Source: Elusimicrobiota bacterium (GTDB lineage Bacteria; Elusimicrobiota; Elusimicrobia; UBA1565). From it: DNA of 64,000 nucleotides. The notes under the pieces were generated by a model that searched no databases, had not been told where the DNA came from, and saw only the letters and a list, made by a program, of their open reading frames with translations. Made by a program: the position numbers and the translations under genes. The first letter of the stretch is position 1, and each line of letters begins with the position of its first letter. The stretch spans positions 8,255-72,254 of the forward strand of contig JACRDO010000016.1 in NCBI GenBank assembly GCA_016212885.1, written 5' to 3'. Shown here one piece after another: positions 1 through 64,000 of the stretch.

Positions 1-544
1 CCGCCAGCTTGAGCAGGACCTTGCCCCAGACGACCGGCGCGTCCGGCTTGGGCAGGGCCTCGATATGGACGCTCTCGTATTCGCGCCCCCGCTCGCGGCG
101 CAGGACCCGGTGGGTGTAATCCTTCACGACGGAGTCCGCCTTCACGATGTCCTCATATGTGAAGTCCGAGCCATGCCAGGAGGAATGCATCATGGTGGGT
201 GGAACCTTCATCAGGCGCTCGACGCGCGGCATCCAGGTCCACATCTCGCTCCCCCGCCGCAGGGTGGCCGTGCCCTTCTCCTTCGGGGGTGCGTGGATGA
301 GGATGAGCGCCTTCACGCGGCCCTGGTTCCAGGCTTCGATGTCGAGCTTGCGCGTCCACTCCGGGGTGACGATTGTCATGGCCAGCCGCGCATGGCTCGA
401 GTCCCCGCGCAGGACCTTGTTGGAGCGGTCCACCATCTCGAGGACGCTCAAGGCCCGGCTGGAGACCGCGGCGGAGGGCTGGGGCGGCTCCTGCGCGCAA
501 GCCGCGCCAAGGCAGAGTGAGATGGAGAGCAGGAGTCCCATCAT
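1..544 (-). CDS. LolA-like outer-membrane lipoprotein-sorting family protein, N-terminal part only (gene runs off the window start)
   Basis: Not in the supplied ORF track because there is no in-window stop. My own minus-strand translation from the ATG at 544 reads MMGLLLSISLCLGAACAQEPPQPSAAVSSRALSVLEMVDRSNKVL...SSWHGSDFTYEDIVK. It has a signal peptide, and the WHGSDFTYED stretch is typical of the LolA_like lipoprotein-sorting family. The frame is open to nt 1. Confidence 0.6.
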   Translation of the reverse strand, partial: MMGLLLSISLCLGAACAQEPPQPSAAVSSRALSVLEMVDRSNKVLRGDSSHARLAMTIVTPEWTRKLDIEAWNQGRVKALILIHAPPKEKGTATLRRGSEMWTWMPRVERLMKVPPTMMHSSWHGSDFTYEDIVKADSVVKDYTHRVLRRERGREYESVHIEALPKPDAPVVWGKVLLKLA

Positions 545-607
545 GTCAAGGGATCACGGCCGCTGAAATCTCGCGCAGAACCGGCGAGCGGCCCTCGGGC
601 GAGAGCG

Positions 608-1564
608 TCATGCCTGCCCGCGCGCCGTCCCTGCAACGGGCCCTAACGCCGCCTGGACGGCCCAAAGCGCCGCGGCGATCATTCCCGAAGGATCCGCCTT
701 GCCTCTCCAAGCGATGTCGTAGGCCGTGCCGTGGCCCGGGGAGGCGCGGACGAACGGAAGGCCGAGTGTCCAATTGACCACGGCGTATCCAGCTGCCAGC
801 TTGAGCGGTATGAGCGCCTGGTCATGGTAGAGCGCGACGAGCGCGTCGTAGCGGCCCGCCCGATGGGCCGCCCAAGCCGCGTCGGCCGGCAGGGGCCCGG
901 AAAGCGAGAGTCCTCCGCGGCGCAAGCTGGACGCGGCGGGCTCGAGGGTCTCCTTCTCTTCTTGGCCCAGCAGGCCCCCTTCGCCTCCATGGGGGTTGAA
1001 GGCGCAGAGCGCCAGGCGGGGCCTGCGGATGCCCAAAACTTTGCGCAAGGCGCGTTCAGCCAAAACCGCGGCCTCCCGGATGCGCTCCGCGTTCAGAAGC
1101 CGCGCGACCTTGGCCAGCGGGACATGCCGCGTCGCCAGCACCGCCCTGAGCGGGCCAGCGACGAGCATCATTGCGACCGCTTTGGAGCCTGTCCGCTCCT
1201 TGAGCAATTCCGTGTGGTCCAGATAGGGCGCCCCCGCCATCCGCCAAGCTTCCTTGGAGACCGGCGCGGTGACGATGCCCTCCGCAAGCCCGCGGGCGCA
1301 GAGGCGGACAGCTGCTTCGACAGCCGCATAGGAGAGCCGGCCGCCTTCCATCGAAGGGCGGCGGAGCGGAAACCGGTGGGCCCCCAGGTCCAGGATCGGA
1401 GCCAGACCAGGAGTCCAGCCGGCCCGCTCGAGGACCCTGCGGCTCCCAACGGCTACCGGCTCGCAGGCCCGGCGCACATCCGGGCAGCGCAGGGCTGCGA
1501 CCACGAGCGCGGGGCCGACGCCGGCGGGGTCGCCGATCGTGAAGGCGAGGACAGGACGGCGCAC
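608..1564 (-). CDS. pdxA: 4-hydroxythreonine-4-phosphate dehydrogenase PdxA
   Basis: ORF 608..1831 contains the PdxA motifs LAFTIGDPAGVGP, FNPHGGEGG, YHDQALIPLK and SPGHGTAYDIAW. The track ATG at 1831 overlaps the upstream gene by about 265 nt. A GTG at 1564, 2 nt after the SurA-like stop, gives a normal 319-aa PdxA. The start is approximate. Confidence 0.85.
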   Translation of the reverse strand: MRRPVLAFTIGDPAGVGPALVVAALRCPDVRRACEPVAVGSRRVLERAGWTPGLAPILDLGAHRFPLRRPSMEGGRLSYAAVEAAVRLCARGLAEGIVTAPVSKEAWRMAGAPYLDHTELLKERTGSKAVAMMLVAGPLRAVLATRHVPLAKVARLLNAERIREAAVLAERALRKVLGIRRPRLALCAFNPHGGEGGLLGQEEKETLEPAASSLRRGGLSLSGPLPADAAWAAHRAGRYDALVALYHDQALIPLKLAAGYAVVNWTLGLPFVRASPGHGTAYDIAWRGKADPSGMIAAALWAVQAALGPVAGTARGQA

Positions 1565-1566
1565 CG

Positions 1567-2688
1567 CTACTTCTGCCCTGATTCCGACCGGGTGATCTCG
1601 ATCGTGGCGGCGGAGCGCAGCTTCTTGATGTAGTTCTGAAGCTCGGTGCGCGAGTCCACGCTGGAGAGGAACTTGGCCACATCGTCCTTGATCTTCTCCA
1701 GCGTCAGGGTCTCCTTGATCTTCTTCTCCTGCACCAGGAGGAGGTGATAGCCGAACTTCGTCTCGACGGGCTCGCCGACCACCCCCGGCTGGAGGGAGAA
1801 CGCGGCCTTCTCGAACTCCGGGGGCATCCATCCGCGCAGGATGATCCCGAGGTCTCCGCCCCGGCGCGCGCTCTCGATGTCGTCGGACTCTTTGCCCGCG
1901 GTCTCGCCGAAGTCGGCGCCCCCCTCGATCTTCTTCTTGATTTCCCCGGCCCGCTGGAGGGCCTGGTTGCGCTCGACCATGGTCGGCGAGAGGCCTGATG
2001 AGACGATCTTGACGAGGATATGGGAGACCCGCACCCGCTCGGAGGACATGTCGCGCAGGCGGTAGCCGAAGGCGACGTAGGTCTGGCCGATCTCTTCCGG
2101 CATGCCCTTGACCACGTCCGTGCTGCCGGAGGCGACGGCCTTCAGTTTCTCGAAAGCCTGCTGTATGCGCTTCTCATCGGGGTCCTTGACCAGGGGCCTG
2201 ACCTTCTCGTCAACGACCTTCTGCACGAGAATCTGCCGCCGGATGCGCTCGCGGAACTGCTCGTCGCTGAGGCCTTCCTTGTCCAGCTCGGCCGCCAGGG
2301 CGGCCTTGGCCTCGGAATCCGAGCGGCGCTTCCCGGTCAAATCGTCGACCCGGAAGTTGCGCTCCTGAACCTCCTCGACGCCCTTGTCCAGCTCGCGCTG
2401 GTGGATCTTGAAGCCCAGCTTCTCCCCCTCCTGCGCGAGCAGCTCGTCGTCGACCATCTGGTCGAGCACCTTGGCGCGGATCTCCTTGAGAGCCTCCTCG
2501 TCGCGCACCAGCTGAGGAAGGTTGCGCGAATAGTTCTCCATGACGGAACGGACGTTCTTCCTGTACTCGGAGAGCAGGAGCGGCTTGGAGTTGACGCGGG
2601 CCACGACGTCCTCGACCCTCGCGGCCCAGGCCAAGGAGGCGCCGAAGGCCAGGACGGCTGCCAGAAGGATCCTATTTAAACTGCGCAT
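1567..2688 (-). CDS. SurA-like periplasmic chaperone / parvulin-type peptidyl-prolyl isomerase
   Basis: 373 aa. Signal peptide MRSLNRILLAAVLAFGASLAWA. SurA_N-like start (VVARVNSKPLLLSEY). One PpiC/parvulin domain (SHILVK...GGDLG...KFGYHLLLV). It lies directly upstream of pdxA, as in the classical surA-pdxA arrangement. Confidence 0.8.
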   Translation of the reverse strand: MRSLNRILLAAVLAFGASLAWAARVEDVVARVNSKPLLLSEYRKNVRSVMENYSRNLPQLVRDEEALKEIRAKVLDQMVDDELLAQEGEKLGFKIHQRELDKGVEEVQERNFRVDDLTGKRRSDSEAKAALAAELDKEGLSDEQFRERIRRQILVQKVVDEKVRPLVKDPDEKRIQQAFEKLKAVASGSTDVVKGMPEEIGQTYVAFGYRLRDMSSERVRVSHILVKIVSSGLSPTMVERNQALQRAGEIKKKIEGGADFGETAGKESDDIESARRGGDLGIILRGWMPPEFEKAAFSLQPGVVGEPVETKFGYHLLLVQEKKIKETLTLEKIKDDVAKFLSSVDSRTELQNYIKKLRSAATIEITRSESGQK

Positions 2689-3502
2689 CGATGACCTCCA
2701 CCGGGAAAGAATCCTGCAGGGACTGCAGATGCCTGTCGAGCTTCTGCTTCTGAAGGATGGCCCGGATTCTCGGCTCGGCCTCGGCGAACGGAACCGGCCG
2801 CTCGCCCTCCTTCAGGATCACGTGCCATCCGAGCTTGCTGCGCACCGGGCCGCCGATCTCGCCGTTCTTCATGCGGAAAAGGGCCTCCAGCTCGGGGATG
2901 ACCTCGCCGAACAGGGTCGGCCGCATCAGGCCCCCGCCCGCGGCGGTGTCGGCGTCGAGCGAGACCTTCTGGGCGTAGGCCGCGAACTTCGCCGGGCTAA
3001 AAGCGCCGGCTCGGACGGCTTTTTTCGCGGCCTCGGCCTCCTCGGAGGCGGACAGGAGGATGTGCCGGGCCTGCACCTCGGAGGGATGGGCCTCATGGTA
3101 GGCTTTGACCTCGCCCTCGCCCACGGCCAGCACGCCCTTGCGGCTGAGCTGCTCCATCCAGAGCCGCGTGAGCAGGTAGTCCCCGGCCTCGGCGAGCCTC
3201 TCCTCCTCCTCGCGCCGGATCCCGGAGAGCTGTTCCCGATACTCCGGGGTCAGGTGAACGCCGGCCGCGCGGGCCGCGGAGAGGATCATCTTTTCGCGGA
3301 TGAGCACGTCGAGGAACTGGCGCCGGCCGTAGGGGGTCAGCACGTAGTTCCGGTAGTTCGGAGCGACCTCGGAGAGCTTTCGGCTGAACTCCGCTTCGGT
3401 GATGACCGACTTCCCCACGCGCGCCAGCGCCCGCCCGGAGCTCTTCCGGCAGCCGGCGAGGAACGGGAGGAGGATGAGCAGCGCGGCGAATACTCGGCTC
3501 AT
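2672..3502 (-). CDS. parvulin-type peptidyl-prolyl isomerase lipoprotein
   Basis: 276 aa. Lipobox LPFLAGC. PpiC domain (ARHILL...GGLMRPTLFGEV...KLGWHVILKEG). It overlaps the start of the next gene by 17 nt. Confidence 0.75.
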   Translation of the reverse strand: MSRVFAALLILLPFLAGCRKSSGRALARVGKSVITEAEFSRKLSEVAPNYRNYVLTPYGRRQFLDVLIREKMILSAARAAGVHLTPEYREQLSGIRREEEERLAEAGDYLLTRLWMEQLSRKGVLAVGEGEVKAYHEAHPSEVQARHILLSASEEAEAAKKAVRAGAFSPAKFAAYAQKVSLDADTAAGGGLMRPTLFGEVIPELEALFRMKNGEIGGPVRSKLGWHVILKEGERPVPFAEAEPRIRAILQKQKLDRHLQSLQDSFPVEVIDAQFK

Positions 3503-3539
3503 GTTTTGCGGCGACTACTCTATCATTTCAAAAGGTCCT

Positions 3540-3737
3540 CGTCCAAACTTTCCACACGTCGTAGATTTGGACGTCCCAAACATCCAGACGGCGTTGGTTC
3601 GGGACGTCCCGTCCAAACCTTCCGAACGTCGCAGGTTTGGACGTATCGAACCTGCGCAGTTTGGAAAGTTCGATGCGAAGCTACGTCGTCCGGTTGTTCG
3701 GGACGTATCGAGCCTAGCCGTTTGGAAGGTTCGATGC
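3540..3737. repeat. array of REP-like GC hairpin units
   Basis: Unit type 1 is 34 nt: 3540-3573 and 3610-3643, 29/34 identical (CGTCCAAAC...TTTGGACG). Unit type 2: 3643-3676 and 3705-3737 (GTATCGARCC...GGTTCGATGC). A CGTCCCAAAC/GTTCGGGACG hairpin lies at 3572-3605. A perfect GGGACGTCCC is at 3601-3610. The last unit covers the mfd stop codon. Confidence 0.7.
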
Positions 3738-6700
3738 GGAAAGGAACCGCTCCAGCCAGGAGAGCGCGCCCTCCCGCTGGAGCCTCACCCTCAGCCCGTC
3801 GCCCTCAGCTGAGCGCAGGAACTCGATGCGGCCCTGGTAGGCCCTGAGCCAGCGGCTGAACGCCTGCGGCGGGGGGCTCGCACCCGGATGGAAGTAGATT
3901 TCAATGGCCTGGGCGCGCTCGGCCGCGACCCGCACGCCCAGGCGGGCGGCCGCGCGCCGGGCCCGCAGGAGGCGGAAGAGATTCCGCACGGGCTCGGGCG
4001 GCGGACCCGAAAGATCGCTCAGCTCCTTCTCGAGTTCCGGGAGCTTCTCGGGCCCCGCGGCCAGCAGGCGCTTGTAGAGCTCGATGCGCTCCAGATCCCC
4101 CGGCAGGTAGTCCTCCGGGATGAAGGCCGGGACCCCTATGTCGATGGCCGGGAGCTCGGGGGCTTTCTTCTCCCCCGCCCCCTCCGGGAGAGGAGAAGAG
4201 CCGCCCTTCGAGGACGGCGGCCCCTTGGCCGCCGTTTTCTTCGAGAGCCTCAAGACCTCCTCGTTCAGGAGCTGGCAGTAGAACTCCAGGCCCACGGAGT
4301 TCAAATAGCCGTGCTGGCGCGAGCCCAGCAGGTCCCCCGCCCCGCGTATCTCGAGGTCCCGCAGGGCCAGCTGGAACCCCGAGCCGAGCTGGGTAAACTC
4401 CTTGAGGGCGCCCAGGCGCGCGCGCGCCTCCTCGCTTAAGGCCGCCATCGAAGCCGCATCGCCGGGATAGTAGAGACAGCAGAATGCCTTCTGCCTCTCC
4501 CTTCCGATGCGGCCGCGCAGCTGGTAGAGCTGGGAGAGGCCGAACTCGTGTGCGTTCTCGATGAGCAGGGTGTTGACGGAAGGGATGTCGAGGCCGGACT
4601 CGATGATGGTGGAGGCGGCCAGGACGTCGTATTTGCGGCTGAAGAAATCCCACATGGTTTTCTCCAGCTCGCAAGAGCGCATCTGCCCGTGGGCCATGGC
4701 GATGCGGACCCCCTTGAGCCGGCTGCGCAGGGCCTCGACGCGCTCCGGCAGGGTGCGGACCCGGTTGTGGACGTAGAACGCCTGCCCCCCGCGCGCGAGC
4801 TCCGCGGACAGCGCCTCCACGACGTGCTTTTCGTCGTAGGGGAGCACGGAGGTGGCGATCGGCTGGCGCCCGGCCGGGGCGCTGCGCATCAAGGAGACGG
4901 ACCTCAGCCCCGAGAGCGCCTGGTAGAGGGTCCGCGGGATCGGCGTCGCGGAAAGGGTCAGGCAGTGGATATCCTTGCGCAGCGCCTTGAGCCGCTCCTT
5001 CTCGCGCACGCCGAAGCGGTGCTCCTCGTCGATCACCAGCAGGCCCAGGTCCTTGAAGCGCACGTCCGCCTGCAGGAGGCGGTGCGTGCCGATGACTATG
5101 TCCGCCTGGCCTCCGGCCAGCGCTTGAAGGATCTTGCGCCGCTCGCCTAAAGACGAGAACCGCGAGAGGGTCTCGACCCGCACGGGATACTGCGCGAAGC
5201 GGGCCCGAAACGTCCGCGCGTGCTGGTCCGCCAGGATCGTCGTCGGCACCAGCACGGCGGTCTGCGCGCCGGCTGCCGCGCACTTGAGCGCCGCGCGCAT
5301 GGCGACCTCCGTCTTTCCGAAGCCCACGTCCCCCACCACGACGCGATCCATCGGATGCGGCCGGCCGAGGTCCGCCTTCACCTCTTCGATCGCTTTGCGC
5401 TGGTCCAGGGTCTCCTCGAACGGGAAGGACTCGGCGAACTCCTCCTCCATCTTCGAGTCGGGCTGGAAGGCCCGCCCAGGCAGGGCGTCCCGCGCGGCCT
5501 GGAGCTTGAGCAGCTGCTCCGCCATCTCCCGGACCCCTTCCCGGACCCGCTCCTTGACGTCCTCCCAGCTCCGGGCATCGAGCGAGGCAAGCCTCGGCCG
5601 GCGGCCCTCCGCGCCCGTGAACTTCTGCACCTGCCGGAAGTCCGTCATCGGGATGAAGAGCTTGTCTCCACCGCGGAACTCCAGTTTGAGGCAGTCCATC
5701 GTCGCCGTCGAGACAACCGGCTCGCCGCGGCCGAGCAGCCGGGACCCGGTGGAAGGGGGCGGAGCTTCCGGAACGGGGCCAGGGGCCACGCTCACAGCCT
5801 CCAGGCCCAGGTAGCGCGCGATTCCGTGGGCCTCATGGACCACGTAATCCCCCCTGCGCAGCTCTCCCCCGCGCAGGCGGCCGCCCCCCGCGAAGCGGCC
5901 GGCCCAAGGACGGATGGGGCGGTACGTGCGGGCGAAGATCTCGGCGGAGCTTAGGACCGCGAGCTTCAAGGCTGGGATCACGTACCCCCTGCGCAGAGGG
6001 CCGATGAGGAATTGGACGGCTGCTTCGCCGGGGTCCTGCGGGAGAAGCCCTTCGAGCATCTCCTGGATGCGCTCGTCCTCCCCGCGGTTGAGCGAATAGA
6101 GATATGCTTTCACGCCTGCCTGCCTCCAGGCCGAGCACTGGCGGGCCAGGTCCCTCAGATCGGCCCGGAAGACCGGCGGCGCCGCGGCGCCCAGATCGGG
6201 CCCGCCTGGAGAGCCGAGCCCGATGACCACGGGAGCGCGAGGCGTGCGCAGGCCCTTCTTTCGCACGTCCCCGTACGCGCTCTGGGAAGCGGAAGGTGGC
6301 GGCGCTGTCTGCGCCAGCGCGCGCTCCTCCACCAGCCAGAGCCCCCTCAAGCGCTCCGAAAGCGGGACCCCTCCCAAGCTCTCCGGGCTGGCCGGGACCA
6401 CCGCGGCCTCCTCCAGCAGGGCGCCTTCTCCCGCCTGGGTCTCGACGTCGAAGGCCCTCAGGGACTCGATGCGGTCTCCATCGTAGAGGACCCGCACCGG
6501 GGCCGGCGGCTCCAGGGGAAAGAAGTCAACCACGGCCCCACGCAGAGCGAACTCGCCCGGGCATTCGACAAAGTCCACCCGGCGGTAGCCGAGCCGCGCC
6601 AAGCGGTCGCAGAGGCTCGACCGAGGGACCCCCGGCCCTGCGCGCAGGACGAGCCTCGCCGCGGCGAAGCCCTCTTCCGTTGGGACGAGCGCCTCCAGGG

Positions 6701-7022
6701 CCTTCGGCGTGGCCAGGACCAGGTCCGCGGCCAAGTGCAGCCGCTCGAGCGCCGCGGCCCTCCCGGCGGGATCCTCGCCGAAGAACGCCACGGACGGAGA
6801 TAGGCCGAAGAGCGGTGAAAGCGCGGTCACGGCGTCGGCCAGGTCTTCCAGCTCCTCTTCCTCCTTGAGCACGGCCGTCAAGGGCTTGGACGCCAGGGGG
6901 TTGAGCCGCGCTGCGAGCGGCGCCGGGAGCCTGCTCTTGCCAAGAAGGCCGAGGCAGAGGTGCGCCCAGGCCCCGGGGCCCGGCACCCCGCCCAGGCTTA
7001 GAGGATGCTGGCCGGAAGGCAT
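3714..7022 (-). CDS. mfd: transcription-repair coupling factor Mfd
   Basis: ORF 3714..7298 carries a Walker A ([14 protein letters not shown]) and DEEH box ([11 protein letters not shown]), helicase motifs and a TRCF C-terminal domain. The ATG at 7022 (MPSGQHPL...) lies 9 nt after the hemC stop. The track start at 7298 would overlap hemC. Confidence 0.9.
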
Positions 7023-7030
7023 GGAATACT

Positions 7031-8026
7031 CTAGGCGGCCGCGATCCGGCCGCGGAAACTGTCGATGAGAGAGCCGAGCTCTTCGGCGCCCAGTCCCGAG
7101 CGGCCGCTCAAGCGGACGGCCCGGCTGCGGTCCGCGGCTGCCCAGAAGACGGTCAAGGCCATTGAAGCGCGCTCGCCCCCTCCGGCTTTCGAGAGCGCCT
7201 GCGGGGACGTGCGAGAGGAGGACGAACTGCGCTCGCCTGAGCCGGAAGGCTTTTGAAGGCGCGCAAGCGCTCCGAGCGGCGTCGAGCAGCCGCCGCACAT
7301 GAGGTTCAGGAACGCCCGCTCCAGGGAGACCTCCAGGCGCGAACGCTCGTCATCTGCGGCCGCCAGGATCTCCAGAACGTCCTTGCGGTCCTCGCGGGCT
7401 TCCAGCGCCAAGGCCCCCTGGCCGGGCGCGGGGACCATGAGCTCCAAGGGAAGAATCTCCCGAGGGACAGAGTCCAAGCCCAGCCTCTTGAGGCCCGCCT
7501 CCGCCAGGATCAGCCCGGCCCAGCCGCCTTCCCTCATCTTCCGCAGGCGCGTGTCCACGTTGCCGCGCACCGGCTCAAAGCGCAGGTCAGGCCGCTTGAG
7601 GCGGGCCTGGGCTTGGCGCCGCAAAGAGGAGGCGCCGAGCGCCGCGCCGGCAGGGAGCGCGTCCCAGCACGGGCTCGATCCCGGACCAAAGGCGTCGCGG
7701 GGATCCTCCCTTGGCGGGTAGGCCGCCAGGATCAGCCCGCTTGGAAGGGAACCCGGCAGATCCTTGGCCGAGTGCACGCCGAAGTCGATCTCCTTGCGCA
7801 GGAGCGCTTCCTCTATCTCCTTGACGAACATGGCCTTGACGTTCGGCGCGGCGATTTGGATGTTCGGGACGGGAGATCCGGCGCCGATGAACCCGTCTCC
7901 GCTGGTCTTGATGACGACGAGTTCGACATCGAGGGCGGGATGAGCCTGCTTGAGGCGCTGGGCGGCCCATTCGGCCTGGGCCCGCGCGAGCGGGGAGCCG
8001 CGCGTGCCGAGCCGCAGCCGGCTCAT
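7031..8026 (-). CDS. hemC: porphobilinogen deaminase (hydroxymethylbilane synthase)
   Basis: MSRLRLGTRGSPLARAQAEW..., KTSGD, and the cofactor-Cys region NLMCGGCSTPLGA. The ATG at 8026 forms an ATGA overlap with the hemA stop (8023-8025). The upstream 330 codons of the track ORF are an R/G/P-rich read-through of hemA in another frame. Confidence 0.85.
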   Translation of the reverse strand: MSRLRLGTRGSPLARAQAEWAAQRLKQAHPALDVELVVIKTSGDGFIGAGSPVPNIQIAAPNVKAMFVKEIEEALLRKEIDFGVHSAKDLPGSLPSGLILAAYPPREDPRDAFGPGSSPCWDALPAGAALGASSLRRQAQARLKRPDLRFEPVRGNVDTRLRKMREGGWAGLILAEAGLKRLGLDSVPREILPLELMVPAPGQGALALEAREDRKDVLEILAAADDERSRLEVSLERAFLNLMCGGCSTPLGALARLQKPSGSGERSSSSSRTSPQALSKAGGGERASMALTVFWAAADRSRAVRLSGRSGLGAEELGSLIDSFRGRIAAA

Positions 8027-9162
8027 GGATGCAGGCTGCGTTCGGGGAGAAGGGCCCGGCGCAGGGTGGCTCTCTCGCCGCGGAGCGTCCCATCGAGCCA
8101 GGCTGAGAACCCCTGCGCTTCGAGCCGGACGATCTCGCGGGCCGCTTCCATTTCCCCGCGGCGCTTGGCTATGTTCCCGGCCACGAGCGACTCCAGGTCC
8201 GCGAGGGAATAGAGGTAGACCTCGTCCAAACCCGCGACGTCTTCGGACACGTCCCTCGGCATCGCGATGTCGATGAGGAAGAGCGGACGCCCCTGCCGCT
8301 TGAGCCCGGCCTTCTCCACGGCCGCGCGGTCTAAGACCGGAGCAGGCGAGCCGGTGGAGGCGATGACCACGTCGACTTGCGCGAGCAGGCCGGGGAAATC
8401 CTCCCACCGCACGGGGAAGGCCTCTGAAGAGGTCGAGAGCGCGCAAGCCAGGGCCTGCGACTTCTCCCAGGTGCGGTTGGCGATGTGGATGCGCCGAACC
8501 TTCGCCTCGACGAGATGCCGCGCGGCCTTCTCCGCCATCCGCCCGGCCCCGAGGATGAGGACCTCGCGCCCGCGCAGGCGCCCGAAAATCCGCTGGGCGA
8601 GCTCCACGGCCACGGAAGCGGCCGAAGTCTGGCCCAGGGCGATGCGGGTGCGCTCGCGCACCAGCTTCCCTACGAAGAGCGCCCTCTGGAAGAGTATGTT
8701 GGTGAGCTTGCCGGTGGCCCCGGCGTCCCGGGCCGCTTCGTAAGCCCCTTTGACCTGGCCCAGTATCTCGGTCTCCCCCACGATGAGCGAATCGAGCCCC
8801 GAGGCCACGGTGAAGAGATGGTAGGCCGCATTCGCGCCCCAGCTCCGGTAGGCGGAGGCGGAGGCGGGAAGCCCGGAGAAATCGTCGAAGAGAGCCGTGA
8901 GCCGGCCGAGCGCCGGATGGACGGGCTCTCCAGCGGGGGCGGCCGCGCTTTGGGAAGCGCCGTCCCCGGAGGGAGACGTTCTTCCATTCCCGAAGGGGGC
9001 GGCCGCATAGACCTCGAAGCGGTTGCATGTCCCGAGGATCACGGCTTCCTGGAAGCCGGAGGCGGCCAGGCGCTTGCGGGCCGCGCTCAGGCCCAAGGCG
9101 GCCAAGCGCTCCCGGACCTCGATGGTGGAGCTCTTATGGTTTACACCGGCCAGGATGAGCAT
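8023..9162 (-). CDS. hemA: glutamyl-tRNA reductase
   Basis: MLILAGVNHKSSTIEVRERLA, the catalytic GTCNRFEVY, HLFTVASGLDSLIVGETEILGQVK, and the NADPH site ILGAGRMAEKAARHL. Confidence 0.85.
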   Translation of the reverse strand: MLILAGVNHKSSTIEVRERLAALGLSAARKRLAASGFQEAVILGTCNRFEVYAAAPFGNGRTSPSGDGASQSAAAPAGEPVHPALGRLTALFDDFSGLPASASAYRSWGANAAYHLFTVASGLDSLIVGETEILGQVKGAYEAARDAGATGKLTNILFQRALFVGKLVRERTRIALGQTSAASVAVELAQRIFGRLRGREVLILGAGRMAEKAARHLVEAKVRRIHIANRTWEKSQALACALSTSSEAFPVRWEDFPGLLAQVDVVIASTGSPAPVLDRAAVEKAGLKRQGRPLFLIDIAMPRDVSEDVAGLDEVYLYSLADLESLVAGNIAKRRGEMEAAREIVRLEAQGFSAWLDGTLRGERATLRRALLPERSLHP

Positions 9163-9178
9163 GCGGTGGACGCCGCGC

Positions 9179-9562
9179 CTATTTCTTCCGCGGCTTCGCC
9201 TTTGGAGCCGGCCCGGCTTCGCTCGGCGTGATGACGATGGTCATCAAGCCGTCGCTGGACATGGAGGCGGGAGCCCCGAGCTTGGAGACCACGGAGGGTG
9301 ACCAAAGCGTCTTCTTCTTTCCCTTCTCATCCTTGCCGATGACCTTGACGCTCAGCTTGACGGAATCCTTGCCTTCCTTCCTCGCGGTTATGGCGACGGT
9401 CTTGTCGCCGACTTTGACCTTCGCCGTTTTGCCGCTCTTCACGGTCGCGGAGCCTGTGACCATGTTGGAGTCCTTGGGCGTTATCGTGTACTGCAGCAGG
9501 TAAGCCGCGAACGAATTCCCCGCCAAGAAGACGACCAGCGCCATCGCCAGCGATGTTCTCAT
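9179..9562 (-). CDS. small secreted Lys-rich protein, unknown function
   Basis: 127 aa. Signal peptide MRTSLAMALVVFLAGNSFA, beta-rich K/V/T composition, GGGGG Shine-Dalgarno-like run upstream, and a promoter-like AT island. No recognisable family. Confidence 0.5.
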   Translation of the reverse strand: MRTSLAMALVVFLAGNSFAAYLLQYTITPKDSNMVTGSATVKSGKTAKVKVGDKTVAITARKEGKDSVKLSVKVIGKDEKGKKKTLWSPSVVSKLGAPASMSSDGLMTIVITPSEAGPAPKAKPRKK

Positions 9563-9583
9563 CGAAAGCCCCCTGTCTTGGGG

Positions 9584-9611
9584 ATTATATTCATTCGACG
9601 GCGTCTTTGAA
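9584..9611 (-). promoter_or_regulatory. putative sigma70 promoter of the 9179-9562 gene
   Basis: The minus strand reads TTCAAA, a 16-nt spacer, then TATAAT (-10 at 9584-9589, -35 at 9606-9611), about 20 nt upstream of the ATG, within an AT-rich pocket of a GC-rich genome. Confidence 0.4.
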
Positions 9612-9669
9612 AGGCGTTGACGCCCCCATGGGCGGGCGTTCTCCCGCCCGATGATGTAAAATTACGCCG

Positions 9670-10926
9670 ATGGGAAAGCATGCCCTCTCCCTGATGTTCG
9701 CCGCGGCCCTGGCCCTGCGGATCGGATATGCCCTGACTTTTTCTCCCGCTCCCGCCCCGGGGGACGCGTCCCAATACGACGCCATAGGATGGCGCCTGGC
9801 GTCCGGCGGAGGCTTCTCCATCGAGCCCGGCGTTCCCACGCCGGTAAGAGCGCCCGGCTATCCGTTCTTCCTTGCCGCGCTCTACCGCTTCTTTGGACAC
9901 TCGCCGCTCGCGGCTCTTCTCGCGCAGGCCCTGCTTGGGGGGCTGATATGCCTGCTGATCTACGACATCGCCAAGAGGCTCTTCGATGAAAGGACGGCCC
10001 TGCTTGGGGCCTGGTTTACCGCGCTCTTCCCGGTTTCCGTGGTCTACTCGGGCCTGCTTTTGAGCGAGACCCTGTTCGCTTTCTTGTTCATTTTGAGCAT
10101 AGCGTTTTTCGCGAGAAGCGAAGACGGGGAAAAAAGGGGCGCGCTCATGCTTTCCGGAGCCGCGCTCGGCCTGGCCACGCTGACCAGACCCACCACCCTA
10201 TTGTTCCCGTTTGGGATCGGCCTGGCGCTGTTGGCTTCCGGCGCACGTCATCCGTTCAAGAAGTTGATTCTCGTGGGCCTTGCTTTTGCCGTTCCCATCA
10301 TTCCTTGGACAGCGCGCAACTGGAGCCGGTTCGGCGTTCTTTTGCCGGTGGCCACCGGCGGAGCCACCTGTCTTTACGCCACGGGGCGCATGGCGGCTGG
10401 GGGCACTTATGAGCAGGGGTTCGAGGAAATAACCGTGAAATGGGAAAAATTCAAGGCTTCCGCGGATTTTCCAAAAGGGCTTGATCCCCACATCAGCTTC
10501 GACCGGCGGCTGAAAGAGGAAGGGGTTGCCCTGATAAAAGCGCATCCTGCCGGATATGCCGCAGTCATCCTGAAGCGGATCCCGAAATACTGGCTTTCCA
10601 GCCATTCCTCGATATTCGGCGTGGACAAGCCGCTCGGCGAATATTACGCTCAAAAGGACTACTTCCCCATAGCGGTCCGCGCCGGCCTTATGCTCTTTCA
10701 CGGGCTGATATTCCTGTCGATGCTGCTCGGTCTCTTCTACGCCGGGGGCTCTTTGAGAAAATGGGCCATTCTGCCGGTGATCCTCCTTTATTTCAACATG
10801 CATATCTTTTTCGATCTGTGCCCCAGGTACTTTGTGCCTATCTTTCCCTACATCTTTGTTTTTTGCGCCGTGACGGCGCTCAAACTGCGCGATAAACTGC
10901 CGCCGCCGGGGGGGCGGCGCGTATGA
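9670..10926 (+). CDS. GT39/GT83-type (PMT_2/ArnT-like) membrane glycosyltransferase
   Basis: 418 aa and polytopic. The N-terminal LRIGYAL...GDASQYDAIGWRLASGGGF...RAPGYPFFLAALYRFFG is the typical first-loop signature of dolichyl/undecaprenyl-phosphate-sugar-dependent glycosyltransferases. Confidence 0.7.
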   Translation: MGKHALSLMFAAALALRIGYALTFSPAPAPGDASQYDAIGWRLASGGGFSIEPGVPTPVRAPGYPFFLAALYRFFGHSPLAALLAQALLGGLICLLIYDIAKRLFDERTALLGAWFTALFPVSVVYSGLLLSETLFAFLFILSIAFFARSEDGEKRGALMLSGAALGLATLTRPTTLLFPFGIGLALLASGARHPFKKLILVGLAFAVPIIPWTARNWSRFGVLLPVATGGATCLYATGRMAAGGTYEQGFEEITVKWEKFKASADFPKGLDPHISFDRRLKEEGVALIKAHPAGYAAVILKRIPKYWLSSHSSIFGVDKPLGEYYAQKDYFPIAVRAGLMLFHGLIFLSMLLGLFYAGGSLRKWAILPVILLYFNMHIFFDLCPRYFVPIFPYIFVFCAVTALKLRDKLPPPGGRRV

Positions 10927-12356
10927 AGATACTTTTTCAGGAACCGTTGACAAGCCCGCGGCTGACATACGGCAAGTTTTCGCAAGGGGCCGGCAACAAC
11001 ACTTTTCCTTACGGCCTCGCCTCCGTGGCACGCTACGTCATGGACCGGGGGCACGCCGTCGAGTATCTGGAGCCCGGCATAGCGGGAATGGACATGGAGG
11101 CTTACGGCCGGTATCTCCGCGGGAAGGATTTTGACCTCATAGGCATGAGCTCCACCACTCTGCAGATAAATCAGGCGATCAAGACCTTCGAATTCATAAA
11201 AAAGATCAACCCCCGCATCATCACGGTTCTCGGCGGGGTGCACGCCACCATCATGCCCGGCGAGACCCTCGGGGCCGCGCAAGCCGTTGATTATCTTGTG
11301 CTGGGCGAGGGGGAGGTTCCGTTCTGCAAACTGCTGGCATGCCTTGAAAGCGGCGGGGGCGGAGTGGAAAAAGTGGCCGGCTTGGCCTTCAGAAGCGCCG
11401 CGGGCGCGGCGATAAATCCGCCCTCGGCCGGAAACGCGCTGGAAAGCCGCGACCTTCCGGTTCCCCCCTATCAGCTCTTCCCGATGAGGAAATACATAGC
11501 GCAGATATCCTATACGAAAAGGTTCCCGTCGTATTCCATCGTCGCTTCGCGGGGCTGCCCCTTCAAATGTTCGTTCTGCAACGGAAGCGCGGTGATGGGC
11601 AGCCGGGTGCGCTGCAAGCCGCCGGACAAGCTCATAGAGGAGATCGAGATACTGAAGAACGAATACGGGGCGAAAGGCATATTTTTTCTGGATTCCACTT
11701 TCACCTTGAACAAGAGCTGGGCGGCCGAGTTCTGCCGGAAATACTCCGAAAAGAAGGTCGGCCTTCCCTGGGCCTGCAATTCCAGGGTGGATACGGTCGA
11801 CGAACCGCTGCTCAGGCTGATGAAGGACGCGCTCTGTTGGGAAATACTTTACGGCGTCGAATCCGGCAATCAGAAGTCGCTGGACATGATAAACAAGGGC
11901 ACCACGGTCGAACAGAACACACGGACACTGAAGCTGACGATGAGCCTCGGCTTCTACACCTACGCCAGCTACATCCTCTGTCTCCCGGAGGAAACCGAGG
12001 GCGACGCGCTCAACACCATCCGGTATGCCCGGGAGCTGGCCACCCCCATAGCCATATTCTATCTTCCGGTCCCATTCCCGAAAACGGCGCTTTATGAGGT
12101 CTGCCGGCAAAAAGGGCTGCTCCGCGAGAACGCGGATTGGGAAGATTACAACGCTTGGGATTTCTCCAACCCGGTGTACATCAATCCGCTTATCGGAAAA
12201 GAGAAGATGCAGCGGCTGCTCAAGCGCGCCTATTGCGAGTACTACCGCACCCCCGGGGTCATATTCGCGAATCTGAAGGAGCTGCTTTTCCTGCGGCAGG
12301 ACCTGAGGAAATTCATTTACGCCATCAAGGGCATCAGCGGCCTTTACAGGTCTTAG
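10923..12356 (+). CDS. B12-binding-domain radical SAM protein (class B)
   Basis: 477 aa. N-terminal cobalamin-binding-like Rossmann region (FDLIGMSSTT), then the CxxxCxxC motif in ASRGCPFKCSFCNG. An ATGA overlap joins it to the upstream glycosyltransferase. Confidence 0.8.
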   Translation: MKILFQEPLTSPRLTYGKFSQGAGNNTFPYGLASVARYVMDRGHAVEYLEPGIAGMDMEAYGRYLRGKDFDLIGMSSTTLQINQAIKTFEFIKKINPRIITVLGGVHATIMPGETLGAAQAVDYLVLGEGEVPFCKLLACLESGGGGVEKVAGLAFRSAAGAAINPPSAGNALESRDLPVPPYQLFPMRKYIAQISYTKRFPSYSIVASRGCPFKCSFCNGSAVMGSRVRCKPPDKLIEEIEILKNEYGAKGIFFLDSTFTLNKSWAAEFCRKYSEKKVGLPWACNSRVDTVDEPLLRLMKDALCWEILYGVESGNQKSLDMINKGTTVEQNTRTLKLTMSLGFYTYASYILCLPEETEGDALNTIRYARELATPIAIFYLPVPFPKTALYEVCRQKGLLRENADWEDYNAWDFSNPVYINPLIGKEKMQRLLKRAYCEYYRTPGVIFANLKELLFLRQDLRKFIYAIKGISGLYRS

Positions 12357-12512
12357 GCGGCGGCAATAAATAACCCGTGCGACTATTTGCATGACTGTGG
12401 GCGACCACGGTTGGAGTAACATGTAGAGGTTGTTTATTGACGCGCACTTGGAGCCGAGTCTTAGAGGAGTCTGGAATGCGCAGGCGGGTTTTAGTAGACT
12501 CAGCCGGCTCTC

Positions 12513-13565
12513 ATGCGCCTGAAATGGATCGAGATCGACCTCGCCGCGGTCCGCTCGAACGTCAAGGCCGCGCTTCGTCTCTTGGGCCCCGCAAAGCTGA
12601 TGGCCGTTGTCAAGGCCGACGCTTACGGCCATGGGGCCCAGAGGATCTCGCGCCTCGCCCTGGCCAACGGCGCCTCCTGCCTCGGGGTGCTGACGCTGGA
12701 AGAGGCGGTCTCGCTCCGGGCCAGGGGCGTTTGCGGAAAAATCGTCCTCCTCGCCCCGCCGGCGCCCGCGCAGGCGGAGGAAGTCGCGCGCGCGCGCGTC
12801 GAGACCACGGTGGATTCCCTGGAGCTGGCTTCCGCCTTGGACCGCCGCGCCAGGGGCGCCCCCCTGCCGGTCCATGCGGACCTGGATTACGGCCTGGGCC
12901 GATGGGGCCTGCCTCCTGGAGAGCTCCACTCCTTTCTCAAGGGCCTGCTTAGACGCAGGAGGCTGAGGCTGGCCGGGCTCTCCGCGCACATCGACTACGT
13001 GCCGGGGCAGAACGCGGTCGAGGCCGAGGAGAAGCTGCGCGACTTCCATCGCCGCTGCGCTCTCGCGCGCCGCCTCTTCCCGGGCATCGTCTGCCACGCG
13101 GCGAACACCTCGATCCTGCTGGACTTCCCCCATTGGAAGATGGACATGGTCCGGCTCGGCAACTTCCTCTACGGCATCAATCCGACGTCGAAGGAAGCCC
13201 CGCTCAAGGACCCCTGGGCCTTCTATGCCCGCATCATTTCCATCAAAGAAGCGGCCAAGGGCCGGTCCATCGGCTACGCGAGCGAGTACGTGGCCCCCAG
13301 GCGCATGCGCGTGGCGACCCTGCCGGTCGGCTACTCCGACGGGCTGACCATGGAGCCGGCCGAGCGGCTCATCCGGCTGGGCTCCGGCCTCCAGTATTGG
13401 GGGATGCTTCGCGGCCAGAGCGCCCCCTTCGTGGGGCGCTGCGGCATCTCGCATGTCCTGGTGGACATCACCCGCATCGAAAGCGCCCGCGTCGGGGACC
13501 CGGTCTCCCTGCCCATCCGCCGCACCGCGGCGAGTTCGCGCATCCCGCGGATCTACAAGAACTAA
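12513..13565 (+). CDS. alr: alanine racemase
   Basis: 350 aa. IDLAAVRSNV, the PLP-lysine motif AVVKADAYGHGA, and the C-terminal beta domain (LPVGYSDG). Confidence 0.85.
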   Translation: MRLKWIEIDLAAVRSNVKAALRLLGPAKLMAVVKADAYGHGAQRISRLALANGASCLGVLTLEEAVSLRARGVCGKIVLLAPPAPAQAEEVARARVETTVDSLELASALDRRARGAPLPVHADLDYGLGRWGLPPGELHSFLKGLLRRRRLRLAGLSAHIDYVPGQNAVEAEEKLRDFHRRCALARRLFPGIVCHAANTSILLDFPHWKMDMVRLGNFLYGINPTSKEAPLKDPWAFYARIISIKEAAKGRSIGYASEYVAPRRMRVATLPVGYSDGLTMEPAERLIRLGSGLQYWGMLRGQSAPFVGRCGISHVLVDITRIESARVGDPVSLPIRRTAASSRIPRIYKN

Positions 13566-13680
13566 GCCGGATTCTTCATTTGGCCCGAGATACGGCACGC
13601 TCGGGCGCACCAACGGCGCATGAAGGAAAGCTTCTGGGGAAAGAGCCGACGGCAATTTGTTCGGCGCCTTGGTGCGCCGG

Positions 13681-13713
13681 GGTTTTCATCCTCCCGTTGG
13701 TCGGATGAAAACC
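13681..13713 (+). terminator. hairpin, possible alr terminator
   Basis: GGTTTTCATCC, an 11-nt loop, then GGATGAAAACC (11-bp perfect stem), followed by TTCTTCACGCTTTCGGTTTC. The T-tract is weak and the hairpin lies 116 nt after the alr stop. Confidence 0.35.
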
Positions 13714-14037
13714 TTCTTCACGCTTTCGGTTTCTGCCCACGTCACTTCCGGAAAAGATGGCGACTTTGAAAAGAAATTATGCTGCAAATGACGGGCTTTT
13801 TTCAAAAAACACTTGCAGCGCTGCAAGTAAAAAGCAAAAAGCGCTGATAATAACTGCTCTTTTCTTTCCACAAGTCGCCATCAGGAACGTAAGCATGAGT
13901 GAACCCAAATCCCCCGTCGGGGCAAAGGCGTGTTTCGGGGTTGGGGGGGTCGCTTCCTCAACGAGCGAGCGCGGTTTCACCAAAACCTTTCGGAGTTCCC
14001 TGCGTTTTCTAAAAAATACTGCTGTGATTTCCAGCAC

Positions 14038-14065
14038 AATTCACATCGCCCGGGCGATGTGAATT
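14038..14065. repeat. 28-nt palindrome abutting the IS insertion site
   Basis: AATTCACATCGCC-CG-GGCGATGTGAATT has perfect 13-nt arms. Its right arm contains 7 of the 8 nt of the IS target duplication. Confidence 0.8.
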
Positions 14066-14066
14066 A
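14059..14066. repeat. target-site duplication, left copy (GTGAATTA)
   Basis: The identical 8-mer flanks the other IS end at 16748-16755. An 8-bp duplication is the IS66-family norm. Confidence 0.85.
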
Positions 14067-14088
14067 GTAAACATTCGGTAAACCCCGT
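14067..14088. repeat. IS terminal inverted repeat (left)
   Basis: GTAAACATTCGGTAAACCCCGT, exact reverse complement of 16726-16747. Confidence 0.9.
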
Positions 14089-14099
14089 AGGGGGATGTT

Positions 14100-14981
14100 T
14101 CAGGCGCAGAGTATTTGGCGGGAGTTTGTGCGTAGAGGATAGAGGAATACATGCTTGACGGGAAGTGGGTTGTGATGATGTCGGTCTAGCTTGCCCCTAC
14201 CTTGAGTTTGTCCCACCAATAACCAATTGGCTGCCTTATAGCAGGTACCCGCAAAACGGGTATCCACGAAAGTCTCCAACAGGACCGGCGAATACCTGTA
14301 ACGCATTTGCCAATCTTGAGGCAATTGCTTGGCAACGCCTGCCAGAATGCGGGAGGCGAGATTGCGGGAAGTCACCCAAGGCAGGATGAGGAAGCGGGCG
14401 TTGTTGACGACGAGATGCAGGTTTCTAGCGCGTTGATCAGTGGTCCAACCCACGAAGTGATCGCGCGGCGCCACTTTCCAGGCGGCGGCGCCGAAGCCGA
14501 GAGCAGCCAAGAGATAGGTGTTGCTGAAAACCAAGTAGCGGATTTGCGCCCCGGGCAGCGGCTTGTAGCCCAAGTAATGATAGCGGTCGATCAATTCATT
14601 CCAAAGGGAGCCGTCTTTGGCCGTGGAGACGGGATGAAATTGCAGCGGGCCCAAGTCGCCAGCTGACATCGAAACAGGGAATTGAGGATCAGACGCAGAA
14701 GTCCAAGCAGGGCAGGTTCGACCGTTGCCGTTGCCCTTTTGTGGAGCAGGCAAACAGATCAGATCATCGCGATGCATGCGCAGCATCGCCACCCGGCAGG
14801 ACATTTCCTTGCGACGGCCGTCCGGCTTGATCCAACCAAGAGCGTCGCACACCGCGCGTGAAAGCGCGACGCGATTGTAAGACGGATGATCGACAATGAA
14901 GCGCCCAATCCAAAGGATCTCTTGCGAATTGAACAGGCGTCCGCAGTAGCGGCGCGAGGTTTCCGCCTCAGGGAGGGTCAT
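14100..14981 (-). CDS. DUF4338 (DruA-like) domain protein, IS passenger
   Basis: Motifs WNELIDRYHYLGYKPLPGAQIRYLV, NNARFLILPWV and AGTCYKAANW are typical of DUF4338. The ATG at 14981 forms an ATGA overlap with the transposase stop. The track start at 15110 would overlap the transposase by 133 nt. The stop lies only 11 nt from the IR. Confidence 0.8.
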   Translation of the reverse strand: MTLPEAETSRRYCGRLFNSQEILWIGRFIVDHPSYNRVALSRAVCDALGWIKPDGRRKEMSCRVAMLRMHRDDLICLPAPQKGNGNGRTCPAWTSASDPQFPVSMSAGDLGPLQFHPVSTAKDGSLWNELIDRYHYLGYKPLPGAQIRYLVFSNTYLLAALGFGAAAWKVAPRDHFVGWTTDQRARNLHLVVNNARFLILPWVTSRNLASRILAGVAKQLPQDWQMRYRYSPVLLETFVDTRFAGTCYKAANWLLVGQTQGRGKLDRHHHNPLPVKHVFLYPLRTNSRQILCA

Positions 14982-16651
14982 GGGGGGCGGCACGGCAGGA
15001 GCCAATTGGTTTTCTGCTCTTGCGATAAGTTCCAAGGCAGCCAGGGTTCGATTGATTGTGGAACTCGTCCGCCGTTTTCCGCACAGGCTTTGAAATAGGC
15101 GGAAAACCACTGTTGCGGATCAACGCCGTTTTGCCGCAAGGTTTGAATGATCGTGAAGGCATGGGCGCTGAAATGGCCGCTCCAGAGTGAGCCGCTGCCG
15201 TAGTAGTTCTTGCGGCCCACGGCCAGTATGCGCTGTAGCCGCTCCGATTCGTTATTGTCCATGGGAATTTCGGGATGCTCCACGAAAAGGGTCAGCCCTT
15301 CCCAGTGCCGACTCAGACATTCCAGGACTTGCTTTTGTATCGGATGCAACTGAGCATCGGCGAGTTCCCGATCGCGGATATCCGCCATGTCCGCCATGGC
15401 CTGACGCAGATTCTGATCGTGCGCCTCAAAGGCCGGCGAATGCGCCGGAGCTTCCACCCGTTGGCCATTGATGTGAAACGCCGCGTTGATGCGCGCCACC
15501 CAACCTTCGGCCCACGCACGTAGCCGGGGGTGGCCGTCGCTGATTTCGACAAAGTCCCTGCGCCGATGAGCCCAGCAGAAAGCGATGAGGATTTTGATTC
15601 CCAGCCTGGCGGCCCGGACTTGGTGCGCCTTGTAGGCCGAGTAACAATCCACCAGCAGAAAGCCATCCCAGGGCCCCAGATGTTTTCGTACGACCTCGGC
15701 TGAGCGCGAGGGGTCGAGGATGTAGACGACCGTTTCTTCCGTCACGTCGATCCACATCCACCAGAGGTAGCCCTCTTTGCCTTCTTTGAGGATAAACACA
15801 AACCAGCGCGTTTCGTCCATCTTGCGTAGCCGGGCTTGGTGGCTGTGCGCGACGATGCCGTTATAAACGGGTTCCAACAGCGGGGCAAGGAATCTAAAGC
15901 CCCCGGCGATGGTTCCGGGTGAAATCTCCAGACCTTCCATGGCCAACATGATGAGGACACGATGAACGGGCAACTGGATCAGGAATTTCGCTATCAAGAA
16001 CCGCACCCAAAAGTCGATGGCGAACATACCTTTGGGGATGAGCTTCGCAGGCGGCGGTGCCGTGATGAGGCAGGGCACGGCCCCGCAGGCGCACGTGGGT
16101 TTGTAACGCTTGCGTTTGTGGACACGACGGACGATGCGAACCACCCAATCAATCTCTTCGGAATCCTCAGTGTCGGCGATTGGAGCAAAAGGCAGCCTAC
16201 AGCGAGGGCAAACCTGCTGGTCCGGCGGCAATTCGTGTTCGATCACTTCGGTTGTGAACTTCGGATGGTTTCGGTTTCTCCGGCCATGGCCCTGCGATCC
16301 TGGTTGTTGACCCCGTTTCTGGCGATCAGGAGGTTGAACCATCAAGAGATCGACGTCCGTCGAGTCGTCCAGGCATCCTTTATCGTTCGCTGTCTTGGTC
16401 TGCTCCGACTTTTGGCCGAACAGTTGTTGCTTCAGCCACGCTCGCTGAGCTTTCAGATTTTCGATTTCTTCGGCCTGCTCCGCGATCCGGATCTCTTGCT
16501 GACGGACGGTCTTTTCCAATTCATCCACACGTTCTTTCAAAACGCTTTCGCGTTCAACGGCGCGGGCATGCAGCGCCTGGTAATGGCCCACGCGCCAACG
16601 CAATTCGCCTAACGTGTCGGAAGACTTGACCTCGACGGGGGGAACGATCAC
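14978..16651 (-). CDS. IS66-family transposase (TnpC-type DDE)
   Basis: 557 aa. N-terminal leucine-zipper coiled coil, a zf-IS66-like region (CPRC...CACG), and a DDE core (KMDETRWFV, LLVDCYSAYK, FCWAHRRRDF). Confidence 0.9.
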   Translation of the reverse strand: MIVPPVEVKSSDTLGELRWRVGHYQALHARAVERESVLKERVDELEKTVRQQEIRIAEQAEEIENLKAQRAWLKQQLFGQKSEQTKTANDKGCLDDSTDVDLLMVQPPDRQKRGQQPGSQGHGRRNRNHPKFTTEVIEHELPPDQQVCPRCRLPFAPIADTEDSEEIDWVVRIVRRVHKRKRYKPTCACGAVPCLITAPPPAKLIPKGMFAIDFWVRFLIAKFLIQLPVHRVLIMLAMEGLEISPGTIAGGFRFLAPLLEPVYNGIVAHSHQARLRKMDETRWFVFILKEGKEGYLWWMWIDVTEETVVYILDPSRSAEVVRKHLGPWDGFLLVDCYSAYKAHQVRAARLGIKILIAFCWAHRRRDFVEISDGHPRLRAWAEGWVARINAAFHINGQRVEAPAHSPAFEAHDQNLRQAMADMADIRDRELADAQLHPIQKQVLECLSRHWEGLTLFVEHPEIPMDNNESERLQRILAVGRKNYYGSGSLWSGHFSAHAFTIIQTLRQNGVDPQQWFSAYFKACAENGGRVPQSIEPWLPWNLSQEQKTNWLLPCRPP

Positions 16652-16725
16652 ATCGAGGATTCTACATCAACGGGGGGTGCGTGTCCAGCCCCCCACCCTG
16701 GATGGAGATTTACGTGCTACGAACC

Positions 16726-16747
16726 ACGGGGTTTACCGAATGTTTAC
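16726..16747. repeat. IS terminal inverted repeat (right)
   Basis: ACGGGGTTTACCGAATGTTTAC, reverse complement of 14067-14088. Confidence 0.9.
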
Positions 16748-16755
16748 GTGAATTA
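16748..16755. repeat. target-site duplication, right copy (GTGAATTA)
   Basis: Identical to 14059-14066. Confidence 0.85.
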
Positions 16756-16800
16756 TCTTTATATTCTCGGGATAATTTTTTCAGAAACAAAGGAACATAC

Positions 16801-16819
16801 GTAAACATTCGGTCAACCC
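16801..16819. repeat. solo IS66-type inverted-repeat remnant
   Basis: GTAAACATTCGGTCAACCC matches the first 19 nt of the IS left IR with one mismatch, in the same orientation, 53 nt beyond the intact element. There is no similarity after that. Confidence 0.45.
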
Positions 16820-16970
16820 ATGCGTGCTCGTCGAGGGAATAGAGTCAGCTTTTTGGTTGGTGTGCGTGGTCCGCAACTTGGTCAGCCTGCTGCAAGGGGC
16901 GGGACAAAATAGTCCAGGCCTTCACGTCTACCGGAAGAGGCCAAATGAACTTTTCGCGCTAAGCCGTTGT

Positions 16971-19193
16971 TTATTGGTAAAGGTTGTCGAGGTCCTCTTC
17001 CGAAGGCAGGTCCGTCGGCTCCTCGCCCGCCGGAGCGGCTGTCGAGACCGGAAGCGAAGTCATCTCGCCGGAAGCCGAGAAGCCGGCCCTGAGCTTCAGC
17101 GGCTGGGAGTGGTCGAAGGAGCAGTACTCCTTGGGCTCGCTCCCTTTTAGGAAGGCCTGAAGGACCCTCTTCGGGCAGGTCGGCAGGGCCAGCAGGCCTG
17201 TCTCCGAGTCCACGGCGAGGGTGATGATGTCCTCGGGCACAGGGAAGTCCCTGGGCGGGTAGTCCTTGAGCGCACCCTCCATCACGTTCGTCCACCAGGG
17301 CACCACGGTAGTGCCCCCGGTCCAGTCGGTCCCTCCCAGGGAGGTGAAGTCGTCGTAGCCCATCCAGGCCGCGGCCAGCAGGTCCGGGGTATAGCCGATG
17401 AACCAGAGGTCCCGGTGGTCGTTGGTCGTGCCGGTCTTGCCGGCGAGGGGACGCTTGAGCCGGCTGGCGCCGCTGCCGGTGCCGCCCTGAACGACCGTTT
17501 TCATGAGATGGGTCAGGAGGTAGGCGAGTTGGGGCGAGAGCGCCTCCTCCATCTTCGGCGCGTGCGCCTCGAGTATCTTGCCCTGCGTGTCCTCGACCCG
17601 GACCACCCCCCAGGGCTCGGCGTGGACCCCGCCGTTGGCGAAGGTCGAGAACGCGCCCGCAAGCTCCAGGGGGGTCACCACGGAGGAGCCCAGGCCGAGC
17701 GAGAGCACTGGTTCGAGCGGGGACTGGATTCCGGCCTTCGCGGCCAGCTCCACGACGCTGGGCGGACCGACGTGCTCGATGAGGCGGATGGAGGCGATGT
17801 TCCGCGAGAGGGCCAGGGCTTTGCGCAGGGTGATGACCCCCAGGAACTTCCCGTCGAAATCGCTGGGCACCCAGACCTTGAAGTCCTCGGACCCGGCGAA
17901 GGGCGCGGTGGCGAGCATGATGGCCTGCTGGTCCGTCGCGCCTTCCAGCAGGCGCCAGTCGCGCCCGTCCGAGTAGTAGGCGAGCGGGGTGTCTTCCACG
18001 AGCGTCATGCCGGTCATCCCGGAGTTGAGCGCAGCTGCCCATACGAACGGCTTGAAGGTCGAACCCGGCTGGCGCTTCGCCTGCACGCAGCGGTTGAACT
18101 GGTCCCCGCGGCCGCCGATCATGGCCCGGATGGCCCCGGTCTTGACGTCGAGCAGGATGAAGACCCCCTGGATGGAGGCTGGGGGCGCGGTGGAAACGGT
18201 CGGCGGGTCGATGCCGGCCTCGACCTCGGCGTCCAGCTCCTTCTTCCATTCGGCCAGCGCCTTTTCGTCGTAGGCCTTCAGGGCCTTTTCCATCTCCTCC
18301 TCGGCGATCCGCTGGAAGGAGAGGTCTAGGGTCGTATGGATCTGAAGCCCCCCGCGCCAGAGCATGGCGGTGCCGTACTTCGGCTCAAGCTGGCGCCGGA
18401 CGTATTCGACGAAGTACGGCGCTTGGGCGTTCAGCACGCCTCCGCGCTGGGCCGGCAGGGCCGCGCTCAGGGCCTCCTCCATGTCCTTCCTGGCGATGAA
18501 GCCCTCATTAAGCATGCGCTGGAGCACGATTTTGCGCCGGGCCGCGGCGCGCTCGGGATGCGTGAAGGGGGAGGTGCCGCCGGGGAAGCGGATCAAGCCC
18601 GCGAGCAGGGCGCATTCGCCCAGCTTGAGGCTCTTGACGTCCTTGCCGAAGTAGACGTGCGCGGCAGCCTGGACTCCGTAGGCCCCGTGGCCGAAGTAGA
18701 TCTGGTTGAGGTAGAGTTGGAGTATCTCCTCCTTGCTGAAGTTGCGCTCGAGCTGCAGGGAGAGCAGCATCTCCTTGATCTTGCGGATAATCTTCCGCTC
18801 CGGGGTCAGGAAAATGAGCTTGGCCAGCTGCTGGGTCAGCGTGGACCCCCCCTGCACCACCCGGCCGCGGAGAAAATTCATCGCAGCTGCGCGCAGCATG
18901 CCGCGCGGGGAAATTCCGATGTGGCGGAAGAAGCCGGAGTCCTCGGTGGCGATGACGGCGTTCTGGAGGTCCACCGGGATCTCTGAGAGCGTCAGGAGGG
19001 CCCTCTTTTCGATGGAGAACTCCGCGAGCAGATCCCCCTTGACGTCGAAGGCGCGCGTGGTCAAAGAGGGAGTGTAGTCCTCCAGGGACTGGTAGGAGGG
19101 CAGGCCCTCCAGGAATCTGCGCAGGGTCAGGGCCGAGGCGAGTATGCAAAGAGCGATCGTCAGGACGATCAGGCAGAAGCGGGATCGCGTCAT
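16971..19193 (-). CDS. class A penicillin-binding protein (PBP1A-type transglycosylase/transpeptidase)
   Basis: 740 aa. N-terminal TM anchor, GT51 motifs (ATEDSGFFRHIGI, GGSTLTQQLAK, RKIKE) and transpeptidase motifs (STFKP, SRN, KTGTT). Confidence 0.9.
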   Translation of the reverse strand: MTRSRFCLIVLTIALCILASALTLRRFLEGLPSYQSLEDYTPSLTTRAFDVKGDLLAEFSIEKRALLTLSEIPVDLQNAVIATEDSGFFRHIGISPRGMLRAAAMNFLRGRVVQGGSTLTQQLAKLIFLTPERKIIRKIKEMLLSLQLERNFSKEEILQLYLNQIYFGHGAYGVQAAAHVYFGKDVKSLKLGECALLAGLIRFPGGTSPFTHPERAAARRKIVLQRMLNEGFIARKDMEEALSAALPAQRGGVLNAQAPYFVEYVRRQLEPKYGTAMLWRGGLQIHTTLDLSFQRIAEEEMEKALKAYDEKALAEWKKELDAEVEAGIDPPTVSTAPPASIQGVFILLDVKTGAIRAMIGGRGDQFNRCVQAKRQPGSTFKPFVWAAALNSGMTGMTLVEDTPLAYYSDGRDWRLLEGATDQQAIMLATAPFAGSEDFKVWVPSDFDGKFLGVITLRKALALSRNIASIRLIEHVGPPSVVELAAKAGIQSPLEPVLSLGLGSSVVTPLELAGAFSTFANGGVHAEPWGVVRVEDTQGKILEAHAPKMEEALSPQLAYLLTHLMKTVVQGGTGSGASRLKRPLAGKTGTTNDHRDLWFIGYTPDLLAAAWMGYDDFTSLGGTDWTGGTTVVPWWTNVMEGALKDYPPRDFPVPEDIITLAVDSETGLLALPTCPKRVLQAFLKGSEPKEYCSFDHSQPLKLRAGFSASGEMTSLPVSTAAPAGEEPTDLPSEEDLDNLYQ

Positions 19194-19201
19194 TTAGGGC
19201 T

Positions 19202-20272
19202 CTACTCGCGGGTGATGCTGAGGCGGGAGTGAGCGCGGTGGCGCCGAATGGCGAGCCGCAGGAGCCTGTCTACGAGCTTCGTGAAAGAAAGCCCTGAGGC
19301 GCCCCAGAGCTTGGGGAACATGCTGATTGCGGTGAATCCAGGCATCGTGTTGATCTCGTTGAACCAGAGCCTGCCCGTTTCTTTGTCCAGGAGGAAATCC
19401 ACTCGGGCGAGCCCGTAGCCTCCCAGGGCGCGGAACGCATCCACCGCCATCTTCCGGACCCTCTCAGCGGCGGCCCGCCCCAGCTCCGCCGGCGCCATGA
19501 GCTCCGCCCCGTCGGGCATGAGGTACTTCGCCGCGTAGGAGTAGAACTCCGCCTTGGGGCGGATCTCGCCTACGACCTTCGAGGCGCGGATGTCCTCGCC
19601 TCCGCCCAGCACCGCGCACTCGATCTCCCGCGCCGGCACCCCCTCTTCGACCAGCACGGTCGTGTCGAACCGGAAGGCCCGCCTAACCGCCTTGGCGAGG
19701 CCCTTGGGCTCCTGGACCTTGTAGACCCCGACCGAGGAGCCGAGCCGGCAAGGCTTCACAAAGACCGGGAAGCGCAGCTTGAGGGCCTCCTTGAGGGTCC
19801 AGCGGCCTTCGAGAACCGCGTAGGGCAGGACCGGCAGGCCGGCAACCTCGGCCAGGCGCTTGGTCATGACCTTGTCCATCCCAACGGCCGAGCCGAGGAC
19901 CCCGCAGCCCACGTAAGGCAGTCCCGCGACCTCCAGGAGCCCCTGCACGGTCCCGTCCTCCCCAAAGGGGCCGTGCAGGGCCGGGAAGACGGCGTCCGGC
20001 CTCAAGCGCCTGGCCCTGGACCCTGAGCCGACCACCAGGGCCGGCTCTGCGCCCAACTCGATGCGCGCAGGGATGCGGTCGAAAGGGTACTTGAACGGCT
20101 TCGGGTGCCGCGCGAAAGCCCGGGGCCTCCTCTGGAAATGCCAGCGGCCTTGGGCATCGATGCGCACCAAGAGCGGCCGGTGCGGCCCCAGGTTGCGCAC
20201 GATAGCCGCGGCTGAAACGCAGGAGACGTCGCGTTCAGCTGAACGGCCGCCGAAGAGCACCAGGACGTTCAA
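19202..20272 (-). CDS. ddl: D-alanine--D-alanine ligase
   Basis: 356 aa. VLFGGRSAERDVS, HGPFGEDGTVQGLLE, and an ATP-grasp region ending FNEINTMPGFT. Confidence 0.9.
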   Translation of the reverse strand: MNVLVLFGGRSAERDVSCVSAAAIVRNLGPHRPLLVRIDAQGRWHFQRRPRAFARHPKPFKYPFDRIPARIELGAEPALVVGSGSRARRLRPDAVFPALHGPFGEDGTVQGLLEVAGLPYVGCGVLGSAVGMDKVMTKRLAEVAGLPVLPYAVLEGRWTLKEALKLRFPVFVKPCRLGSSVGVYKVQEPKGLAKAVRRAFRFDTTVLVEEGVPAREIECAVLGGGEDIRASKVVGEIRPKAEFYSYAAKYLMPDGAELMAPAELGRAAAERVRKMAVDAFRALGGYGLARVDFLLDKETGRLWFNEINTMPGFTAISMFPKLWGASGLSFTKLVDRLLRLAIRRHRAHSRLSITRE

Positions 20273-20751
20273 TATACGCCCCGGGCCTGGTACCAGAACC
20301 TGCCGTCCATCGTCTTATGGATGCAGTCGACGAAGATGATGACCCGCTCGCTGTTGTGGACGTAGCCCCAGCCGCCCGAGTCCTTCAGCCGCGCGCCGTT
20401 GATCTGGCCGTCCACGATGATGTCGGGGGGGTAGTACCGGACCGCGCCGGAGTCCTTGTGGCCGGCTGCGCCCAGCTCGACTTCCGGGATCTCGGCGATG
20501 TACTTCGGTATCAGCTCGCTGAGCTTCTCCGGGATCCGGCCCTCCGCTTGGATGAAGTCGTTGAGGCTGCGCTCGATGGCGGAAAGGCGGGAGAACGTGT
20601 GGCTCTCGGAGGTCTGCCTCTCGGAACGCTGGATATCGCTGTTGATCTCCCTGGCCGCGGGGACGCCGGCGTCCCCTTTGCTCAGGCTCCAGGAGCAGCC
20701 GGAGGCGGCCAGGAACGCCGCGAGGAACGCCTGAGACGCAAAGTGTTTCAT
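20269..20751 (-). CDS. lipoprotein, unknown function (pseudopilin-G-like motif)
   Basis: 160 aa. Lipobox LAASGC. 4-nt overlaps with both neighbours (mnmA stop, ddl start). The internal GRIPEKLSELIPKYIAEIPE stretch resembles the GspG-type pseudopilin body. Confidence 0.55.
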   Translation of the reverse strand: MKHFASQAFLAAFLAASGCSWSLSKGDAGVPAAREINSDIQRSERQTSESHTFSRLSAIERSLNDFIQAEGRIPEKLSELIPKYIAEIPEVELGAAGHKDSGAVRYYPPDIIVDGQINGARLKDSGGWGYVHNSERVIIFVDCIHKTMDGRFWYQARGVY

Positions 20752-21836
20752 AACACCTCCTCGATGGTCCCGCCCCCGAGGACCTCGTCGAAACCTTCCG
20801 AACGGCGATAGAAGACGGCCGCCTGCCCGGGGGCGATGCCCATTTCGCCCTCCTGCAGGACGACCCGGAACCGGCCGCCCAAACCTTCCGAACGGAGGGC
20901 CGCGGGGGCCAGACGGCCGCGGTGGCGGACCCGGACCAAGACATCCCCCTGCGTCGGTTCATTCCTCGTCCAGGAAAGGCTTCCAACCGTGAAAGCCGAA
21001 CGCCGCGTCTCTCTTTCGGTTCCGACCACGAGGGTGTTCGTGGCCCCGTCCAGGCGGGAGACGTAGAGCGGCTCGGGCGCCGCGACTCCCAGCCCCTTGC
21101 GCTGGCCCACCGTGTAGCAGGCGAGGCCCTCGTGCCGGCCGAGCAGCTTTCCGGATCTGTCCCGGATGTCTCCGGGTGCGAACGCCGCCGGCGCCTCCCG
21201 AAGGGCGCGCAGGCGCAGAAATTGCCGGTAGTCGTTCTTTGGGACGAAGCAAATCTCCATGCTCTCAGGCTTGTCCGCGGTTGCAAGCCCCAGGGCCCGG
21301 GCCTTCCGGCGCGCCTCGTCCTTCGAGAGCCGGCCCAGCGGGAAGATCGTCCGCGCAAGCTCCCTCTGCGTCAGGCAGTATAGAAAATAGGACTGGTCTT
21401 TGCGCTCATCAGCTGCGCGGAAAAGCCCGCATGTCCCGTCTTCCCTGCGCTCGACGCGGGCATAGTGGCCGGTCGCGACCGCATCGGCCTTCCAGTCCAC
21501 GGCCAGCTTGAGCAGCGCGGCGAACTTGACCTTCCGGTTGCACTCCACGCAGGGGTTCGGCGTGCGCCGGCTCAGGTAGTCCGAAACGAAAGGATCGATG
21601 ACAACTGCCGAGAAGAGGTCGCTGAAGTCCATGAGGCGGTGGGGGATGCCGAGCTTTTCCGCCGCCTGCCGGGCGTCCGCGGCGTCCGGGGAGGCGCCGC
21701 AGCAGCCGCGGCCCGGCCACGCCGCGGGGCGGAGCTTGAAGGTCACCCCCATCGTCTCCCAGCCGTCCTCGACGCACAGCGCGGCCGCAACGGAGGAGTC
21801 CACCCCTCCGCTCATGGCGACGATGACCCGCGCCAT
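20748..21836 (-). CDS. mnmA: tRNA 2-thiouridine(34) synthase MnmA
   Basis: 362 aa. PP-loop VAMSGGVDSSV, PNPCVECNRKVKF and GHYAR. Confidence 0.9.
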   Translation of the reverse strand: MARVIVAMSGGVDSSVAAALCVEDGWETMGVTFKLRPAAWPGRGCCGASPDAADARQAAEKLGIPHRLMDFSDLFSAVVIDPFVSDYLSRRTPNPCVECNRKVKFAALLKLAVDWKADAVATGHYARVERREDGTCGLFRAADERKDQSYFLYCLTQRELARTIFPLGRLSKDEARRKARALGLATADKPESMEICFVPKNDYRQFLRLRALREAPAAFAPGDIRDRSGKLLGRHEGLACYTVGQRKGLGVAAPEPLYVSRLDGATNTLVVGTERETRRSAFTVGSLSWTRNEPTQGDVLVRVRHRGRLAPAALRSEGLGGRFRVVLQEGEMGIAPGQAAVFYRRSEGFDEVLGGGTIEEVL

Positions 21837-22522
21837 TAGGGTTTGGTGCCGAAGAAGCCGTTGAGCAGGTCTTCATCCGGCTTGGCGGCCGGCTGGGCCG
21901 CCTCGGGGGGCTTCGCTCCGGGGAGCTCTTTCTGCTTGGGCGCCCGGGTCCCCGTGACCGGAAGGACGATGGCTTTTCGGACGCCCTCGGCGAAGATGAG
22001 CATGCCCTCTTTCTGGTCGAAATAGAGCCGGAAGGGAGACTCCTTGAGCTGGGGAGCATAGGCCTTGCCGAGGTTGTCGCGCTCCTGCTCCCATTGGGGA
22101 TTGTAGATCAGCTTCCCCCGCACATCGACCTTGCCCTTGAGGATCGGCAGGCTGAAGCGGATCCGGTAGACGCCGTTGGTGTCGCTGACCCCCGCGTCGA
22201 AAGAGGAGGTCTGGAAGGCCGCCTGACTCTTCTCGACGAATTTCTCCTCTCCCTCGGCGACGGCGCGCACCACCACGCCCTGGATGGGGTTGTCTTCGAG
22301 GTCCGTGATGACGCCGACGATGTAGCCCTCCAGGAAATTCGACTTCCTGTCGACCGACACAAACAGGTAGTCCACGGCCCCGGTGAGCCGGTCCACGATG
22401 ACCACCTGGGCCACGCGGCCCTCCGCGAAGTCCTTGAGCACGACCTTCTTGCCGCCCCTCCCCGTGCTCGCGGCGGCGCAGCCGCAGAAGAGGCCGGCCG
22501 AAAGGAGCAGCGCGGCTCTCAT
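21836..22522 (-). CDS. lipoprotein with carboxypeptidase-regulatory-like beta-sandwich, translationally coupled to motB
   Basis: The ATG at 22522 forms an ATGA overlap with the motB stop. MRAALLLSAGLFCGC lipobox. GVITDLEDNPIQGVVVRAV...TNGVYRI resembles CarboxypepD_reg. The track start at 22690 is an upstream out-of-frame extension. Confidence 0.65.
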   Translation of the reverse strand: MRAALLLSAGLFCGCAAASTGRGGKKVVLKDFAEGRVAQVVIVDRLTGAVDYLFVSVDRKSNFLEGYIVGVITDLEDNPIQGVVVRAVAEGEEKFVEKSQAAFQTSSFDAGVSDTNGVYRIRFSLPILKGKVDVRGKLIYNPQWEQERDNLGKAYAPQLKESPFRLYFDQKEGMLIFAEGVRKAIVLPVTGTRAPKQKELPGAKPPEAAQPAAKPDEDLLNGFFGTKP

Positions 22523-23262
22523 GGCGTCCCTCCCGCCGGCGGCGCCGCAGGGGCCGCGCCTTGGGCGGGCGCCTTGACGCCCTCCCCGGGGCCCGCGCTG
22601 GAGGCGGGGGCCGCGCCGGGAGAGGGCGGAGCGCCGTGCGGCGTGACCGTCTTGACGAAGAAGACCACGCGCCGGTTCTTGGCCTTGCACTCGGGGGTGT
22701 CGTTGGCCGGGCAGACCGGGCGATACTGCCCGTAGCCCATGGCCGCCAGGTACTGCGGCGAGAAGTCCTTATCCTTGATGAGGTACTCCACGACGGTCGT
22801 GGCCCGCGCGGAGGAGAGCTCCCAGTTCGAGCCGAAGTACTCGTCGTTGATCGGGACGTTGTCCGTGTGGCCTTCGACCACGATGTCGAAATTCTTCGAA
22901 AGGTTCTTGATCGTCGGAGCGATCTGATCCAGGATCGAGAGCATCCCGGCTGTGACATCGGCCTTGCCGCTCGCGAAGAAAGCCATGTCCCCCTTCTCCT
23001 GGATGCTGATCTTCATGCCTTCCCGGTCGATCTTCACGTCGATCTCGGCGTGGATGTTCTTCTTCGCCTCCTCGACGTCCTTCACCGCCTGCTGGACGTC
23101 CTTGTTCAAGACGGCCGAAAGGGCGTAGAGGATGACGAAGAAGCAGACCATCTCCGTCATGAGGTCCGCGTAGTTGACGAGCCAGGGCGGGGCCGGGTGG
23201 CCGATCTGGCAGACCTTGGGGTCGCTCTCGTCGATGAAGCCCTTGGGGGCGCGCAGGGGCAT
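22519..23262 (-). CDS. motB: flagellar-type stator protein MotB (OmpA-like peptidoglycan-binding)
   Basis: 247 aa. TM segment with the proton-binding Asp (WLVNYADLMTEMVCFFVILYAL). OmpA_C-like region (EGHTDNVP...NWELSSARA...NRRVVFFV). Confidence 0.8.
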   Translation of the reverse strand: MPLRAPKGFIDESDPKVCQIGHPAPPWLVNYADLMTEMVCFFVILYALSAVLNKDVQQAVKDVEEAKKNIHAEIDVKIDREGMKISIQEKGDMAFFASGKADVTAGMLSILDQIAPTIKNLSKNFDIVVEGHTDNVPINDEYFGSNWELSSARATTVVEYLIKDKDFSPQYLAAMGYGQYRPVCPANDTPECKAKNRRVVFFVKTVTPHGAPPSPGAAPASSAGPGEGVKAPAQGAAPAAPPAGGTP

Positions 23263-23265
23263 GGG

Positions 23266-24078
23266 CTATTTCCTCTCCTCTTCCTGCCCCTTCTTCTCCT
23301 CTTCGTGCCCCTTCACCATGACCCGCTGGGAGGGCTCGAGGTAGGCCTTGAGGTTCGCCTCCACCACGCGAGGGGTCGCTCCGCTCTGGAGCAGGAGCAC
23401 GCCGCGGATGACGATCTCCTTGACGAGCAGCTCCTCCTCCGAGCGCCTGCGGAGCTTGCCGCCCATCGGCAGGAAGATGAGGTAGCCGGACCCGAGCCCG
23501 TAGAATGCGGCGGCCAAGGCCAGCGCCATCCGTTTGGGCACCGCCTGGACGTCGCTGATCGAGTTGAGCATCAGCACCATGCCGAGGACCGTCCCGATGA
23601 TGCCGAAGGCCGGGGCGTAGGTGCCCATGGAGTTGAAGATCTCCATCCCGATCTTGTGGCGCTCCCGGATGAAGCCGATCTCCGTCTCGAGCATGTTGCG
23701 GATGAACTCCTGGTCCGAGCCGTCGATGACGTGCTGGATGCCGCGCTTGAGGAAGTCGTCCTTGATGGCGTTTACGTCGGCCTGCAGGGCCAGGAACCCG
23801 TCGCGCTTGGCCTTGTGCGCGAGCGAGACGAAGGTCGCCACGAGGCCGGAAGTGTCCTCGCCGCTCTGGGTGAGGACCTTCCGCAGGATCCTGCCCAGGC
23901 CCACCACCTGTTTGAGCGGGTAGTTGACCAGCGTGGAGCAGAAGGTGCCGCCCATGACCAGCAGGAGGGCCTCAATGTTCGCGAAGGGCACGAAGCCCGC
24001 CGGTCCCTCTTGATAGAGGATGGCGGCCACCGCCAGGCCGATGAACACCAGGATGCCCATTACGGTGGCTATGTCCAT
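23266..24078 (-). CDS. motA: flagellar-type stator protein MotA (MotA/TolQ/ExbB channel family)
   Basis: 270 aa. Four-TM layout, a cytoplasmic loop KAKRDGFLALQ, and the C-terminal channel region GTYAPAFGIIGTVLGMV...AFYGLGSGYLIFLP. Confidence 0.85.
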   Translation of the reverse strand: MDIATVMGILVFIGLAVAAILYQEGPAGFVPFANIEALLLVMGGTFCSTLVNYPLKQVVGLGRILRKVLTQSGEDTSGLVATFVSLAHKAKRDGFLALQADVNAIKDDFLKRGIQHVIDGSDQEFIRNMLETEIGFIRERHKIGMEIFNSMGTYAPAFGIIGTVLGMVLMLNSISDVQAVPKRMALALAAAFYGLGSGYLIFLPMGGKLRRRSEEELLVKEIVIRGVLLLQSGATPRVVEANLKAYLEPSQRVMVKGHEEEKKGQEEERK

Positions 24079-24106
24079 AATCGTTCCTTATAATGACAAG
24101 TCAGGC

Positions 24107-24331
24107 TCACTCTCTTTTGTAGCCTTCTATGGGATTTCTCACGGGCCTTTCGGCGTTGACCCGCTTGCGGTACTCTATCACCTTTCCCACGACCTCGTCC
24201 ACAGTCTCCTTGACGAGGTAGCGGTTGTTGGTGGCCAGCGAGATGACGGTGTTGGGGCACGCCTCTACCGCCTCGATGAGCTCTGCGTTGATCGTGATCT
24301 CCTGGCCGTTGAGGCGCGTAACCTTGATCAT
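24107..24331 (-). CDS. flbD: flagellar protein FlbD
   Basis: 74 aa. MIKVTRLNGQEITINAELIE...NTVISLATNNRYLVKETVDEV is the FlbD signature. It lies immediately upstream of motA, as in spirochaete/Firmicute-type operons. Confidence 0.8.
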   Translation of the reverse strand: MIKVTRLNGQEITINAELIEAVEACPNTVISLATNNRYLVKETVDEVVGKVIEYRKRVNAERPVRNPIEGYKRE

Positions 24332-26112
24332 GCCTTCTCCTCCGGCCCCACCCTGCGCCCCAGGGCGCTGATGCGGGACTTGAGCCTCTCGATCTCCTCG
24401 GCGCTCCTCTTCTGCTGGAGCTCGTAGGCGGCCCGGAGCTTGTTCCAGTTCTCCCGTTCGGCGCTGAGCGCGGCGAAGCGCCGCTCCTCAGCCGCGGCCT
24501 GTGCCAGGGCCCCGCCTACGGCGCCTTCGAGCTGGCTGAGCCTCTCGCGCAGGGCCGCGGCCGTCTTCTCCTGCTCGGCCCGATCCCGGGCAGCGGCGGC
24601 TTTCCATTCCTCCTCCACCGCGAGGCGCGAGCGCAGCTCTTCATACTCCTGCCGGAGCCGCTCAAGCTCCTGGGCCCGCTTGCGGGCCTCCTCCTCCGCG
24701 GCCCTGCGGGCCTCCTCCAAGCGGCGCAGCTCCTGCCGGCCGCCTTCGATGGACGCGGCGAGGCGCTTTATGAGTTCCTCCTCCAGGCTTGCGCGCACAA
24801 GCCGCATCTGCTCGGCCTGCTCGCGCCGGCAGTCGGCCCGGACAACCTGCGCGGCGGCGAGGAGCCGGCTCTGCAGCTGCTCCTGCGCGCAGGCCTTGAT
24901 GCGCGCCTTCTCGGCTGCGAAGCGCTTCTCGGCGTCCGCCGCCGTCTTGGCGCGGATCTCGGCTTCCCGGTCCTGCCACTTGCGCTGCAGGACGATGAAC
25001 TCGGCCTGGTACTTCTCGTTGATCCTCTGCATCTCATCCTTGGCCTTCTTCGCCTCGTCGGCCTGCGCGCGCAGGGCGGCACTCTGCTTCTCGAGCGCGC
25101 CTCCCACGGCCCGCATCCTCTGCAGGGCTGCGCCCGCGAGCTCCGCCTGGGCGCGCGTCTTCTTCAGCTCGGCCTCGTGCTCGACGTTCAGGCGCCGGAT
25201 TTCCTCCTCGCGCTCGGCCGCCAGGCGGCTCGCGACGCTCATCAGCTCGCCCTGCAGCCTCTCGTTGTCGGCCAGAAGCCGCTCCTCGCGCTCCCGCGAG
25301 CCCGTCCTGAGCGAGTGCAGCTCCCGCTCGAGCCGCTCCTGCGCGGCCCGAAGCCGCTCCTGCGTCATCGCGAGCTCGGCTTTGACCTGGGTGAGCTCCC
25401 GTTCGCGCTCGGCCGATGCGGCCGCCTGCGCTTGAAGCCGGCCGTTGGCCTCGGCGAGCTGCGCGGCGCGCTCCTCGACGGCCTGCTTCTCCAGGAGCGC
25501 CTTGCGATGCTCCAGGTCGATCCCCTTGAGGCTTTCAGCCAAGGCCTTGGCCTGGCGGCTCTCGTCTTCCTTGGCGCGGATGAGCCGCTGCCAGTGGGCC
25601 TTCTCCTCGAGCCAGCGCCGCTCGATGTCCTGCAGGCGCAGGGAGAACTGCGCCTCGACCTCCCGGTCCCTCGCGTCGCGGATCTGCAGCTTCTGCTGGA
25701 GGGTCCCAAGCAGGGTCTCGCGCTCCTGGACTAAGCGCTCCTCGAGCTCCCGGACGCGGGCTTCGAGCTTGAGCTTCGTCTCCTCCATCTCCGCCTCGCG
25801 CCGCTCCCGGCGCAGCTTGTCCTGCACATCCTTGATGGAGAGCTCGACGCGGCCGGCGATTTCGGCCTCCTCCTTGGCCTTCAGGCTTGCGAGTAGGACC
25901 TTCTCCCGCTCCTCCATCAGGCGCTTCTCGAGCAGGGCGATCTTCCTTTGCTGGTCTAAAGTCGGCGCCGCGGAGCCCGGCGCGGGCGGCGCGCTTGGAA
26001 GCGCCGTCCTCTCCGGCGCTTGCGGTTCTCCGCTCGCCGGAGAGGGCCTAACCAGGGTGTACGCGCCCGGAGGCAATGGAGGACTAGGATTGCGCCTGGA
26101 TTCCTCAGCCAT
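24328..26112 (-). CDS. 594-aa coiled-coil protein with Pro-rich N-terminus, unknown function
   Basis: After about 55 Pro/Ala-rich residues it is almost continuous E/R/A/L/Q heptad-like sequence. A 4-nt overlap joins it to flbD. It sits where fliH/fliJ lie in flagellar operons. Confidence 0.7.
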   Translation of the reverse strand: MAEESRRNPSPPLPPGAYTLVRPSPASGEPQAPERTALPSAPPAPGSAAPTLDQQRKIALLEKRLMEEREKVLLASLKAKEEAEIAGRVELSIKDVQDKLRRERREAEMEETKLKLEARVRELEERLVQERETLLGTLQQKLQIRDARDREVEAQFSLRLQDIERRWLEEKAHWQRLIRAKEDESRQAKALAESLKGIDLEHRKALLEKQAVEERAAQLAEANGRLQAQAAASAERERELTQVKAELAMTQERLRAAQERLERELHSLRTGSREREERLLADNERLQGELMSVASRLAAEREEEIRRLNVEHEAELKKTRAQAELAGAALQRMRAVGGALEKQSAALRAQADEAKKAKDEMQRINEKYQAEFIVLQRKWQDREAEIRAKTAADAEKRFAAEKARIKACAQEQLQSRLLAAAQVVRADCRREQAEQMRLVRASLEEELIKRLAASIEGGRQELRRLEEARRAAEEEARKRAQELERLRQEYEELRSRLAVEEEWKAAAARDRAEQEKTAAALRERLSQLEGAVGGALAQAAAEERRFAALSAERENWNKLRAAYELQQKRSAEEIERLKSRISALGRRVGPEEKA

Positions 26113-26137
26113 GGTGTCTCCTCATGATCGAACCTTC

Positions 26138-28123
26138 CTAGGTCGCGGGACTCTCCTTCATTTGCGCCTTATAGCTGTCCAGCCAAGACCTCAGGCTCGG
26201 GTCCGGATTGTAGGAAAGGGCCTTCTCATAGTACATCAGGGCCTCGGGGATGCGGCCCATCTGGAAAAGCTCGGACCCGAGGTATTGGCAGGCCTGCCAG
26301 AGGTCCGGATCGTGCTCGATGGCCTGGCGGAAGCACCGGACCGCCTCGTCGAGGTTGCCGGCCTCGTGCTGCTCGAGGCCCGCGTCGAAGCAGCGGCGGG
26401 CCTCGGCGGCATCGATCCGCGCCGTCTCCTCGGACTTGCTCGGCGCAGCCGGCTCGGCCGCAGATTCCTCCTTGCGGCCCGCCGGACGGCGGGACGACGT
26501 CGCAAGGACGTCTTGGAAGCCCTCGTCCTCAACCTTCGGCCGCACCGCGACCTTGCCGTCCTTCTCCATGGCCTTGATCTTGTCCAGGATCTTCGTGCGC
26601 TCGTCCTCGGCTTGCGCCGGCGTGACGCCCTGGGAGTACTCCATGGACTCCTTGAGCAGAGAACCGGCGCCCTCCGACATGTTGGCGAAGAACTTGCTGG
26701 CCACGTCCGGCGGCGCTCCCATCAGCGCGCGGGCCATATCGTCCGGCTGGAGCTCCCGGATGATGGTCTGCATGTCGCGGTCCGGGAAGTTCGCGATATC
26801 CTCGAAGAGCAGGACCCTCTTGCGGACGCGCTCGTAGACGGCGGGTTTCTCGTTCTTCAGGTATTCCAGGATGTTCGCCCGCGTCGGCGTATCGGCTTCT
26901 TCCAGCATCTGCGTCAGGCGCTCTATGCCGCCGACCAAGAAATTAACGCTCTCCTTGATGTCGGAATCGATGGCCGCCACCTGCTCGCGCGTGCACTGGC
27001 GGACCATCAAGGCCTCCATCGCCACCTTGGCCTGCATCCCGACCGGCAAGGCCATGAGAACCTGCCGGGCGTACTCGGGCCGGAGATAGCTCAGAACGAC
27101 CGCGATGAGCCACGGCTCCTCGCGGCGAAGCAGGAACAAAATGACCAGGCGCTTGAGGTTCGTCTCGTTGATGTAGGAGAACCATTGCGACATATCTTCC
27201 TCCTCGGAAGCCGGCGGCTTCTGGCCGAACATGACATCCAGCTTCCCCTCCCCCGGCCCTCCCGCTCCTCCCGCTCCTCCCGCGCCGCCTTTGCCTTCCC
27301 CCTCCGGAGGCTCGATGTTCGACTCCACGTTGATCTGGGCGGCGGGCTTCTGGGCGATGGCCTCCACGTACCTGCGCATGAAGCCCGCGAACGGGAAGAA
27401 AAGGAATAGGAGCAGGAGAAGCAGGAGGGCCGCGTAGAGCAGGGGCAGGTAGACTTTGGGCTCCTTGAGGTCGTCCATCCAGTTCTTGTCCGCGGCCGCG
27501 GAGGACTGATGGTACTTCATCTTCTTGAAGGCGACGTCGTCGGGCACGAGCTTGGCGGCGCCGCCGGCGTCCTTGTACTTGGCCATGGCCTCGACGATGA
27601 AATCCCGAACGTCCTTGATCTTTTTGTCGTCCACCCGGCTGTCGTGGAAGACCGTCACCTTGAGCTTCCTGAACACCAGGTCCTGGGCGTAGTACTCCTC
27701 CTGCTCGGACTTCGTCTGCGACGCGGACTGCCCCACAGCCGCCTCGGGCCTGGGCTTGGCGGTGATGTTGGTGATGTTCTTGGGAGTCGGGACCCCCGGC
27801 AGGGCCCATTCTCTCCCCATCCCCTGCCCCTTCTCGCCCTTCTCTTTGTACTTCTCGGCGATGCCGGCGCCTTCCTTGGCGTTTTCGCGGCGCTGGGCTT
27901 TGACCTCGATCTCCACGTCGGCGAAGACCGTTCCCTTGTCCTTGCCGAGCATGGGGTCGAGGATGTCCTTCTGGATTCGCGCCTCCGCGTCCTTGATGAT
28001 GTTCTCGCGCCACTCGATGAGGGTCAGCTTGGGGGTCTCCAGGACATCCAGGGATGCGCCGCGGCGCGCCGGAGCGGCAAGGGCGAGCGCGGCCAGCGCG
28101 GATATAACAAGTCTTTTTGTCAT
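26138..28123 (-). CDS. mini-FliF / FliG(middle+C-terminal) / TPR fusion protein (rotor-like)
   Basis: 661 aa.
- Signal/TM1.
- A periplasmic region of about 200 aa with ring-building-like beta strands (GTVFADVEIEV, FRKLKVTVFHD).
- TM2 (aa 224-248).
- A Gly-rich linker.
- FliG_M-like REEPWLIAVVLSYLRPEYARQVLMALP.
- FliG_C-like VLLFEDIANFPDRDMQTIIREL...FFANMSEGAGSLLKESME...ILDKIKAMEKDGKV.
- C-terminal TPRs (LDEAVRCFRQAIEHDPD, ALMYYEKALSYNPD). Confidence 0.75.
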   Translation of the reverse strand: MTKRLVISALAALALAAPARRGASLDVLETPKLTLIEWRENIIKDAEARIQKDILDPMLGKDKGTVFADVEIEVKAQRRENAKEGAGIAEKYKEKGEKGQGMGREWALPGVPTPKNITNITAKPRPEAAVGQSASQTKSEQEEYYAQDLVFRKLKVTVFHDSRVDDKKIKDVRDFIVEAMAKYKDAGGAAKLVPDDVAFKKMKYHQSSAAADKNWMDDLKEPKVYLPLLYAALLLLLLLFLFFPFAGFMRRYVEAIAQKPAAQINVESNIEPPEGEGKGGAGGAGGAGGPGEGKLDVMFGQKPPASEEEDMSQWFSYINETNLKRLVILFLLRREEPWLIAVVLSYLRPEYARQVLMALPVGMQAKVAMEALMVRQCTREQVAAIDSDIKESVNFLVGGIERLTQMLEEADTPTRANILEYLKNEKPAVYERVRKRVLLFEDIANFPDRDMQTIIRELQPDDMARALMGAPPDVASKFFANMSEGAGSLLKESMEYSQGVTPAQAEDERTKILDKIKAMEKDGKVAVRPKVEDEGFQDVLATSSRRPAGRKEESAAEPAAPSKSEETARIDAAEARRCFDAGLEQHEAGNLDEAVRCFRQAIEHDPDLWQACQYLGSELFQMGRIPEALMYYEKALSYNPDPSLRSWLDSYKAQMKESPAT

Positions 28124-28133
28124 GCGCGACTAA

Positions 28134-28162
28134 AGTGTAAAGCTAATATGTTACGTTTTCAA
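28134..28162 (-). promoter_or_regulatory. putative sigma70 promoter of the rotor-stator cassette
   Basis: The minus strand reads TTGAAA (28157-28162), a 17-nt spacer, then TACACT (28134-28139), in the only AT-rich pocket upstream of the ATG at 28123. The -10 ends only 10 nt before the ATG, so the mRNA would be nearly leaderless. Confidence 0.3.
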
Positions 28163-28166
28163 TACA

Positions 28167-28252
28167 AGCCGCCGAGACGGGCGAAGCCCGTCGAGTGCTC
28201 TTTTGGAAACATGAGACAGAAGCTGAGGCGGCATATGGGAGCCTTCTCGACG
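28167..28252 (+). repeat. intergenic repeat A, copy 1 (GC hairpin + TTTTGGAAACATGAGACAGAAGCTGAGGCGG tail)
   Basis: About 86 nt, identical to 28300-28385 except for one base. Hairpin GACGGGC-GAA-GCCCGTC at 28176-28192. Confidence 0.85.
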
Positions 28253-28299
28253 GAATGTTTCCAAAATACCCGCGATTCGCTGCGCTCATCGCGGGGGAC
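28251..28299 (-). repeat. intergenic repeat B, copy 1 (hairpin CCCGCGAT/ATCGCGGG + TATTTTGGAAACAT on the minus strand)
   Basis: 49 nt, identical to 28450-28498. Confidence 0.85.
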
Positions 28300-28385
28300 A
28301 GCCGCCGAGACGGGCGCAGCCCGTCGAGTGCTCTTTTGGAAACATGAGACAGAAGCTGAGGCGGCATATGGGAGCCTTCTCGACG
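28300..28385 (+). repeat. intergenic repeat A, copy 2
   Basis: See copy 1. There is a single A/C difference in the hairpin loop region. Confidence 0.85.
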
Positions 28386-28451
28386 TCCCAAACATCAAAG
28401 ATACGTTCGTTTGGGACGTCCCGAACCTAAGCCGTTTGGGTGTTCGGGACG
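28384..28451. repeat. twin 10-bp-stem hairpins sharing a central GGGACGTCCC
   Basis: CGTCCCAAAC (28384-28393) pairs with GTTTGGGACG (28409-28418). CGTCCCGAAC (28417-28426) pairs with GTTCGGGACG (28442-28451). Each has a 15-nt loop. Same motif family as 3540-3737. Confidence 0.75.
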
Positions 28452-28458
28452 GAATGTT

Positions 28459-28494
28459 TCCAAAATACCCGCGATTCGCTGCGCTCATCGCGGG
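28459..28494 (-). terminator. rho-independent-type terminator of the PorV-like gene (repeat B, copy 2)
   Basis: 8-bp GC stem (28468-28475 with 28487-28494) and an 11-nt loop, starting 3 nt after the TAG at 28498-28500. On the minus strand it is followed by TATTTTGG. Confidence 0.6.
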
Positions 28495-28497
28495 GGA

Positions 28498-30084
28498 CTA
28501 GAGCCGCTTGAGGAACTCGGCGACGACCTTGTCGGTCGGGTCGATCTCCAGGACACGCTTCCAGACGGCCTTGGCCTTGGCCTTCTCCTCCATCATGAAG
28601 AAGGCCGAGCCCATGATCTCCAAGGCCGTGATGTTGTTCGGCTCCAGATCGAGGACGTCCTGGGTCCGGCGGATGGCGAGGTCGTACTTGCCGTCGTAGA
28701 TGGCCTGGCGGGCGTCGTAGAGCTTCTGGTCCACAAAGGTGAACTGCTCGGGGCCCTCGACGCGGCGCGTCATCTCGCTCACGCCGGCCTCCTTCTCCAC
28801 CAGGTTCAAGAGCCCCAGGACATTCTCCTCTTTGGAATTCTTGTTGTAGGCGTAGCGCAGGGCGTTGACCGAGCCGCGCAGGTCCCGGCCATCCACGTAG
28901 GATATGACGCCCTTGCGCACGTAGGTCTGGAACTCCTCCCCGCCCAGGGCCTGGGGGACGCGGCTGACGATGATCTGGAGCCGGCTGACCATCGCCTTGA
29001 CCTGCTTGTTGTTCGGGGAGGCGTCGAGGGCCTGGTTGAGGCGCAGCGCCGCGAGCTGGAAGTCCCCCTCCTTGAAGGCTTCATAGCCCTGCTCGATGAG
29101 CAGCTTCACCTGGCCGGCCGAGCGGTCCTCGCGCGAGCGGCCGAAGCGGTACCCCACCGAGACGCGCATGCTGGCCGGGTTATCGCTGATCCCGAGCACG
29201 TGGATCCCCTCCGCGATGTCGAGCTGGAGGCGCTGGAAGCGGAAGCCGATGCCGAAATCCGTCTCCTGTATCTCCGGCGCCGCCAGGACTCCGAACCGGA
29301 AGGCGAACCACCGCGCGACCCAATACTCGCCGCCGAAGCGCCAGTTGATCTCGGCTGCCTGGGATTTCGCGATATCCATGCCCAGCAGCAGGCGCTCCTT
29401 GAAGAGGCGCAGGCTGTTGCCGATCTTTATGACGACCGGGTACTTGTCGTCCGTGTCGCCGCTCGTCATGCTGAACACGTTCTGCATCCCGACCGCAAGC
29501 CGGTAGTAGGGGCCTATGATCCGCATGACCGCGACGTCCAGGGCGTTGGTGCTGTCCGTGGAGGCGTCGAGCTGGCGGGTGACCCGCTTGAGCGAGATGC
29601 CGAACGCCGTGGTCTCCGTCGCCTCCTTGCCCCAGGAGAGGATATGGGCGCTCTGCTGGTCGCTGAATGAGTTATTCAGCGATTTGTTGAACTCGTCGAC
29701 CTTCTCGAAGCCCTTGGATGTGAGCATCGTCATTCCATATGCGAAGGTGCCTGCCATGGCCGTCGGGTGGGCGTAACCCAAGCAGTTCAGTGTGGTCTGC
29801 TCCCACAGCATCGCCGACATAAACGAGGCTTCCTTGCGCTGAAGGTAGGCTAAGCCCGCAGGGTTCCAGTACGCGGCCGTCGCGTCGTCGGCGATGGCGT
29901 AGAAGGCCCCGCCCATGCCGAGGGCTCGGGCCCCGACTCCATATTGGAGGAACTGGCCCGGCTGGCCGCCCGACTCGCCCTGGGCGAAGCGCGGGAGCGC
30001 CATTATGAAAACAAAAAGCCCGCAAGCGGCGGCGCGCGCCGCCCCCATGGGCTTGCCTGCGACTGCGTATCTATCGGCCTTCAT
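28498..30084 (-). CDS. PorV/PorQ-like outer-membrane beta-barrel protein fused to C-terminal TPR repeats
   Basis: 528 aa. Signal peptide (…GLFVFIMALPRFAQG). The hallmark GARALGMGGAFYAIADDATAAYWNPAGLAYL is that of the PorV/PorQ/UPF0164-type barrels, followed by alternating beta-strand sequence. The last 200 aa or so are TPR (FQLAALRLNQALDASPNN, YDLAIRRTQDVLDLEPNN, AVWKRVLEIDPTD). The start could instead be the Met at 30048. Confidence 0.75.
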   Translation of the reverse strand: MKADRYAVAGKPMGAARAAACGLFVFIMALPRFAQGESGGQPGQFLQYGVGARALGMGGAFYAIADDATAAYWNPAGLAYLQRKEASFMSAMLWEQTTLNCLGYAHPTAMAGTFAYGMTMLTSKGFEKVDEFNKSLNNSFSDQQSAHILSWGKEATETTAFGISLKRVTRQLDASTDSTNALDVAVMRIIGPYYRLAVGMQNVFSMTSGDTDDKYPVVIKIGNSLRLFKERLLLGMDIAKSQAAEINWRFGGEYWVARWFAFRFGVLAAPEIQETDFGIGFRFQRLQLDIAEGIHVLGISDNPASMRVSVGYRFGRSREDRSAGQVKLLIEQGYEAFKEGDFQLAALRLNQALDASPNNKQVKAMVSRLQIIVSRVPQALGGEEFQTYVRKGVISYVDGRDLRGSVNALRYAYNKNSKEENVLGLLNLVEKEAGVSEMTRRVEGPEQFTFVDQKLYDARQAIYDGKYDLAIRRTQDVLDLEPNNITALEIMGSAFFMMEEKAKAKAVWKRVLEIDPTDKVVAEFLKRL

Positions 30085-30246
30085 GTTCGGCAGCCTGACC
30101 TCCCCGCCGCGGCGGGAATCTTGGCTTTGCGCCCCCGGCTTGCGCCGGGTTTGCCGTTATCGCCCGATGAACGGAACGCTCTCGGCGCGCGTCATCACAG
30201 CCCCGGTCCAGCGCGCCGCATCCGACATCGGGATCCTGCTATTCCA

Positions 30247-30275
30247 ATTATAACAGGCGCATCTTGACTTGTCAA
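30247..30275 (-). promoter_or_regulatory. perfect-consensus sigma70 promoter upstream of the PorV-like gene
   Basis: The minus strand reads TTGACA (30270-30275), exactly 17 nt, then TATAAT (30247-30252). This predicts a 5' UTR of about 155 nt before the ATG at 30084. Confidence 0.6.
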
Positions 30276-30276
30276 G
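30263..30276. promoter_or_regulatory. 14-nt palindrome overlapping the -35 box (operator-like)
   Basis: CTTGAC-TT-GTCAAG has perfect 6-nt arms and covers the -35 hexamer. Confidence 0.4.
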
Positions 30277-30298
30277 GCCTACGAGCAGGCTTGCATGT

Positions 30299-30362
30299 CC
30301 CGCCTCAGCTTCTGCCTCATGTTTCCAAAAGACCCGCGATTCGCTGCGCTCATCGCGGGGGG
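30299..30362 (-). repeat. chimeric repeat: B-type hairpin joined to A-type tail
   Basis: The minus strand reads CCCGCGAT-loop-ATCGCGGG, then TCTTTTGGAAACATGAGGCAGAAGCTGAGGCGG. The hairpin is identical to repeat B. The tail matches repeat A with 2 mismatches. Confidence 0.8.
30323..30359 (-). terminator. rho-independent-type terminator of the giant gene
   Basis: Stem 30333-30340 with 30352-30359, starting 3 nt after the TAG at 30363-30365, followed on the minus strand by TCTTTTGG. Confidence 0.6.
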
Positions 30363-33300
30363 CTAATGTATAACCCCGATCTTCCTGATCGCGGTCTTGG
30401 AGCCGGCCTTGATGCGCGCGATGTAGCCGCCCTTCGACACCAGGCGGCCCATCCCGTTGCGGCCGTCCCACGGGACTTCGTTCTTGCCGACCCTGCCGCC
30501 AGGCGTCCCCTTAGGGCATGATATCGAGCGGACCACGTAGCCGAGCAGGTCGTAGATCGTGATGGTCACGTCGGAGTCCTCGCCGAGGACGTAGACGATC
30601 TTGGTCCCGCCGCTGCGTGAATCGAAGGGGTTGGGGTAGTTCGACACCTGGGTGATGCCCGGTTCCGGCAACGTCATCACCGAGATCGACTCAGTTTCAG
30701 CGGACCACGAGGAAGCGACGCCCGCGTAGTTGAACGCCCGCACGCGGTAGCTGAGCAACTGGCCCGACTGGCGCGGCTGCTCGGCCGGGTTGCTTGCCGG
30801 GTTGCCGACGTGGTAGGCGTTGTTGGCCACCCCGCCGGTCTTCACGGCCGTGATCGCGCCGAGGGAATGCCAGACCGGGTCGGTGCCGCTCAGCTCCTGG
30901 ATCTCGTAGAGCATCACGTTGGATTCGTCGTCGCGCGAGGCGTTCCAGGTCACGACGAAGCTCGCGCCGGAGGCCTGCCCCGGCGGCACCAGCGACCGCA
31001 CCGCGGCCGGAGAGGTGGGCGGCGTGGTGTCGATCCGGTAGATGATGAGGGGCCGGCCGGACTCCGACGGGATGTAGCCTGTCGGCGCGCTGACGGGGCC
31101 CGTAAAGGCGCGCACCGAGACGAGGGCCATGCCGTCCGAGACGAGCTCTCCGGCCAGGTGCTGCTGCGGCAGTGTGCCCAAGCACCCGCGGCCGGTGGCG
31201 CCCGGGCACCCGATCTGGCCCGGCAGGACCTGGAACTCCGTGTTGCTCACGCGCAGCGCGCCCACGATCTCCGAGCCGATGACGAGCTTGCCCTGGTTGA
31301 AGAAAATCGAGGTATCCTCGACCTTGATCGAAGCGTCGCTCGGCCCGAAGGGCTGCGCCAGGCGGGTGATCTTCGGCACCGGCAGGGCCAGGCCGGTCAG
31401 GGTCCCCGAGGTCACCGAGCCGACGTTCCTCCAGCCGAAGGTGAAGGACTCGTACTTCTCGAAGCTCTCCCCCACCGCGATCTGATAGCCCGTTATGCCC
31501 TGCGTGGAGGAGGGGATCGGCCACGAAAGCCCGAGGCTCGTGCTGTTCGAGTTCCAAGCGGACATCGCCAGGCCCTGGTCCGAGATCGGCATGGCTTTGC
31601 CGTCCTTGTCAACGATGAAGTACACCGGGTTGCCCTTGCCGTCGTCGACCACCTTGTCCGGGATGTTGTCGTTATTGATGTCCAAATCCAGCAGGCCGTC
31701 GCCGTCCACGTCCACCGAGGGCTTGTCCGAGCCGATGAGGCTGATGAACTGCCGGCGCCCGGTGTTCAGGAAGTCGAAGTTGTCCGGCGAGCCGTCATTG
31801 TTGATGTCCACGAGCGGCTCATTCACCGCGGGCTGGCCCGGCGCCGCGGCCAAGGCGGAGGCGCCCGAGGACTTCCACGGCTTGCCGTCCTTGCCGATCC
31901 ACTTCAACGAGTCGCAGACCGGGCGGCCGGTTTCCGTGGAAATCTTGACGCGGCCGGCTCCATCGCGCTTGACGATGCAGGGGTAGCCGAAGCACGGCGA
32001 GCCGGAGCCCTTGCAGGGATGGGTTCCGTCTTCGCCGACGTCCGCGATGGTGATGGTCGGCAGGATCGAGGAGAGCGGGATGATCGCCGTCGAGATGCGC
32101 ACCAGGCTCGATCGGGCCGGGAACTGCTTCTCGTTGGATGAATGGGAGGCCGCGGTCAGCTCGGAGGAGTTGGGCCCGAACATGTCCTCGAAGCGCTCGA
32201 TCGAGAAGCCGATCTGGTCCCCGATCGTGGCGCGGCCCGCCAGGTCCACCGTCGAGACGTCGCAGGCGAAGAAGACGTTGACCGGCGTCGTCGTCACCAT
32301 GAGGAAGGGGACGCTGGAGACGCTCAGGTCCACGAGGGCGGTCCCGCCGCTGAACTGCCCAGAACCGCCCGGGAAGCCGAAGTGCGTCAGGGCGCCGATC
32401 AGCTTGTCGCTGTTGGGCGTGAAGGCGCTGTCCCCGTTGTCAAGCCAGACGCTCAAAGATCGGGCGTCGCCCTGCCCGACGGCCGTGACCGGATACCTCT
32501 CCTGGACCGTGCCCAATTGGGTCAGCTTGAGCTGGGCGATGCGCACGAAGTCCGAGTTGACGCTCATCGTCACCTGCCCCAGCGCCACGTTGGTCTGGCC
32601 GCCCATCGCAGCGGAGGGCGCGAGGTTGCGCGACTCGAACCTCAGCGTCAGCGGGGTGATGTGGACCTTCGAGCCCCTGAACGGGAACTCGCCGGTCATA
32701 GTCCCCCTGGCCTGGAGCTTCGAGACGTTCAGGCGGATGCCGGGGGAAACGTCCTTGGGCGCGAGGACCCCGACCCAGGACTTGTCGATGATATCGACGG
32801 AGAGCTCGTCGTTCTTGACGGCCGTGGCGCCGACGTCGTAAGTCAGGAAGAAGACGCCGGCCGTCGGCGAGATCGTCTGCTGGACCGAGAGCTCGACGAC
32901 CAGCTGGAGGTCCTGGTCGTTGAGCTGGTTGAAGACGTCCACCTTGCGCACGCCCGCGCCGGCCGCGTGGGCGAGCGTGGGCGTGGGCCCGCCGCCCAGG
33001 ACGTCGCCGCGCGATAAGATCGCCAGGGTCGGGTAGAGCGCGCCGCCGATCTGCGTCGTGCCGTAGCCGCCGCCGAAGGTCATCAGCTCGGTGTTCCCCA
33101 CGTAGATGCGGCCCTGGCCGTTTACGGGGAATCCCAGCGTGGAAGCGACGACCAGTGTGAAGGGCGCCGTCTGGTTGGAGGAGACGGCGCCGTAGGGGGG
33201 CAGGGTGGAGCCGGAGATGACCAGGGTGTTCGCCTCCGAGACGTTGAGGTCGTTCTCGTCTAAGACGTCGTTCTGGTTGATATCCTTCCAGAGGCGCACG

Positions 33301-36300
33301 AAGCTTACGTCCGTGTTGCGCCCGAAGAGCTTGTCCTTGTCCTGGCTGCCGCCGCCGCGGGAGATGCGCAGGTTCTGCCAGGACGCGAGCCCGACGTCGG
33401 TCGCCATGTTGAACCTGAGGAACGTCACGTTCGATTCCGCCTGCCCGACCTGGCTGATGTTGTTGCCGAAGATCCAGTCGTAGACCCCGAGCGTGACCCA
33501 GGAGGGAACCTCCTGGATGAGGACCTTGGGGGTCGTCTCGAAGGGCGCGGGGTCCAGCAGAACCCGGTGCGGCACTTCGATCTCGACGTAGGAGGTGTCG
33601 TTGACCGACAGCCCCTCGAGTGTCCCGACCCCGGCGAACTGGTTGAAGCTGAAGGTGATGAAGTAGCTCTTCGGCGTCGTGCTGACGACGATGGGCTGGC
33701 GGAACTGCACGCTGACCGTGCCCGTCGAGAAGGTCTCGTTGCCGAAGGAGAGCAGATGGAGGTAGGCGCCGTGGCTGTCCGTGGCGGTGTCGGTGGAGGT
33801 GAATTGGCCGTCGTTGTCCGCGTCCTCCCACAAGCGCACGACCGTCACGTCGGTGTCCAGCGTCTCCTTGGGGACGTGGTTGAAGCGTAGCTTCGACCAG
33901 CGCACGGTGTTGCGGTCCGTCTTGGCCGTGATCTTCGCGAGCGAGACATCCGAAGCGTTCTGCATGGCCGTGTTGGGGGCGAAGCGGGAGAAGGTCAGCG
34001 AGAGCGTGTTGATCGTAGGCACGATCGGGAAGGCCGGGCTGAAGGGGCTGTTCACGAGGAAGATCTTGTGCCCCGCGCCCGGGGGCCCGAGCTGGAAGTC
34101 CGTCTCCAGAGGCTTGCAGCGCCCGACGGCCTCGTTGCGCTGGTTCACGGGCAGGTCCTTGTGCGTGAAGCGCGCGGCCTGGTCGATGTCGACCGAGATA
34201 AAGTAGGTCTGGGTGGAGGCCGGCACCAGGGTGTAGGCCGCGTTGATCTTCGAGTCCGTGATGTCGAAGATGACCACGCCGTTGACGATATTCCCCTGTG
34301 CGAGGACGCGGTCTTCCCCGTTCACGCCGGTCAAATTGTTGCGATGGAAGACGGGCGCCTCCGGCGGCTCCACGGACTTCCAGAGCTTGGCTATGGAGGT
34401 GTCGCTGTCGCGCACGTTCAAGCCCGGCGGGATCTCGAACTGCAGGCGCATGCGGTTCCACTGCACCTGGAAGCCGCCGGCCCAGCCCTGGAGCTTGACG
34501 ACCGCGTTGTTGTTGGCGCCCTGCTCCAGGCTCGGAGCCAGGACAGCTCCGGCGCCGTGCGCAGCGGCCGAGGTGTCCAGCAGGCCGCGGTGGACCCCGA
34601 TGAGCGCCGACACCCACGTTCCGGAGCCCGCGGGGTACTCCACCTGGCCCAGGGCGTCGTAGGAGACGAGCTCGTTGTCAATGGTCATGTAGGTCGTGGC
34701 CCCGCCGGGCGCAAGCCCGGTGGAGGAGGAGATCAGCCAGTAGGCGTCCGGCTGGCCGGGGTCCGGCGGGACCGCGGCCGGGGAGCTCAAGGTCGGCGCT
34801 TCGAAGGTGCCCTTGGAGGAGGAGAACATGGGCGTGGTCTTCAAGTAGAGGATCTGGGCCGAGGGGATCATCTCGCGCAGCTTGCTCGTAAACGGCAGGG
34901 GCGAGCCCCTGTCGTATTCGTTCGGGTTGGAGAAGGCGTTCGCCGCCGGATCGTCGACCTGCGGGCTGGGCCGCGGGAACGCGTCGGCCTTCAGCACCGC
35001 GCCCAGGGTGCGCGGGGCCTGCGTGCCCGGATCGTTCGTCTGGGCCTCCGGGGAGAGGTGGTAGGCGATGAAGTACCGCTGGGAAGCCTGCGCCTTCGAC
35101 AGGGTCCTGATCGTCTCGGGCGTGAAGAGGATCACTTTCGCCTGCAGGGGAGTGCCGGCGTTCCCGAACGTCCCCGTGCCGATCAGGATGTCGCCGGGCA
35201 TGGAGCCCGACGGCAGCTGGAAGACGCCGTCGCCGTTTGAGTCCGCCCAGGCGGAGACGAGGTCCACGTCCGACTGGTTCCTGCCGGCCGCGGCCGAGCT
35301 GCCGGTCGCCGTGACGACCACGAAGCGCCAGAGCGAGTCGCCGATATCGGCCTGCAACAAAAACGAGAAGACGGCGCCGGTGGACCTCTGCTGGAAATAG
35401 GGGCCGATCTGCGGGTCATCGACGGTGTTCGTCGCGATGACCAGCAGCTTGTCCGCGTATTCGGACACGTTGCCGACCAGCGAGCGCGTCTTGCCGGCCG
35501 GCGGCAGGCCGATGTTGAGGGTGTCCATCTGCTTGGGCTCCTTGATGATGAAGTAGTGCGTGTTCGGGATGATGAGCCCCAGGTTCGCCTCTTCGCTGAC
35601 CGTGGCCAGCGGTGAGACGTCGAAGGTGACGAAGAAGTTGCGCGACCCTCCCGTGATCGACTGCCCGCCGCCCAGGCCGATGATCGGGATGCGCGCGGGC
35701 CCCGAGATCGGGGTCCCGGTCGAGAAGCTCAGCTGGGTTGTGCCCTCCATGGCCCGGGTGCAGTTGCGCCAGACGTTGGCGGAGAAGTCGACGTCCGGGC
35801 AGTTCATGATCTCCTTCTGGTCCTCGTCGGTCTGGCCGTCGTTTAAGACGAGGCGCTGGGGGGTCGGCGGGAAGGGGTCGTCGCTCGGGAAGAAGTCCGA
35901 GAGCCTTGTCACGTAGACGTCGATCGGCGAGGGGGTCGTCGAGCTGATCTCGACCTTCAGGGTGCCGACCGGGAACTTGTGGACGATGCCGGAGAGCGGC
36001 GAGACGATCTGGTCGGTTGTGTTGCCGGCCAGGTCGGGGATCGCGTCCAGCAGTCCGTTGCTGTTCTGGTCCGGCCAGACCTTCTGGTCCGACCAGACCT
36101 TGATGTCGTCGACGTCCATGGCTTTGTTGGTCAGCTTGATGAACCCGCCCAGGGCCCTGGAATGGATCCACCTATCGAGCTTCAAGCCCGACCAGACCGC
36201 TGAGCCGTTGGATTTTATGGTCAGCTTCGAGACCGGGGCGTTCTTGTCGTTCTGCGTGACGGAGGTGCGCACCGAGGGCGCTCTTCCCGCGCCTTCCGCG

Positions 36301-39300
36301 TCCACGGCCTCGACGTACGCGACGTCGGGCGTCGCGTGAACCGACACGTTCGCCGACACGTACGGCATGAAGGGCAGGACGTCGCCGTTGCCCGCCAGCG
36401 GGATGACGTCGGCGGGCCCGCTGATCTGCATCCCGTGGGTCTTGTCCCGCGTTGCGTCGGAGGCGAAGTCGAAGACGACGAAGTAGGTGATCGTGGAGGG
36501 CGAGACGGTGCGCTGGGCCGTGTTGCGGGCCACGGCGTCCTGATAGGCCGGGGCGTCGCTCTTCGTCGGGTCCAGGATGCAGAGGCTCAGGACCGCGGCC
36601 CTCTGGCTGAACGCGGTCTTGTCCGCGGGCTTGGCGCCGGGCGGGTCGTTGACGCAGAGGCTCTCCTCGGGCCTGCGCCAGGCCGTGGGGGTGATCTCCG
36701 TGTCGATGGAGACCTCGAAGATCCCGTTGCCGCGGGAGGGATCCCCGTCGGCGCCGGAGTCCACGAAAAGGCGGATGTGCTTGACGTCCTGGTCTAAGCC
36801 CGTGCCGTTGTGCGTCAGGCGGATGCGGTCGATGGTGCCGTTGTAGGCCTCTGTCCAGAGCTTCAGCTTCATCATGCCCACCGAGCCGGCGCCCTGGTTG
36901 ACGTACTCATAGGTGGAGAGCGGCAGGCGGGTGGTCGTATCGATGGAGGGGGCCCACCAGGCGGAGATGCTCTCCCCGAGGATGTTGATGCGGGCGGCCT
37001 CGCGCTCCACCGGAGAGGTGGCGGTCTTGATCGCGAAGTTGTTGCCCGCGACGCCGACCTGGCTCGCGGTCGTGAGCATGACGAAGAACGGCCCCGAAAT
37101 TTCCAGGCCGAGGTCAGAGGGGAGCTCCACCTCGGCGTAGCCCGTGGGCTTCAGGCGCAGCGCGAGGAAGAAGTTCCTGGGGGCCACGGTCACGATCGTG
37201 CGGGTCGCGTCGGCCGCTTCAAGCGGGACCTGGCCGCGGGTCTTGTCCCCGAAGTACCAATAGCCGTTGTCGTAGACCCCGGTCGCGATCCTCACGTCGC
37301 CGGCGGCGCCGCCTGTATACCGGAAATTGCCGTCGTCGTCCGCATCGGCGTAGAGCGCGATCTCCTCGACGTGCTCGGCTGCGAGCCTGCCGGTTTTCCT
37401 GACCTGCAGGCCGGAGAGCTGGCCGCTCAGGAAATTGGCGGTGGACGGGGCGACGGAGAGCGTCAGGCGCAGCATCTGGACAGGGTCTGGCGAAGCGGGG
37501 GTCATCCCGTCGCCCTGCCGGAGGACGGGGCGCATCTGCCCGAGGCGGGACTTCGCCTCCTTGACGGTCCCGTCCTCGTTCTTTTCCGGCGCGAGGTCCG
37601 TCGGGAAGAAGACCACGCCCGCTGTGAAGACGTTGTCGTCGGAGCGCTGGTCCGCCTTGATCGGCGGGCACTCGGGATCCGGTCCCGGCACGTCGCAGTT
37701 GAAGGCCCGGCCGAAGTCCTTGGTTTTGCCCCAGATCTGCGTCTGCGCCTGGGCGGTCGCGGAGACGACCAGATCCTCGACGAGGAAGTCGGTCACCTGC
37801 AGGCCGGTGAAGACGCCGGGGGTCGGGTCCGCCGCGCCCTGGAAGACGTGAGCGTTCTGGAGGGTCGCGCCCGCGGTGAGGTCCAGCAGGGTCACCTGGG
37901 AGCCCGAGGTCCCGAAGAGGACGTTGCCCGCGAAATACTGCTTGTTGATCGGGTGGCCCGCGGCGATGTTGCCGAACGTGTCGCGCAGGGCCACGCCGAG
38001 CGTCCGTCCGCCCACGGTCCTGGCCAGCACGCCCGGCGCGCCCGTGTGCAGGGGGTTGTACTGGGTGAACGGATGGTGGAAAGTGATGTAGTCCGCCCGG
38101 TTGGGCGTGATGAAGTTGTCCTGCATGACGATCGGCATAATGAAGCCGTCCTGGCCGCGCGTCACCAAGACTGAAAGGGTGATGGTGCCGACCACCGTGT
38201 CCCAGACGTAGAAGCGGGCGCCCGTCTGGTTGATGTCGATGTTGACCGGGAACGCGGATTGGCCCGGGCCAATGCGCTGCCAGTCGCTGGTCTCCCCCAT
38301 GATGGCCTTGCTCGGCGTCCGCCCGGCGCGCGTAGTCGTGGAGTTCAAGGACCTCACCTGCAGGGTGTGGTACGCCCAGCTCGAGGCCGAGATGTTGCCG
38401 AACTGGTCGTAGAGGTCGATCTGGATGAACGGGTCGATGGGCAGCTGGGTGGCGGTGCTCAGCTGAACGGTCGTGCCGGCGATCAGGTAGCGCTTGGGGC
38501 TGGTGAACTGCGCGGTGAGCGGCGGGCCCGGGTTCACGGTGTAGGTCCCGGCGGCGACCGTCCAGAAGCGGTTCTGGACCGTGTTCACCCTCAACTCCCA
38601 CGGCGTGTTCGTGCTCGGCGTGACCCTCGTGTCGATCAGGTAGAAGCTCGTGGCAGCCAACCCGATCTCCAGCCGGGCCGTGCCGGTGGAGGCGATGAAG
38701 CTTCCGGGGTCCGGGCTCGAGTACTGGGTGTCGCCGATCGAGTTGGACCGGATGGTGAACTCGATGTAGGGCTTGCTGCCCCCTCCGTCCCCCCCACCCA
38801 ACTTGACCGGCGACGGGTTGCCGAATTTATCCTCCACCTCGAAGACGATCATCTCGCTGGTGGCCCCGGCGAAGAGGGTCGGGTGGGCGAGCGGCGGGAC
38901 CGCGATACGGCTGACCAAGTCCGGGAGCACGTTCACGAACTGCGCCGAGGAGAGCAGCACCCCGGCCGGGTCCGAGACCCCGACGACCGGCCGGCTCGAC
39001 TCCTCCGGCGGATAGGAGGAGCTCGCCGTGGTGTCAAGGTAGTAGAAGGTCGTCTCGAACTTGAGGGCCGGGATCGTGACCGAAGATATGGGCGCCTCGA
39101 ACGCGGGCAGGGCCCCGGCGGAGATGATGCTGGAGGCCGAGAAGGAGAACGAATCATCCACGGTCGAGGGGCGGCGCGCGGCCGTGGACAGCGCCACCGT
39201 GATCGGCGCCGTCGCCACCACCGGGTTGTTGAAGATGTCCTGGACCTGGACCTGGAAGGAGCGCCGGCTCTCGCCGTCCACGTCGTAGATCTGGCCCGCG

Positions 39301-42300
39301 ACCATCCGGTTGACCGGGTTGCCGAACCCGAGAGTCTTCGGGTCCCGCGGCCGGATGGCCATCTTGAAGGTCACGGAAGACACGTCCATGGCCAACGGAA
39401 CCATCTGCAGGGTCCATCTCCCGGGCCGCCCGCCGTTGCCGAGGTTCTGCTCCGGGCTCGCCCCGGCGTAGGAGGACATGGAGTCGCGGTAGCGGAACCG
39501 GATCTGGGTCAGCGTTTCCTGGATGGTGACCCGGTCGATGTATTTATAAGGCTGGTTCGGCTGGGCGAAGCCGTAGTCCCCGCTCATCGTGTTCGGCATC
39601 CCCGGGGCGAAGCCGGCGCGGGAGCGCACGGCCACCTCGTCGGAGGGCAGGGTCAGCATGATCTCCGTGCTCAGCCAGTCGGTCGGATTGCCGAAGTCGT
39701 CGAGGCGCCCCACCGTGAACTCCCCGCCGCTCAGGCCGTCGGCCCCAGCCAGGGCCGCGTCGGCTGTGGAGACGAAGACCAGATGCTTGGGGTAGCCGCC
39801 CGTGGTCAGCAGGGCGCCGGAGAGGTTGCGCTGCTCGCCGAGGAACGGCCCGAGGTCCGCGGGCGCCGTCATGGTGCCGATCCAGATGCGCGCGTAATCG
39901 CCGGCTTTGCTGGAGACGATATAGCCCCATTTGATGTTGACGTTGTCGGGCTCGCCGTTGTTGCCGATGCGCCCCTTCATGTCCGTATAGGTGTAAGTGG
40001 CGCCGGACGCGACCCAGCCGGCCCCCTCGTTGTAGACGAGGGAGCCTGAGGAGCCGTACACCCCTACGATCTGGATGTAGACCGGAGCGCTCGATATCAG
40101 GGGGTTGTTGTAGACGTCCGAGAGCTGGCCCGTGAACTCGGACATGCCCGGCGAGAGCTGGGACCCCGCCCGGACGCTGACGATCTGGCTGGTCGGCCCG
40201 GGCAGGACCGTCACGGAGCCGGCGTCGCTGGGGGCCACGAAAATCGAGGGCCGCTGCGAGTAGCCGATCACCTCGCTGGTCACAATCGGGTTGTCGTCCA
40301 GCGCGGCCCTGATCCAGCGCGAGCCCGCCTTCTTCAGCGTCAGCCCCCTTTCGTTGATGAACGTCTTCACCCCGCCGTCCGAGACATAGAAGGGCGCGAG
40401 CGTCGGGCTGAAGGAGGGGGTCTGGGGAGTCTGGAAGTACTCGGCCGAGAGCGTCAGCGTGCTCAGGCAGAGGTTGGGCCCAGTCGAGAGCAGGTTGCTG
40501 AAGATGTCGTGGGCGATGATTGAGAAATGGATCATCTGGCCGGCCGTGGCCGAGGAGGGGACCCCGGAGAAATGCAGGTGGTGGGCCGGGCCCGGGTTGA
40601 CTGGGAAGAGGGCCGAGGCCGCGGAGGATATGTCGAGGGCCGAGTCCGGCGTGGTCGAGGCGACCACGCTGTAGGTCGAGACCGCGGCCACCGGGATGAT
40701 GGGGAAGGACCAGCTTCCGAGCTGGAGCGCGGCGGGCGGGGGCTGGGCGGCCCTTGTGTCCGAGGGCAGGCTCAGGGCCACCTTCGGCATGAGGGAGGGC
40801 GGGTTCGTGTCCCAGTTGACGCTCGTAGATGAGATCTCCGTCGCCAGGTTGAAGAAATCGTCGATGAGATTCACCGTGACCTGGAAAGCGCTCTGCGGCA
40901 TGGTCATCGTGACCGCGTTCGGCGCGCCCGTCTTGCCGGGCGTGTCCCCCGGCTCGAGGCTCCGGCAGTATGGCGAGGCGCCGCCGCCGCACTTGCCGGG
41001 CGCCCCCTTCTCCCCGGGCAGGAGCACCTGCAGGCGAGCGGCCGAGGAGGCGAAGACCTTGAACCGCTCCGAGCGGGCGGCCGGGTTCGCCTGGCTCTCA
41101 GCGGCGGACCGGCAGACCTGGTTCGGCAGGAGGTTCACCGTGCAGACCTTGTCGACGTCCTGGGCGCGCGGATAGACCGCGACGAGCGCGGAGGTGGTCT
41201 TGCTCACCAGGGCCAGCTGGACCTGGCGCGAGCCGGAGGCCGTCATGGGGACCGAGGAGGGCTCCACGTCGTAGGCGTCCGAAGTCCAAAGGTTGAAGGA
41301 CGGCAGGTAGTCGGCTCCGACCTTCGGGGCGGGATTGACGATGTTGTTGTATTGATCCACCAGGTTCACCGTCGCGTTGAACGGCGCGCCCGCTGTCTGG
41401 GTGGAGACGGCCCCGACCTTCCCCCCGTCCGGATAGGTTCCAAGCCCGCCGATGCTGATCTGCCCCGGCATCACGAGCTGCAGCCCGTAGGGCTCGCCGG
41501 CGGAGACGGTGAAGGTGGAGGAATACGGCGAATCCTGCAGGCCGGAGCCGCCGTAGTCCTCGGCCAGGAGCTGGTGCCAGGTCGCAGCCGCCAGGAGCGC
41601 GGCCGGCAGGGCCGTGGGGTCCGTCTTCCCGTAAGCCGTGTTGATTGGCGCAGTCGGGCAGGAGACGATGAACGGGAAGCCGGCCGGGGTCTTGATCCGG
41701 ATGTCGGCGGCGCGGTTGGCCACCACGTTGTAGAACCTGTCCACGATGCCGACCCGGACGTACACCGGGTCCCCGGCCTTGTTGGCCGTGTTCGGGACCC
41801 CGGACTTGCCGGTCTCGGAGCCCGGGTCGAAGTCCTCGCCCGGCAGGACCACGACCAGGTTCTTCGGCAGGCCCGCGGTCACGTTCACCACCGTGCTCGT
41901 GTCGGAGGCGAGGCGGTCGCCCCAGGGCTGCGGGTCGTAGAGCATCTCGGCCCTCAGCTGGTTCGGCATGGACTTCTTGAACACGACGTCCACGAGCCCC
42001 ACCCCGGTGACGGTGAGGGTGGAGGGCAGAATGATGGCGTGCGGGTCCGTCGGCACGATGCGGATCTGCTGGCTCGCCCCGAGGGTGAGGTTCCAGAAGG
42101 CGTCCGTGATCTCCACGGTGATGGTCATCGTGGACCCAGCTGGCTGGCCGATGACCGTGCCGCCGCGGCCCCCGTAGGGCTGGGGCGGGATGACGGTCGA
42201 GCCGGGCACGGCGTACTGGTTCGGGACGCGCACGCGCAGGCGCATGGGATTGCTCGGGGTCAGGGTGAACGTGCTCGACACGATCCCGGCCAGCAGGGGA

Positions 42301-45300
42301 TCCATGCCGCTCTGGTCCAGGACGCTGAAGGAGCGGGTTCCGGCCGTGCGCAGGGTCACGGTCCCCACCGCGACGCCGTTCATCATCGTCAGGGTCCAGG
42401 AGCTCTGCGCGAAGGAATCATCGGACGTCAGCCGGATGCCCGTCTTGTTGATGTAGTCCGTCAGGTTGAAGCCCTTGTCCGTCGCGTACACCGTGACGTG
42501 GATGTCCTCTCCCGCTATTTGGCTCGCCGGCGCCGAGGACACGCCCACGCCGTCCCTGCGGACCTGGCCCGAAAGGACGACCACGAGCTTCGCCGGGGTC
42601 GAGGGATAGACGAGGAAGCGGGTGGAGTCGCCGGCCAGGACGTTGTCGCCCGTGGCCGTGGAGGCGGTGATGCGCCAGCCCGTGACCGTGCTTTCCGTCA
42701 CGAGGTAGGTGTGCGTCGTGACCCACTGCCCGTTGTTCGTCGTGAAGTCGCCGAAGGAGGCCAGCTGGTGGTTCGGGTCGTCGGAGAAGAGCCTGAAGGT
42801 GCTGTCGAAGCCGGGCTTGACCCGGTTGTAGAACTGGTCTACGAGGTTGACGGTGATCGTGAACGTCGAGGCGGCCAGCTGGCCCAGCGCGGAATAGGTC
42901 GATCTTCCGAGCAGATTCAGGCTGCCCGGCCGGGCGGTCTCCGTCGGAACGAGGACCTGGAACCGGTAGGGCGGGCCGGGATTGACGGTGATGCCGGCGA
43001 CGGTGAAGGAGGAGAGGGTGTCGTCCGCCTTGGAGACCTTGAGGGTCCACGGCCCGCCGACCGGGTCAACCACCGTGTTGGTGCGCAAGGAGATGTGGAG
43101 CGTCGTGGACCCGTTCGTCACGGTCTGGTCAGGGATGGCCGGGACGTTGGGGTCGCTGAGGGCGACGCGGACCACCGGCGAGATCGAGGTCACCGGGTTG
43201 TAGTAGGCGTCCGTCACCAAGACGTCGACCGGGTAGTCGCTGCCGGCCGTGACCGCTGAGGCCGCGCCCGCAAAGCCCGTCTGGGAGCCCTTCATCAGGC
43301 TCATGCCGGAAGCCAGGGCGATGAGCCGGGCCGGGACGTTCGGGTCCACATAAAGCGCGGAGGAGGTCGACGGGGTGATGTCCGGATTGCCTGCGACCAC
43401 CCAGATCCTCGCCCCGGCCGCGGTCGCGGAGGCCAGCTTGACCCCGGTGAAGGCGGACTCCCCGCTGTCATTGAGCGTGGTGGACGCGGGCAGCACGGCG
43501 TTCGGGTCGTCGGAGTAGAACGTCAGGGTGAGCGGGGAGCCGGAAGGCAGCGGGAAGAAGTTCCAGGTGACGAGGCGGACCGTCAGGTTGAAGGGCGCGC
43601 CGGCCGTGAAGTTCTGAACTCCCACCAGGCCGAGGTTCCCGTCCGGGCTCCCCTGCCGGCCCAATGCCGCGATGTCCCCGGGCTTGGGCGTCTCGCCCTG
43701 GATGAGCAGGGAGAGCCGGGCCCCCATGGCGTTGAACACGTTCGAGGTGCTGGAATAGACTCCCGGCAAGGTGGCCGACACGGTGTGCGTGCCGACGCGC
43801 ACCGGCGTGTAGGTGAAGGTCGTCGCGCCGTTGACCAGGGTCAATGTCCGGGTGGGGATGGCGGCCTGCGGGTCCGACGCCGTCATCGTGACGTTCGAGG
43901 ACACGTCCACGGTGTTCCAGTAGGGGTCTGTGCCGCGCACCGTGAAGGTGAAGGGAGTCCCGACCGGCACGGCCGTCGAAGGCAGGATGTGGATCCTTCC
44001 GCCGGAGGCGGATTGGTCGTAGGGCGGATTGCCGGGAATATATTTCTCGTCGGGGACCAGGACCATGAGCTTGTTGAAGGGCTTGGGCAGGACCGTGAGC
44101 CCGGAGATGGTCTGGGTCGTCAGCGTGAACAGGTCCGCGTCCACAGCGGAGACCTCCAGGGCGTTCGTTGCGGAGATCGGGCTGAAGCCGGATGCCACCA
44201 ACTGGCCGTTCGAGAGGGGCTGGGTCGCCGGCACGACGGCGAAGGGGTCGTTCGTAATCAGGGCCACCTTTCGGAGGTCGCTGGTGCGGTTCCAGTAGTT
44301 GTCGGTCGCCCGGATGGTAACCGCGTAGTTGTTGCCGGCGATGAAGGGCCCCGGAATGCCGGTCTTGCCGCTGAGCGAGCCCTCGGAGGGCTTCTCACCG
44401 ACAGGGTCCTGACCACAGAGCAGGAACTGGACATGGGTCACAGGGCCCGGGTTGACCTGGATGTGCTGGGCCGGAGCCGAGGAGTAGGCGGTCAGGTTGT
44501 CGCCGCTGTCAGCCGCCCCGATGTCGAGAGAGATCTGGGCGCAGGTCGGACATGTCCGGGTCACTGCGATGAATTTGAACAAGCTCGACCCGGCGACCAA
44601 GCCCTGTTTGTACTGGTCGCCGAGCGGGATGAAGCCGCGGGCGCTCATGTTCGGGTCCGAGACATCCAGCCTCACTATGGGATAGGGGATATTGTCGTAG
44701 AACACCGTGGTTGCCGTCACCACGTTGTACTGTTGGTCCGTGAGATTCACCGTCGCGTAATAGGTCACCCCGGCCGTGAGCGCGCTGAGCGAGCCGGAGG
44801 AGCCGGCCATTGAGCCGGGCAAGGGCGTCTGGCCCGGAAGCAGAAGCTGCAGGATCCACGCCTGCCCCGTTTGGCTGTGCGGCTGGATGACCGCGCGGGT
44901 GGAGGATTCGACGTAGTTCGCCGTGTCCGTATACGCGGTGACCCGGGTCGAGGACGAGGCGGCCCGGAGGTAGAGGCTGTAGTCGGTCGAGCCGAGCGTC
45001 AGGGTCTTGGTGGAATCCACCGAGGCGAAGGGCGTGTTGACGCCCAGCCAGACCTGCGGGCTCATGTGAGCCTGCCACGGCTCGTAGGGGTTGAAGAAGC
45101 CGTCGCACGCGTAGACGGTGGCCGTAAATGTCGAGGCGGCCTGCTGTTCGTCCGGGAAGGCGGTCTTCCCCATCGCTGAGCCGGGCACGAGCTGTTCGCC
45201 GGGCAGGCGCAGGAGCAGGTTCTTCATCGGCGAAGCGGTGTTGGCGCCCACGGCCAGCGACGCCGAGTTCCAGGCGCCCGGCGCGCCGGCGCCGGAGACG

Positions 45301-48300
45301 CTCAGTTGGGTCTCGAGCGTCACGCCCGGCACGGTCCAATTGCCGCGCTTCGACTTCATCGCGACCGAGACCTGCATCATGCCGCTGTTCCAGGAGGTCG
45401 AGGCGATGGGCCCGGCGTAGGGATCGTTGTGGGTGAGGGCGATGTTGGGCGGCGCGCTCGCGGGCGTCACGTTGAAGTTCTTGTCCGTCACGTACACCGA
45501 GGCGAAGAAGCCGACTCCGGCCGTGCTGATGGAGACGCTGCCGGTGCGGCCGCTCCCTGTTCCGGGCGCGAGGGTCTGGCCGGGCATCCTCAGCAGGAGG
45601 CTGTAGGGAACATCGGGGTCCACGATGATGCCGCTGACCAGGCCGTTGACGCCCGGCTTGCCCGACTGCTCAACCCGGAGCGAGCGGGCGCCGGCTTTGC
45701 GCAGGGCCAGGCCCGTGTAGTTGCTCAGCACGCCGTTGTCTCCGGGCTGGAACGTGTAGTTCACCGGCAATCCGTTGCCTGGGGTCTCCGGGGCCCCGGA
45801 ATCCGGGGAGGAGAAGACGAGGGTGCCGGTGAAGTTGTTGGCCGTCTGGCCCTGGTCGTCGAGCGCGGTTACCGTGACGTTCTGCGCCGTGCCGGCCGTG
45901 TAGGGCCCCTGCGCGGTCTGGACCAGGAAGCTGGCGGCCGGCGCCGCGACCTTGAAGTAGTAGCCGGGCGTGGGCACGTCGGGGTCCGCGGGGGGCCGGA
46001 GGTTGCCGGCGCGGTCCCGGGCGCGCGTGCGCACGAAGTAGGCCTTGCCGCGCGGCCAGGGGGTAGCGCCGCTGCCCAGGCCCGTGTAGATCCAGCCGTG
46101 CGAAGCCGTGTCGTAGGTGGATGCGAGGACCCACCGGCAGTCGGTCGGCACGCCCGGCGCGGTGCAGACGGGGCCGTTGTCGTTGGGCTGGGCAATGCTC
46201 GAGCTGAAGGCCACCCCGTTCCAATAGTAGTCCGAGGGGCCGGGCGCCGTGTTGGAGAAGGCGATGGTCTGCCGGATGGAGATGAGCACGTCGGTCGGCG
46301 CGGCGATGGAGGACTGGGCGAGCCCCCCGCCGCCAGGAGGGGTCACGTCCTGGGCCGAGCCCAGCAGGGTCACCGCGTCGGTCTCCGTGTTGCTGATGCC
46401 AAGCGGGGTCCACGCGCTCGCCTGCGGGAAGGTGTTGTCTATCAAAAACGAGGTCATCGGCTTGGTCGCCTGGTTCTCCGCGTTGCCGACGTTGTCGCGC
46501 GAGAGCACCTTGAGCTTGTAGGTGTGCCCGTCCGTGAAGACGGTGCTCGGCGAGCCGATCGTCTTGAACCAGTTCCCCCCGTTGTTCCACCCGGACTCGC
46601 TGGCGCGCAGAGCCTGCCCCTCGCTGCCCAGTGTGAAGCCGGACCCGTTGAACCACAGGCCGGTGATCTGGTCCTGCATGGAGTAGCGGACGCCCCAGGT
46701 GGACTCGTCGACGTCGGGCGCGACGCCCGAAGGGCTGTCCGAGATGGAGCCAGCGAGCTGGTTCAGCACCGTGCCCTTGCCGGTCTCGCTGGCGAAGGCG
46801 CTGCCGGGGCCCGGCGTCAACACCGAGATCACCGGCGGGATGCTGTCGAAGACGAACGATACCGTGGTGAGCGCCGCCTCGAAGTTGAGTGCGCTGTCCC
46901 TGGCCCGCGTGGTCACGTAATAGGTCACGCCGGTCTGCAGCCCGTTGACGGTGTTGTTCGGCGGCGGCAGGTCGGCGTTCTGGACCCAGGACTCATCCGT
47001 CCCCGCGGAGCCGGCCGGCACGATCTGTGCGAAGAAGCTGCAGTCGCCGGCGAATATCCCGTTGGACTGCCAGTTCCAGCATAGATGATCGCTCGCGCGC
47101 TCGATCTTGGGAGAGACGGCCGTGACGCCGTTGCCGTCGTACGCCGTGCCGTAGATCGCGGTCAGCGAATTGATGATCCGCCCGTCCGCGACGCTGGAGG
47201 ACTTCGAGATCGGCGGGACGTCGTCGAAGGTGAACGAGGCGGTCGAGTAAGACAGGACGTTGCCGGCCGAGTCGAAGGCGCGCACGTTGACTTTGTAGCG
47301 GCCGGGTTTGGTTGCGAAAGACGGGATCCCCGTCGAGGCCCACAGCAGGGAGGAGAGCGGCGAGGAGTCGCTGGAGGTCTGCCAAGAATCCTCCGGGTCG
47401 GTGTTCAGCGAGCTGAAGCCCGGGTTCGGCTGGGTCGGATTGTGCCACCACTGCCCGACCTCCCAGTAGAACCGGAACTCGACCCGGGAGATGTTGTTGT
47501 TGTCGCCGGCGGTGCCCGCGATCTTCGTAAGCGCATTGAGGTACTTGGGCGGCGTGGAGGAGACCTGCACGTCGTCGATGGGCCCGGGGTTCTCCCCGGC
47601 TTTCACGGCCAGCACCCGGGCGTCGATCAGGACGTTCGGGGCCTGCAGATCGAAGGTGAAGGTGGCGCCCTGCGCGAGGCTCGTCTGCACGTTGCCGGCG
47701 TTGTCCAAGCCGCGCGCCTTGATCTCGTAGACGTGGCCCGTTTGGAAGCTGTTCGCCCCCGATGTGGGCGGGAAGCCGCCCGAACGGCAGAAGTGCTTGG
47801 TTCCGCAGGGCCCCTCCCAGGTCGTGGACAGCCAGGAGGCATCCGCGTTATAGGGGTTCCAGTCGCTGCCGTCCCAGTACTTGTCGCCCGGAGGGTAGGT
47901 GTCGCGGATCGAGATCTGCCCGCCCATGGCGCCCGAGCCCAGGGGGGTGGTCGGGTCGTCAGCGGTCCCGGCCACGACGACGAGCTTGTTGAGGTAGAGG
48001 CCGGAAGGGCTGGCGTTGACCGCGTTGCTCAAGCGGGTCGGAGCCTCGATGTCGGAGTTCGGCGGCGTCGTGTCGAACGTGAACTCGATGGGGTCCCCTT
48101 CCTTGACGAGGCTCGATTTCGCCAGCACGCGGCAGCGGATGATGTACTTGCGGCCGTCCTGGAAGTTGAAGGTGGCGGAGGAGTAGCTCCAGTTGAAGTT
48201 CGGCGCCGTGCCGGTGGGAGGCATGGAGGAGAACCAGACCGCGGTGGGCGAGGTGAAGGTCGAGCCGGTCCAGTAGGCCCCGTTCTGCTCCTGGATCGCG

Positions 48301-51300
48301 ATGGAGGCGGCGCTCACGCCGAAGATGTCCGCGGCGGTCCCGACGATGGCCGTCACCAGGTTCCGGCTTAAGTTTTTGGCCGGCGAGACCACGGCGATCG
48401 AGGCCAGGCTCGTCTCATAAGCGAAGGTCCTCGATGCGACCAGGACCTGCACGTTCTGATCCGGCCGGGAGTCGTCCACGGCGAATACCCGGAGGTGGTA
48501 CATCTTCCCGGAGGTAAAGGCCGGGAGGTTGCCCGTGATCGACCAGTTGTAGGCGTTGCCCCCCGTCGGGGTCAGCAGATCGACCGGGAAGAAGCGCTCG
48601 TAGGAGAGAGTGAAGCCCGATCCGCCGTTCCAATAGTTCCCGGCGATGGGCCAGATCTCCCGCATCGAGACCGTCACGCTGGAGGGGCCGGAGATGCCGG
48701 CGCCAGGGTTGTTGTCCGCTGCGGTCCCATTGATCGAGGCGATGGCGCTCAGGACCGCGTTGGTCGAGGGGTAGACCACGCCGGAGTTCGGGGGAGTTTG
48801 GTCGAAGACGATGGTGCGGTCCCGGCCGGTCCCCCAGTAGTTGCCCCAGTCGTTGCCGTGCGCGTCGTACATCTCCTCCCATTTGCCGGCCGTGTTGGAG
48901 GACTTGGTCACGATGTGGTATTCGAGCCCGTTCTCGAGCTTGGCTTGCGCCAGCCCGACGTAATTCCACAGGTACGGAGGGGTCGCCTGTATCGCCACCG
49001 CGATCCAGGAGGGGTTCGCCTGCTGGATGCTGAAGACTTTGGTGTTGTCGTCGTACCACTTCCCGTCCCAGATGCGCTGGATGCCGATGTAGAAGCGCGC
49101 GGTGTCCACCGTGGAGACAACGTCCGAAGCCGTGCCGGTGATGGTGGTGAAGGCCGAGACCGCGTAGGTGCTCGGCTGGGCCACATAGGAGAACGGCAGC
49201 TCGGTGGTGAAGGTGAAGGTCGAAGCGGAGTAGAGGGCCGCGTTGCCGGCCTTGTCGATGGAGCGGGCGTGGATCGAGTAGTTCACCGCGTTGGAGAAGA
49301 AGTTCGCGGGCCAGGTCCCGCTCGACCAGTTGAGGGTCCCGGCCGCGGGGCACCAGGCCGTGTTGGAAAGCGCCTCGATGATGCTGAAATTGGGCGGGAA
49401 GGTGCCGGGGGCCCAATAGTTGCCGGTGTCGTTGCGGCGGATGCGCAGCTCCACGCGGTCGAGCGCTACGTTGTCGCCCGCCGCGCCGAGGATCTGCGGC
49501 AGGGAGCTGAGGGTCAGGTTCGCCTGCACCGGCGGCCGCTCGAAGCTGACGGTCGGAAGGGTGTTGTCGAAGGTGAAGGTGATCGAGCTGACCGGCGTGG
49601 TCATGTTGTTCGCCCAGTCCACGGCGCGCGCTTCCACGCGGTAGCTCTTTCCGGTGAGGTAGCCGACGGTCGAGGTGGGCAGGGAGAACGAGGCGCCCGC
49701 TGGGAAGACCTCGGTGGTCGTGGAGGCGTCGATCCAGCCGAGCCCGCCGTTGTGGTCCAAGTCGCTGATGTTGAAGCCGACCCCGTCCCACCAAGACATG
49801 ACGGCCGGAGCATTGTCGCGGATGGCCGCCTGCACGCGCCGGATGCCCGAGCCTTTGCCCTGTCCGGCGATCACGGAGAAGGGGTCCGAAGCCGTGCCGC
49901 TGATGGGCACGTAGGAGTTGATGTAGAGCGAGCCGGGGGTCACGATGGCGGCCGAAGGCGTGCTTATGTCCCAGGTGAGGTACTGCGTCGTCATCGCGGA
50001 GAGGTTGCCGACGCGGTCGCTCGCGCGGGTGTTGGCGATGAACATGCAGTTGTCATCGAAGCTCGGCAGGGCCGCTCCCGCGCCGAGGTAGTTCCAGCTG
50101 TCTGTCCCGTTCACCACGGCCCAGCTGGTCTCATTCGAGCTCCACGCGGCGCCGTTCCAATAAATCTGGCCGCCGCCGATGCACGGCCCGGAGTAGCGCT
50201 TGATTCGGACCTCGACCTTGGAGGCCTTGGCCAGTGGGTAGAGCGGCGGGTAGACGGGCTGGTCCGAAGAGTTCCCGAGGATGTCCATGAGCGGATTCTG
50301 CGGCCCGTAGAAATTGTTGCCGTATGAGACGTTCGCCCCGGCCGGGGGCCTCGAGGAGTCGCCGGAAGGCGGCGTATTGTCCAGGATGAAGGTCACGGTC
50401 GAGGCGGTCAGGGTCTGGGTGTTGCTGGAGCGGTCCGTCGCGAAGGCATAGACGCGGTACTCCCGGTTCGTGATGCCCCCGCTCGCCCAGTCGCCCGCCC
50501 CGCTCGTGAGGCCGGCATGGGAATAGCTCCAGGCGGTGCCCAGCGAGCCCGGGGCGGCCACCACGGCCGGGGCCGCGGAATAGGTCGTCGTGAAGGTGGA
50601 GGAGACGTGGTTCCAGTAGTAGGTGGCCCCGGCCTGGACGTAGGAGATGAGGACCGACACGCTGTTGACCCCGTCGTAATTGTCGCTCACGGTTCCGCTC
50701 GCGACGCTCACCATCTTATAGGGGAGATAATTGCCGGGGCCGGCCGTTTGGGCGTTGGGCGCCGTGTTGTCGTAGACGATGTTGGTCAGAGTGTACGAGC
50801 TGGAGAGGTTGCGGCCCGGGTAGGCGTGGTCCCGGGCCCGGGCGGAGATTGTGTAGGTCTTGGCCGGCAGCCAACTGTTCGAAAGCGACATATTGGAATA
50901 CGTCCATGTGCCCGATGAGGGGCCCTGGGCCACGTAGCCGAAGGGCGAGAACCAGGAGTTGGCGTCGCTCAAGCCCGCGTTCCAGCTTCCGGCCGTGTCG
51001 AAATAGTAGGTCGTCCCGCCCGCGACGTACTTGATCTGGACCAGGACGTTGTCTGAATCGCTGGGGTTGCTGACGCGCGTCACTCCGGCGCAGACCGGGG
51101 CGTAGGGGTCATTCACCAAGCCGCTCACGTTGCCGAGGCTGTTGCTGAAGTAGTCGCTGTTGGGCGGATTGGAGAAGGCGATGGTCGGCGCCTGCGTATC
51201 CGCGAAGAAACTGAAGGACGACTTGGTGACGACCAGGTTCGCCTGGGGCTCCGTGTTGCCGGCCTTGTCCACCGCGCTGGACATGATCGTATAGTAGTGA

Positions 51301-54300
51301 TAGTTGGCGAAGGCGGGCAGGTCCGCGAGGCTCCAGTTGCTGCCGGCGATGGCCGCGGTGGAGGCGTAGAGGCTGGGCTTCCAGACCTTGTTGACGGCGT
51401 CCCAGTAGGTCGGCGGGTTGTTCGGGTTGGCCGGGGTGCCGTGGTCCTTGATCTGGATCCAGACCGAGTCGATGATGCCGGGCGCGGAATCGAAGACCGT
51501 GCCGGTGGTCAGGACCGAGGAGTAGGTGGTCCCTGCGGCCAGCGAGAGGACGGCTGCCGTGGGGTAGGAGACGTCGAAGATGAAGTACTTAAACAATGTC
51601 GGCTCGGAAGTGTTCGGCTCCACGCCGCCCAGGGCCAGGTCGATGCCCCGCGTCTGCACCCCGTACTGCTTGCCGTCGATCCAGACAGAGGTGGAAGGCG
51701 AGGCCGTGAAGGTCCAGGACGAGCCCAATGGATGGTAGAGGGCCGAGTTGAAGAATGTCCCTCCCCACACCTGCTGGATCTGATCCCAGTACAGGTTGTT
51801 GTCCAGCCGCTTGATGAGCACCTTGATGCCGTTGGGGTCCTTCATGCCAGCTGCCACCCCGCCTCCCGGCGGGTTGAGCTGGGCCCCGGCGTAGAGCGGG
51901 TCCACGACGGACCCGTTTAAGACCGGGAAGACGTTGACGAAGGCCCCGTCCGCGGGATAGGCGAGGGATGTCGTCGGCGAGGTCTGGTCCACGGCGAAGT
52001 CCGAGGTGTGGGGAGGGTCCTCGGCGATGTTGGCGTAGTTGTAGCCCTTGACCGTGAGGGTGAAGCTGGTGTTGTTGAGGTCGTGCCAGGAGGGAAGTAT
52101 CTCGTCGCTGGGCGGATAGCCCCAGGAGAGGGCGAACGGATAGAGGACCCGTGTGGCGGTGGCCACGTCCACAGCGCAGTTCACCCAGCCCTGGACCCCG
52201 AGCGTGGTCTTGCCGGCCCAGCAGGTCCCCATGTCCCGGCGCTGGAGCTGCATCTCCACGCGGACGGTCTTCTCGTCGGCGAGCCCCTGGAACGATTTCA
52301 GGTCGTTGTAGACCGCGGAGAGCACGGGCACGGAGATGCCGGTCAGGGCCGGGGGCGGCTGATAGCGCAGGCGCCGGTACGACGGCCTGTCCGCGGGCGG
52401 GGGCGCGGCGACCCGCTCCCAGTTGCCCGCGTTGTCCAAGGCGCTCGAGATGAAGATATAGAAGCAGTTGGGCCGCATCGTGGATTCGATGCTGCCGGAG
52501 GTGAAGTTCCAGATCCCGGTGACCGGGTCGAAGGCGGTCGCATTGAGAACCGGGGCGCCCACTGACCAGGAGCCGCCCGCCTGGTTCCAGTAGTTGCCGT
52601 TGTTGCAGTTGTTTTTCGCGTCGTTGGTCGGGTCGCTCCAGATCGTGAGGCCCACGGCCCGCACGCCCGAGGAGGAAGCGTTGATCTTCGGGTCAAAGGC
52701 CGTGCCTGTGATGGTCGCCAAAGTCGAGGTGGTGTCGTTGTCAGCCGTGGAGGGGTAGACCACGAAGGACTGGGGCCTGGTCCCATCGAAGGTGAGCGTC
52801 ACCGCGGAGGTCAGCGTGCCCGGGAAGGTCCCCTGGTTGTTCGTGTTGTCCACGGCCCGGATCCGGAGCTGGTAGAGGCGGCCGTCCGGGCTGCAGGCGT
52901 CGGCCGCGCGTATCCAGTCCTGCGGGAGGCTCGCGAAGGTCCAGGAGCTCGCATGGAGCGTCGCGGTCGACTCCTGCGGAGTGCTCTTCCAGCCGCTCCC
53001 CTGCTCCCAGTAGTTGTTGCCGCTCGGTATCGTGTGGCACCCCGCGGACTGGTCCTGGAGCTGCACCGCCACCTTGTTGACGCTGCTGATGATGAGGCCG
53101 CCCACAGCCGGATCGATGAACGTCCCCGAGGAGAAGGCGAAGTTGGACGTGCTGATGTAGAGCGACGCGCCCGTGGGCCCGGGGGAGGAGAAGGCGGTCA
53201 GGGGAGTGGACCTGTCGACCGTGAACGTGATCGTCGTCACGTTGGCCTCAATGGTGCCCAGGAGGTCCTCCGCGCGGGACGCGATCTGATAGCGGTAGCC
53301 GTCCGCAAAGGCGTTCTCCGCCAGGGAGAAGGCCTGGCTCTGCCAGGAGCCGATATTCCCCACGCCGCCGGCGAGCGTCGTCATCAGGTTGAAGCCGGGA
53401 TCGCCGGGGAGGTTCCAGCCTCCGCCGTCCCAATAACGGAGGGTCCCCGCGCTGTCGATGCGGATGGCTTTCAAGTAGACCGCGGACGCGCCGGCTCCCA
53501 TCGGGTTGATCAAGGATTGGTCGTCGGCCGTGCCGCGGATCGGGGTGACGCCGCCGGTGATGTAGCTGTTGTTGACGGGGAACGTGGCGACGGAGACCGG
53601 CGGGAAGAAGTCGACCTGCATCTCCGAGGGGCCCGACGCCGGAGGGGCGGCTTTCGAGCGGTTCTGGTTGCCGGCGTTGTCCTTGCTGTAGAGGTACACT
53701 TTGTAGCCCTTGGTGACAGTGAGCGCCTTGATGAGGTTCGTCAGCGCGGCATCGGTGAAGGTGAATTTGGGAGCGGTCACGACCACCGGCCGCCAAGACG
53801 TCGCCGCGTTGTACGCGCTGAAGCCCACGCCGTTCCAGAACGTGCCCCCCTGTTCCTGGATGGCGATCTCAACGATATCCACGCCGGATTCCGTCGGCGG
53901 CACAGGCTCGACAAAGCTGCCGGTCACGGAGGAGAAAGCCGTGATATACTGCAGATGATAGGGCGAAGCGACCGCTGTGACCGGCGCCTGGCTGTCGTAG
54001 GTGAAGTTGCTCAGCGTCTCCTCCGCGCCCGTGGCCATGTTGCCGCTCAGGTCAACTGTCCTGGCCCTCACGGTGTAGGCGAGGCCGTGCTGCCAGTTCG
54101 GAATCTGGTCCCCGGCCGGGGGATAGGTCCAGTTCATGACCCCCATCCCGAGCGCATCTCCCGTCATCGAGGTGGGGCGATAGTTGATCGAACCCGTAAA
54201 TCCCCCCGCCTGTGTGCCTTGATAGTAATTGCCGCCCTGCATGATGGCGATTTCCACCTTCTTCACGCCGGCCATCGCCTCCGTAACGGTTGTGGCTGGG

Positions 54301-57300
54301 ACCCAGTCGAAGGCCGTGCCGCTCAAGCCCGCGGGCTGGCCCGCCGGATAGAACTTCCCGGCTTCCGGCACGGAGATGACCGCTGTGGGCTTGACCACGT
54401 CGTAGACCACATCCCTGGTCAAGCCCTCCACCCAGTTGCCGGCCGTGTCGTAGGCCCGGACATAGAGGGTGTAGGCCTTGTTGTTCACCCAGGTCATGCT
54501 GCTGCCCGGCGGGCCCACGAAGCTCCAGTTGTTGCCGCCGTCGGCCACATGGTAGCTCGACACGTCGACCTTCCAGCCCGTTGCGTACCAGGTTTTGCCG
54601 TCCCCCCCGCTGCCCGAAGCCTTCTGGACCAGCTGGAGCTCCACCCTCCCGGTGCCGGCCGGGAAGTCGTAAGAGGTGCCGGAGATGACGGGCAGGGTCT
54701 GCTGGGCGCTCGCGTAGAACTTCTCCGTGGGCATGGTGATGGCCACGCTGGGGCCGATGCTGTCCATGGTGACCTGGGTCGTGGCCCCCGGCTCAACGTT
54801 GCCCGCCTTGTCTATGGACTGGATCGATATGCCGAACTTGGTGTTCTCCGCTATTGCGGCCATGGTCGGCGGGGTATTGTAGCCGGCGATGTCGGTCGGA
54901 TATTCCCATAAGACCGTGCCGGTGCTGCCCGTGATCTTCACCGGCAGGTCCTTGGGCGTGTTGGTCCACGCGGTCCCGTTCCAGAACGCCCAATTGGGCT
55001 CGGCGCCGGCGACGCCCGAGGTGATGCGCAGATAGTAGGTCGCGGCGAGCGAGAGGTCCGCGTTCGAGGTGCCTGAGATGACCGCGAGGGTCTTGACAAA
55101 GGCGCCTGCAGCCGGCCTGAGCACCCTCGAGGACGGAGGGGTCCCGTCCACGATGAAGTCCACATACTCGATGCCGTTGAGCGTATTGGAGGGGATGGAC
55201 TGGTTGCCTACGATGGGGCCGGTCGCGGTGCGGGCCTTGTCGCGCGCGCGCACCTTCCCATAGTATTGCTTGTCCGATATGAACTTCGTGTAGTCGGGGA
55301 TGTTGAAGGTCCAGCCCCCGCTGACAGCGGCCTGGAACCACTGCGCGCCCTCGAAAGTCGTTGAGGAGAACCATGTCCCGTTGATGGTGGACCCGTTGAC
55401 CCAGTAGTAGCTTGTCTGGCCCTGCAGGTACCAGAAGACGACTTCCGCCTTGTAGATGGCGTCGCCGCCCGGATAGAGCTGGGCCTGCGGGTCCACGGCC
55501 GTCCCGTTGAGCGTGTCCAGGTCGCTCGGCTTGTAGGACTTCCCGCCGCCCGCGGGCTTGACGTACCCGGCGGCAGGAGGATTGAAGTCCACCTTGATCG
55601 TGCGGCTCGATGCAGGCGAGAGGAAGTTGGCCTGGGCGTTGCCGGCCGCGTCCTGGGCGATCACCGTGATGACGTAAGTCGTGTTCGAGAGGAGCTGGCC
55701 CGTCAGAGTGGGATCCGTAAAGCCCCAGGGGTCTATGCCCGTAACCGGCAGGATGGCGGCCGGGTCGTTGCAGAGTATGTTGAAGGCGGTCCCCGAATAG
55801 CATTTATTGTTGTCATACCGCTTGATCATGAGCTTGACCGAGGCTACGCCGGACTTGCGGTTCGGCGCGTTCGAGCCAGGCGGGTCAAAGGAGGTGCCGC
55901 TGATGGTGTTCATATCCAGGTAGACCTCCCCGGAGGACGGGTAGAGCAGGAAGGCGGTGGGCGGATTCTTGTCGTAGACGAACTTAAACGAGGTCATCGC
56001 GCTTTCCGAGGTCTCGCGGTTGCCCGCCTTGTCCTGGACCCACGTGTAGACGGCGTAATTGACCCCGTCGATGAGCGCGGGAGCCGCCAGTGTCCCGGTG
56101 CTCCACTCGGTGGTGGCGGCGATCGTGGAAGAGGTCACCATGTCTACGGGCGTGAGCGGGTTGAAGCCGGTCCCGTCCCAGTATTTGCCGTCGGCAATCC
56201 CGCCCTCGCACTTGAGGCGGGCGCGCACGAGGGCGATGGAAGGCGGGTTGACATTTCCCGGGTCCACGGCCGTGCCGGAGATGGTCGGCAGGGCGGTGAT
56301 GCAGCCGTCCGCAAAGCCCACGGGGCAGGGCGGGGCCGCGGGGGACAGTATCTGGACGGTCGGGTTGACCTCGTCAATCACGTAGGTGCGGTCTACTGAC
56401 ACCGATGGCAGGTTCGCCCCGTTGTAGCCGGTGACCGTCAGGGTGTAGGAGGAGTTCGTCATGCTGTAGACGGCGCCGGAGAGATTGTAGGACCACTGCA
56501 TCGGGTCGGTCGTGGTGGTCACATTGACCGCGGTGTAGGTGCCCTGCTCGGCGGTCCAGGCCTGCGACGGGTCGTACCAGTAGCGCACCGGCTCCGCCAG
56601 GCGCTTGATCTGCAGGCGGACCCCGCCGTACTTCTTCAAGTTGTGGCCGATCCCCGTGATGACGTTGACCTGCCCGGCGGTGTTGTGGTTGTAATGCAGC
56701 CAGTTCGGCGCAGGCGGCTGGTTCAGGGTGACGTCCGCTGCCGGGGTCTCGAGGTAGAAGGTGATGTCGGGGCCCCCCGGCTCGACCTTGGTGTTGCCCG
56801 CCTTGTCCATGGCCAAAGCCACCACGGTGTAGGTCGAGCGGTTGTCCCAGGCGACCTGGCCGGGGTCGAAGCTCCATTGGCAGATCGCCCCTATGGCGCA
56901 GCCTCCTTCGACGGTTCCGGAGGCCAGGTAGACCTTCGCGTCCTGCCAATCGACGCCATTCCAGTACTTGTTCTTGTGGCAGGGGTTGCTGCCGCAGTCG
57001 ATCTCCTGGATGGCCAGCTTGACTTTGTCCAGCTGTCCCGGGGTCGCGTCCTGCGCGGTCCCGGTGATCGTGTTGACCTGCCCGGTGGCGCCCATCGGCA
57101 GGGTGGCGAAGGAAGTCGGCGGCGAGATGTCGTAGGTGAAGGTTGTGGAGGTGACCGAGACCCCCTGCTGCTGGTTGCCCCCGCGGTCCCTCGCACGCGC
57201 CGCCACCTTGTACGTTCTTGGGCTTTGAAGTGCGCTGGCATTGAAGGCGAATGTCCAGGTGCCGCTGGAGTCCCCCGCGAACGCGGCCGTGGACCAGATC

Positions 57301-60300
57301 GGGGTGTAGGTGTCGGACCAGGCTGTGCCGGTCCACCAGCATCCCATGATCGTGGGCAGGATCGGGCAGAAGCCGCTCATGTCCTGCACCGCCACGCTGA
57401 CGCTGGAGACGTCCAGGCCGGCCTGGAACTCGCGGCTGCCCGGCACGCAGAGGCCGCTCAGGAGGCAGAAGCGGTCCTCCGCGGTGCCCGATATATGGGT
57501 CAGCGAGGCGTTCGCGAAGCCGCCGTCCGCGGGGCCGGTGGTCTTGGCCACGGGCGTGGTCAGGTCCACCACAAAGGCAAAGGTGTGGTAGGGGGTTTCG
57601 ATATTCTGGGCGTTGTCCTGCCCCCTCGAGTGGACCTCGTAGCGGTAGCCGTCCTCCAGAGCCCCGAGCAGCAGGGTCTTTGTCCAGGGGTTGACGGGTC
57701 CGCCGTCCACGTTCTGAAGGCCCGGGTCCACGGAGCTCCAGCCGCCGAGCACCTGCCAGTACCAGTTGTCCGAGCGCTTGAGCCGGTACTTCACGTTGTT
57801 CAGGAGGCTCGGCGAGCGGACGCCCTCGTAGGCGTCCACGGACGTGCCCGTGATGGCACTCAGGCTCGGCGAGCTGGTGTACACGGGAGGGAACCTCACT
57901 CCCGACATCGGCGGGGTGTCGTCGTAGGTGAACTGCAGGGCCGGCGAATCGTCGGCGTTCTTGAGAGCGTCGCACTGCGACGGGCTCGGCCAGGCCGAGG
58001 TGTTCTGGGCGTAGTCCGTGGCCCGCGCCCAGAGCGTAAACTTCGTGGAGTCCAGGAAGCTGAGGGGCGCAAATGAGAGGGCCCAGGTCTTCAAGGTCGG
58101 ATTCGGCGCGACCGTGCGCCACTGGTTGTATTTCGTCGCCGGATCCGTATCCCAGTCCGAGAGGCCGTTCGAGGCGCCTCCGTTCCAATAGCCCTTCGTG
58201 CCTATCTGCTGGGACTGCAGAAGGATCTGGACGCTCTGCAAGCCGGAGGCGCCGCTCGTTTCGTCGCTCGCGGTTCCGGCGATCGATGCGAGGGCCGCGA
58301 GGTTCAAGTTGGCGTTCACCGCCGGCCATGTGGAGCGCAGCAGCGGAGCTTCCACGTCGTAGCGGAAGGCGGCGCCGATCGCTGGATCGGTCGGCGTGAG
58401 CTGCTTGTTGCTCGCCTGGTCCATGGCCAGGGTCGTGACGCGGTAGGTGTTGCTGGACTTGAATATCCCCGCGGGGACGGGGGTGGACCAGTTGACGTTG
58501 AGGGTTAGATCCGTGATGGGGGCGGATGAGACCATGGCCCAGCCGTTGCTCGTCTGGTTGCTGCCCGGGTCAAGGGTCGGTTGGAACTCGCCGGTGGCCC
58601 AGTTGTACCAGCCCAGCGGCTGGTAATTCCCCCCGCTGGTCGGGCCGTCCGTGTGCTTGACCGCGACGTAGAGCCTGGCGATCCCCGAGCCGGTCGTGTC
58701 CCACTCCTTGGCCGTGCCGGAAAGGACCATGGAAGCGAGAGGCGTGTTGACGTTGCTGCCGCTGGCCGGGACGCTCACCGCCGCGGTCGGGCGGTTGAGG
58801 TCGTACTTGAAGGGCTGGGTCTGCCCCGGAGCCGAGCCACCGGGCGTGAGCGCGTTGTTGACCCAGTTGCCTGCCGCGTCCTGGGCCTTGACGTAGACGG
58901 TGTAGCTGATCGCGTCGCTGAAGCCGTTGACCAGGGACCAAGCCGCGGGCTTATATTCCCAGGAAGCCCCTAAGACGTTGACCCAGGTGGACCAGTAGAT
59001 GTTGGGGTCCGGGCCGTGGTCGAACTTCCCCGTGGCGTTGTCCCACCACATGTTCTCCGCCGAGCCGGAGGAAACGGCCACCCATACCTTGCTGACTCCC
59101 GTCGGGTTCGTGCCCGGGTCCGTGATCGTGCCCGCGGTCATAGTCGAGATGCGGGCGGACTCCACGTTGTTGGAGTAGGGCGGCATTGTCGGCGGGCTGA
59201 GGGGGAAGGTGATGGCGAGCGCGGGAGGCGCCTGGTCGTAGGTGAACTCGATATCGCCTCCGCCCGGCGGGGTGCGGACGTTGCCCGCCAGGTCCGTCGC
59301 GCGGATGAAGATCTTGTATTTCCTGTCCGCCTCGAACGCGCTCGCTCCTCCTGCGACCACCTTCAGGTCGTCGTAATCCCAGGTAATGTTGCCATTGACC
59401 CCGGTCAAGGCGGCCGTGGAGTAGAGGTTCGAAGAGTTGGTCCAGGCGGATCCCGTCCACTCCCAGTTGTCCGCGGACCGGACGATCCGCACCTCCACTT
59501 TGCTCACGCCCGCAAGGTCCCCGTTGGCCGTGCCCGAGATGTTGGTCAGGGCGTTGACCGCGTTTGCGGCCGGCTTCTGGAGCAGGGGCGTCGGCGCAGT
59601 GTCGTCAATGACGAAATCCGCGATGTCCGCGCCGAGCGCGGCGGGGGTCCCCTTGTTGCCAACGGGCGTGCCGTCGCCCTGGTAGGATGCGTCCTCGCCC
59701 CGGGCCTGGATTTCATACTGGGTATCCACCCCCGGCCGCCAGGCGACCGCGGCGATGGACTGCCAGGCGTTCGGGTCCGTCACGGAGAAATAGCCGTTGT
59801 TCGACACCCCTGTGCCCGAGGAGAACCGCACCTGGGTGGGCTGCCAGTACCAGGTGTCGTTGGGCGCGAGCCAGTAGGATATGCGTATCTCGACGTTGCG
59901 AATCCCCGAGTTCCATGGACCGTTGGGGTCCGTCACCCCGCCCGTGAACGAATAGATCGAGCCGCCCACCTGGCTGCTCTTGTACCTGCCCTGGTGGGCC
60001 GGGTAGGTGATCGTCGCCGCGGGCGGGATGTTGTCGAAGATGAATGTCCGGGACGAAACGGCGCCCGTGAAATCGATCTGATGGTTGCCCGCGGTGTCGA
60101 TGGCGCGGGAGAGGAGGGTGTAGTAGGTGTTGAACGCGCCCAGGTCCGTGTTCAATTGGGCGTTGGCGTACCACCAGTTGTAGCTCGAGTCCGAGGATGT
60201 CCCGATCCAGTAGGGACTGCTCTCAATGAAGAAGGCCCCCGGCTTGTACCATTTGCCGTTGCGAAGCGACTTGATTGCAAAGCTCGTGAAGTACACGGAG

Positions 60301-63300
60301 TAATTGTCCGAGGCCGAGCCGGACGACGTGGCCAGGGAGTTGACGGGCTGAAGGAGGGTGGGCCAGACGATGCCGGACTCCGGCTTGGTGAAATCCCAGG
60401 TGAACGGTTTCGGTGTGAGGCTGCTGTTGCCGGCCGCGTCCTTGGCGATCAGCTGGGCGGTGTACTGCCGGTTGGTCTCGAAGGCGGAGCCGTCAACGAA
60501 CTTCGCGTGGGTGTAGCTGTACGTGTTGAGGCCCGCGGGGGAGGCCGGAAGGCAGGTGATGTCCTGGAAGCTCACGCAGTCCACCGCGGAGACCGTGAAG
60601 GTCGAGGCGTTGTCCCAGAACTGCTCGGTGGCGCCCTGCATCCTCTTGACCCGGAAATAGGCCGTCTTTGGGGCGCTATAGGGCGGGTCCTGCGCGTCGT
60701 CGGTGACGGTCCCCGAGAGGGCGGGAAGATAGTTCTTGTAGTTCACATCGGGCATGAAGATGCCGGCCACAGGAGCGGCATTGTCGATCCAGAACTCCCT
60801 TGGGCCCATCGGTGGGTTCTCCGTGGGACTGCCCTGGGCCTGGGACCACATCCTGTATTTGTGCAGGCTGGCCCATTTGCCCGCGGGGATCGTGAACACC
60901 CAGTCCGGAGGCGCGGAGTAGTCCGCGGGCACGAAGCTGTCGAAGCCGGCGCCCGGCACCGGGTAGGTGGACTTCCACAATTGCACGGAGGGGTCGTAGC
61001 AGAGGTAGCTGTCGTTGGGCTGGCCTTGGCCGATGTCGTAGAGCTTGACCCACACACCGGTGGCATAGGGGACGTTCGCGGTCCCGCGCAGGGCCGCGGC
61101 CGCGGGTCTGTAGAACGGGGTCCCGGCGATCGGCTGGCTGATCGTAGACGCCGGGCCCGGGGAGGTGAAGGAGAAGCTGACCCGGTTCGTGTTCGCCAGC
61201 GCGCTCCCCGGCCGGGCTTCCATGTTCGCGGCCTTGTCCGCGGCCGCGGCCAGGATCTCGTAAATGTTGCCGTTTTTCCAGTCCGGGGTGGAGACCCCTG
61301 TCGTCAGCCAGTTCACGGGGATGGAGGTGTCCGTGGTCGCCTCGACCCAGTAGGCCGAGCCCGCGCTGGGCGCATCAGGAGGCTGGGCCCCGTCGGTCCC
61401 GGAGAATAGCTTGGTGGTCTTGTCCCACCAGCCTGGGCCGTTGGTGGTCCTGCGGTAGGCCACGAGCACGGTTGAGACCCCCGAGGGACCGTTGTCCACG
61501 GACGTGCCCCGGACCGCGGGGAGGGTTGAAACCGGGAACCCGTGGGGCGGGACCGTGATAATGGAGGTCGGGGCCTGGAAATCCGCGGCAAAGGTGACCG
61601 TGGAATACTTCAAGTCCATGTTCGATGCCTTGTCCACGGCCCGGGCGTTGGCCGTATAATTGACCGCGGTGGTCCATGCGGCTGTGGACAGGAACCACGT
61701 CCATGGCCCGGGCGCGCTTCCTGAAAGAACGGCCGCGCTCCAGGTCTCACTGGTCGCATCCACAACCCAGTCCCCGGTGGGCCCTTGGCTCATTTTCAGG
61801 TACTTGTTGTCTGAGTCCCGCTTGATCCGTACCTCGACCTGCCCCACCTCGCCCTTGGCCTTGTCCGTGGCGTTGCCGGACACGTTGGCGCTCTGCGCGA
61901 TGAAGCCGCCGCCCAGCGGGAAAGTGATGGTGGCGGTGGGCCTGGTGATGTCATAGACAAAGGTTGTCCCGGCGTTGCCCGCGCCGCCGCCCTCCCGATT
62001 TATTGCCTGGTCCTCCGCGCGCGAGATGATCTTGTAGTTGCGGCCGTCCACATAGGTCGGGTTGGTCAAAGTGTAGGTCCAAGGGGCGATGCCGGTGACC
62101 GGCATCCAGAAGGAGGTCTCCTGCCAGGCGACCGTGTTCCAATACGTGGACGCGCAGGTGAGGTCCTGGACCATGATCTTGACGTCGCTCACCCCGGAGC
62201 CGGCCGGCGTGTCCCAGGCTGTCCCGGTGAGGGTTAGCAATCCGGGGGTGGCGTTATAGAAGCCGGGGGAGGCCGGCGGCGAGTTGACCATGGACTGGGG
62301 CGCCGAGACGTCGTACTTCCAGGTGCTGGAGGTGAACACCGTTTGGACGTTGCCCGCCACGTCTACGGCCCGTGCGATCACGTCGTAGGTGAAATCCGCG
62401 TTGAAGGGGACCAGCGCGGAGCTCCACGTCCAGGTTCCGCTCGTGATGCTCGGCAAGGCCAGTGTGAAGTTGGCGTTGAGCCAGATCGCGGTCGGATCCG
62501 CGGGTGTCTTGTAGGTCCAGCTCGAGGGCAGGGCCGGGTTGAAGTCGTTTGAGTCGTTTACGCGGCGCAGGCGGACCTGGATCGTGGCAGCGCCGGAGTT
62601 GAGCTTCAAATTGTCCGAGGCCGTGCCTGTCATCGTGGCCAGGCCGTTGTAGGCCATGCCGTTCTGTGGGATGCTGGTCCAAGCGGTCGGCTTCGCCGTG
62701 TCGAAATAGATGCCGACCTGGGCGGCCGCCCCCTGGTTGTTGCCGGAGGCCGTGTTGTCCTGGGCCCTGGCCTTGATGGTGTAGGCCCTGCCGGTCCCCC
62801 AGATGCTGCTTGCGAAGGAATAACTCCACGTGGCGGAGGTCCCGCTCAGCGAGAAGTTCGAGTCCGCAAACCACTGGTCTAAGCCCGCGGCCCAGCCGTC
62901 GCCCGGGTTGGTCGGGGTCCAGCCCCAATTGTCGTCGCGGTTTATGGCAACCTGCCCGTTTGCGGGCGTGCTGTAGTAGTCCATCGCGGTCCCGCTGATG
63001 GCCGGCAGGGAGTTATAGGTGTTGCCGTCAATCGGCACGGTGATCACCGTCAAGGGACCCAAGGTGTCATAGCGGAAGGTGTGGCTGTTGTTTAAGGCCG
63101 GGTCCGAGTAGTTCAGGCGAGCCGGCGCGTCCTCCGGATTGCCGGCCTTGTCTATGCCCTTGGCGCGGACGTTGTAGACCTTGCCGTTGGCCCAGGGAGG
63201 CACGTTGGAGAATGTCCAGGTGTAAGTGGAGGGCATGGCCGCGGGGTTGAAGTACTCCGTGGTCACCCAGGTGCCCGAGGTGATCCACCAGCGCCAGTAG

Positions 63301-63974
63301 GTGGTGGCCGCCTGGTTGATGTCCGCGATGTTGACCCCTACGCTGTCCGCGCCGGAGAGATTGTCCGGGGCCTGGCCCGAGAGCGTGCCCAGGCTGTTGT
63401 AGCTGACCCCGTGAACAGGAACTTGGACCACGGACTGCGGGGGCGTGTTGTCGAAGATCACGAGGGTCCCGTCGTCGCTGTCCGAGCCGGGCAGGGTCTC
63501 GATGCGGGTTCCCGTGTCGTAGGCCGCGCGGGTCCTCAGACGATAGATCTTGTTGGGCAGCCAGGCGAAGCCCACGGTATAGGTCGCGTAGTACACGTCG
63601 TACTGTCCGGCGATGTTCTCGTAATTGCTTATCGCGCCGTCGATCCAGTCCCGGAGGACGCTGCCATCGGTGACGTTCTCCACCCTGAAGCGTATCCAGG
63701 CGGGATTCACGCTGCTGCCCCAACTCATGCGCGCGTTGATCTGGGAGAGGCCGCTCAGGTAGGCGCCGTGCGCCGGCTGGGACACGTAGGAGTAGGGCCA
63801 GGCTGCCCTCTTGACGTAGATCGTCCTGCCCGAGCCCACGGTCTCGGTCTTTGTCCCGGTCTTGGCGCGCGTCCTCACCACGCACCAGGAGTCCGCGCTG
63901 CCGTCCTTCCAGACGACCGGGACATTGGCGTAGGTGAAGTATTCGGCGCCCTGCGCAAGGTTCCACTTGCTCAT
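30363..63974 (-). CDS. giant repetitive cell-surface protein (at least 11,203 aa) with a FlgD-Ig/T9SS-type C-terminal domain; probably 5'-truncated by the window
   Basis: A single open frame of 33.6 kb with protein-like T/S/G/A/N/Y/W-rich beta-sandwich composition, whereas all overlapping frames are R/G/P/A junk. The frame stays open from 63975 to 64000 (...GAWVPGLD-MSKW). There is no signal peptide at the listed Met. Confidence 0.9.
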   Translation of the reverse strand: MSKWNLAQGAEYFTYANVPVVWKDGSADSWCVVRTRAKTGTKTETVGSGRTIYVKRAAWPYSYVSQPAHGAYLSGLSQINARMSWGSSVNPAWIRFRVENVTDGSVLRDWIDGAISNYENIAGQYDVYYATYTVGFAWLPNKIYRLRTRAAYDTGTRIETLPGSDSDDGTLVIFDNTPPQSVVQVPVHGVSYNSLGTLSGQAPDNLSGADSVGVNIADINQAATTYWRWWITSGTWVTTEYFNPAAMPSTYTWTFSNVPPWANGKVYNVRAKGIDKAGNPEDAPARLNYSDPALNNSHTFRYDTLGPLTVITVPIDGNTYNSLPAISGTAMDYYSTPANGQVAINRDDNWGWTPTNPGDGWAAGLDQWFADSNFSLSGTSATWSYSFASSIWGTGRAYTIKARAQDNTASGNNQGAAAQVGIYFDTAKPTAWTSIPQNGMAYNGLATMTGTASDNLKLNSGAATIQVRLRRVNDSNDFNPALPSSWTYKTPADPTAIWLNANFTLALPSITSGTWTWSSALVPFNADFTYDVIARAVDVAGNVQTVFTSSTWKYDVSAPQSMVNSPPASPGFYNATPGLLTLTGTAWDTPAGSGVSDVKIMVQDLTCASTYWNTVAWQETSFWMPVTGIAPWTYTLTNPTYVDGRNYKIISRAEDQAINREGGGAGNAGTTFVYDITRPTATITFPLGGGFIAQSANVSGNATDKAKGEVGQVEVRIKRDSDNKYLKMSQGPTGDWVVDATSETWSAAVLSGSAPGPWTWFLSTAAWTTAVNYTANARAVDKASNMDLKYSTVTFAADFQAPTSIITVPPHGFPVSTLPAVRGTSVDNGPSGVSTVLVAYRRTTNGPGWWDKTTKLFSGTDGAQPPDAPSAGSAYWVEATTDTSIPVNWLTTGVSTPDWKNGNIYEILAAAADKAANMEARPGSALANTNRVSFSFTSPGPASTISQPIAGTPFYRPAAAALRGTANVPYATGVWVKLYDIGQGQPNDSYLCYDPSVQLWKSTYPVPGAGFDSFVPADYSAPPDWVFTIPAGKWASLHKYRMWSQAQGSPTENPPMGPREFWIDNAAPVAGIFMPDVNYKNYLPALSGTVTDDAQDPPYSAPKTAYFRVKRMQGATEQFWDNASTFTVSAVDCVSFQDITCLPASPAGLNTYSYTHAKFVDGSAFETNRQYTAQLIAKDAAGNSSLTPKPFTWDFTKPESGIVWPTLLQPVNSLATSSGSASDNYSVYFTSFAIKSLRNGKWYKPGAFFIESSPYWIGTSSDSSYNWWYANAQLNTDLGAFNTYYTLLSRAIDTAGNHQIDFTGAVSSRTFIFDNIPPAATITYPAHQGRYKSSQVGGSIYSFTGGVTDPNGPWNSGIRNVEIRISYWLAPNDTWYWQPTQVRFSSGTGVSNNGYFSVTDPNAWQSIAAVAWRPGVDTQYEIQARGEDASYQGDGTPVGNKGTPAALGADIADFVIDDTAPTPLLQKPAANAVNALTNISGTANGDLAGVSKVEVRIVRSADNWEWTGSAWTNSSNLYSTAALTGVNGNITWDYDDLKVVAGGASAFEADRKYKIFIRATDLAGNVRTPPGGGDIEFTYDQAPPALAITFPLSPPTMPPYSNNVESARISTMTAGTITDPGTNPTGVSKVWVAVSSGSAENMWWDNATGKFDHGPDPNIYWSTWVNVLGASWEYKPAAWSLVNGFSDAISYTVYVKAQDAAGNWVNNALTPGGSAPGQTQPFKYDLNRPTAAVSVPASGSNVNTPLASMVLSGTAKEWDTTGSGIARLYVAVKHTDGPTSGGNYQPLGWYNWATGEFQPTLDPGSNQTSNGWAMVSSAPITDLTLNVNWSTPVPAGIFKSSNTYRVTTLAMDQASNKQLTPTDPAIGAAFRYDVEAPLLRSTWPAVNANLNLAALASIAGTASDETSGASGLQSVQILLQSQQIGTKGYWNGGASNGLSDWDTDPATKYNQWRTVAPNPTLKTWALSFAPLSFLDSTKFTLWARATDYAQNTSAWPSPSQCDALKNADDSPALQFTYDDTPPMSGVRFPPVYTSSPSLSAITGTSVDAYEGVRSPSLLNNVKYRLKRSDNWYWQVLGGWSSVDPGLQNVDGGPVNPWTKTLLLGALEDGYRYEVHSRGQDNAQNIETPYHTFAFVVDLTTPVAKTTGPADGGFANASLTHISGTAEDRFCLLSGLCVPGSREFQAGLDVSSVSVAVQDMSGFCPILPTIMGCWWTGTAWSDTYTPIWSTAAFAGDSSGTWTFAFNASALQSPRTYKVAARARDRGGNQQQGVSVTSTTFTYDISPPTSFATLPMGATGQVNTITGTAQDATPGQLDKVKLAIQEIDCGSNPCHKNKYWNGVDWQDAKVYLASGTVEGGCAIGAICQWSFDPGQVAWDNRSTYTVVALAMDKAGNTKVEPGGPDITFYLETPAADVTLNQPPAPNWLHYNHNTAGQVNVITGIGHNLKKYGGVRLQIKRLAEPVRYWYDPSQAWTAEQGTYTAVNVTTTTDPMQWSYNLSGAVYSMTNSSYTLTVTGYNGANLPSVSVDRTYVIDEVNPTVQILSPAAPPCPVGFADGCITALPTISGTAVDPGNVNPPSIALVRARLKCEGGIADGKYWDGTGFNPLTPVDMVTSSTIAATTEWSTGTLAAPALIDGVNYAVYTWVQDKAGNRETSESAMTSFKFVYDKNPPTAFLLYPSSGEVYLDMNTISGTSFDPPGSNAPNRKSGVASVKLMIKRYDNNKCYSGTAFNILCNDPAAILPVTGIDPWGFTDPTLTGQLLSNTTYVITVIAQDAAGNAQANFLSPASSRTIKVDFNPPAAGYVKPAGGGKSYKPSDLDTLNGTAVDPQAQLYPGGDAIYKAEVVFWYLQGQTSYYWVNGSTINGTWFSSTTFEGAQWFQAAVSGGWTFNIPDYTKFISDKQYYGKVRARDKARTATGPIVGNQSIPSNTLNGIEYVDFIVDGTPPSSRVLRPAAGAFVKTLAVISGTSNADLSLAATYYLRITSGVAGAEPNWAFWNGTAWTNTPKDLPVKITGSTGTVLWEYPTDIAGYNTPPTMAAIAENTKFGISIQSIDKAGNVEPGATTQVTMDSIGPSVAITMPTEKFYASAQQTLPVISGTSYDFPAGTGRVELQLVQKASGSGGDGKTWYATGWKVDVSSYHVADGGNNWSFVGPPGSSMTWVNNKAYTLYVRAYDTAGNWVEGLTRDVVYDVVKPTAVISVPEAGKFYPAGQPAGLSGTAFDWVPATTVTEAMAGVKKVEIAIMQGGNYYQGTQAGGFTGSINYRPTSMTGDALGMGVMNWTYPPAGDQIPNWQHGLAYTVRARTVDLSGNMATGAEETLSNFTYDSQAPVTAVASPYHLQYITAFSSVTGSFVEPVPPTESGVDIVEIAIQEQGGTFWNGVGFSAYNAATSWRPVVVTAPKFTFTDAALTNLIKALTVTKGYKVYLYSKDNAGNQNRSKAAPPASGPSEMQVDFFPPVSVATFPVNNSYITGGVTPIRGTADDQSLINPMGAGASAVYLKAIRIDSAGTLRYWDGGGWNLPGDPGFNLMTTLAGGVGNIGSWQSQAFSLAENAFADGYRYQIASRAEDLLGTIEANVTTITFTVDRSTPLTAFSSPGPTGASLYISTSNFAFSSGTFIDPAVGGLIISSVNKVAVQLQDQSAGCHTIPSGNNYWEQGSGWKSTPQESTATLHASSWTFASLPQDWIRAADACSPDGRLYQLRIRAVDNTNNQGTFPGTLTSAVTLTFDGTRPQSFVVYPSTADNDTTSTLATITGTAFDPKINASSSGVRAVGLTIWSDPTNDAKNNCNNGNYWNQAGGSWSVGAPVLNATAFDPVTGIWNFTSGSIESTMRPNCFYIFISSALDNAGNWERVAAPPPADRPSYRRLRYQPPPALTGISVPVLSAVYNDLKSFQGLADEKTVRVEMQLQRRDMGTCWAGKTTLGVQGWVNCAVDVATATRVLYPFALSWGYPPSDEILPSWHDLNNTSFTLTVKGYNYANIAEDPPHTSDFAVDQTSPTTSLAYPADGAFVNVFPVLNGSVVDPLYAGAQLNPPGGGVAAGMKDPNGIKVLIKRLDNNLYWDQIQQVWGGTFFNSALYHPLGSSWTFTASPSTSVWIDGKQYGVQTRGIDLALGGVEPNTSEPTLFKYFIFDVSYPTAAVLSLAAGTTYSSVLTTGTVFDSAPGIIDSVWIQIKDHGTPANPNNPPTYWDAVNKVWKPSLYASTAAIAGSNWSLADLPAFANYHYYTIMSSAVDKAGNTEPQANLVVTKSSFSFFADTQAPTIAFSNPPNSDYFSNSLGNVSGLVNDPYAPVCAGVTRVSNPSDSDNVLVQIKYVAGGTTYYFDTAGSWNAGLSDANSWFSPFGYVAQGPSSGTWTYSNMSLSNSWLPAKTYTISARARDHAYPGRNLSSSYTLTNIVYDNTAPNAQTAGPGNYLPYKMVSVASGTVSDNYDGVNSVSVLISYVQAGATYYWNHVSSTFTTTYSAAPAVVAAPGSLGTAWSYSHAGLTSGAGDWASGGITNREYRVYAFATDRSSNTQTLTASTVTFILDNTPPSGDSSRPPAGANVSYGNNFYGPQNPLMDILGNSSDQPVYPPLYPLAKASKVEVRIKRYSGPCIGGGQIYWNGAAWSSNETSWAVVNGTDSWNYLGAGAALPSFDDNCMFIANTRASDRVGNLSAMTTQYLTWDISTPSAAIVTPGSLYINSYVPISGTASDPFSVIAGQGKGSGIRRVQAAIRDNAPAVMSWWDGVGFNISDLDHNGGLGWIDASTTTEVFPAGASFSLPTSTVGYLTGKSYRVEARAVDWANNMTTPVSSITFTFDNTLPTVSFERPPVQANLTLSSLPQILGAAGDNVALDRVELRIRRNDTGNYWAPGTFPPNFSIIEALSNTAWCPAAGTLNWSSGTWPANFFSNAVNYSIHARSIDKAGNAALYSASTFTFTTELPFSYVAQPSTYAVSAFTTITGTASDVVSTVDTARFYIGIQRIWDGKWYDDNTKVFSIQQANPSWIAVAIQATPPYLWNYVGLAQAKLENGLEYHIVTKSSNTAGKWEEMYDAHGNDWGNYWGTGRDRTIVFDQTPPNSGVVYPSTNAVLSAIASINGTAADNNPGAGISGPSSVTVSMREIWPIAGNYWNGGSGFTLSYERFFPVDLLTPTGGNAYNWSITGNLPAFTSGKMYHLRVFAVDDSRPDQNVQVLVASRTFAYETSLASIAVVSPAKNLSRNLVTAIVGTAADIFGVSAASIAIQEQNGAYWTGSTFTSPTAVWFSSMPPTGTAPNFNWSYSSATFNFQDGRKYIIRCRVLAKSSLVKEGDPIEFTFDTTPPNSDIEAPTRLSNAVNASPSGLYLNKLVVVAGTADDPTTPLGSGAMGGQISIRDTYPPGDKYWDGSDWNPYNADASWLSTTWEGPCGTKHFCRSGGFPPTSGANSFQTGHVYEIKARGLDNAGNVQTSLAQGATFTFDLQAPNVLIDARVLAVKAGENPGPIDDVQVSSTPPKYLNALTKIAGTAGDNNNISRVEFRFYWEVGQWWHNPTQPNPGFSSLNTDPEDSWQTSSDSSPLSSLLWASTGIPSFATKPGRYKVNVRAFDSAGNVLSYSTASFTFDDVPPISKSSSVADGRIINSLTAIYGTAYDGNGVTAVSPKIERASDHLCWNWQSNGIFAGDCSFFAQIVPAGSAGTDESWVQNADLPPPNNTVNGLQTGVTYYVTTRARDSALNFEAALTTVSFVFDSIPPVISVLTPGPGSAFASETGKGTVLNQLAGSISDSPSGVAPDVDESTWGVRYSMQDQITGLWFNGSGFTLGSEGQALRASESGWNNGGNWFKTIGSPSTVFTDGHTYKLKVLSRDNVGNAENQATKPMTSFLIDNTFPQASAWTPLGISNTETDAVTLLGSAQDVTPPGGGGLAQSSIAAPTDVLISIRQTIAFSNTAPGPSDYYWNGVAFSSSIAQPNDNGPVCTAPGVPTDCRWVLASTYDTASHGWIYTGLGSGATPWPRGKAYFVRTRARDRAGNLRPPADPDVPTPGYYFKVAAPAASFLVQTAQGPYTAGTAQNVTVTALDDQGQTANNFTGTLVFSSPDSGAPETPGNGLPVNYTFQPGDNGVLSNYTGLALRKAGARSLRVEQSGKPGVNGLVSGIIVDPDVPYSLLLRMPGQTLAPGTGSGRTGSVSISTAGVGFFASVYVTDKNFNVTPASAPPNIALTHNDPYAGPIASTSWNSGMMQVSVAMKSKRGNWTVPGVTLETQLSVSGAGAPGAWNSASLAVGANTASPMKNLLLRLPGEQLVPGSAMGKTAFPDEQQAASTFTATVYACDGFFNPYEPWQAHMSPQVWLGVNTPFASVDSTKTLTLGSTDYSLYLRAASSSTRVTAYTDTANYVESSTRAVIQPHSQTGQAWILQLLLPGQTPLPGSMAGSSGSLSALTAGVTYYATVNLTDQQYNVVTATTVFYDNIPYPIVRLDVSDPNMSARGFIPLGDQYKQGLVAGSSLFKFIAVTRTCPTCAQISLDIGAADSGDNLTAYSSAPAQHIQVNPGPVTHVQFLLCGQDPVGEKPSEGSLSGKTGIPGPFIAGNNYAVTIRATDNYWNRTSDLRKVALITNDPFAVVPATQPLSNGQLVASGFSPISATNALEVSAVDADLFTLTTQTISGLTVLPKPFNKLMVLVPDEKYIPGNPPYDQSASGGRIHILPSTAVPVGTPFTFTVRGTDPYWNTVDVSSNVTMTASDPQAAIPTRTLTLVNGATTFTYTPVRVGTHTVSATLPGVYSSTSNVFNAMGARLSLLIQGETPKPGDIAALGRQGSPDGNLGLVGVQNFTAGAPFNLTVRLVTWNFFPLPSGSPLTLTFYSDDPNAVLPASTTLNDSGESAFTGVKLASATAAGARIWVVAGNPDITPSTSSALYVDPNVPARLIALASGMSLMKGSQTGFAGAASAVTAGSDYPVDVLVTDAYYNPVTSISPVVRVALSDPNVPAIPDQTVTNGSTTLHISLRTNTVVDPVGGPWTLKVSKADDTLSSFTVAGITVNPGPPYRFQVLVPTETARPGSLNLLGRSTYSALGQLAASTFTITVNLVDQFYNRVKPGFDSTFRLFSDDPNHQLASFGDFTTNNGQWVTTHTYLVTESTVTGWRITASTATGDNVLAGDSTRFLVYPSTPAKLVVVLSGQVRRDGVGVSSAPASQIAGEDIHVTVYATDKGFNLTDYINKTGIRLTSDDSFAQSSWTLTMMNGVAVGTVTLRTAGTRSFSVLDQSGMDPLLAGIVSSTFTLTPSNPMRLRVRVPNQYAVPGSTVIPPQPYGGRGGTVIGQPAGSTMTITVEITDAFWNLTLGASQQIRIVPTDPHAIILPSTLTVTGVGLVDVVFKKSMPNQLRAEMLYDPQPWGDRLASDTSTVVNVTAGLPKNLVVVLPGEDFDPGSETGKSGVPNTANKAGDPVYVRVGIVDRFYNVVANRAADIRIKTPAGFPFIVSCPTAPINTAYGKTDPTALPAALLAAATWHQLLAEDYGGSGLQDSPYSSTFTVSAGEPYGLQLVMPGQISIGGLGTYPDGGKVGAVSTQTAGAPFNATVNLVDQYNNIVNPAPKVGADYLPSFNLWTSDAYDVEPSSVPMTASGSRQVQLALVSKTTSALVAVYPRAQDVDKVCTVNLLPNQVCRSAAESQANPAARSERFKVFASSAARLQVLLPGEKGAPGKCGGGASPYCRSLEPGDTPGKTGAPNAVTMTMPQSAFQVTVNLIDDFFNLATEISSTSVNWDTNPPSLMPKVALSLPSDTRAAQPPPAALQLGSWSFPIIPVAAVSTYSVVASTTPDSALDISSAASALFPVNPGPAHHLHFSGVPSSATAGQMIHFSIIAHDIFSNLLSTGPNLCLSTLTLSAEYFQTPQTPSFSPTLAPFYVSDGGVKTFINERGLTLKKAGSRWIRAALDDNPIVTSEVIGYSQRPSIFVAPSDAGSVTVLPGPTSQIVSVRAGSQLSPGMSEFTGQLSDVYNNPLISSAPVYIQIVGVYGSSGSLVYNEGAGWVASGATYTYTDMKGRIGNNGEPDNVNIKWGYIVSSKAGDYARIWIGTMTAPADLGPFLGEQRNLSGALLTTGGYPKHLVFVSTADAALAGADGLSGGEFTVGRLDDFGNPTDWLSTEIMLTLPSDEVAVRSRAGFAPGMPNTMSGDYGFAQPNQPYKYIDRVTIQETLTQIRFRYRDSMSSYAGASPEQNLGNGGRPGRWTLQMVPLAMDVSSVTFKMAIRPRDPKTLGFGNPVNRMVAGQIYDVDGESRRSFQVQVQDIFNNPVVATAPITVALSTAARRPSTVDDSFSFSASSIISAGALPAFEAPISSVTIPALKFETTFYYLDTTASSSYPPEESSRPVVGVSDPAGVLLSSAQFVNVLPDLVSRIAVPPLAHPTLFAGATSEMIVFEVEDKFGNPSPVKLGGGDGGGSKPYIEFTIRSNSIGDTQYSSPDPGSFIASTGTARLEIGLAATSFYLIDTRVTPSTNTPWELRVNTVQNRFWTVAAGTYTVNPGPPLTAQFTSPKRYLIAGTTVQLSTATQLPIDPFIQIDLYDQFGNISASSWAYHTLQVRSLNSTTTRAGRTPSKAIMGETSDWQRIGPGQSAFPVNIDINQTGARFYVWDTVVGTITLSVLVTRGQDGFIMPIVMQDNFITPNRADYITFHHPFTQYNPLHTGAPGVLARTVGGRTLGVALRDTFGNIAAGHPINKQYFAGNVLFGTSGSQVTLLDLTAGATLQNAHVFQGAADPTPGVFTGLQVTDFLVEDLVVSATAQAQTQIWGKTKDFGRAFNCDVPGPDPECPPIKADQRSDDNVFTAGVVFFPTDLAPEKNEDGTVKEAKSRLGQMRPVLRQGDGMTPASPDPVQMLRLTLSVAPSTANFLSGQLSGLQVRKTGRLAAEHVEEIALYADADDDGNFRYTGGAAGDVRIATGVYDNGYWYFGDKTRGQVPLEAADATRTIVTVAPRNFFLALRLKPTGYAEVELPSDLGLEISGPFFVMLTTASQVGVAGNNFAIKTATSPVEREAARINILGESISAWWAPSIDTTTRLPLSTYEYVNQGAGSVGMMKLKLWTEAYNGTIDRIRLTHNGTGLDQDVKHIRLFVDSGADGDPSRGNGIFEVSIDTEITPTAWRRPEESLCVNDPPGAKPADKTAFSQRAAVLSLCILDPTKSDAPAYQDAVARNTAQRTVSPSTITYFVVFDFASDATRDKTHGMQISGPADVIPLAGNGDVLPFMPYVSANVSVHATPDVAYVEAVDAEGAGRAPSVRTSVTQNDKNAPVSKLTIKSNGSAVWSGLKLDRWIHSRALGGFIKLTNKAMDVDDIKVWSDQKVWPDQNSNGLLDAIPDLAGNTTDQIVSPLSGIVHKFPVGTLKVEISSTTPSPIDVYVTRLSDFFPSDDPFPPTPQRLVLNDGQTDEDQKEIMNCPDVDFSANVWRNCTRAMEGTTQLSFSTGTPISGPARIPIIGLGGGQSITGGSRNFFVTFDVSPLATVSEEANLGLIIPNTHYFIIKEPKQMDTLNIGLPPAGKTRSLVGNVSEYADKLLVIATNTVDDPQIGPYFQQRSTGAVFSFLLQADIGDSLWRFVVVTATGSSAAAGRNQSDVDLVSAWADSNGDGVFQLPSGSMPGDILIGTGTFGNAGTPLQAKVILFTPETIRTLSKAQASQRYFIAYHLSPEAQTNDPGTQAPRTLGAVLKADAFPRPSPQVDDPAANAFSNPNEYDRGSPLPFTSKLREMIPSAQILYLKTTPMFSSSKGTFEAPTLSSPAAVPPDPGQPDAYWLISSSTGLAPGGATTYMTIDNELVSYDALGQVEYPAGSGTWVSALIGVHRGLLDTSAAAHGAGAVLAPSLEQGANNNAVVKLQGWAGGFQVQWNRMRLQFEIPPGLNVRDSDTSIAKLWKSVEPPEAPVFHRNNLTGVNGEDRVLAQGNIVNGVVIFDITDSKINAAYTLVPASTQTYFISVDIDQAARFTHKDLPVNQRNEAVGRCKPLETDFQLGPPGAGHKIFLVNSPFSPAFPIVPTINTLSLTFSRFAPNTAMQNASDVSLAKITAKTDRNTVRWSKLRFNHVPKETLDTDVTVVRLWEDADNDGQFTSTDTATDSHGAYLHLLSFGNETFSTGTVSVQFRQPIVVSTTPKSYFITFSFNQFAGVGTLEGLSVNDTSYVEIEVPHRVLLDPAPFETTPKVLIQEVPSWVTLGVYDWIFGNNISQVGQAESNVTFLRFNMATDVGLASWQNLRISRGGGSQDKDKLFGRNTDVSFVRLWKDINQNDVLDENDLNVSEANTLVISGSTLPPYGAVSSNQTAPFTLVVASTLGFPVNGQGRIYVGNTELMTFGGGYGTTQIGGALYPTLAILSRGDVLGGGPTPTLAHAAGAGVRKVDVFNQLNDQDLQLVVELSVQQTISPTAGVFFLTYDVGATAVKNDELSVDIIDKSWVGVLAPKDVSPGIRLNVSKLQARGTMTGEFPFRGSKVHITPLTLRFESRNLAPSAAMGGQTNVALGQVTMSVNSDFVRIAQLKLTQLGTVQERYPVTAVGQGDARSLSVWLDNGDSAFTPNSDKLIGALTHFGFPGGSGQFSGGTALVDLSVSSVPFLMVTTTPVNVFFACDVSTVDLAGRATIGDQIGFSIERFEDMFGPNSSELTAASHSSNEKQFPARSSLVRISTAIIPLSSILPTITIADVGEDGTHPCKGSGSPCFGYPCIVKRDGAGRVKISTETGRPVCDSLKWIGKDGKPWKSSGASALAAAPGQPAVNEPLVDINNDGSPDNFDFLNTGRRQFISLIGSDKPSVDVDGDGLLDLDINNDNIPDKVVDDGKGNPVYFIVDKDGKAMPISDQGLAMSAWNSNSTSLGLSWPIPSSTQGITGYQIAVGESFEKYESFTFGWRNVGSVTSGTLTGLALPVPKITRLAQPFGPSDASIKVEDTSIFFNQGKLVIGSEIVGALRVSNTEFQVLPGQIGCPGATGRGCLGTLPQQHLAGELVSDGMALVSVRAFTGPVSAPTGYIPSESGRPLIIYRIDTTPPTSPAAVRSLVPPGQASGASFVVTWNASRDDESNVMLYEIQELSGTDPVWHSLGAITAVKTGGVANNAYHVGNPASNPAEQPRQSGQLLSYRVRAFNYAGVASSWSAETESISVMTLPEPGITQVSNYPNPFDSRSGGTKIVYVLGEDSDVTITIYDLLGYVVRSISCPKGTPGGRVGKNEVPWDGRNGMGRLVSKGGYIARIKAGSKTAIRKIGVIH
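30366..30656 (-). other. giant protein: C-terminal sorting domain (FlgD_ig / Por_Secre_tail-like)
   Basis: The last 97 aa or so read ITQVSNYPNPFDSRSGGTKIVYVLGEDSDVTITIYDLLGYVVRSI...NEVPWDGRNGMGRLVSKGGYIARIKAG...IGVIH. The YPNPF...IYDL.G..V...V.WDG.N..G..V..G.Y pattern is the classic T9SS type-A CTD / FlgD Ig-like fold. Confidence 0.75.
30657..31019 (-). other. giant protein: fibronectin type III domain
   Basis: PTSPAAV...FVVTWNASRDDESNVMLYEIQ...LSYRVRAFNYAGVASSWS. Confidence 0.7.
31020..31535 (-). other. giant protein: FN3-like domain split by an insert of about 80 aa
   Basis: LGLSWPIPSSTQGITGYQIAV...(insert IKVEDTSIFFNQGKLVIGSEIVGALRV...GRGCLGTLPQQHLAGELV, about 31131-31370)...VSVRAFTGPVSAPTGY. 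Confidence 0.55.
31536..31811 (-). other. giant protein: cluster of DxDxDG-type (thrombospondin-3/dockerin-like) calcium-binding loops
   Basis: VDINNDGSPDNFDF...VDVDGDGLLDLDINNDNIPDKVVDDGKGNPVYFIVDKDGK. Confidence 0.6.
31812..32045 (-). other. giant protein: small four-Cys module
   Basis: GEDGTHPCKGSGSPCFGYPCIVKRDGAGRVKISTETGRPVCDSLKW. Four Cys fall within 33 residues of an otherwise Cys-poor protein. Confidence 0.5.
32050..37500 (-). repeat. giant protein: repeat family 4, about eight modules of about 235 aa with a (L/V)(W/Y/F)xDx(D/N)x(D/N)G loop
   Basis: Motifs seen: LYADADDDGNF, LFVDSGADGD, VWSDQ..NSNGLLD, AWADSNGDGVF, LWEDADNDGQF, LWKDINQNDVLD and VWLDNGDSAF. The spacing estimated from DNA positions 37360 and 32440 is about 234 aa. 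Boundaries are approximate. Confidence 0.55.
37500..40600 (-). repeat. giant protein: repeat family 3, about seven invasin/Big_1-like modules ending Dx(F/Y)(G/S/N)N
   Basis: AHDIFSNLL, SDVYNNPL, LDDFGNPT, VQDIFNNPV, VEDKFGNPS, LYDQFGNIS, LRDTFGNIA. Boundaries are approximate. Confidence 0.5.
40600..45960 (-). repeat. giant protein: repeat family 2, about 13 units of about 135 aa with an LLLPG(E/Q)...PG...GKxG...AGxxFxVTVxxxDxx(F/Y/W)N signature
   Basis: Examples: LLLRLPGEQLVPGSAMGKTAF, LVVVLPGEDFDPGSETGKSGVP...VRVGIVDRFYNVV, LQVLLPGEKGAPG...FQVTVNLIDDFFNLA. The upper boundary is fixed at the codons for GYYFKV (45948-45965). Confidence 0.6.
45960..63974 (-). repeat. giant protein: repeat family 1, about 45 tandem Ig-like modules of about 133 aa
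   Basis: Recurring frame: (F/Y)x(Y/F)DxxxPxS...(I/L)SGTAxD...SG(V/I)xxVxVxI...YW(N)...W...W..A...WxY...G..Yx(V/I)xxRAxDxAGN. I counted about 45 module ends by eye in aa 1 to about 6005. Confidence 0.65.
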
Positions 63975-64000
63975 GTCCAGGCCGGGGACCCAGGCGCCGT

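Follow-up and report, generated by a model that had tools for sequence, protein, structure and literature searches.

SprB of Flavobacterium johnsoniae carries a type-B C-terminal domain, is partnered by PorP/SprF and belongs to a type IX secretion and gliding machinery powered by GldLM. The locus described here comes from an uncultured member of the Elusimicrobiota and not from Bacteroidota, and the likeness to SprB is suggested without any claim of sequence homology: in both cases a very large, repetitive, beta-rich protein, assigned to the surface, ends in a C-terminal sorting domain, a gene for a dedicated outer-membrane barrel lies directly downstream, and a proton-driven inner-membrane motor of the 5:2 type is encoded in the system. 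Unlike in the SprB system, the domain is type-A-like and its partner, PorV/PorQ-like, has TPRs; MotAB of the flagellar type, together with a FliG-like protein and FlbD, take the place of GldL/GldM; and SprA and GldK/N were not seen.

In Porphyromonas gingivalis type IX secretion (T9SS; PMC5562754, PMC8545088), cargo with type-A C-terminal domains is served by PorV as a shuttle and PorQ as an anchor. Here the C-terminal ~90 aa of the giant just reach the cut-off of TIGR04183, and the gene next door just reaches that of the PorV/PorQ family model, whereas P. gingivalis PorV and PorQ have no TPR domain and the rest of a P. gingivalis-type T9SS was not observed at the locus. Salmonella SPI-4 encodes SiiE together with SiiAB, a MotAB-like proton channel (bioRxiv 10.1101/641415; PMC12204202). 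SiiE, too, is a giant adhesin of tandem bacterial Ig domains with a co-encoded MotA/MotB-like proton-driven complex, which in its case controls secretion or retention; in contrast to our locus, which has no genes of that sort, SiiE is secreted by the type I route with SiiCDF. SiiAB lack a FliG partner and fall in the ExbBD/TolQR-like branch, and our protein is 2-2.5 times longer.

The flagellar torque unit (PDB 8UCS, 6YSF, 1LKV) shares with our cluster the middle and C-terminal domains of FliG, FlbD, a MotA of the flagellar clade (E 6e-50 to Clostridium MotA, in matches to 6YSF and 8UCS) and a MotB that has the plug, the channel Asp and the peptidoglycan-binding domain. Unlike flagellar FliG, the FliG-like protein has no FliF-binding N-domain and is membrane-anchored with C-terminal TPRs, and almost every locus examined has Q / G in place of the canonical charge pair E98 (MotA) / R281 (FliG); torque generation of the flagellar sort is therefore not certain, a point against the reading proposed below.

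Giant proteins of Omnitrophota, a related and mostly uncultured lineage, are described as containing numerous transmembrane regions as well as SecA DEAD domains, and as encoded close to genes for type II secretion (West-Roberts et al., bioRxiv 10.1101/2023.11.21.568195); like ours they are largely un-annotatable by sequence, and attachment roles were proposed for them. A later paper, citing this preprint, calls giant genes common in Elusimicrobia (PMC12057145). Unlike the Omnitrophota giants, the 11,211 aa in our window (the whole 64-kb stretch of DNA analysed) include no transmembrane helix and no SecA domain, and the protein has a T9SS-like end and adjoins PorV-like and MotAB/FliG genes; the words MotA, FliG, T9SS and PorV are absent from the preprint. 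The giant gene itself is of an already known kind. Its coupling to the motor cluster appears to be undescribed: motor-like FliG, MotA and MotB genes stand directly downstream of it, although a published survey of the phylum's genomes found flagellar machinery in none (PMC11257099).

Table 1. Features of the locus, in window coordinates
Feature	Position	Strand	Basis or remark
Conserved small putative lipoprotein, MRAALLLSAGLFCGC...	21836..22522	-	weak CarboxypepD_reg-like match
MotB with plug and OmpA-like peptidoglycan-binding domains	22519..23262	-	profile matches
MotA, flagellar-stator type	23266..24078	-	PF01618
FlbD (SwrD-type small flagellar-motor protein), 74 aa	24107..24331	-	PF06289 87.6 bits, cut-off 24.7
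Cytoplasmic coiled-coil protein, 594 aa, rich in E, R, A, L	24328..26112	-	position conserved across loci
FliG-like protein	26138..28123	-	FliG_C 87.6 bits, FliG_M 42.6 bits
PorV/PorQ-family outer-membrane barrel (aa 44-296) fused to C-terminal TPR domain	28498..30084	-	NF033709
Perfect sigma-70-type promoter match, TTGACA-17-TATAAT with TG	30247..30275	-	between giant's stop and next gene
Giant ORF, N-terminus missing	30363..63998	-	11,211 codons plus stop; open at window edge
C-terminal sorting-type domain, aa 11121-11211, pI 9.9	30366..30638	-	TIGR04183 and orthologue C-termini
Non-repetitive beta-rich conserved region, aa 7853-11120	30639..40442	-	~3,300 aa; no self-similarity
fn3-like domain	31389-31565	-	inside non-repetitive region
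Asp-rich DxDxDG-type putative Ca-binding stretch	31626-31808	-	inside non-repetitive region
Extra family-1 copy	39861-40202		outside array
Family-2 region, aa ~6134-7852	40443..45599	-	~14 Ig-like modules of second type
Family-1 array, aa 65-6006	45981..63806	-	45 back-to-back divergent Ig-like modules, ~125 aa each

The giant protein and its modules

A six-frame scan of the window gave a minus-strand frame, 30366-63998, without a stop until the codon at 30363-30365, the second-longest open frame having 1,211 codons; it confirms the report in an earlier note on this DNA of a frame still open at the window edge. The in-window protein has a mass of 1.19 MDa and a pI of 5.05. A membrane protein or a cytoplasmic enzyme was considered and rejected, as a TM scan of the in-window 11,211 aa gave no convincing transmembrane helix and profile searches detected no catalytic domain.

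The earlier note had also argued that the gene continues upstream, and this is supported. After the first ATG of the frame, at 63974, comes MSKWNLAQGAEYFTYANVPVVWKDG, a stretch without the hydrophobic core of a signal peptide, and the eight codons between this ATG and the window edge (GAWVPGLD) are open, both as had been claimed. The source contig is of 74,734 bp, therefore up to 10.7 kb falls outside the window; complete orthologues inside long contigs of three Elusimicrobiota assemblies have 12,492, 13,779 and 14,004 aa, therefore ~1,300-2,800 N-terminal residues are missing from the window, and the complete protein would be of about 12,500-14,000 residues. The N-terminal 500 aa found nothing in genome and metagenome contig collections, and the true start and signal peptide were not recovered. 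The first ~170 aa, previously taken for the back half of a family-1 module, are roughly so, with the register slightly off: an HMM built in this analysis places a nearly full module at aa 65-171, so that aa 1-64, unmatched by the HMM, are presumed to be the tail of the preceding one.

About 60 Ig-like domains in tandem make up the first ~7,850 aa. Modules of family 1, defined by self-BLAST, iterated HMM and module alignment, are pairwise 18-35% identical around the consensus xDxxxP..P..G..N.L..ISGTAxD...V.V.I....YW...W...W......Y.V.ARAxDxAGN...F..D. One module, modelled by AlphaFold2 with the other copies serving as its alignment, came out all-beta (pLDDT 90.8, pTM 0.85), and its top Foldseek matches are Ig-like/E-set domains at TM 0.5-0.58. 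Among the families that the earlier note had named, an fn3-like domain was found, in the non-repetitive region; Big_13, Big_3_2, Big_7 and Big_5 of Pfam all stayed sub-threshold on family 1. The OmpL47-type domain of NCBIfam reached a summed 42.3 bits (cut-off 40), though no one stretch was significant by itself, in a 4,667-aa piece (36000-50000) holding only the last family-1 modules, family 2 and part of the non-repetitive region; the piece with most of the family-1 array (50001-63998) reached just 36.3 bits (cut-off 40). Family 2 shows the motif LLLPGE..PGS..GKTG...AG..F.VTV..VD..WN. and weak Filamin and Invasin_D3 matches.

Pfam is nearly blind to the non-repetitive region, and it has no match among PDB sequences; it is collinear with orthologues (52% over 3,386 aa). 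For the last 1,000 aa, AF2 gives an all-beta model, though with low confidence (pLDDT 48). The protein family, whose members span 2.5 to 14 thousand residues, has its conserved core in the C-terminal ~4,600 aa, and the N-terminal Ig-like array is a lineage-specific expansion.

Terminal domain, barrel and motor-like genes

The giant's terminal domain is a basic beta-sandwich of the T9SS type-A / FlgD-Ig kind, whose end (...GGYIARIK...IRKIGVIH) is near-invariant among orthologues; there is exactly one per locus, always at the extreme C-terminus. The SprB-like, T9SS-type surface protein implied by the earlier note survives in part: TIGR04183, a model it had pointed to, is passed marginally (25.3 bits, cut-off 23), while FlgD_ig, another, is not (24.1 vs 27), nor is Por_Secre_tail (14 vs 27), and the protein is not put forward as a SprB homologue. 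The passing of one model of three, by 2 bits, is a point against the reading proposed below. Three proteins with the same domain and an intact N-terminus (P0247, P0223, P0255) start with clear signal peptides.

The PorV-like, FliG, FlbD, MotA and MotB genes directly downstream were absent from the earlier note. The PorV-TPR protein scores 93.3 bits against NF033709 (cut-off 90) and matches TPR and UPF0164 models too; among its more than 1,000 homologues every taxon-named one is from Elusimicrobia/Elusimicrobiota. The FliG-like protein consists, in order, of a signal-like N-terminus, ~200 aa that are probably periplasmic, a TM helix (aa 221-253), FliG_M, FliG_C and TPRs; FliG_N is absent, TIGR00207 is matched over model positions 112-329 only (101 bits, cut-off 226.7), and PDB FliG 1LKV is matched at E 3e-32. 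Profile searches gave no family match for the coiled-coil protein. MotA scores 200-230 bits against the MotP, MotA and PomA models, under equivalog cut-offs, and the channel Asp of MotB is conserved (YADLMTE). The perfect promoter of the motor cluster's own is a point against coupling to the giant. T9SS translocon and motor genes (SprA/Sov, PorK/L/M/N, PorU) are absent within the 64 kb, which also counts against that reading, and other flagellar genes were found neither among the window's called genes nor in the gene tables of related loci examined.

The product of the frame is very probably a giant secreted or surface Ig-repeat protein. We propose, with fair though not high confidence, that it is an extended, Sec-exported, outer-membrane-anchored adhesin or fibril whose C-terminal domain is docked on the PorV-like barrel and which is maybe driven by a MotAB/FliG motor of non-flagellar type. 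Export by Sec would proceed via an N-terminal signal peptide and, as that terminus lies outside the window, we only infer it. The neighbouring barrel would recognise the C-terminal domain and hold the giant at the outer membrane, on the model of PorV and PorQ holding such cargo in type IX secretion, and we lean slightly towards such docking; the Ig-like array would project some hundreds of nanometres from the cell. It is more speculative that the barrel's TPR and an inner-membrane module (membrane-anchored FliG-like protein, coiled-coil protein, FlbD, MotA with MotB, lipoprotein) may couple proton flow to secretion, tensioning or movement of the giant, by analogy with GldLM driving SprB or SiiAB acting on SiiE; action of the motor on the giant is possible, if doubtful.

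Gene order and other readings of the locus

The cluster from PorV-TPR through the FliG-like, coiled-coil, FlbD, MotA and MotB genes to the lipoprotein is near-universal among 79 Elusimicrobiota species loci. In orthologous loci the giant is followed by PorV-TPR (identity from 80% down to 52%) and FliG-like genes, and the order runs on through coiled-coil, FlbD, MotA and MotB where the contig is long enough; the contigs of L001, whose orthologue is split by a frame break, and of L088 stop after FliG. The same C-terminal domain ends a 5,989-aa FG-GAP/Laminin_G protein and a 4,387-aa NHL/fn3 protein, both just upstream of PorV-TPR and FliG-like genes, with MotA and MotB also following in one of these two loci of unrelated passengers. 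An Endomicrobiales family member of 3,815 aa adjoins MotB and MotA.

It may instead be suggested that the giant, while an adhesin at the surface or secreted, has no functional tie to the downstream genes and stands there by an accident of gene order; its terminal domain would then be simply the final Ig-like domain or a sorting tag of a generic sort, and export would go by type I or by a type II / type IV-pilus-like system of the kind suggested for the giants of Omnitrophota. We consider it unlikely. The cluster's own consensus promoter agrees with independence, as does the lack of a giant homologue before the cluster in 48 of the 60 species loci whose upstream sequence reaches 3 kb or more, so that cluster function cannot depend on adjacency to the giant gene; in L058 and L078 other genes part the giant from PorV-TPR, the Endomicrobiales relative adjoins a type IV pilus cluster, and FlgD-Ig-like domains are extremely common (41,164 related clusters in an exhaustive search with the C-terminal domain), occurring as internal repeats too. 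However, all three looked-up proteins with this domain and enough flank (P0186, P0247, P0255) lie close upstream of PorV-TPR and FliG-like genes, two of them with unrelated passengers and motor proteins merely 22-31% identical, and a fourth stands beside MotB and MotA; PorV/PorQ are known C-terminal-domain binders in T9SS (PMC5562754), and the window contains neither type I secretion genes nor an RTX-type C-terminus.

Far less probable is that FliG, FlbD, MotA and MotB are decaying relics of a lost flagellum, irrelevant to the giant. A published survey reports no flagellar machinery in any Elusimicrobiota genome (PMC11257099), which would fit relics, as would the sub-equivalog scores of FliG, MotA and MotB and the altered interface charges. 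Yet 45 of the 47 species loci with enough downstream sequence keep the genes intact and in synteny, MotA is 69-87% identical between species, the substitutions in MotA and FliG are shared throughout the phylum and not random, and FliG has acquired TPRs and a membrane anchor or, in L087 and L089, a histidine kinase, which indicates neofunctionalisation and not decay. Because the cluster persists at this frequency, the MotB Asp is kept and the survey reports no flagellar machinery in the phylum and only non-motile isolates, the motor is under selection and non-flagellar.

That the frame is an artefact (assembly chimera, collapsed or expanded repeat, or high-GC non-coding frame) is hardly credible: at 66% GC, spurious open frames of 300-1,200 codons are numerous in the window, and the L001 orthologue is broken in frame, but a stop probability of 0.0239 per codon, taken from the base composition of the strand, leaves 11,211 stop-free codons a chance of ~10^-117.6, collinear orthologues of 12-14 thousand residues exist in independent assemblies, and one module folds confidently on an alignment of the other copies. 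GC at the three codon positions is 0.55/0.52/0.92, the coding signature of a 66% GC genome, and the 33.6-kb frame is a real, conserved gene. The modules are divergent at the DNA level, as the earlier note had said in arguing against assembly expansion: the 33.6 kb compared with itself by blastn yields no match at E<1e-5, no 20-mer is repeated, and Tandem Repeats Finder reports just three tiny arrays. The same argument is strengthened by the C-terminal 3,300 aa, which independent assemblies carry as an open, collinear stretch at 40-60% identity.

Reality and extent of the giant open reading frame

A single minus-strand frame stays open from 30366 to 63998 (11,211 codons, stop codon at 30363-30365), and according to the six-frame scan the second-longest open frame in this window of 66% GC has 1,211 codons. 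With a per-codon stop probability of 0.0239, as given by base composition, a stop-free run of this length would occur by chance with a probability of about 10^-117.6, and the GC content at the three codon positions (0.55, 0.52 and 0.92) has the pattern expected of coding sequence in a high-GC genome. The sole early ATG of the frame, at 63974, is preceded by eight open codons and followed by hydrophilic sequence without a signal-peptide core. Comparison of the giant DNA with itself by blastn gave zero matches, none of its 20-mers is repeated, and Tandem Repeats Finder reported three trivial arrays. All these data agree with the earlier note, which had described an uninterrupted frame running to the window edge, a methionine at 63974 lacking a signal peptide after eight open codons, and modules divergent in DNA with no long near-identical stretches. 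Expansion of the frame during assembly is very unlikely, and its reading as an assembly artefact or a pseudogene was rejected, because there is no internal DNA similarity, the GC bias is that of coding sequence and the orthologues are collinear.

The same note had expected the gene to continue upstream of the window, and the orthologues support this. Gene calls on long contigs gave three complete ones, of 14,004 aa (UBA9639; about 29,742-71,756 of DMEZ01000070.1), 12,492 aa (GCA_016194745.1; about 217,030-254,508 of JACQBA010000016.1) and 13,779 aa (GCA_041694815.1; about 58,886-100,225 of JBGFSC010000033.1), each of which, as computed from positions, lies wholly within its own contig; with 11,211 codons here, the window's giant therefore misses about 1,300-2,800 N-terminal residues. 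The source contig is 74,734 bp long, so that at most 10.7 kb of it lie beyond the window. A further orthologue reaches 10,864 aa before its contig ends. In one related locus (L001 1-9478, GCA_006515825.1) the orthologue was called as two genes of 2,093 aa and 1,065 aa with a 4-nt overlap, the 2,093-aa piece ending at the contig end, and this call may reflect a frameshift, an error of sequencing or a genuine split of the gene.

Over its C-terminal 3,300 aa the giant is collinear with the orthologues at 40-60% identity, and their deposits are annotated as hypothetical or 'Ig-like domain repeat' proteins. Among the smaller relatives, one of 5,129 aa and one of 5,250 aa encoded in an Elusimicrobiales genome both align to aa 6,633-11,211 at 35-37% (numbering of the in-window protein), a 2,531-aa relative aligns with aa 8,747-11,211 at 45%, and a 3,815-aa Endomicrobiales relative with aa 6,870-10,264 and the C-terminus. 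From the spans of these alignments the conserved core is the C-terminal part of about 4,600 aa. All taxon-named homologues come from metagenome-assembled genomes of Elusimicrobia/Elusimicrobiota.

The other end of the protein behaves differently in the searches. Its N-terminal 500 aa had no match in genome and metagenome contig collections, and the N-terminal 1,000 aa (60999-63998) had no homologue at E<=1e-10 in a 5.8-billion-protein index. The homologue search did not return the 10,864-aa and 14,004-aa orthologues, and proteins of extreme length are probably missing from the index; the maximum among all search results, 7,176 aa, came from a different library. The missing N-terminal match may thus mean either that the array of Ig-like modules found there (family-1) evolves very fast or that its relatives are too long for the index. 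Judged by the lack of any detectable homologue in this index, the N-terminal family-1 array appears to be a lineage-specific expansion.

Modules and C-terminal domain of the giant protein

The in-window protein has a mass of 1.19 MDa and is acidic (pI 5.05). Self-comparison and an iterated HMM delineated 45 tandem family-1 modules of about 125 aa between aa 65 and 6006, mutually 18-35% identical, and an isolated extra module at aa 7933-8046. AlphaFold2, given 43 copies as an alignment, predicted the family-1 module as all-beta with nine strands (pLDDT 90.8, pTM 0.85); the prediction was made on single modules, the two-module alignment being poor (639 columns). The top Foldseek matches to this model were Ig-like/E-set sandwiches (E 2.5e-4, TM 0.5-0.58) in sulfite oxidase, PPAD IgLF, a Siglec-like protein and CopC, and the predicted fold is accordingly Ig-like, without a close solved relative. 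A second Ig-like type (family-2), with about 14 modules, occupies aa ~6134-7852. After three iterations the family-2 HMM drifted onto family-1 modules, which we read as a hint of remote kinship between the two families rather than as a count of domains.

Domain models recognise this architecture poorly. On the 3,667-aa piece encoded at 52998-63998, Big_13 and Big_3_2 reached summed scores of 31.8 and 25.3 bits (cut-offs 27 and 23.3), neither with a single significant stretch; scanned singly against Pfam, none of 43 family-1 modules reached a Big_* cut-off, and the sub-threshold matches (Big_13 in 8 of the 43, Big_3_2 in 5, Big_7 in 4, Big_5 in 2) had best E-values of 0.0007-0.025. The NCBIfam OmpL47-type domain gave summed weak matches only, with its cut-off reached in one of the two large pieces scanned, namely that with only the end of the family-1 array. 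Of the models that the earlier note had named, TIGR04183 was passed marginally and an fn3-like domain was seen, whereas Big_* in individual modules and FlgD_ig (PF13860) stayed below their cut-offs.

The stretch of aa 7853-11120 is non-repetitive and contains an Asp-rich DxDxDG-type segment as well as the fn3-like domain. These ~3,300 aa had no match among PDB sequences even at E<=1, and against Pfam at E<=5 they gave noise, plus fn3, FlgD_ig and Por_Secre_tail only. An AlphaFold2 model of the last 1,000 aa from a five-sequence alignment is all-beta and of low confidence (pLDDT 48).

The last 91 aa form a basic domain (pI 9.9), which marginally passes TIGR04183, the NCBIfam model of the T9SS type-A sorting domain, at aa 11121-11207 (25.3 bits against a cut-off of 23) and falls under the Pfam cut-offs of PF18962 (14 against 27) and PF13860 (24.1 against 27). 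In the low-confidence AlphaFold2 model it has about seven strands. Each locus has exactly one copy of this domain, whose final residues ...RKIGVIH are almost invariant. When the last 120 aa were searched exhaustively, 41,164 related clusters came up, where the close ones (47-67% identity) carry the domain in single copy at the extreme C-terminus, in proteins ranging from short fragments up to 7,176 aa, and the distant multi-copy ones are FlgD-Ig-like proteins. The four close clusters that are named by taxon are all from Elusimicrobiota. Three relatives with the same domain and an intact N-terminus (P0247, P0223 and P0255) have clear signal peptides at their start.

A flagellar-type motor cluster beside large C-terminal-domain proteins

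Seven same-strand genes, from that of a PorV-like barrel with TPRs (PorV-TPR) to that of a putative lipoprotein, follow the stop of the giant after a gap of 278 nt (see the table). Within the gap lies a predicted sigma-70 promoter (30247-30275, minus) matching the consensus at 12 of 12 positions, TTGACA-17 nt-TATAAT with an upstream TG, so the downstream cluster is probably its own transcription unit.

Features annotated in the window around and downstream of the motor cluster
Feature	Coordinates	Strand	Remarks
PorV/PorQ-family barrel with TPRs	28498-30084	minus	NF033709 93.3 bits, cut-off 90
FliG-like protein	26138-28123	minus	FliG_M and FliG_C pass Pfam; no FliG_N; C-terminal TPRs
Coiled-coil protein, 594 aa		minus	third gene after the gap
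FlbD		minus	fourth gene after the gap; 87.6 bits
MotA, flagellar-type	23266-24078	minus	E 6e-50 to Clostridium MotA
MotB		minus	sixth gene after the gap; plug and OmpA-like domains
Putative lipoprotein, small	21836-22522	minus	directly after MotB; no family assigned
IS66-family transposase	14978-16651	minus	low-GC stretch
DruA-like ORF	14100-15110	minus	low-GC stretch
B12-binding radical SAM gene	10923-12356	plus	low-GC stretch
PMT_2 glycosyltransferase	9670-10926	plus	low-GC stretch

The family model of the barrel gene scored 108.6 bits in the orthologue of locus L088 and 88.7 bits in the distant variant of locus L087, and the window's gene does not reach the equivalog models PorV, PorQ and PorV2. 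The FliG-like protein has a transmembrane helix at aa 221-253, and the preceding ~200 aa are probably periplasmic; it is not a full three-domain FliG, as TIGR00207 gave 101 bits against 226.7 and covered model positions 112-329 only. A FliF-like ring-building motif in this periplasmic part, for which the sole hint is a 'faint' YscJ_FliF_C match in the distant variant of locus L089, was unsupported by Pfam and PDB searches. The best MotA-type models reached 200-230 bits (cut-offs 340-394) and those of MotB 131-142 bits (cut-offs 283-301). Almost all related loci keep the putative lipoprotein at its place after MotB.

A scan of species-representative genomes with the PorV-TPR alignment yielded 79 loci, 71 labelled as Elusimicrobia/Elusimicrobiota or orders within, six as 'bacterium', one as Phycisphaerae and one as Candidatus Endomicrobium trichonymphae. 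Where 8.5 kb or more of downstream sequence is available (47 loci), FliG-like, FlbD, MotA and MotB genes follow in the same order in 45, whereas of the 60 loci that extend 3 kb or more upstream only 12 have a homologue of the giant's C-terminus; the cluster is therefore phylum-wide and the giant is its patchy neighbour. Across the giant-bearing loci L064, L062 and L088 the PorV identity goes from 80% down to 52%.

Further large proteins were chosen by a search with the C-terminal domain, independently of synteny. In L087, downstream of a 5,989-aa FG-GAP/Laminin_G protein come, in this order, a small protein consisting of the C-terminal domain alone, the PorV-like/TPR gene, a fusion of a histidine kinase with FliG and, after one unknown protein, MotA and MotB; these motor proteins are only 22-31% identical to those of the window. 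In L089 a 4,387-aa NHL/fn3 protein stands two genes upstream of PorV-TPR and of another kinase-FliG fusion; in both fusions (L087 30079-32538, L089 19524-22001) FliG_M and FliG_C are joined to a histidine kinase with HisKA and HATPase_c. In L088 the 5,250-aa Elusimicrobiales protein precedes PorV-TPR and FliG-TPR genes. The 3,815-aa Endomicrobiales member (L086 11679-21500, GCA_016930715.1) is flanked by divergently transcribed MotB and MotA, the latter 69% identical to the window's MotA. This recurrence of the cluster with unrelated passengers is the main argument for a functional link between the C-terminal domain and the cluster. As separate observations, several response-regulator genes lie upstream in L087, and the L086 protein adjoins a full complement of genes for a type IV pilus (PilB-, PilT- and PilC-like, pilins, PilM).

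The channel Asp of MotB is invariant across the loci (YADLMTE). For MotA and FliG we use E. coli numbering, with the positions E98, R281, D288 and D289 placed by our by-eye alignment. The MotA motif reads KAK[KR][ED]GFLALQ across the loci, with the basic residue of the canonical R90/E98 pair kept as K or R, and the position aligned to E98 is Gln in nearly all of them (about 70, L005-L083); the exception, a MotA 32% identical to the window's and probably that of L080, keeps the canonical Glu. The FliG-like motif is NMSxGAxSLLKES against the canonical NMSxRAAxxLxDD, so that by the same mapping R281 is replaced by Gly, D288 by Glu and D289 by Ser in nearly all loci. That this pair of changes recurs throughout the phylum suggests an interface that is re-tuned rather than decaying, and the paired loss of MotA E98 and FliG R281 makes a specific and checkable prediction of such a re-tuned interface.

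Possible function and genomic surroundings

The best supported reading, as far as sequence features tell, is that the giant is an extended surface protein of Ig repeats, presumably exported by Sec and kept at the outer membrane, where its C-terminal domain would be retained by the co-encoded PorV/PorQ-like barrel. SiiE with its 53 domains measures roughly 175-200 nm; by rough analogy the ~60 Ig-like domains in the window may span about 200 nm, and the full giant would plausibly reach 0.3-0.5 micrometres. A type I-secreted RTX adhesin was rejected, because the window holds no T1SS genes (no ABC transporter, membrane-fusion or TolC-like genes among them) and the C-terminus is a T9SS/FlgD-Ig-type beta-sandwich. 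Among functionally nearest systems we see SprB/SprF with GldLM, T9SS type-A cargo with PorV/PorQ, and SiiE with SiiAB, but the giant could be assigned to none of them. Omnitrophota giants are described as rich in transmembrane regions and as carrying a divergent DEAD domain of SecA; unlike them, the in-window giant has no SecA domain by Pfam and no transmembrane helix (the maximal Kyte-Doolittle 19-residue mean is 1.86, at two beta-like segments).

From the gene neighbourhood only, we tentatively suggest that the MotAB/FliG/FlbD module acts on the giant in secretion, tension or movement. It is equally no better than possible that Elusimicrobiota and at least one other lineage have an undescribed envelope-spanning machine built of flagellar torque-generating parts and serving such giants. 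In such a machine MotAB would form the stator together with FlbD, a FliG-like protein attached to the inner membrane itself would be the rotor element, and a PorV/PorQ-like barrel in the outer membrane would extend a TPR arm into the periplasm; it would serve giant surface proteins with a T9SS-like C-terminal domain, such as the product of a gene of more than 11,000 codons, and the proton gradient would drive the secretion, tensioning or movement of these giant adhesins. Several points speak against the interpretation as a whole, barrel docking and export included: the cluster has its own promoter and occurs without a giant in most species, the domain scores are marginal, and no known outer-membrane translocon lies in the window, with none of the T9SS core (SprA/Sov, PorK/L/M/N, PorU, PorT) among the genes of the 64 kb.

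The giant ORF as such is already known in kind, since giant genes have been noted in the phylum and orthologues of 12-14 thousand residues are deposited; one paper (PMC12057145) cites a 2023 giant-gene preprint for the frequency of giant genes in Elusimicrobia. Taken alone it is of modest interest and adds one more giant Ig-repeat surface protein. What seems to be new is the linkage, indicated by comparison of loci, that brings C-terminal-domain proteins together with a flagellar-type stator, FliG and a PorV-like barrel. We did not find this linkage in the searchable literature; nor does a paper naming both Elusimicrobia and T9SS connect the two. A comparative study reported flagellar machinery to be absent from all Elusimicrobiota genomes and the isolates to be all non-motile (PMC11257099), and in this phylum a flagellar-like stator (closest solved structures flagellar MotA and PomA) is conserved together with FlbD and a FliG-like protein. 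These are encoded with a PorV-like barrel or fused to it, and very large C-terminal-domain proteins repeatedly precede them. A phylogenetic study of MotAB separated a flagellar clade from a generic non-flagellar one, and its main text does not mention Elusimicrobia (PMC12505986).

If the coupling is true, it would provide a testable candidate for the attachment of ultra-small, non-motile Elusimicrobiota to surfaces, hosts or prey, a new example of an inner-membrane ion motor acting at the outer membrane, and a piece of evidence on how the flagellar rotor-stator interface was reused, or how it arose, in evolution. It would also represent a flagellar-clade stator and FliG in non-flagellar use, and a second, independent invention of 'motor + C-terminal-domain adhesin' beside the gliding apparatus of the Bacteroidota T9SS.

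Beyond the motor cluster follow the housekeeping genes mnmA, ddl and that of a class A PBP. The mnmA/ddl interval contains a gene of a 160-aa protein (20269-20751, minus) with a signal-peptide-like start including a Cys (LAASGC) and no assigned family, and an unassigned ORF of similar size occupies this interval in the loci with gene tables read. The stretch of ~9,600-16,700 has a GC content of 0.57-0.62, against 0.65-0.70 elsewhere in the window, and was possibly inserted as an island. Two of its ORFs, the DruA-like one and the transposase, overlap by about 130 nt, and therefore one of their starts may be miscalled.

Follow-up and report, generated by a model that had tools for sequence, protein, structure and literature searches.

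How a protein of at least 12,038 residues is brought across the outer membrane of an Elusimicrobiota bacterium, and what then holds it at the cell surface, is the question raised by this locus. The window (the whole 64,000-nucleotide stretch of DNA that was analysed) contains a single minus-strand frame with its stop codon at 30363-30365, which the list of open reading frames shows running past the end of the window. The length given is a lower bound, since the frame stops only at the end of the contig. The N-terminus thus lies off the contig; in genome G144 the syntenic ortholog (a frame of 12,044 aa) begins ...SRRPVLLAAGLLLLSALLSAPVRSA, a Sec-type signal peptide. Pfam recognises almost nothing in the upstream 10,000 aa, returning weak Filamin and Big_13 matches. 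The original prediction was that the C-terminal end of this protein is an ordered, non-repetitive series of five modules closing with a cargo tag of type IX secretion (T9SS), and that it implies a dedicated outer-membrane route of export and attachment. By translating the segments we found the five modules in the order and nearly exactly within the boundaries claimed (Table 1), and a phmmer search returned no match to them in the 10,631 aa upstream (E<=10).

Table 1. Features of the giant gene's 3' end and of its downstream neighbourhood (window positions)
Feature	Position	Strand	Basis or remark
Giant surface-protein gene	30363..63998	-	3' end inside window; 5' end off window and contig
Variable beta-hairpin/linker with four lineage-specific Cys	31818..32063	-	tail residues 15-96; Cys positions
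DxDxDG-type loop cluster, predicted to bind calcium	31581..31817	-	tail residues 97-175
FN3-A, N-terminal part (~strands A-E)	31368..31580	-	tail residues 176-246; Pfam fn3, AF2
Small beta-barrel of phage tail-fibre type in the E-F loop of FN3-A	31134..31367	-	tail residues 247-324
FN3-A, putative C-terminal part (~strands F-G)	31008..31133	-	tail residues 325-366; AF2
FN3-B, uninterrupted fibronectin type III	30657..31007	-	tail residues 367-483; profile and Foldseek
CTD, T9SS type A / FlgD-Ig kind	30366..30656	-	tail residues 484-580; TIGR04183, FlgD_ig, AF2
Terminator-like GC-rich hairpin (CCCGCGAU...AUCGCGGG), then UCUUUUGG	30325..30359	-	read from sequence and folded
Perfect sigma-70 promoter, TTGACA-17 nt-TATAAT, TG extension	30247..30275	-	consensus scan
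c-di-GMP-I riboswitch aptamer	30086..30165	-	Rfam RF01051
PorV/PorQ-family outer-membrane barrel with C-terminal TPR domain	28498..30084	-	NF033709; TPR_2, TPR_19
Cassette (context only)	22519..28123	-	FliG_M, FliG_C, MotA_ExbB, MotB_plug and OmpA domains
FliG-like/TPR protein	26138-28123	-	FliG_M, FliG_C
Unknown 594-aa protein	24328-26112	-	
MotA	23266-24078	-	MotA_ExbB
MotB	22519-23262	-	MotB_plug and OmpA

The tail comprises the last 565 residues of the protein, of which a stretch of ~520 aa is conserved. In 200 loci this stretch is conserved as a whole, and the best 80 of them are nearly all from Elusimicrobiota; 84 of the 151 genomes sampled from the phylum have a match to it, and in the phylum the open frames that the full tail terminates reach 19,358 aa. 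The ~520-aa tail offers a practical marker of Elusimicrobiota giant adhesins in metagenomes.

The terminal 97-aa domain is a genuine type-A CTD of the T9SS style. It reaches the stop codon of the giant gene, carries the motifs YPNPFD, IYDLLGY, WDGRNG, KGGY and KIGVIH, and is modelled by AF2 as a seven-strand beta-sandwich (pLDDT 88-97). The prediction had staked itself on a significant match of the tail to T9SS-CTD or FlgD_ig models, and both score above their cut-offs on the last 120 aa: TIGR04183 with 32.2 bits (cut-off 23; 27.5 bits with the last 660 aa as query) and FlgD_ig (PF13860) with 27.8 bits (cut-off 27). Pfam Por_Secre_tail (PF18962) falls below its cut-off (21.8 vs 27 bits). Among NCBIfam models the tail matches PorU best, at its CTD end (E 1.7e-8), and a profile search of the PDB likewise picks out the PorU CTD of 6za2. 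In all 150 listed relatives with a match that runs to the protein end, the domain lies at the extreme C-terminus. Counting the bearers of the tag, as the prediction proposed, gave 24 proteins of this genome that terminate in a CTD and are otherwise unrelated.

Between the repeat array and the CTD the modules fared differently. Two fibronectin domains had been foreseen, one of them split. The uninterrupted one, FN3-B, is secure, with its profile matching titin and contactin FN3 domains in the PDB (E 1.8e-12 to 1e-5) and Foldseek recovering FN3 tandems (E 6e-11); Foldseek with the whole tail against the PDB was dominated by such tandems and uninformative on the other modules. For FN3-A, Pfam fn3 matches the part before the insert (profile positions 6-56 of 84, E 8.9e-5, 23.1 bits against a cut-off of 25), for which AF2 builds strands at pLDDT >=90. 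Behind the insert AF2 places strands at 327-335, 342-345 and 351-358 (pLDDT ~90), which probably close the same sandwich. When the insert was spliced out in silico the fn3 score of the giant protein did not rise, so that the split-domain reading rests on the AF2 model; in one relative, the same operation let fn3 positions 9-77 match across the junction, weakly (E 0.015). In the model the insert, claimed as ~80 aa, appears as an autonomous beta-barrel of ~78 aa. Folded alone it reaches pLDDT 93.7 and pTM 0.83, and it carries the motif GSEI...RGxxGSxxxxHxxGExVS, of which L, G, E, R and H are invariant in an alignment of 63 sequences. Against BFVD it has 33 matches at E<=1e-3, annotated phage tail fibres included (best E 1.1e-5, TM 0.78); the PDB yielded no significant match (best E 0.017), and Pfam End_beta_barrel was matched weakly in one relative (E 0.036).

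The dense DxDxDG cluster was found as described, with the loops DINNDGSPD, DVDGDGLLDLD and DINNDNIPD at 31536-31811. In an alignment of 81 tails, each of D100, N102, D104, G105, D108, D132, D140, N144, D146 and D150 is present in 71-81, and D134 and D136 of the second loop are variable; Pfam offers only a weak FG-GAP-like match. The cluster is thus real and conserved, and from its sequence it is predicted to bind calcium. In the remaining module, the four cysteines said to form a knot are present at 31812-32045, but neither the knot nor the module is supported. The segment that bears them is modelled by AF2 at pLDDT 57-83; Cys31 and Cys38 sit in a 16-aa insertion that all but one of 80 relatives lack, and in place of Cys43 and Cys64 the relatives have Ala and Pro/Ala. 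Since the cysteines, an insertion with two and a further two outside it, none conserved, are unique to the giant protein, we reject a four-Cys knot as a module of the conserved cassette.

Downstream of the giant gene, on the same strand, lies a gene for an outer-membrane barrel that passes the family-level PorV model NF033709 (93.3 bits, cut-off 90) and scores 32.9 bits against the equivalog NF033710, below its cut-off of 250. The genome encodes 40 barrels of the PorV/PorQ family, and 17 of the 24 CTD proteins are followed within ~300 bp by the start of one on the same strand. Among these barrels the adjoining one is most likely the cognate partner of the CTD. Distances between CTDs correlate with distances between their adjacent barrels (Mantel r 0.44, p ~0.0006, 14 pairs), a correlation that co-duplication alone could explain. 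At related loci the barrel position after the tail gene is kept in 42 of 70 cases. Adjacency is not required, because the other 28 tail-bearing genes, with enough flanking sequence, have no barrel beside them. Nor is the barrel gene on one transcript with the giant gene, since the spacer between them holds a terminator-like hairpin as well as a promoter and a riboswitch. The hairpin sits directly 3' of the giant-gene stop codon and was missed by the consensus terminator scan because it is followed by only four U; the promoter matches at 12 of 12 positions (0.1 expected in shuffles); and the aptamer (60.5 bits against a gathering score of 35, E 2.4e-9) ends immediately ahead of the barrel-gene start codon.

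Searching the genome for the rest of a T9SS, we found one SprA-like protein of 2,031 aa (contig C124), with E 4.1e-51 and 173.5 bits against TIGR04189, below the equivalog cut-off of 200, and with no Pfam match; inspected by eye, the translations of its gene neighbours contained nothing obviously T9SS-related. SprA-like proteins occur in 141 of the 151 Elusimicrobiota genomes sampled, and co-occurrence with the tail is not discriminating because genomes without the tail also carry them. The PorU/PorZ or sortase-like partners that the prediction had proposed to look for did not turn up in the genome: the PorU model NF033707 matches eight proteins only at its CTD end (model positions 950-1095), and its 900-residue catalytic body has no match. 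In searches for GldL/M/N (PorL/M/N), TIGR03517 and TIGR03523 gave no match and TIGR03513 gave one of 16.9 bits; the control genomes likewise gave no match, so that without a positive control the absence of these components is not proven.

The best reading of the locus, and one that we hold to be probable though by no means certain, is that the protein is a giant adhesin-like fibre exported by Sec and an SprA-like pore and held at the surface by a PorV-like barrel through an uncleaved CTD. The tail would be the membrane-proximal base and sorting end of this fibre. After Sec export, the giant protein would pass the outer membrane by way of the one SprA-like translocon, with the CTD acting as an outer-membrane sorting signal recognised by the PorV/PorQ-family barrel. 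As a PorU/PorZ-type sortase is not detectable, the CTD is probably neither cleaved nor ligated to lipopolysaccharide; it would stay on the barrel, which would itself be the anchor. Such a mode has precedents: in Porphyromonas, PorV and PorQ serve as the anchors of PorU and PorZ, and in porU mutants uncleaved cargo remains on PorV (PMC5562754), while type-B CTD proteins are bound by PorP/SprF (PMC11205867). The two FN3 domains, the nested tail-fibre-type barrel and the calcium loops may then form a conserved, rigid stem that raises a variable repeat array of thousands of residues off the membrane. If GldL/M/N are truly absent, the source of energy for export is left unexplained, which counts against this reading. 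The sub-threshold score of the SprA-like protein, the loci without an adjoining barrel gene, the separate transcription of the giant gene and the internal and tandem occurrence of CTD-like domains in other proteins weigh against it too. The dedicated outer-membrane route of the original prediction is accordingly likely in view of the CTD, the barrel and the SprA-like protein, but it differs from the T9SS as described, with its A-LPS ligation.

Three other explanations were weighed. The first, which we consider unlikely, takes the CTD and the PorV-TPR barrel as the outer-membrane end of a c-di-GMP-gated FliG-like/MotAB envelope machine, which would replace PorLM/GldLM and either energise export of the giant protein or move or tension it on the surface. 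The order tail, PorV-TPR barrel, FliG-like protein, 594-aa protein, MotA, MotB recurs in ~40 related loci and at the G144 ortholog, and a paralogous cassette stands behind a 7,052-aa CTD protein (contig C86). The FliG and MotAB genes are not flagellar, since FlhA (FHIPEP) is missing from the genome while positive controls were matched, so that a flagellar origin is ruled out. The lack of GldL/M/N matches also suits such a machine, and the TPR arm of the barrel, presumably periplasmic, could reach a partner. In genomes that have lost the adjacency the cassette is still found elsewhere in seven of eight, whereas a whole clade of 24 tails is without the adjacency and has the cassette without an upstream CTD gene; the linkage of tail, barrel and cassette is thus conserved but not obligatory. 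Further against motor coupling, the giant gene is a transcription unit of its own, the 16 other CTD-barrel pairs of the genome have no adjoining motor genes, and a physical connection between TPR arm, FliG-like protein and barrel is hypothetical. If true, this explanation would mean an independent invention, in Elusimicrobiota, of motor-driven handling of adhesin fibres of 12,000-19,000 residues.

An ordinary, complete T9SS is improbable in our judgement. Here PorK/L/M/N, PorU and PorZ would be too diverged for models trained on Bacteroidota or would be encoded in the 8% of the genome that the assembly lacks, and, as happens in Porphyromonas, cleavage of the CTD would be followed by ligation of the protein to LPS. 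This would agree with a MAG completeness of 91.6%, with GldL/M/N searches that matched no control genome, and with the sub-threshold score of the SprA-like protein, which would then reflect strong divergence. Against it, the PorU model finds eight CTD ends and not one catalytic body. One barrel per cargo, as at 17 of the 24 CTD proteins, is also unlike Bacteroidota, where one PorV serves all type-A cargo (PMC5562754). Cleavage of the CTD and A-LPS ligation are therefore unlikely, there being neither a detectable sortase or motor nor a shared barrel, but approximately one barrel per cargo. Of the setting that the original prediction gave for this CTD type (Bacteroidota, the FCB group and candidate phyla), the first two do not apply to the host: reviews place T9SS in the FCB group (PMC11205867), and an Elusimicrobiota bacterium does not belong there. 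In the literature searched we found no report of T9SS or PorV in Elusimicrobia.

More doubtful still, and to our mind very improbable, is that the CTD is merely a structural Ig-like (FlgD-Ig) cap and that the protein is exported by another route, either by type I secretion, as RTX giant adhesins are, or in a two-partner or autotransporter-like manner through the adjoining barrel alone. CTD-like domains do turn up inside other proteins and as tandem arrays, in 14-15 copies and also on contigs C142 and C155, so that the fold is more than a signal, and the low Por_Secre_tail score points the same way. Set against this, TIGR04183 is passed, an SprA-like translocon is present, and 24 otherwise unrelated proteins carry the domain strictly at their end, 17 of them with a PorV-family barrel adjoining. 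We take the calcium-loop cluster to be reminiscent of RTX-type giant adhesins and counted it for type I secretion, but type I substrates have no Sec signal peptide, and as the ortholog has one we reject this route. A type-B CTD with an SprF barrel can likewise be dismissed, as the tail does not match the type-B model TIGR04131 at E<=1, and TIGR03519 (PorP/SprF), the family that binds type-B CTD proteins (PMC11205867), matches three other loci and never the barrel gene beside the giant gene.

The tail puts a sorting domain of the T9SS kind on the largest proteins of a phylum outside the FCB group, and the machinery that accompanies it appears to have shrunk to an SprA-like pore and a separate PorV-like barrel for every cargo. 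If uncleaved anchorage on such a barrel is the right reading, these parts would be the outer-membrane half of the T9SS in minimal form, and anchorage by barrel binding, so far seen for PorU and PorZ and for cargo of type B, could be the general mode.

Among known systems, the nested barrel shares its fold (TM 0.7-0.78, rmsd ~2 A) with the small beta-barrel that phage tail fibres and tailspikes carry close to their N-terminus. BFVD models of tail fibres, such as that of Escherichia phage ECML-117, are 20-26% identical to it and have the RGxxG(S/T)...H..G motif in common, whereas the barrel here is nested in an FN3 loop of a cellular surface protein.

The arrangement of genes recalls SprB-SprF of Flavobacterium johnsoniae, in which the gene for a giant repetitive adhesin is likewise followed by that of a dedicated outer-membrane barrel; there the SprF-type barrel is needed for display of SprB. 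The locus differs in its type-A CTD and PorV/PorQ-family barrel, and neither a GldLM motor nor gliding genes turned up in the genome. With type-A cargo of Bacteroidota, such as RgpB of Porphyromonas gingivalis, the giant protein shares the terminal seven-strand sandwich of ~90-100 aa with its YPNP...GxY...K motifs and, as seen in the ortholog, a Sec signal peptide; its genome also has an SprA/Sov-like protein and a PorV-family barrel. It differs from that system in its phylum, in having no detectable PorU/PorZ or PorL/M/N, and in that 40 PorV-like barrels, approximately one per cargo, stand in place of a shared PorV shuttle. The reading that we prefer also resembles two sub-complexes within the attachment complex of P. 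gingivalis, PorU-PorV and PorZ-PorQ (Glew et al. 2017, PMC5562754), in which a type-A CTD protein is held at the surface by a PorV/PorQ-family barrel, with the CTD apparently kept, as proposed here. The protein held here would be a giant fibre rather than a secretion-system enzyme, encoded as the neighbour of its barrel, which carries an extra TPR domain.

The giant gene occupies a minus-strand open reading frame running from its stop codon (30363-30365) past the window end. In the source assembly (3.83 Mb, 174 contigs, 91.6% complete) this frame spans 12,038 aa up to the contig end, so that the protein's N-terminus is absent from the assembly. Pfam searches with 10,000 of its residues (window 30366-60365, minus strand) gave weak Filamin and Big_13 matches only, and its repeat families are essentially undescribed. 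Translation found the cysteines, acidic loops and terminal motifs of the five C-terminal segments where the original prediction had placed them. The tail (last 580 aa) is also non-repetitive as proposed, since phmmer of its modules against the upstream protein detected no recurrence, a diverged barrel-like insert being found by motif search only.

By comparing the tail with 1.84 billion representatives (phmmer) we identified 63 proteins at E<=1e-30, where the match covers 480-540 aa and is always C-terminal on large proteins, the largest of 6,506 aa in this collection. Species-representative genomes yielded 200 relatives when scanned, and the best 80 come almost entirely from Elusimicrobiota MAGs, with one carrying the label Solibacteraceae and a few named no further than "bacterium". 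Among 151 genomes sampled across Elusimicrobiota, 84 contain a tail match at E<=1e-10; the full tail closes open frames that reach 19,358 aa, and shorter versions comprise an FN3 with the CTD, or just the CTD. A syntenic ortholog in another genome (identity 62% in the tail, 72% in the downstream barrel and 83% in MotA) is a 12,044-aa frame starting with a typical Sec signal peptide.

The terminal 97 aa (30366-30656), predicted to be a type IX secretion (T9SS) sorting domain (CTD), contain the motifs YPNPFD, IYDLLGY, WDGRNG, KGGY and KIGVIH. This assignment holds: the last 120 aa scored above cut-off with TIGR04183 (32.2 bits, E 7.6e-8; cut-off 23) and Pfam FlgD_ig (27.8 bits; cut-off 27). Por_Secre_tail gave 21.8 bits, under its cut-off of 27, and the top NCBIfam match was to the PorU model, at its CTD end (E 1.7e-8). 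The type-B model TIGR04131 found no match in the tail. In an AF2 model of the tail (28 sequences, mean pLDDT 83.8, pTM 0.69) residues 484-580 form seven strands (pLDDT 88-97), and the tail profile matches the PorU CTD of 6za2 and FlgD Ig domains among solved structures. By model score and predicted fold, the CTD is of the type-A family. In some proteins CTD-like Ig domains occur in tandem as well as C-terminally, with five copies at G000:C142:10821-14372 (+) in the source assembly and 14-15 in metagenomic relatives (representatives P0019 and P0021).

Features of the tail and of the region downstream of the giant gene. Tail residue n is encoded by window bases 32106-3n to 32108-3n.
Feature	Position	Strand or location	Evidence
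Variable segment with four Cys	residues 15-96	-	alignment of tails
DxDxDG-type loops	residues 97-175	-	conserved key positions
FN3-A, first part	residues 176-246	-	Pfam fn3 positions 6-56 only, 23.1 bits (cut-off 25)
Nested barrel	residues 247-324	-	conserved motif GSEI...RGxxGSxxxxHxxGExVS
FN3-A, further strands	residues 327-358, ~78 residues later	-	three strands in AF2 model, pLDDT around 90
FN3-B, plain FN3	residues 367-483	-	profile vs titin and contactin FN3, E 1.8e-12; Foldseek FN3 tandems, E 6e-11
GC hairpin and short U run	30325-30359	after giant-gene stop codon	folded sequence
Perfect TTGACA-17-TATAAT sigma-70 promoter	30247-30275	-	consensus scan
c-di-GMP-I riboswitch	30086-30165	-	60.5 bits; ends just before barrel-gene start codon
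FliG-like/TPR protein, 594-aa protein of no assigned family, MotA, MotB	22519-28123	-	behind barrel gene

The clean FN3 domain in front of the CTD was recovered by both profile and structure. For residues 176-358, one FN3 split by an insert, as proposed, is the best reading of the predicted structure, and the insert appears to be an autonomous barrel. Modelled alone (63 sequences), it is compact (pLDDT 93.7, pTM 0.83) and gave 33 matches at E<=1e-3 to predicted viral structures, several of them annotated phage tail fibres (best match E 1.1e-5, TM 0.78, rmsd about 2 A), together with weak matches to solved phage tail and baseplate structures (E no lower than 0.017). When the insert was deleted in silico, the giant protein still gave no full-length fn3 match, and closure of the FN3-A sandwich thus rests on the AF2 model. 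The barrel's CPGATGRGC loop (31182-31208, minus strand; tail residues 300-308) has two cysteines, both present in 14 of 81 aligned tails, with the loop position absent in 38; a disulfide-stapled loop is possible in a subset of the family. The diverged insert upstream (near 34589, about 34400-34700, minus strand) lies ~1,100 residues before the tail and carries an RGxxxTxAxxHxxG signature like that of the tail barrel (TIDNELVSYDALG...HRGLLDTSAAAHGAG). Barrel-in-loop insertions may thus occur more than once in the stretch of the protein nearest the membrane.

The dense DxDxDG cluster is present as described, and D100, N102, D104, G105, D108, D132, D140, N144, D146 and D150 are each conserved in 71-81 of the 81 tails. 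The "four-Cys knot" was dropped as a module. Its cysteines exist, but two sit in a 16-aa insertion missing in 79 of 80 relatives and the others are replaced by Ala and Pro/Ala; from the alignment, they are a private embellishment of this protein.

The gene directly downstream (28498-30084) encodes a barrel scoring 93.3 bits with the PorV/PorQ family model (cut-off 90), followed by a C-terminal TPR domain. Using HMMs built for this analysis, we counted in the genome 24 proteins ending in a CTD, a census called for by the original prediction, and 40 PorV-like barrels (the PorV equivalog gave 25 sub-threshold matches). For 17 of the 24, a barrel gene lies within about 300 bp downstream on the same strand. 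CTD and barrel distances correlate across 14 complete pairs (r 0.44, Mantel p about 0.0006), which fits pairs kept together and is no proof of contact. A single gene (G000:C124:26123-32218, minus strand) encodes a 2,031-aa SprA-like protein (TIGR04189, E 4.1e-51, 173.5 bits, under the cut-off of 200; no Pfam match), with homologues of 1,650-2,050 aa in 141 of the 151 sampled genomes, including small tail-less ones (1.4-1.7 Mb). The suggested PorU/PorZ/sortase-like partners did not emerge, the PorU model matching CTD ends only and never its catalytic body.

We favour, with moderate confidence, a reading in which Sec takes the protein over the inner membrane, as the ortholog's signal peptide suggests. 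A PorV-family barrel would then recognise the CTD, which would pass the SprA-like pore, as homology and gene pairing imply. With no sortase, the CTD would be retained and the barrel would hold the fibre, by analogy with PorU-PorV and PorZ-PorQ complexes and the cargo bound to PorV in porU mutants (PMC5562754), and with PorP/SprF, which hold type-B CTD proteins (PMC11205867). The invariant calcium loops, two FN3 domains and nested barrel would form a stiff conserved base below the highly variable repeat array.

A hairpin, promoter and riboswitch separate the giant and barrel genes, making them distinct transcription units, and the riboswitch is predicted to control the PorV-TPR/FliG-like/MotAB cassette rather than the giant gene. 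On contig C86, a 7,052-aa CTD protein is followed by the same gene order, PorV-TPR barrel included (FliG-like/TPR, 594-aa, MotA and MotB set at G000:C86:46049-52632, plus strand); contig C149 has a third FliG-like/MotA/MotB group. FlhA (FHIPEP), matched in four control genomes, was not found in this genome. Flanking sequence sufficed for this comparison at 70 related loci; the barrel directly follows the tail in 42 of them and not in 28. On a tree of 71 tails this linkage changes four times, versus 21 with shuffled labels, and was lost in one derived clade of 24 tails. There, the barrel and FliG-like cassette lie elsewhere in 7 of 8 genomes with no CTD gene upstream; tail and cassette thus tend to co-occur, but adjacency is not required. 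In one relative without a barrel neighbour, an IS200-like transposase gene directly follows the tail (L081:11614-12435, minus strand), fitting rearrangement at the junction. Motor-coupled, barrel-anchored export would draw on the FliG-like, MotA and MotB genes and would have to accommodate the separated clade; we consider it unlikely.

A complete T9SS could have escaped detection. GldM and GldN models found no match in the genome and GldL one of 16.9 bits, and control genomes were likewise unmatched, so that absence is not proven; the sortase body was never matched, and we think this alternative doubtful indeed. That the CTD is a purely structural domain, with export by another route, is very improbable beside its TIGR04183 score and barrel pairing.

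Our analysis contributes the domain layout of the entire tail and its conservation across the phylum; it also identifies the nested barrel, withdraws the cysteine knot as a module, and reports the signal peptide on the ortholog and the separation of tail and cassette in one clade. T9SS is placed in the FCB group by reviews (PMC11205867), and our full-text literature searches found no paper linking it to Elusimicrobia. The surrounding system falls outside the described T9SS, with no sortase and no motor found, and outside the SprB-SprF arrangement, from which its CTD type and barrel family differ, yet it resembles both in layout and likely anchoring.
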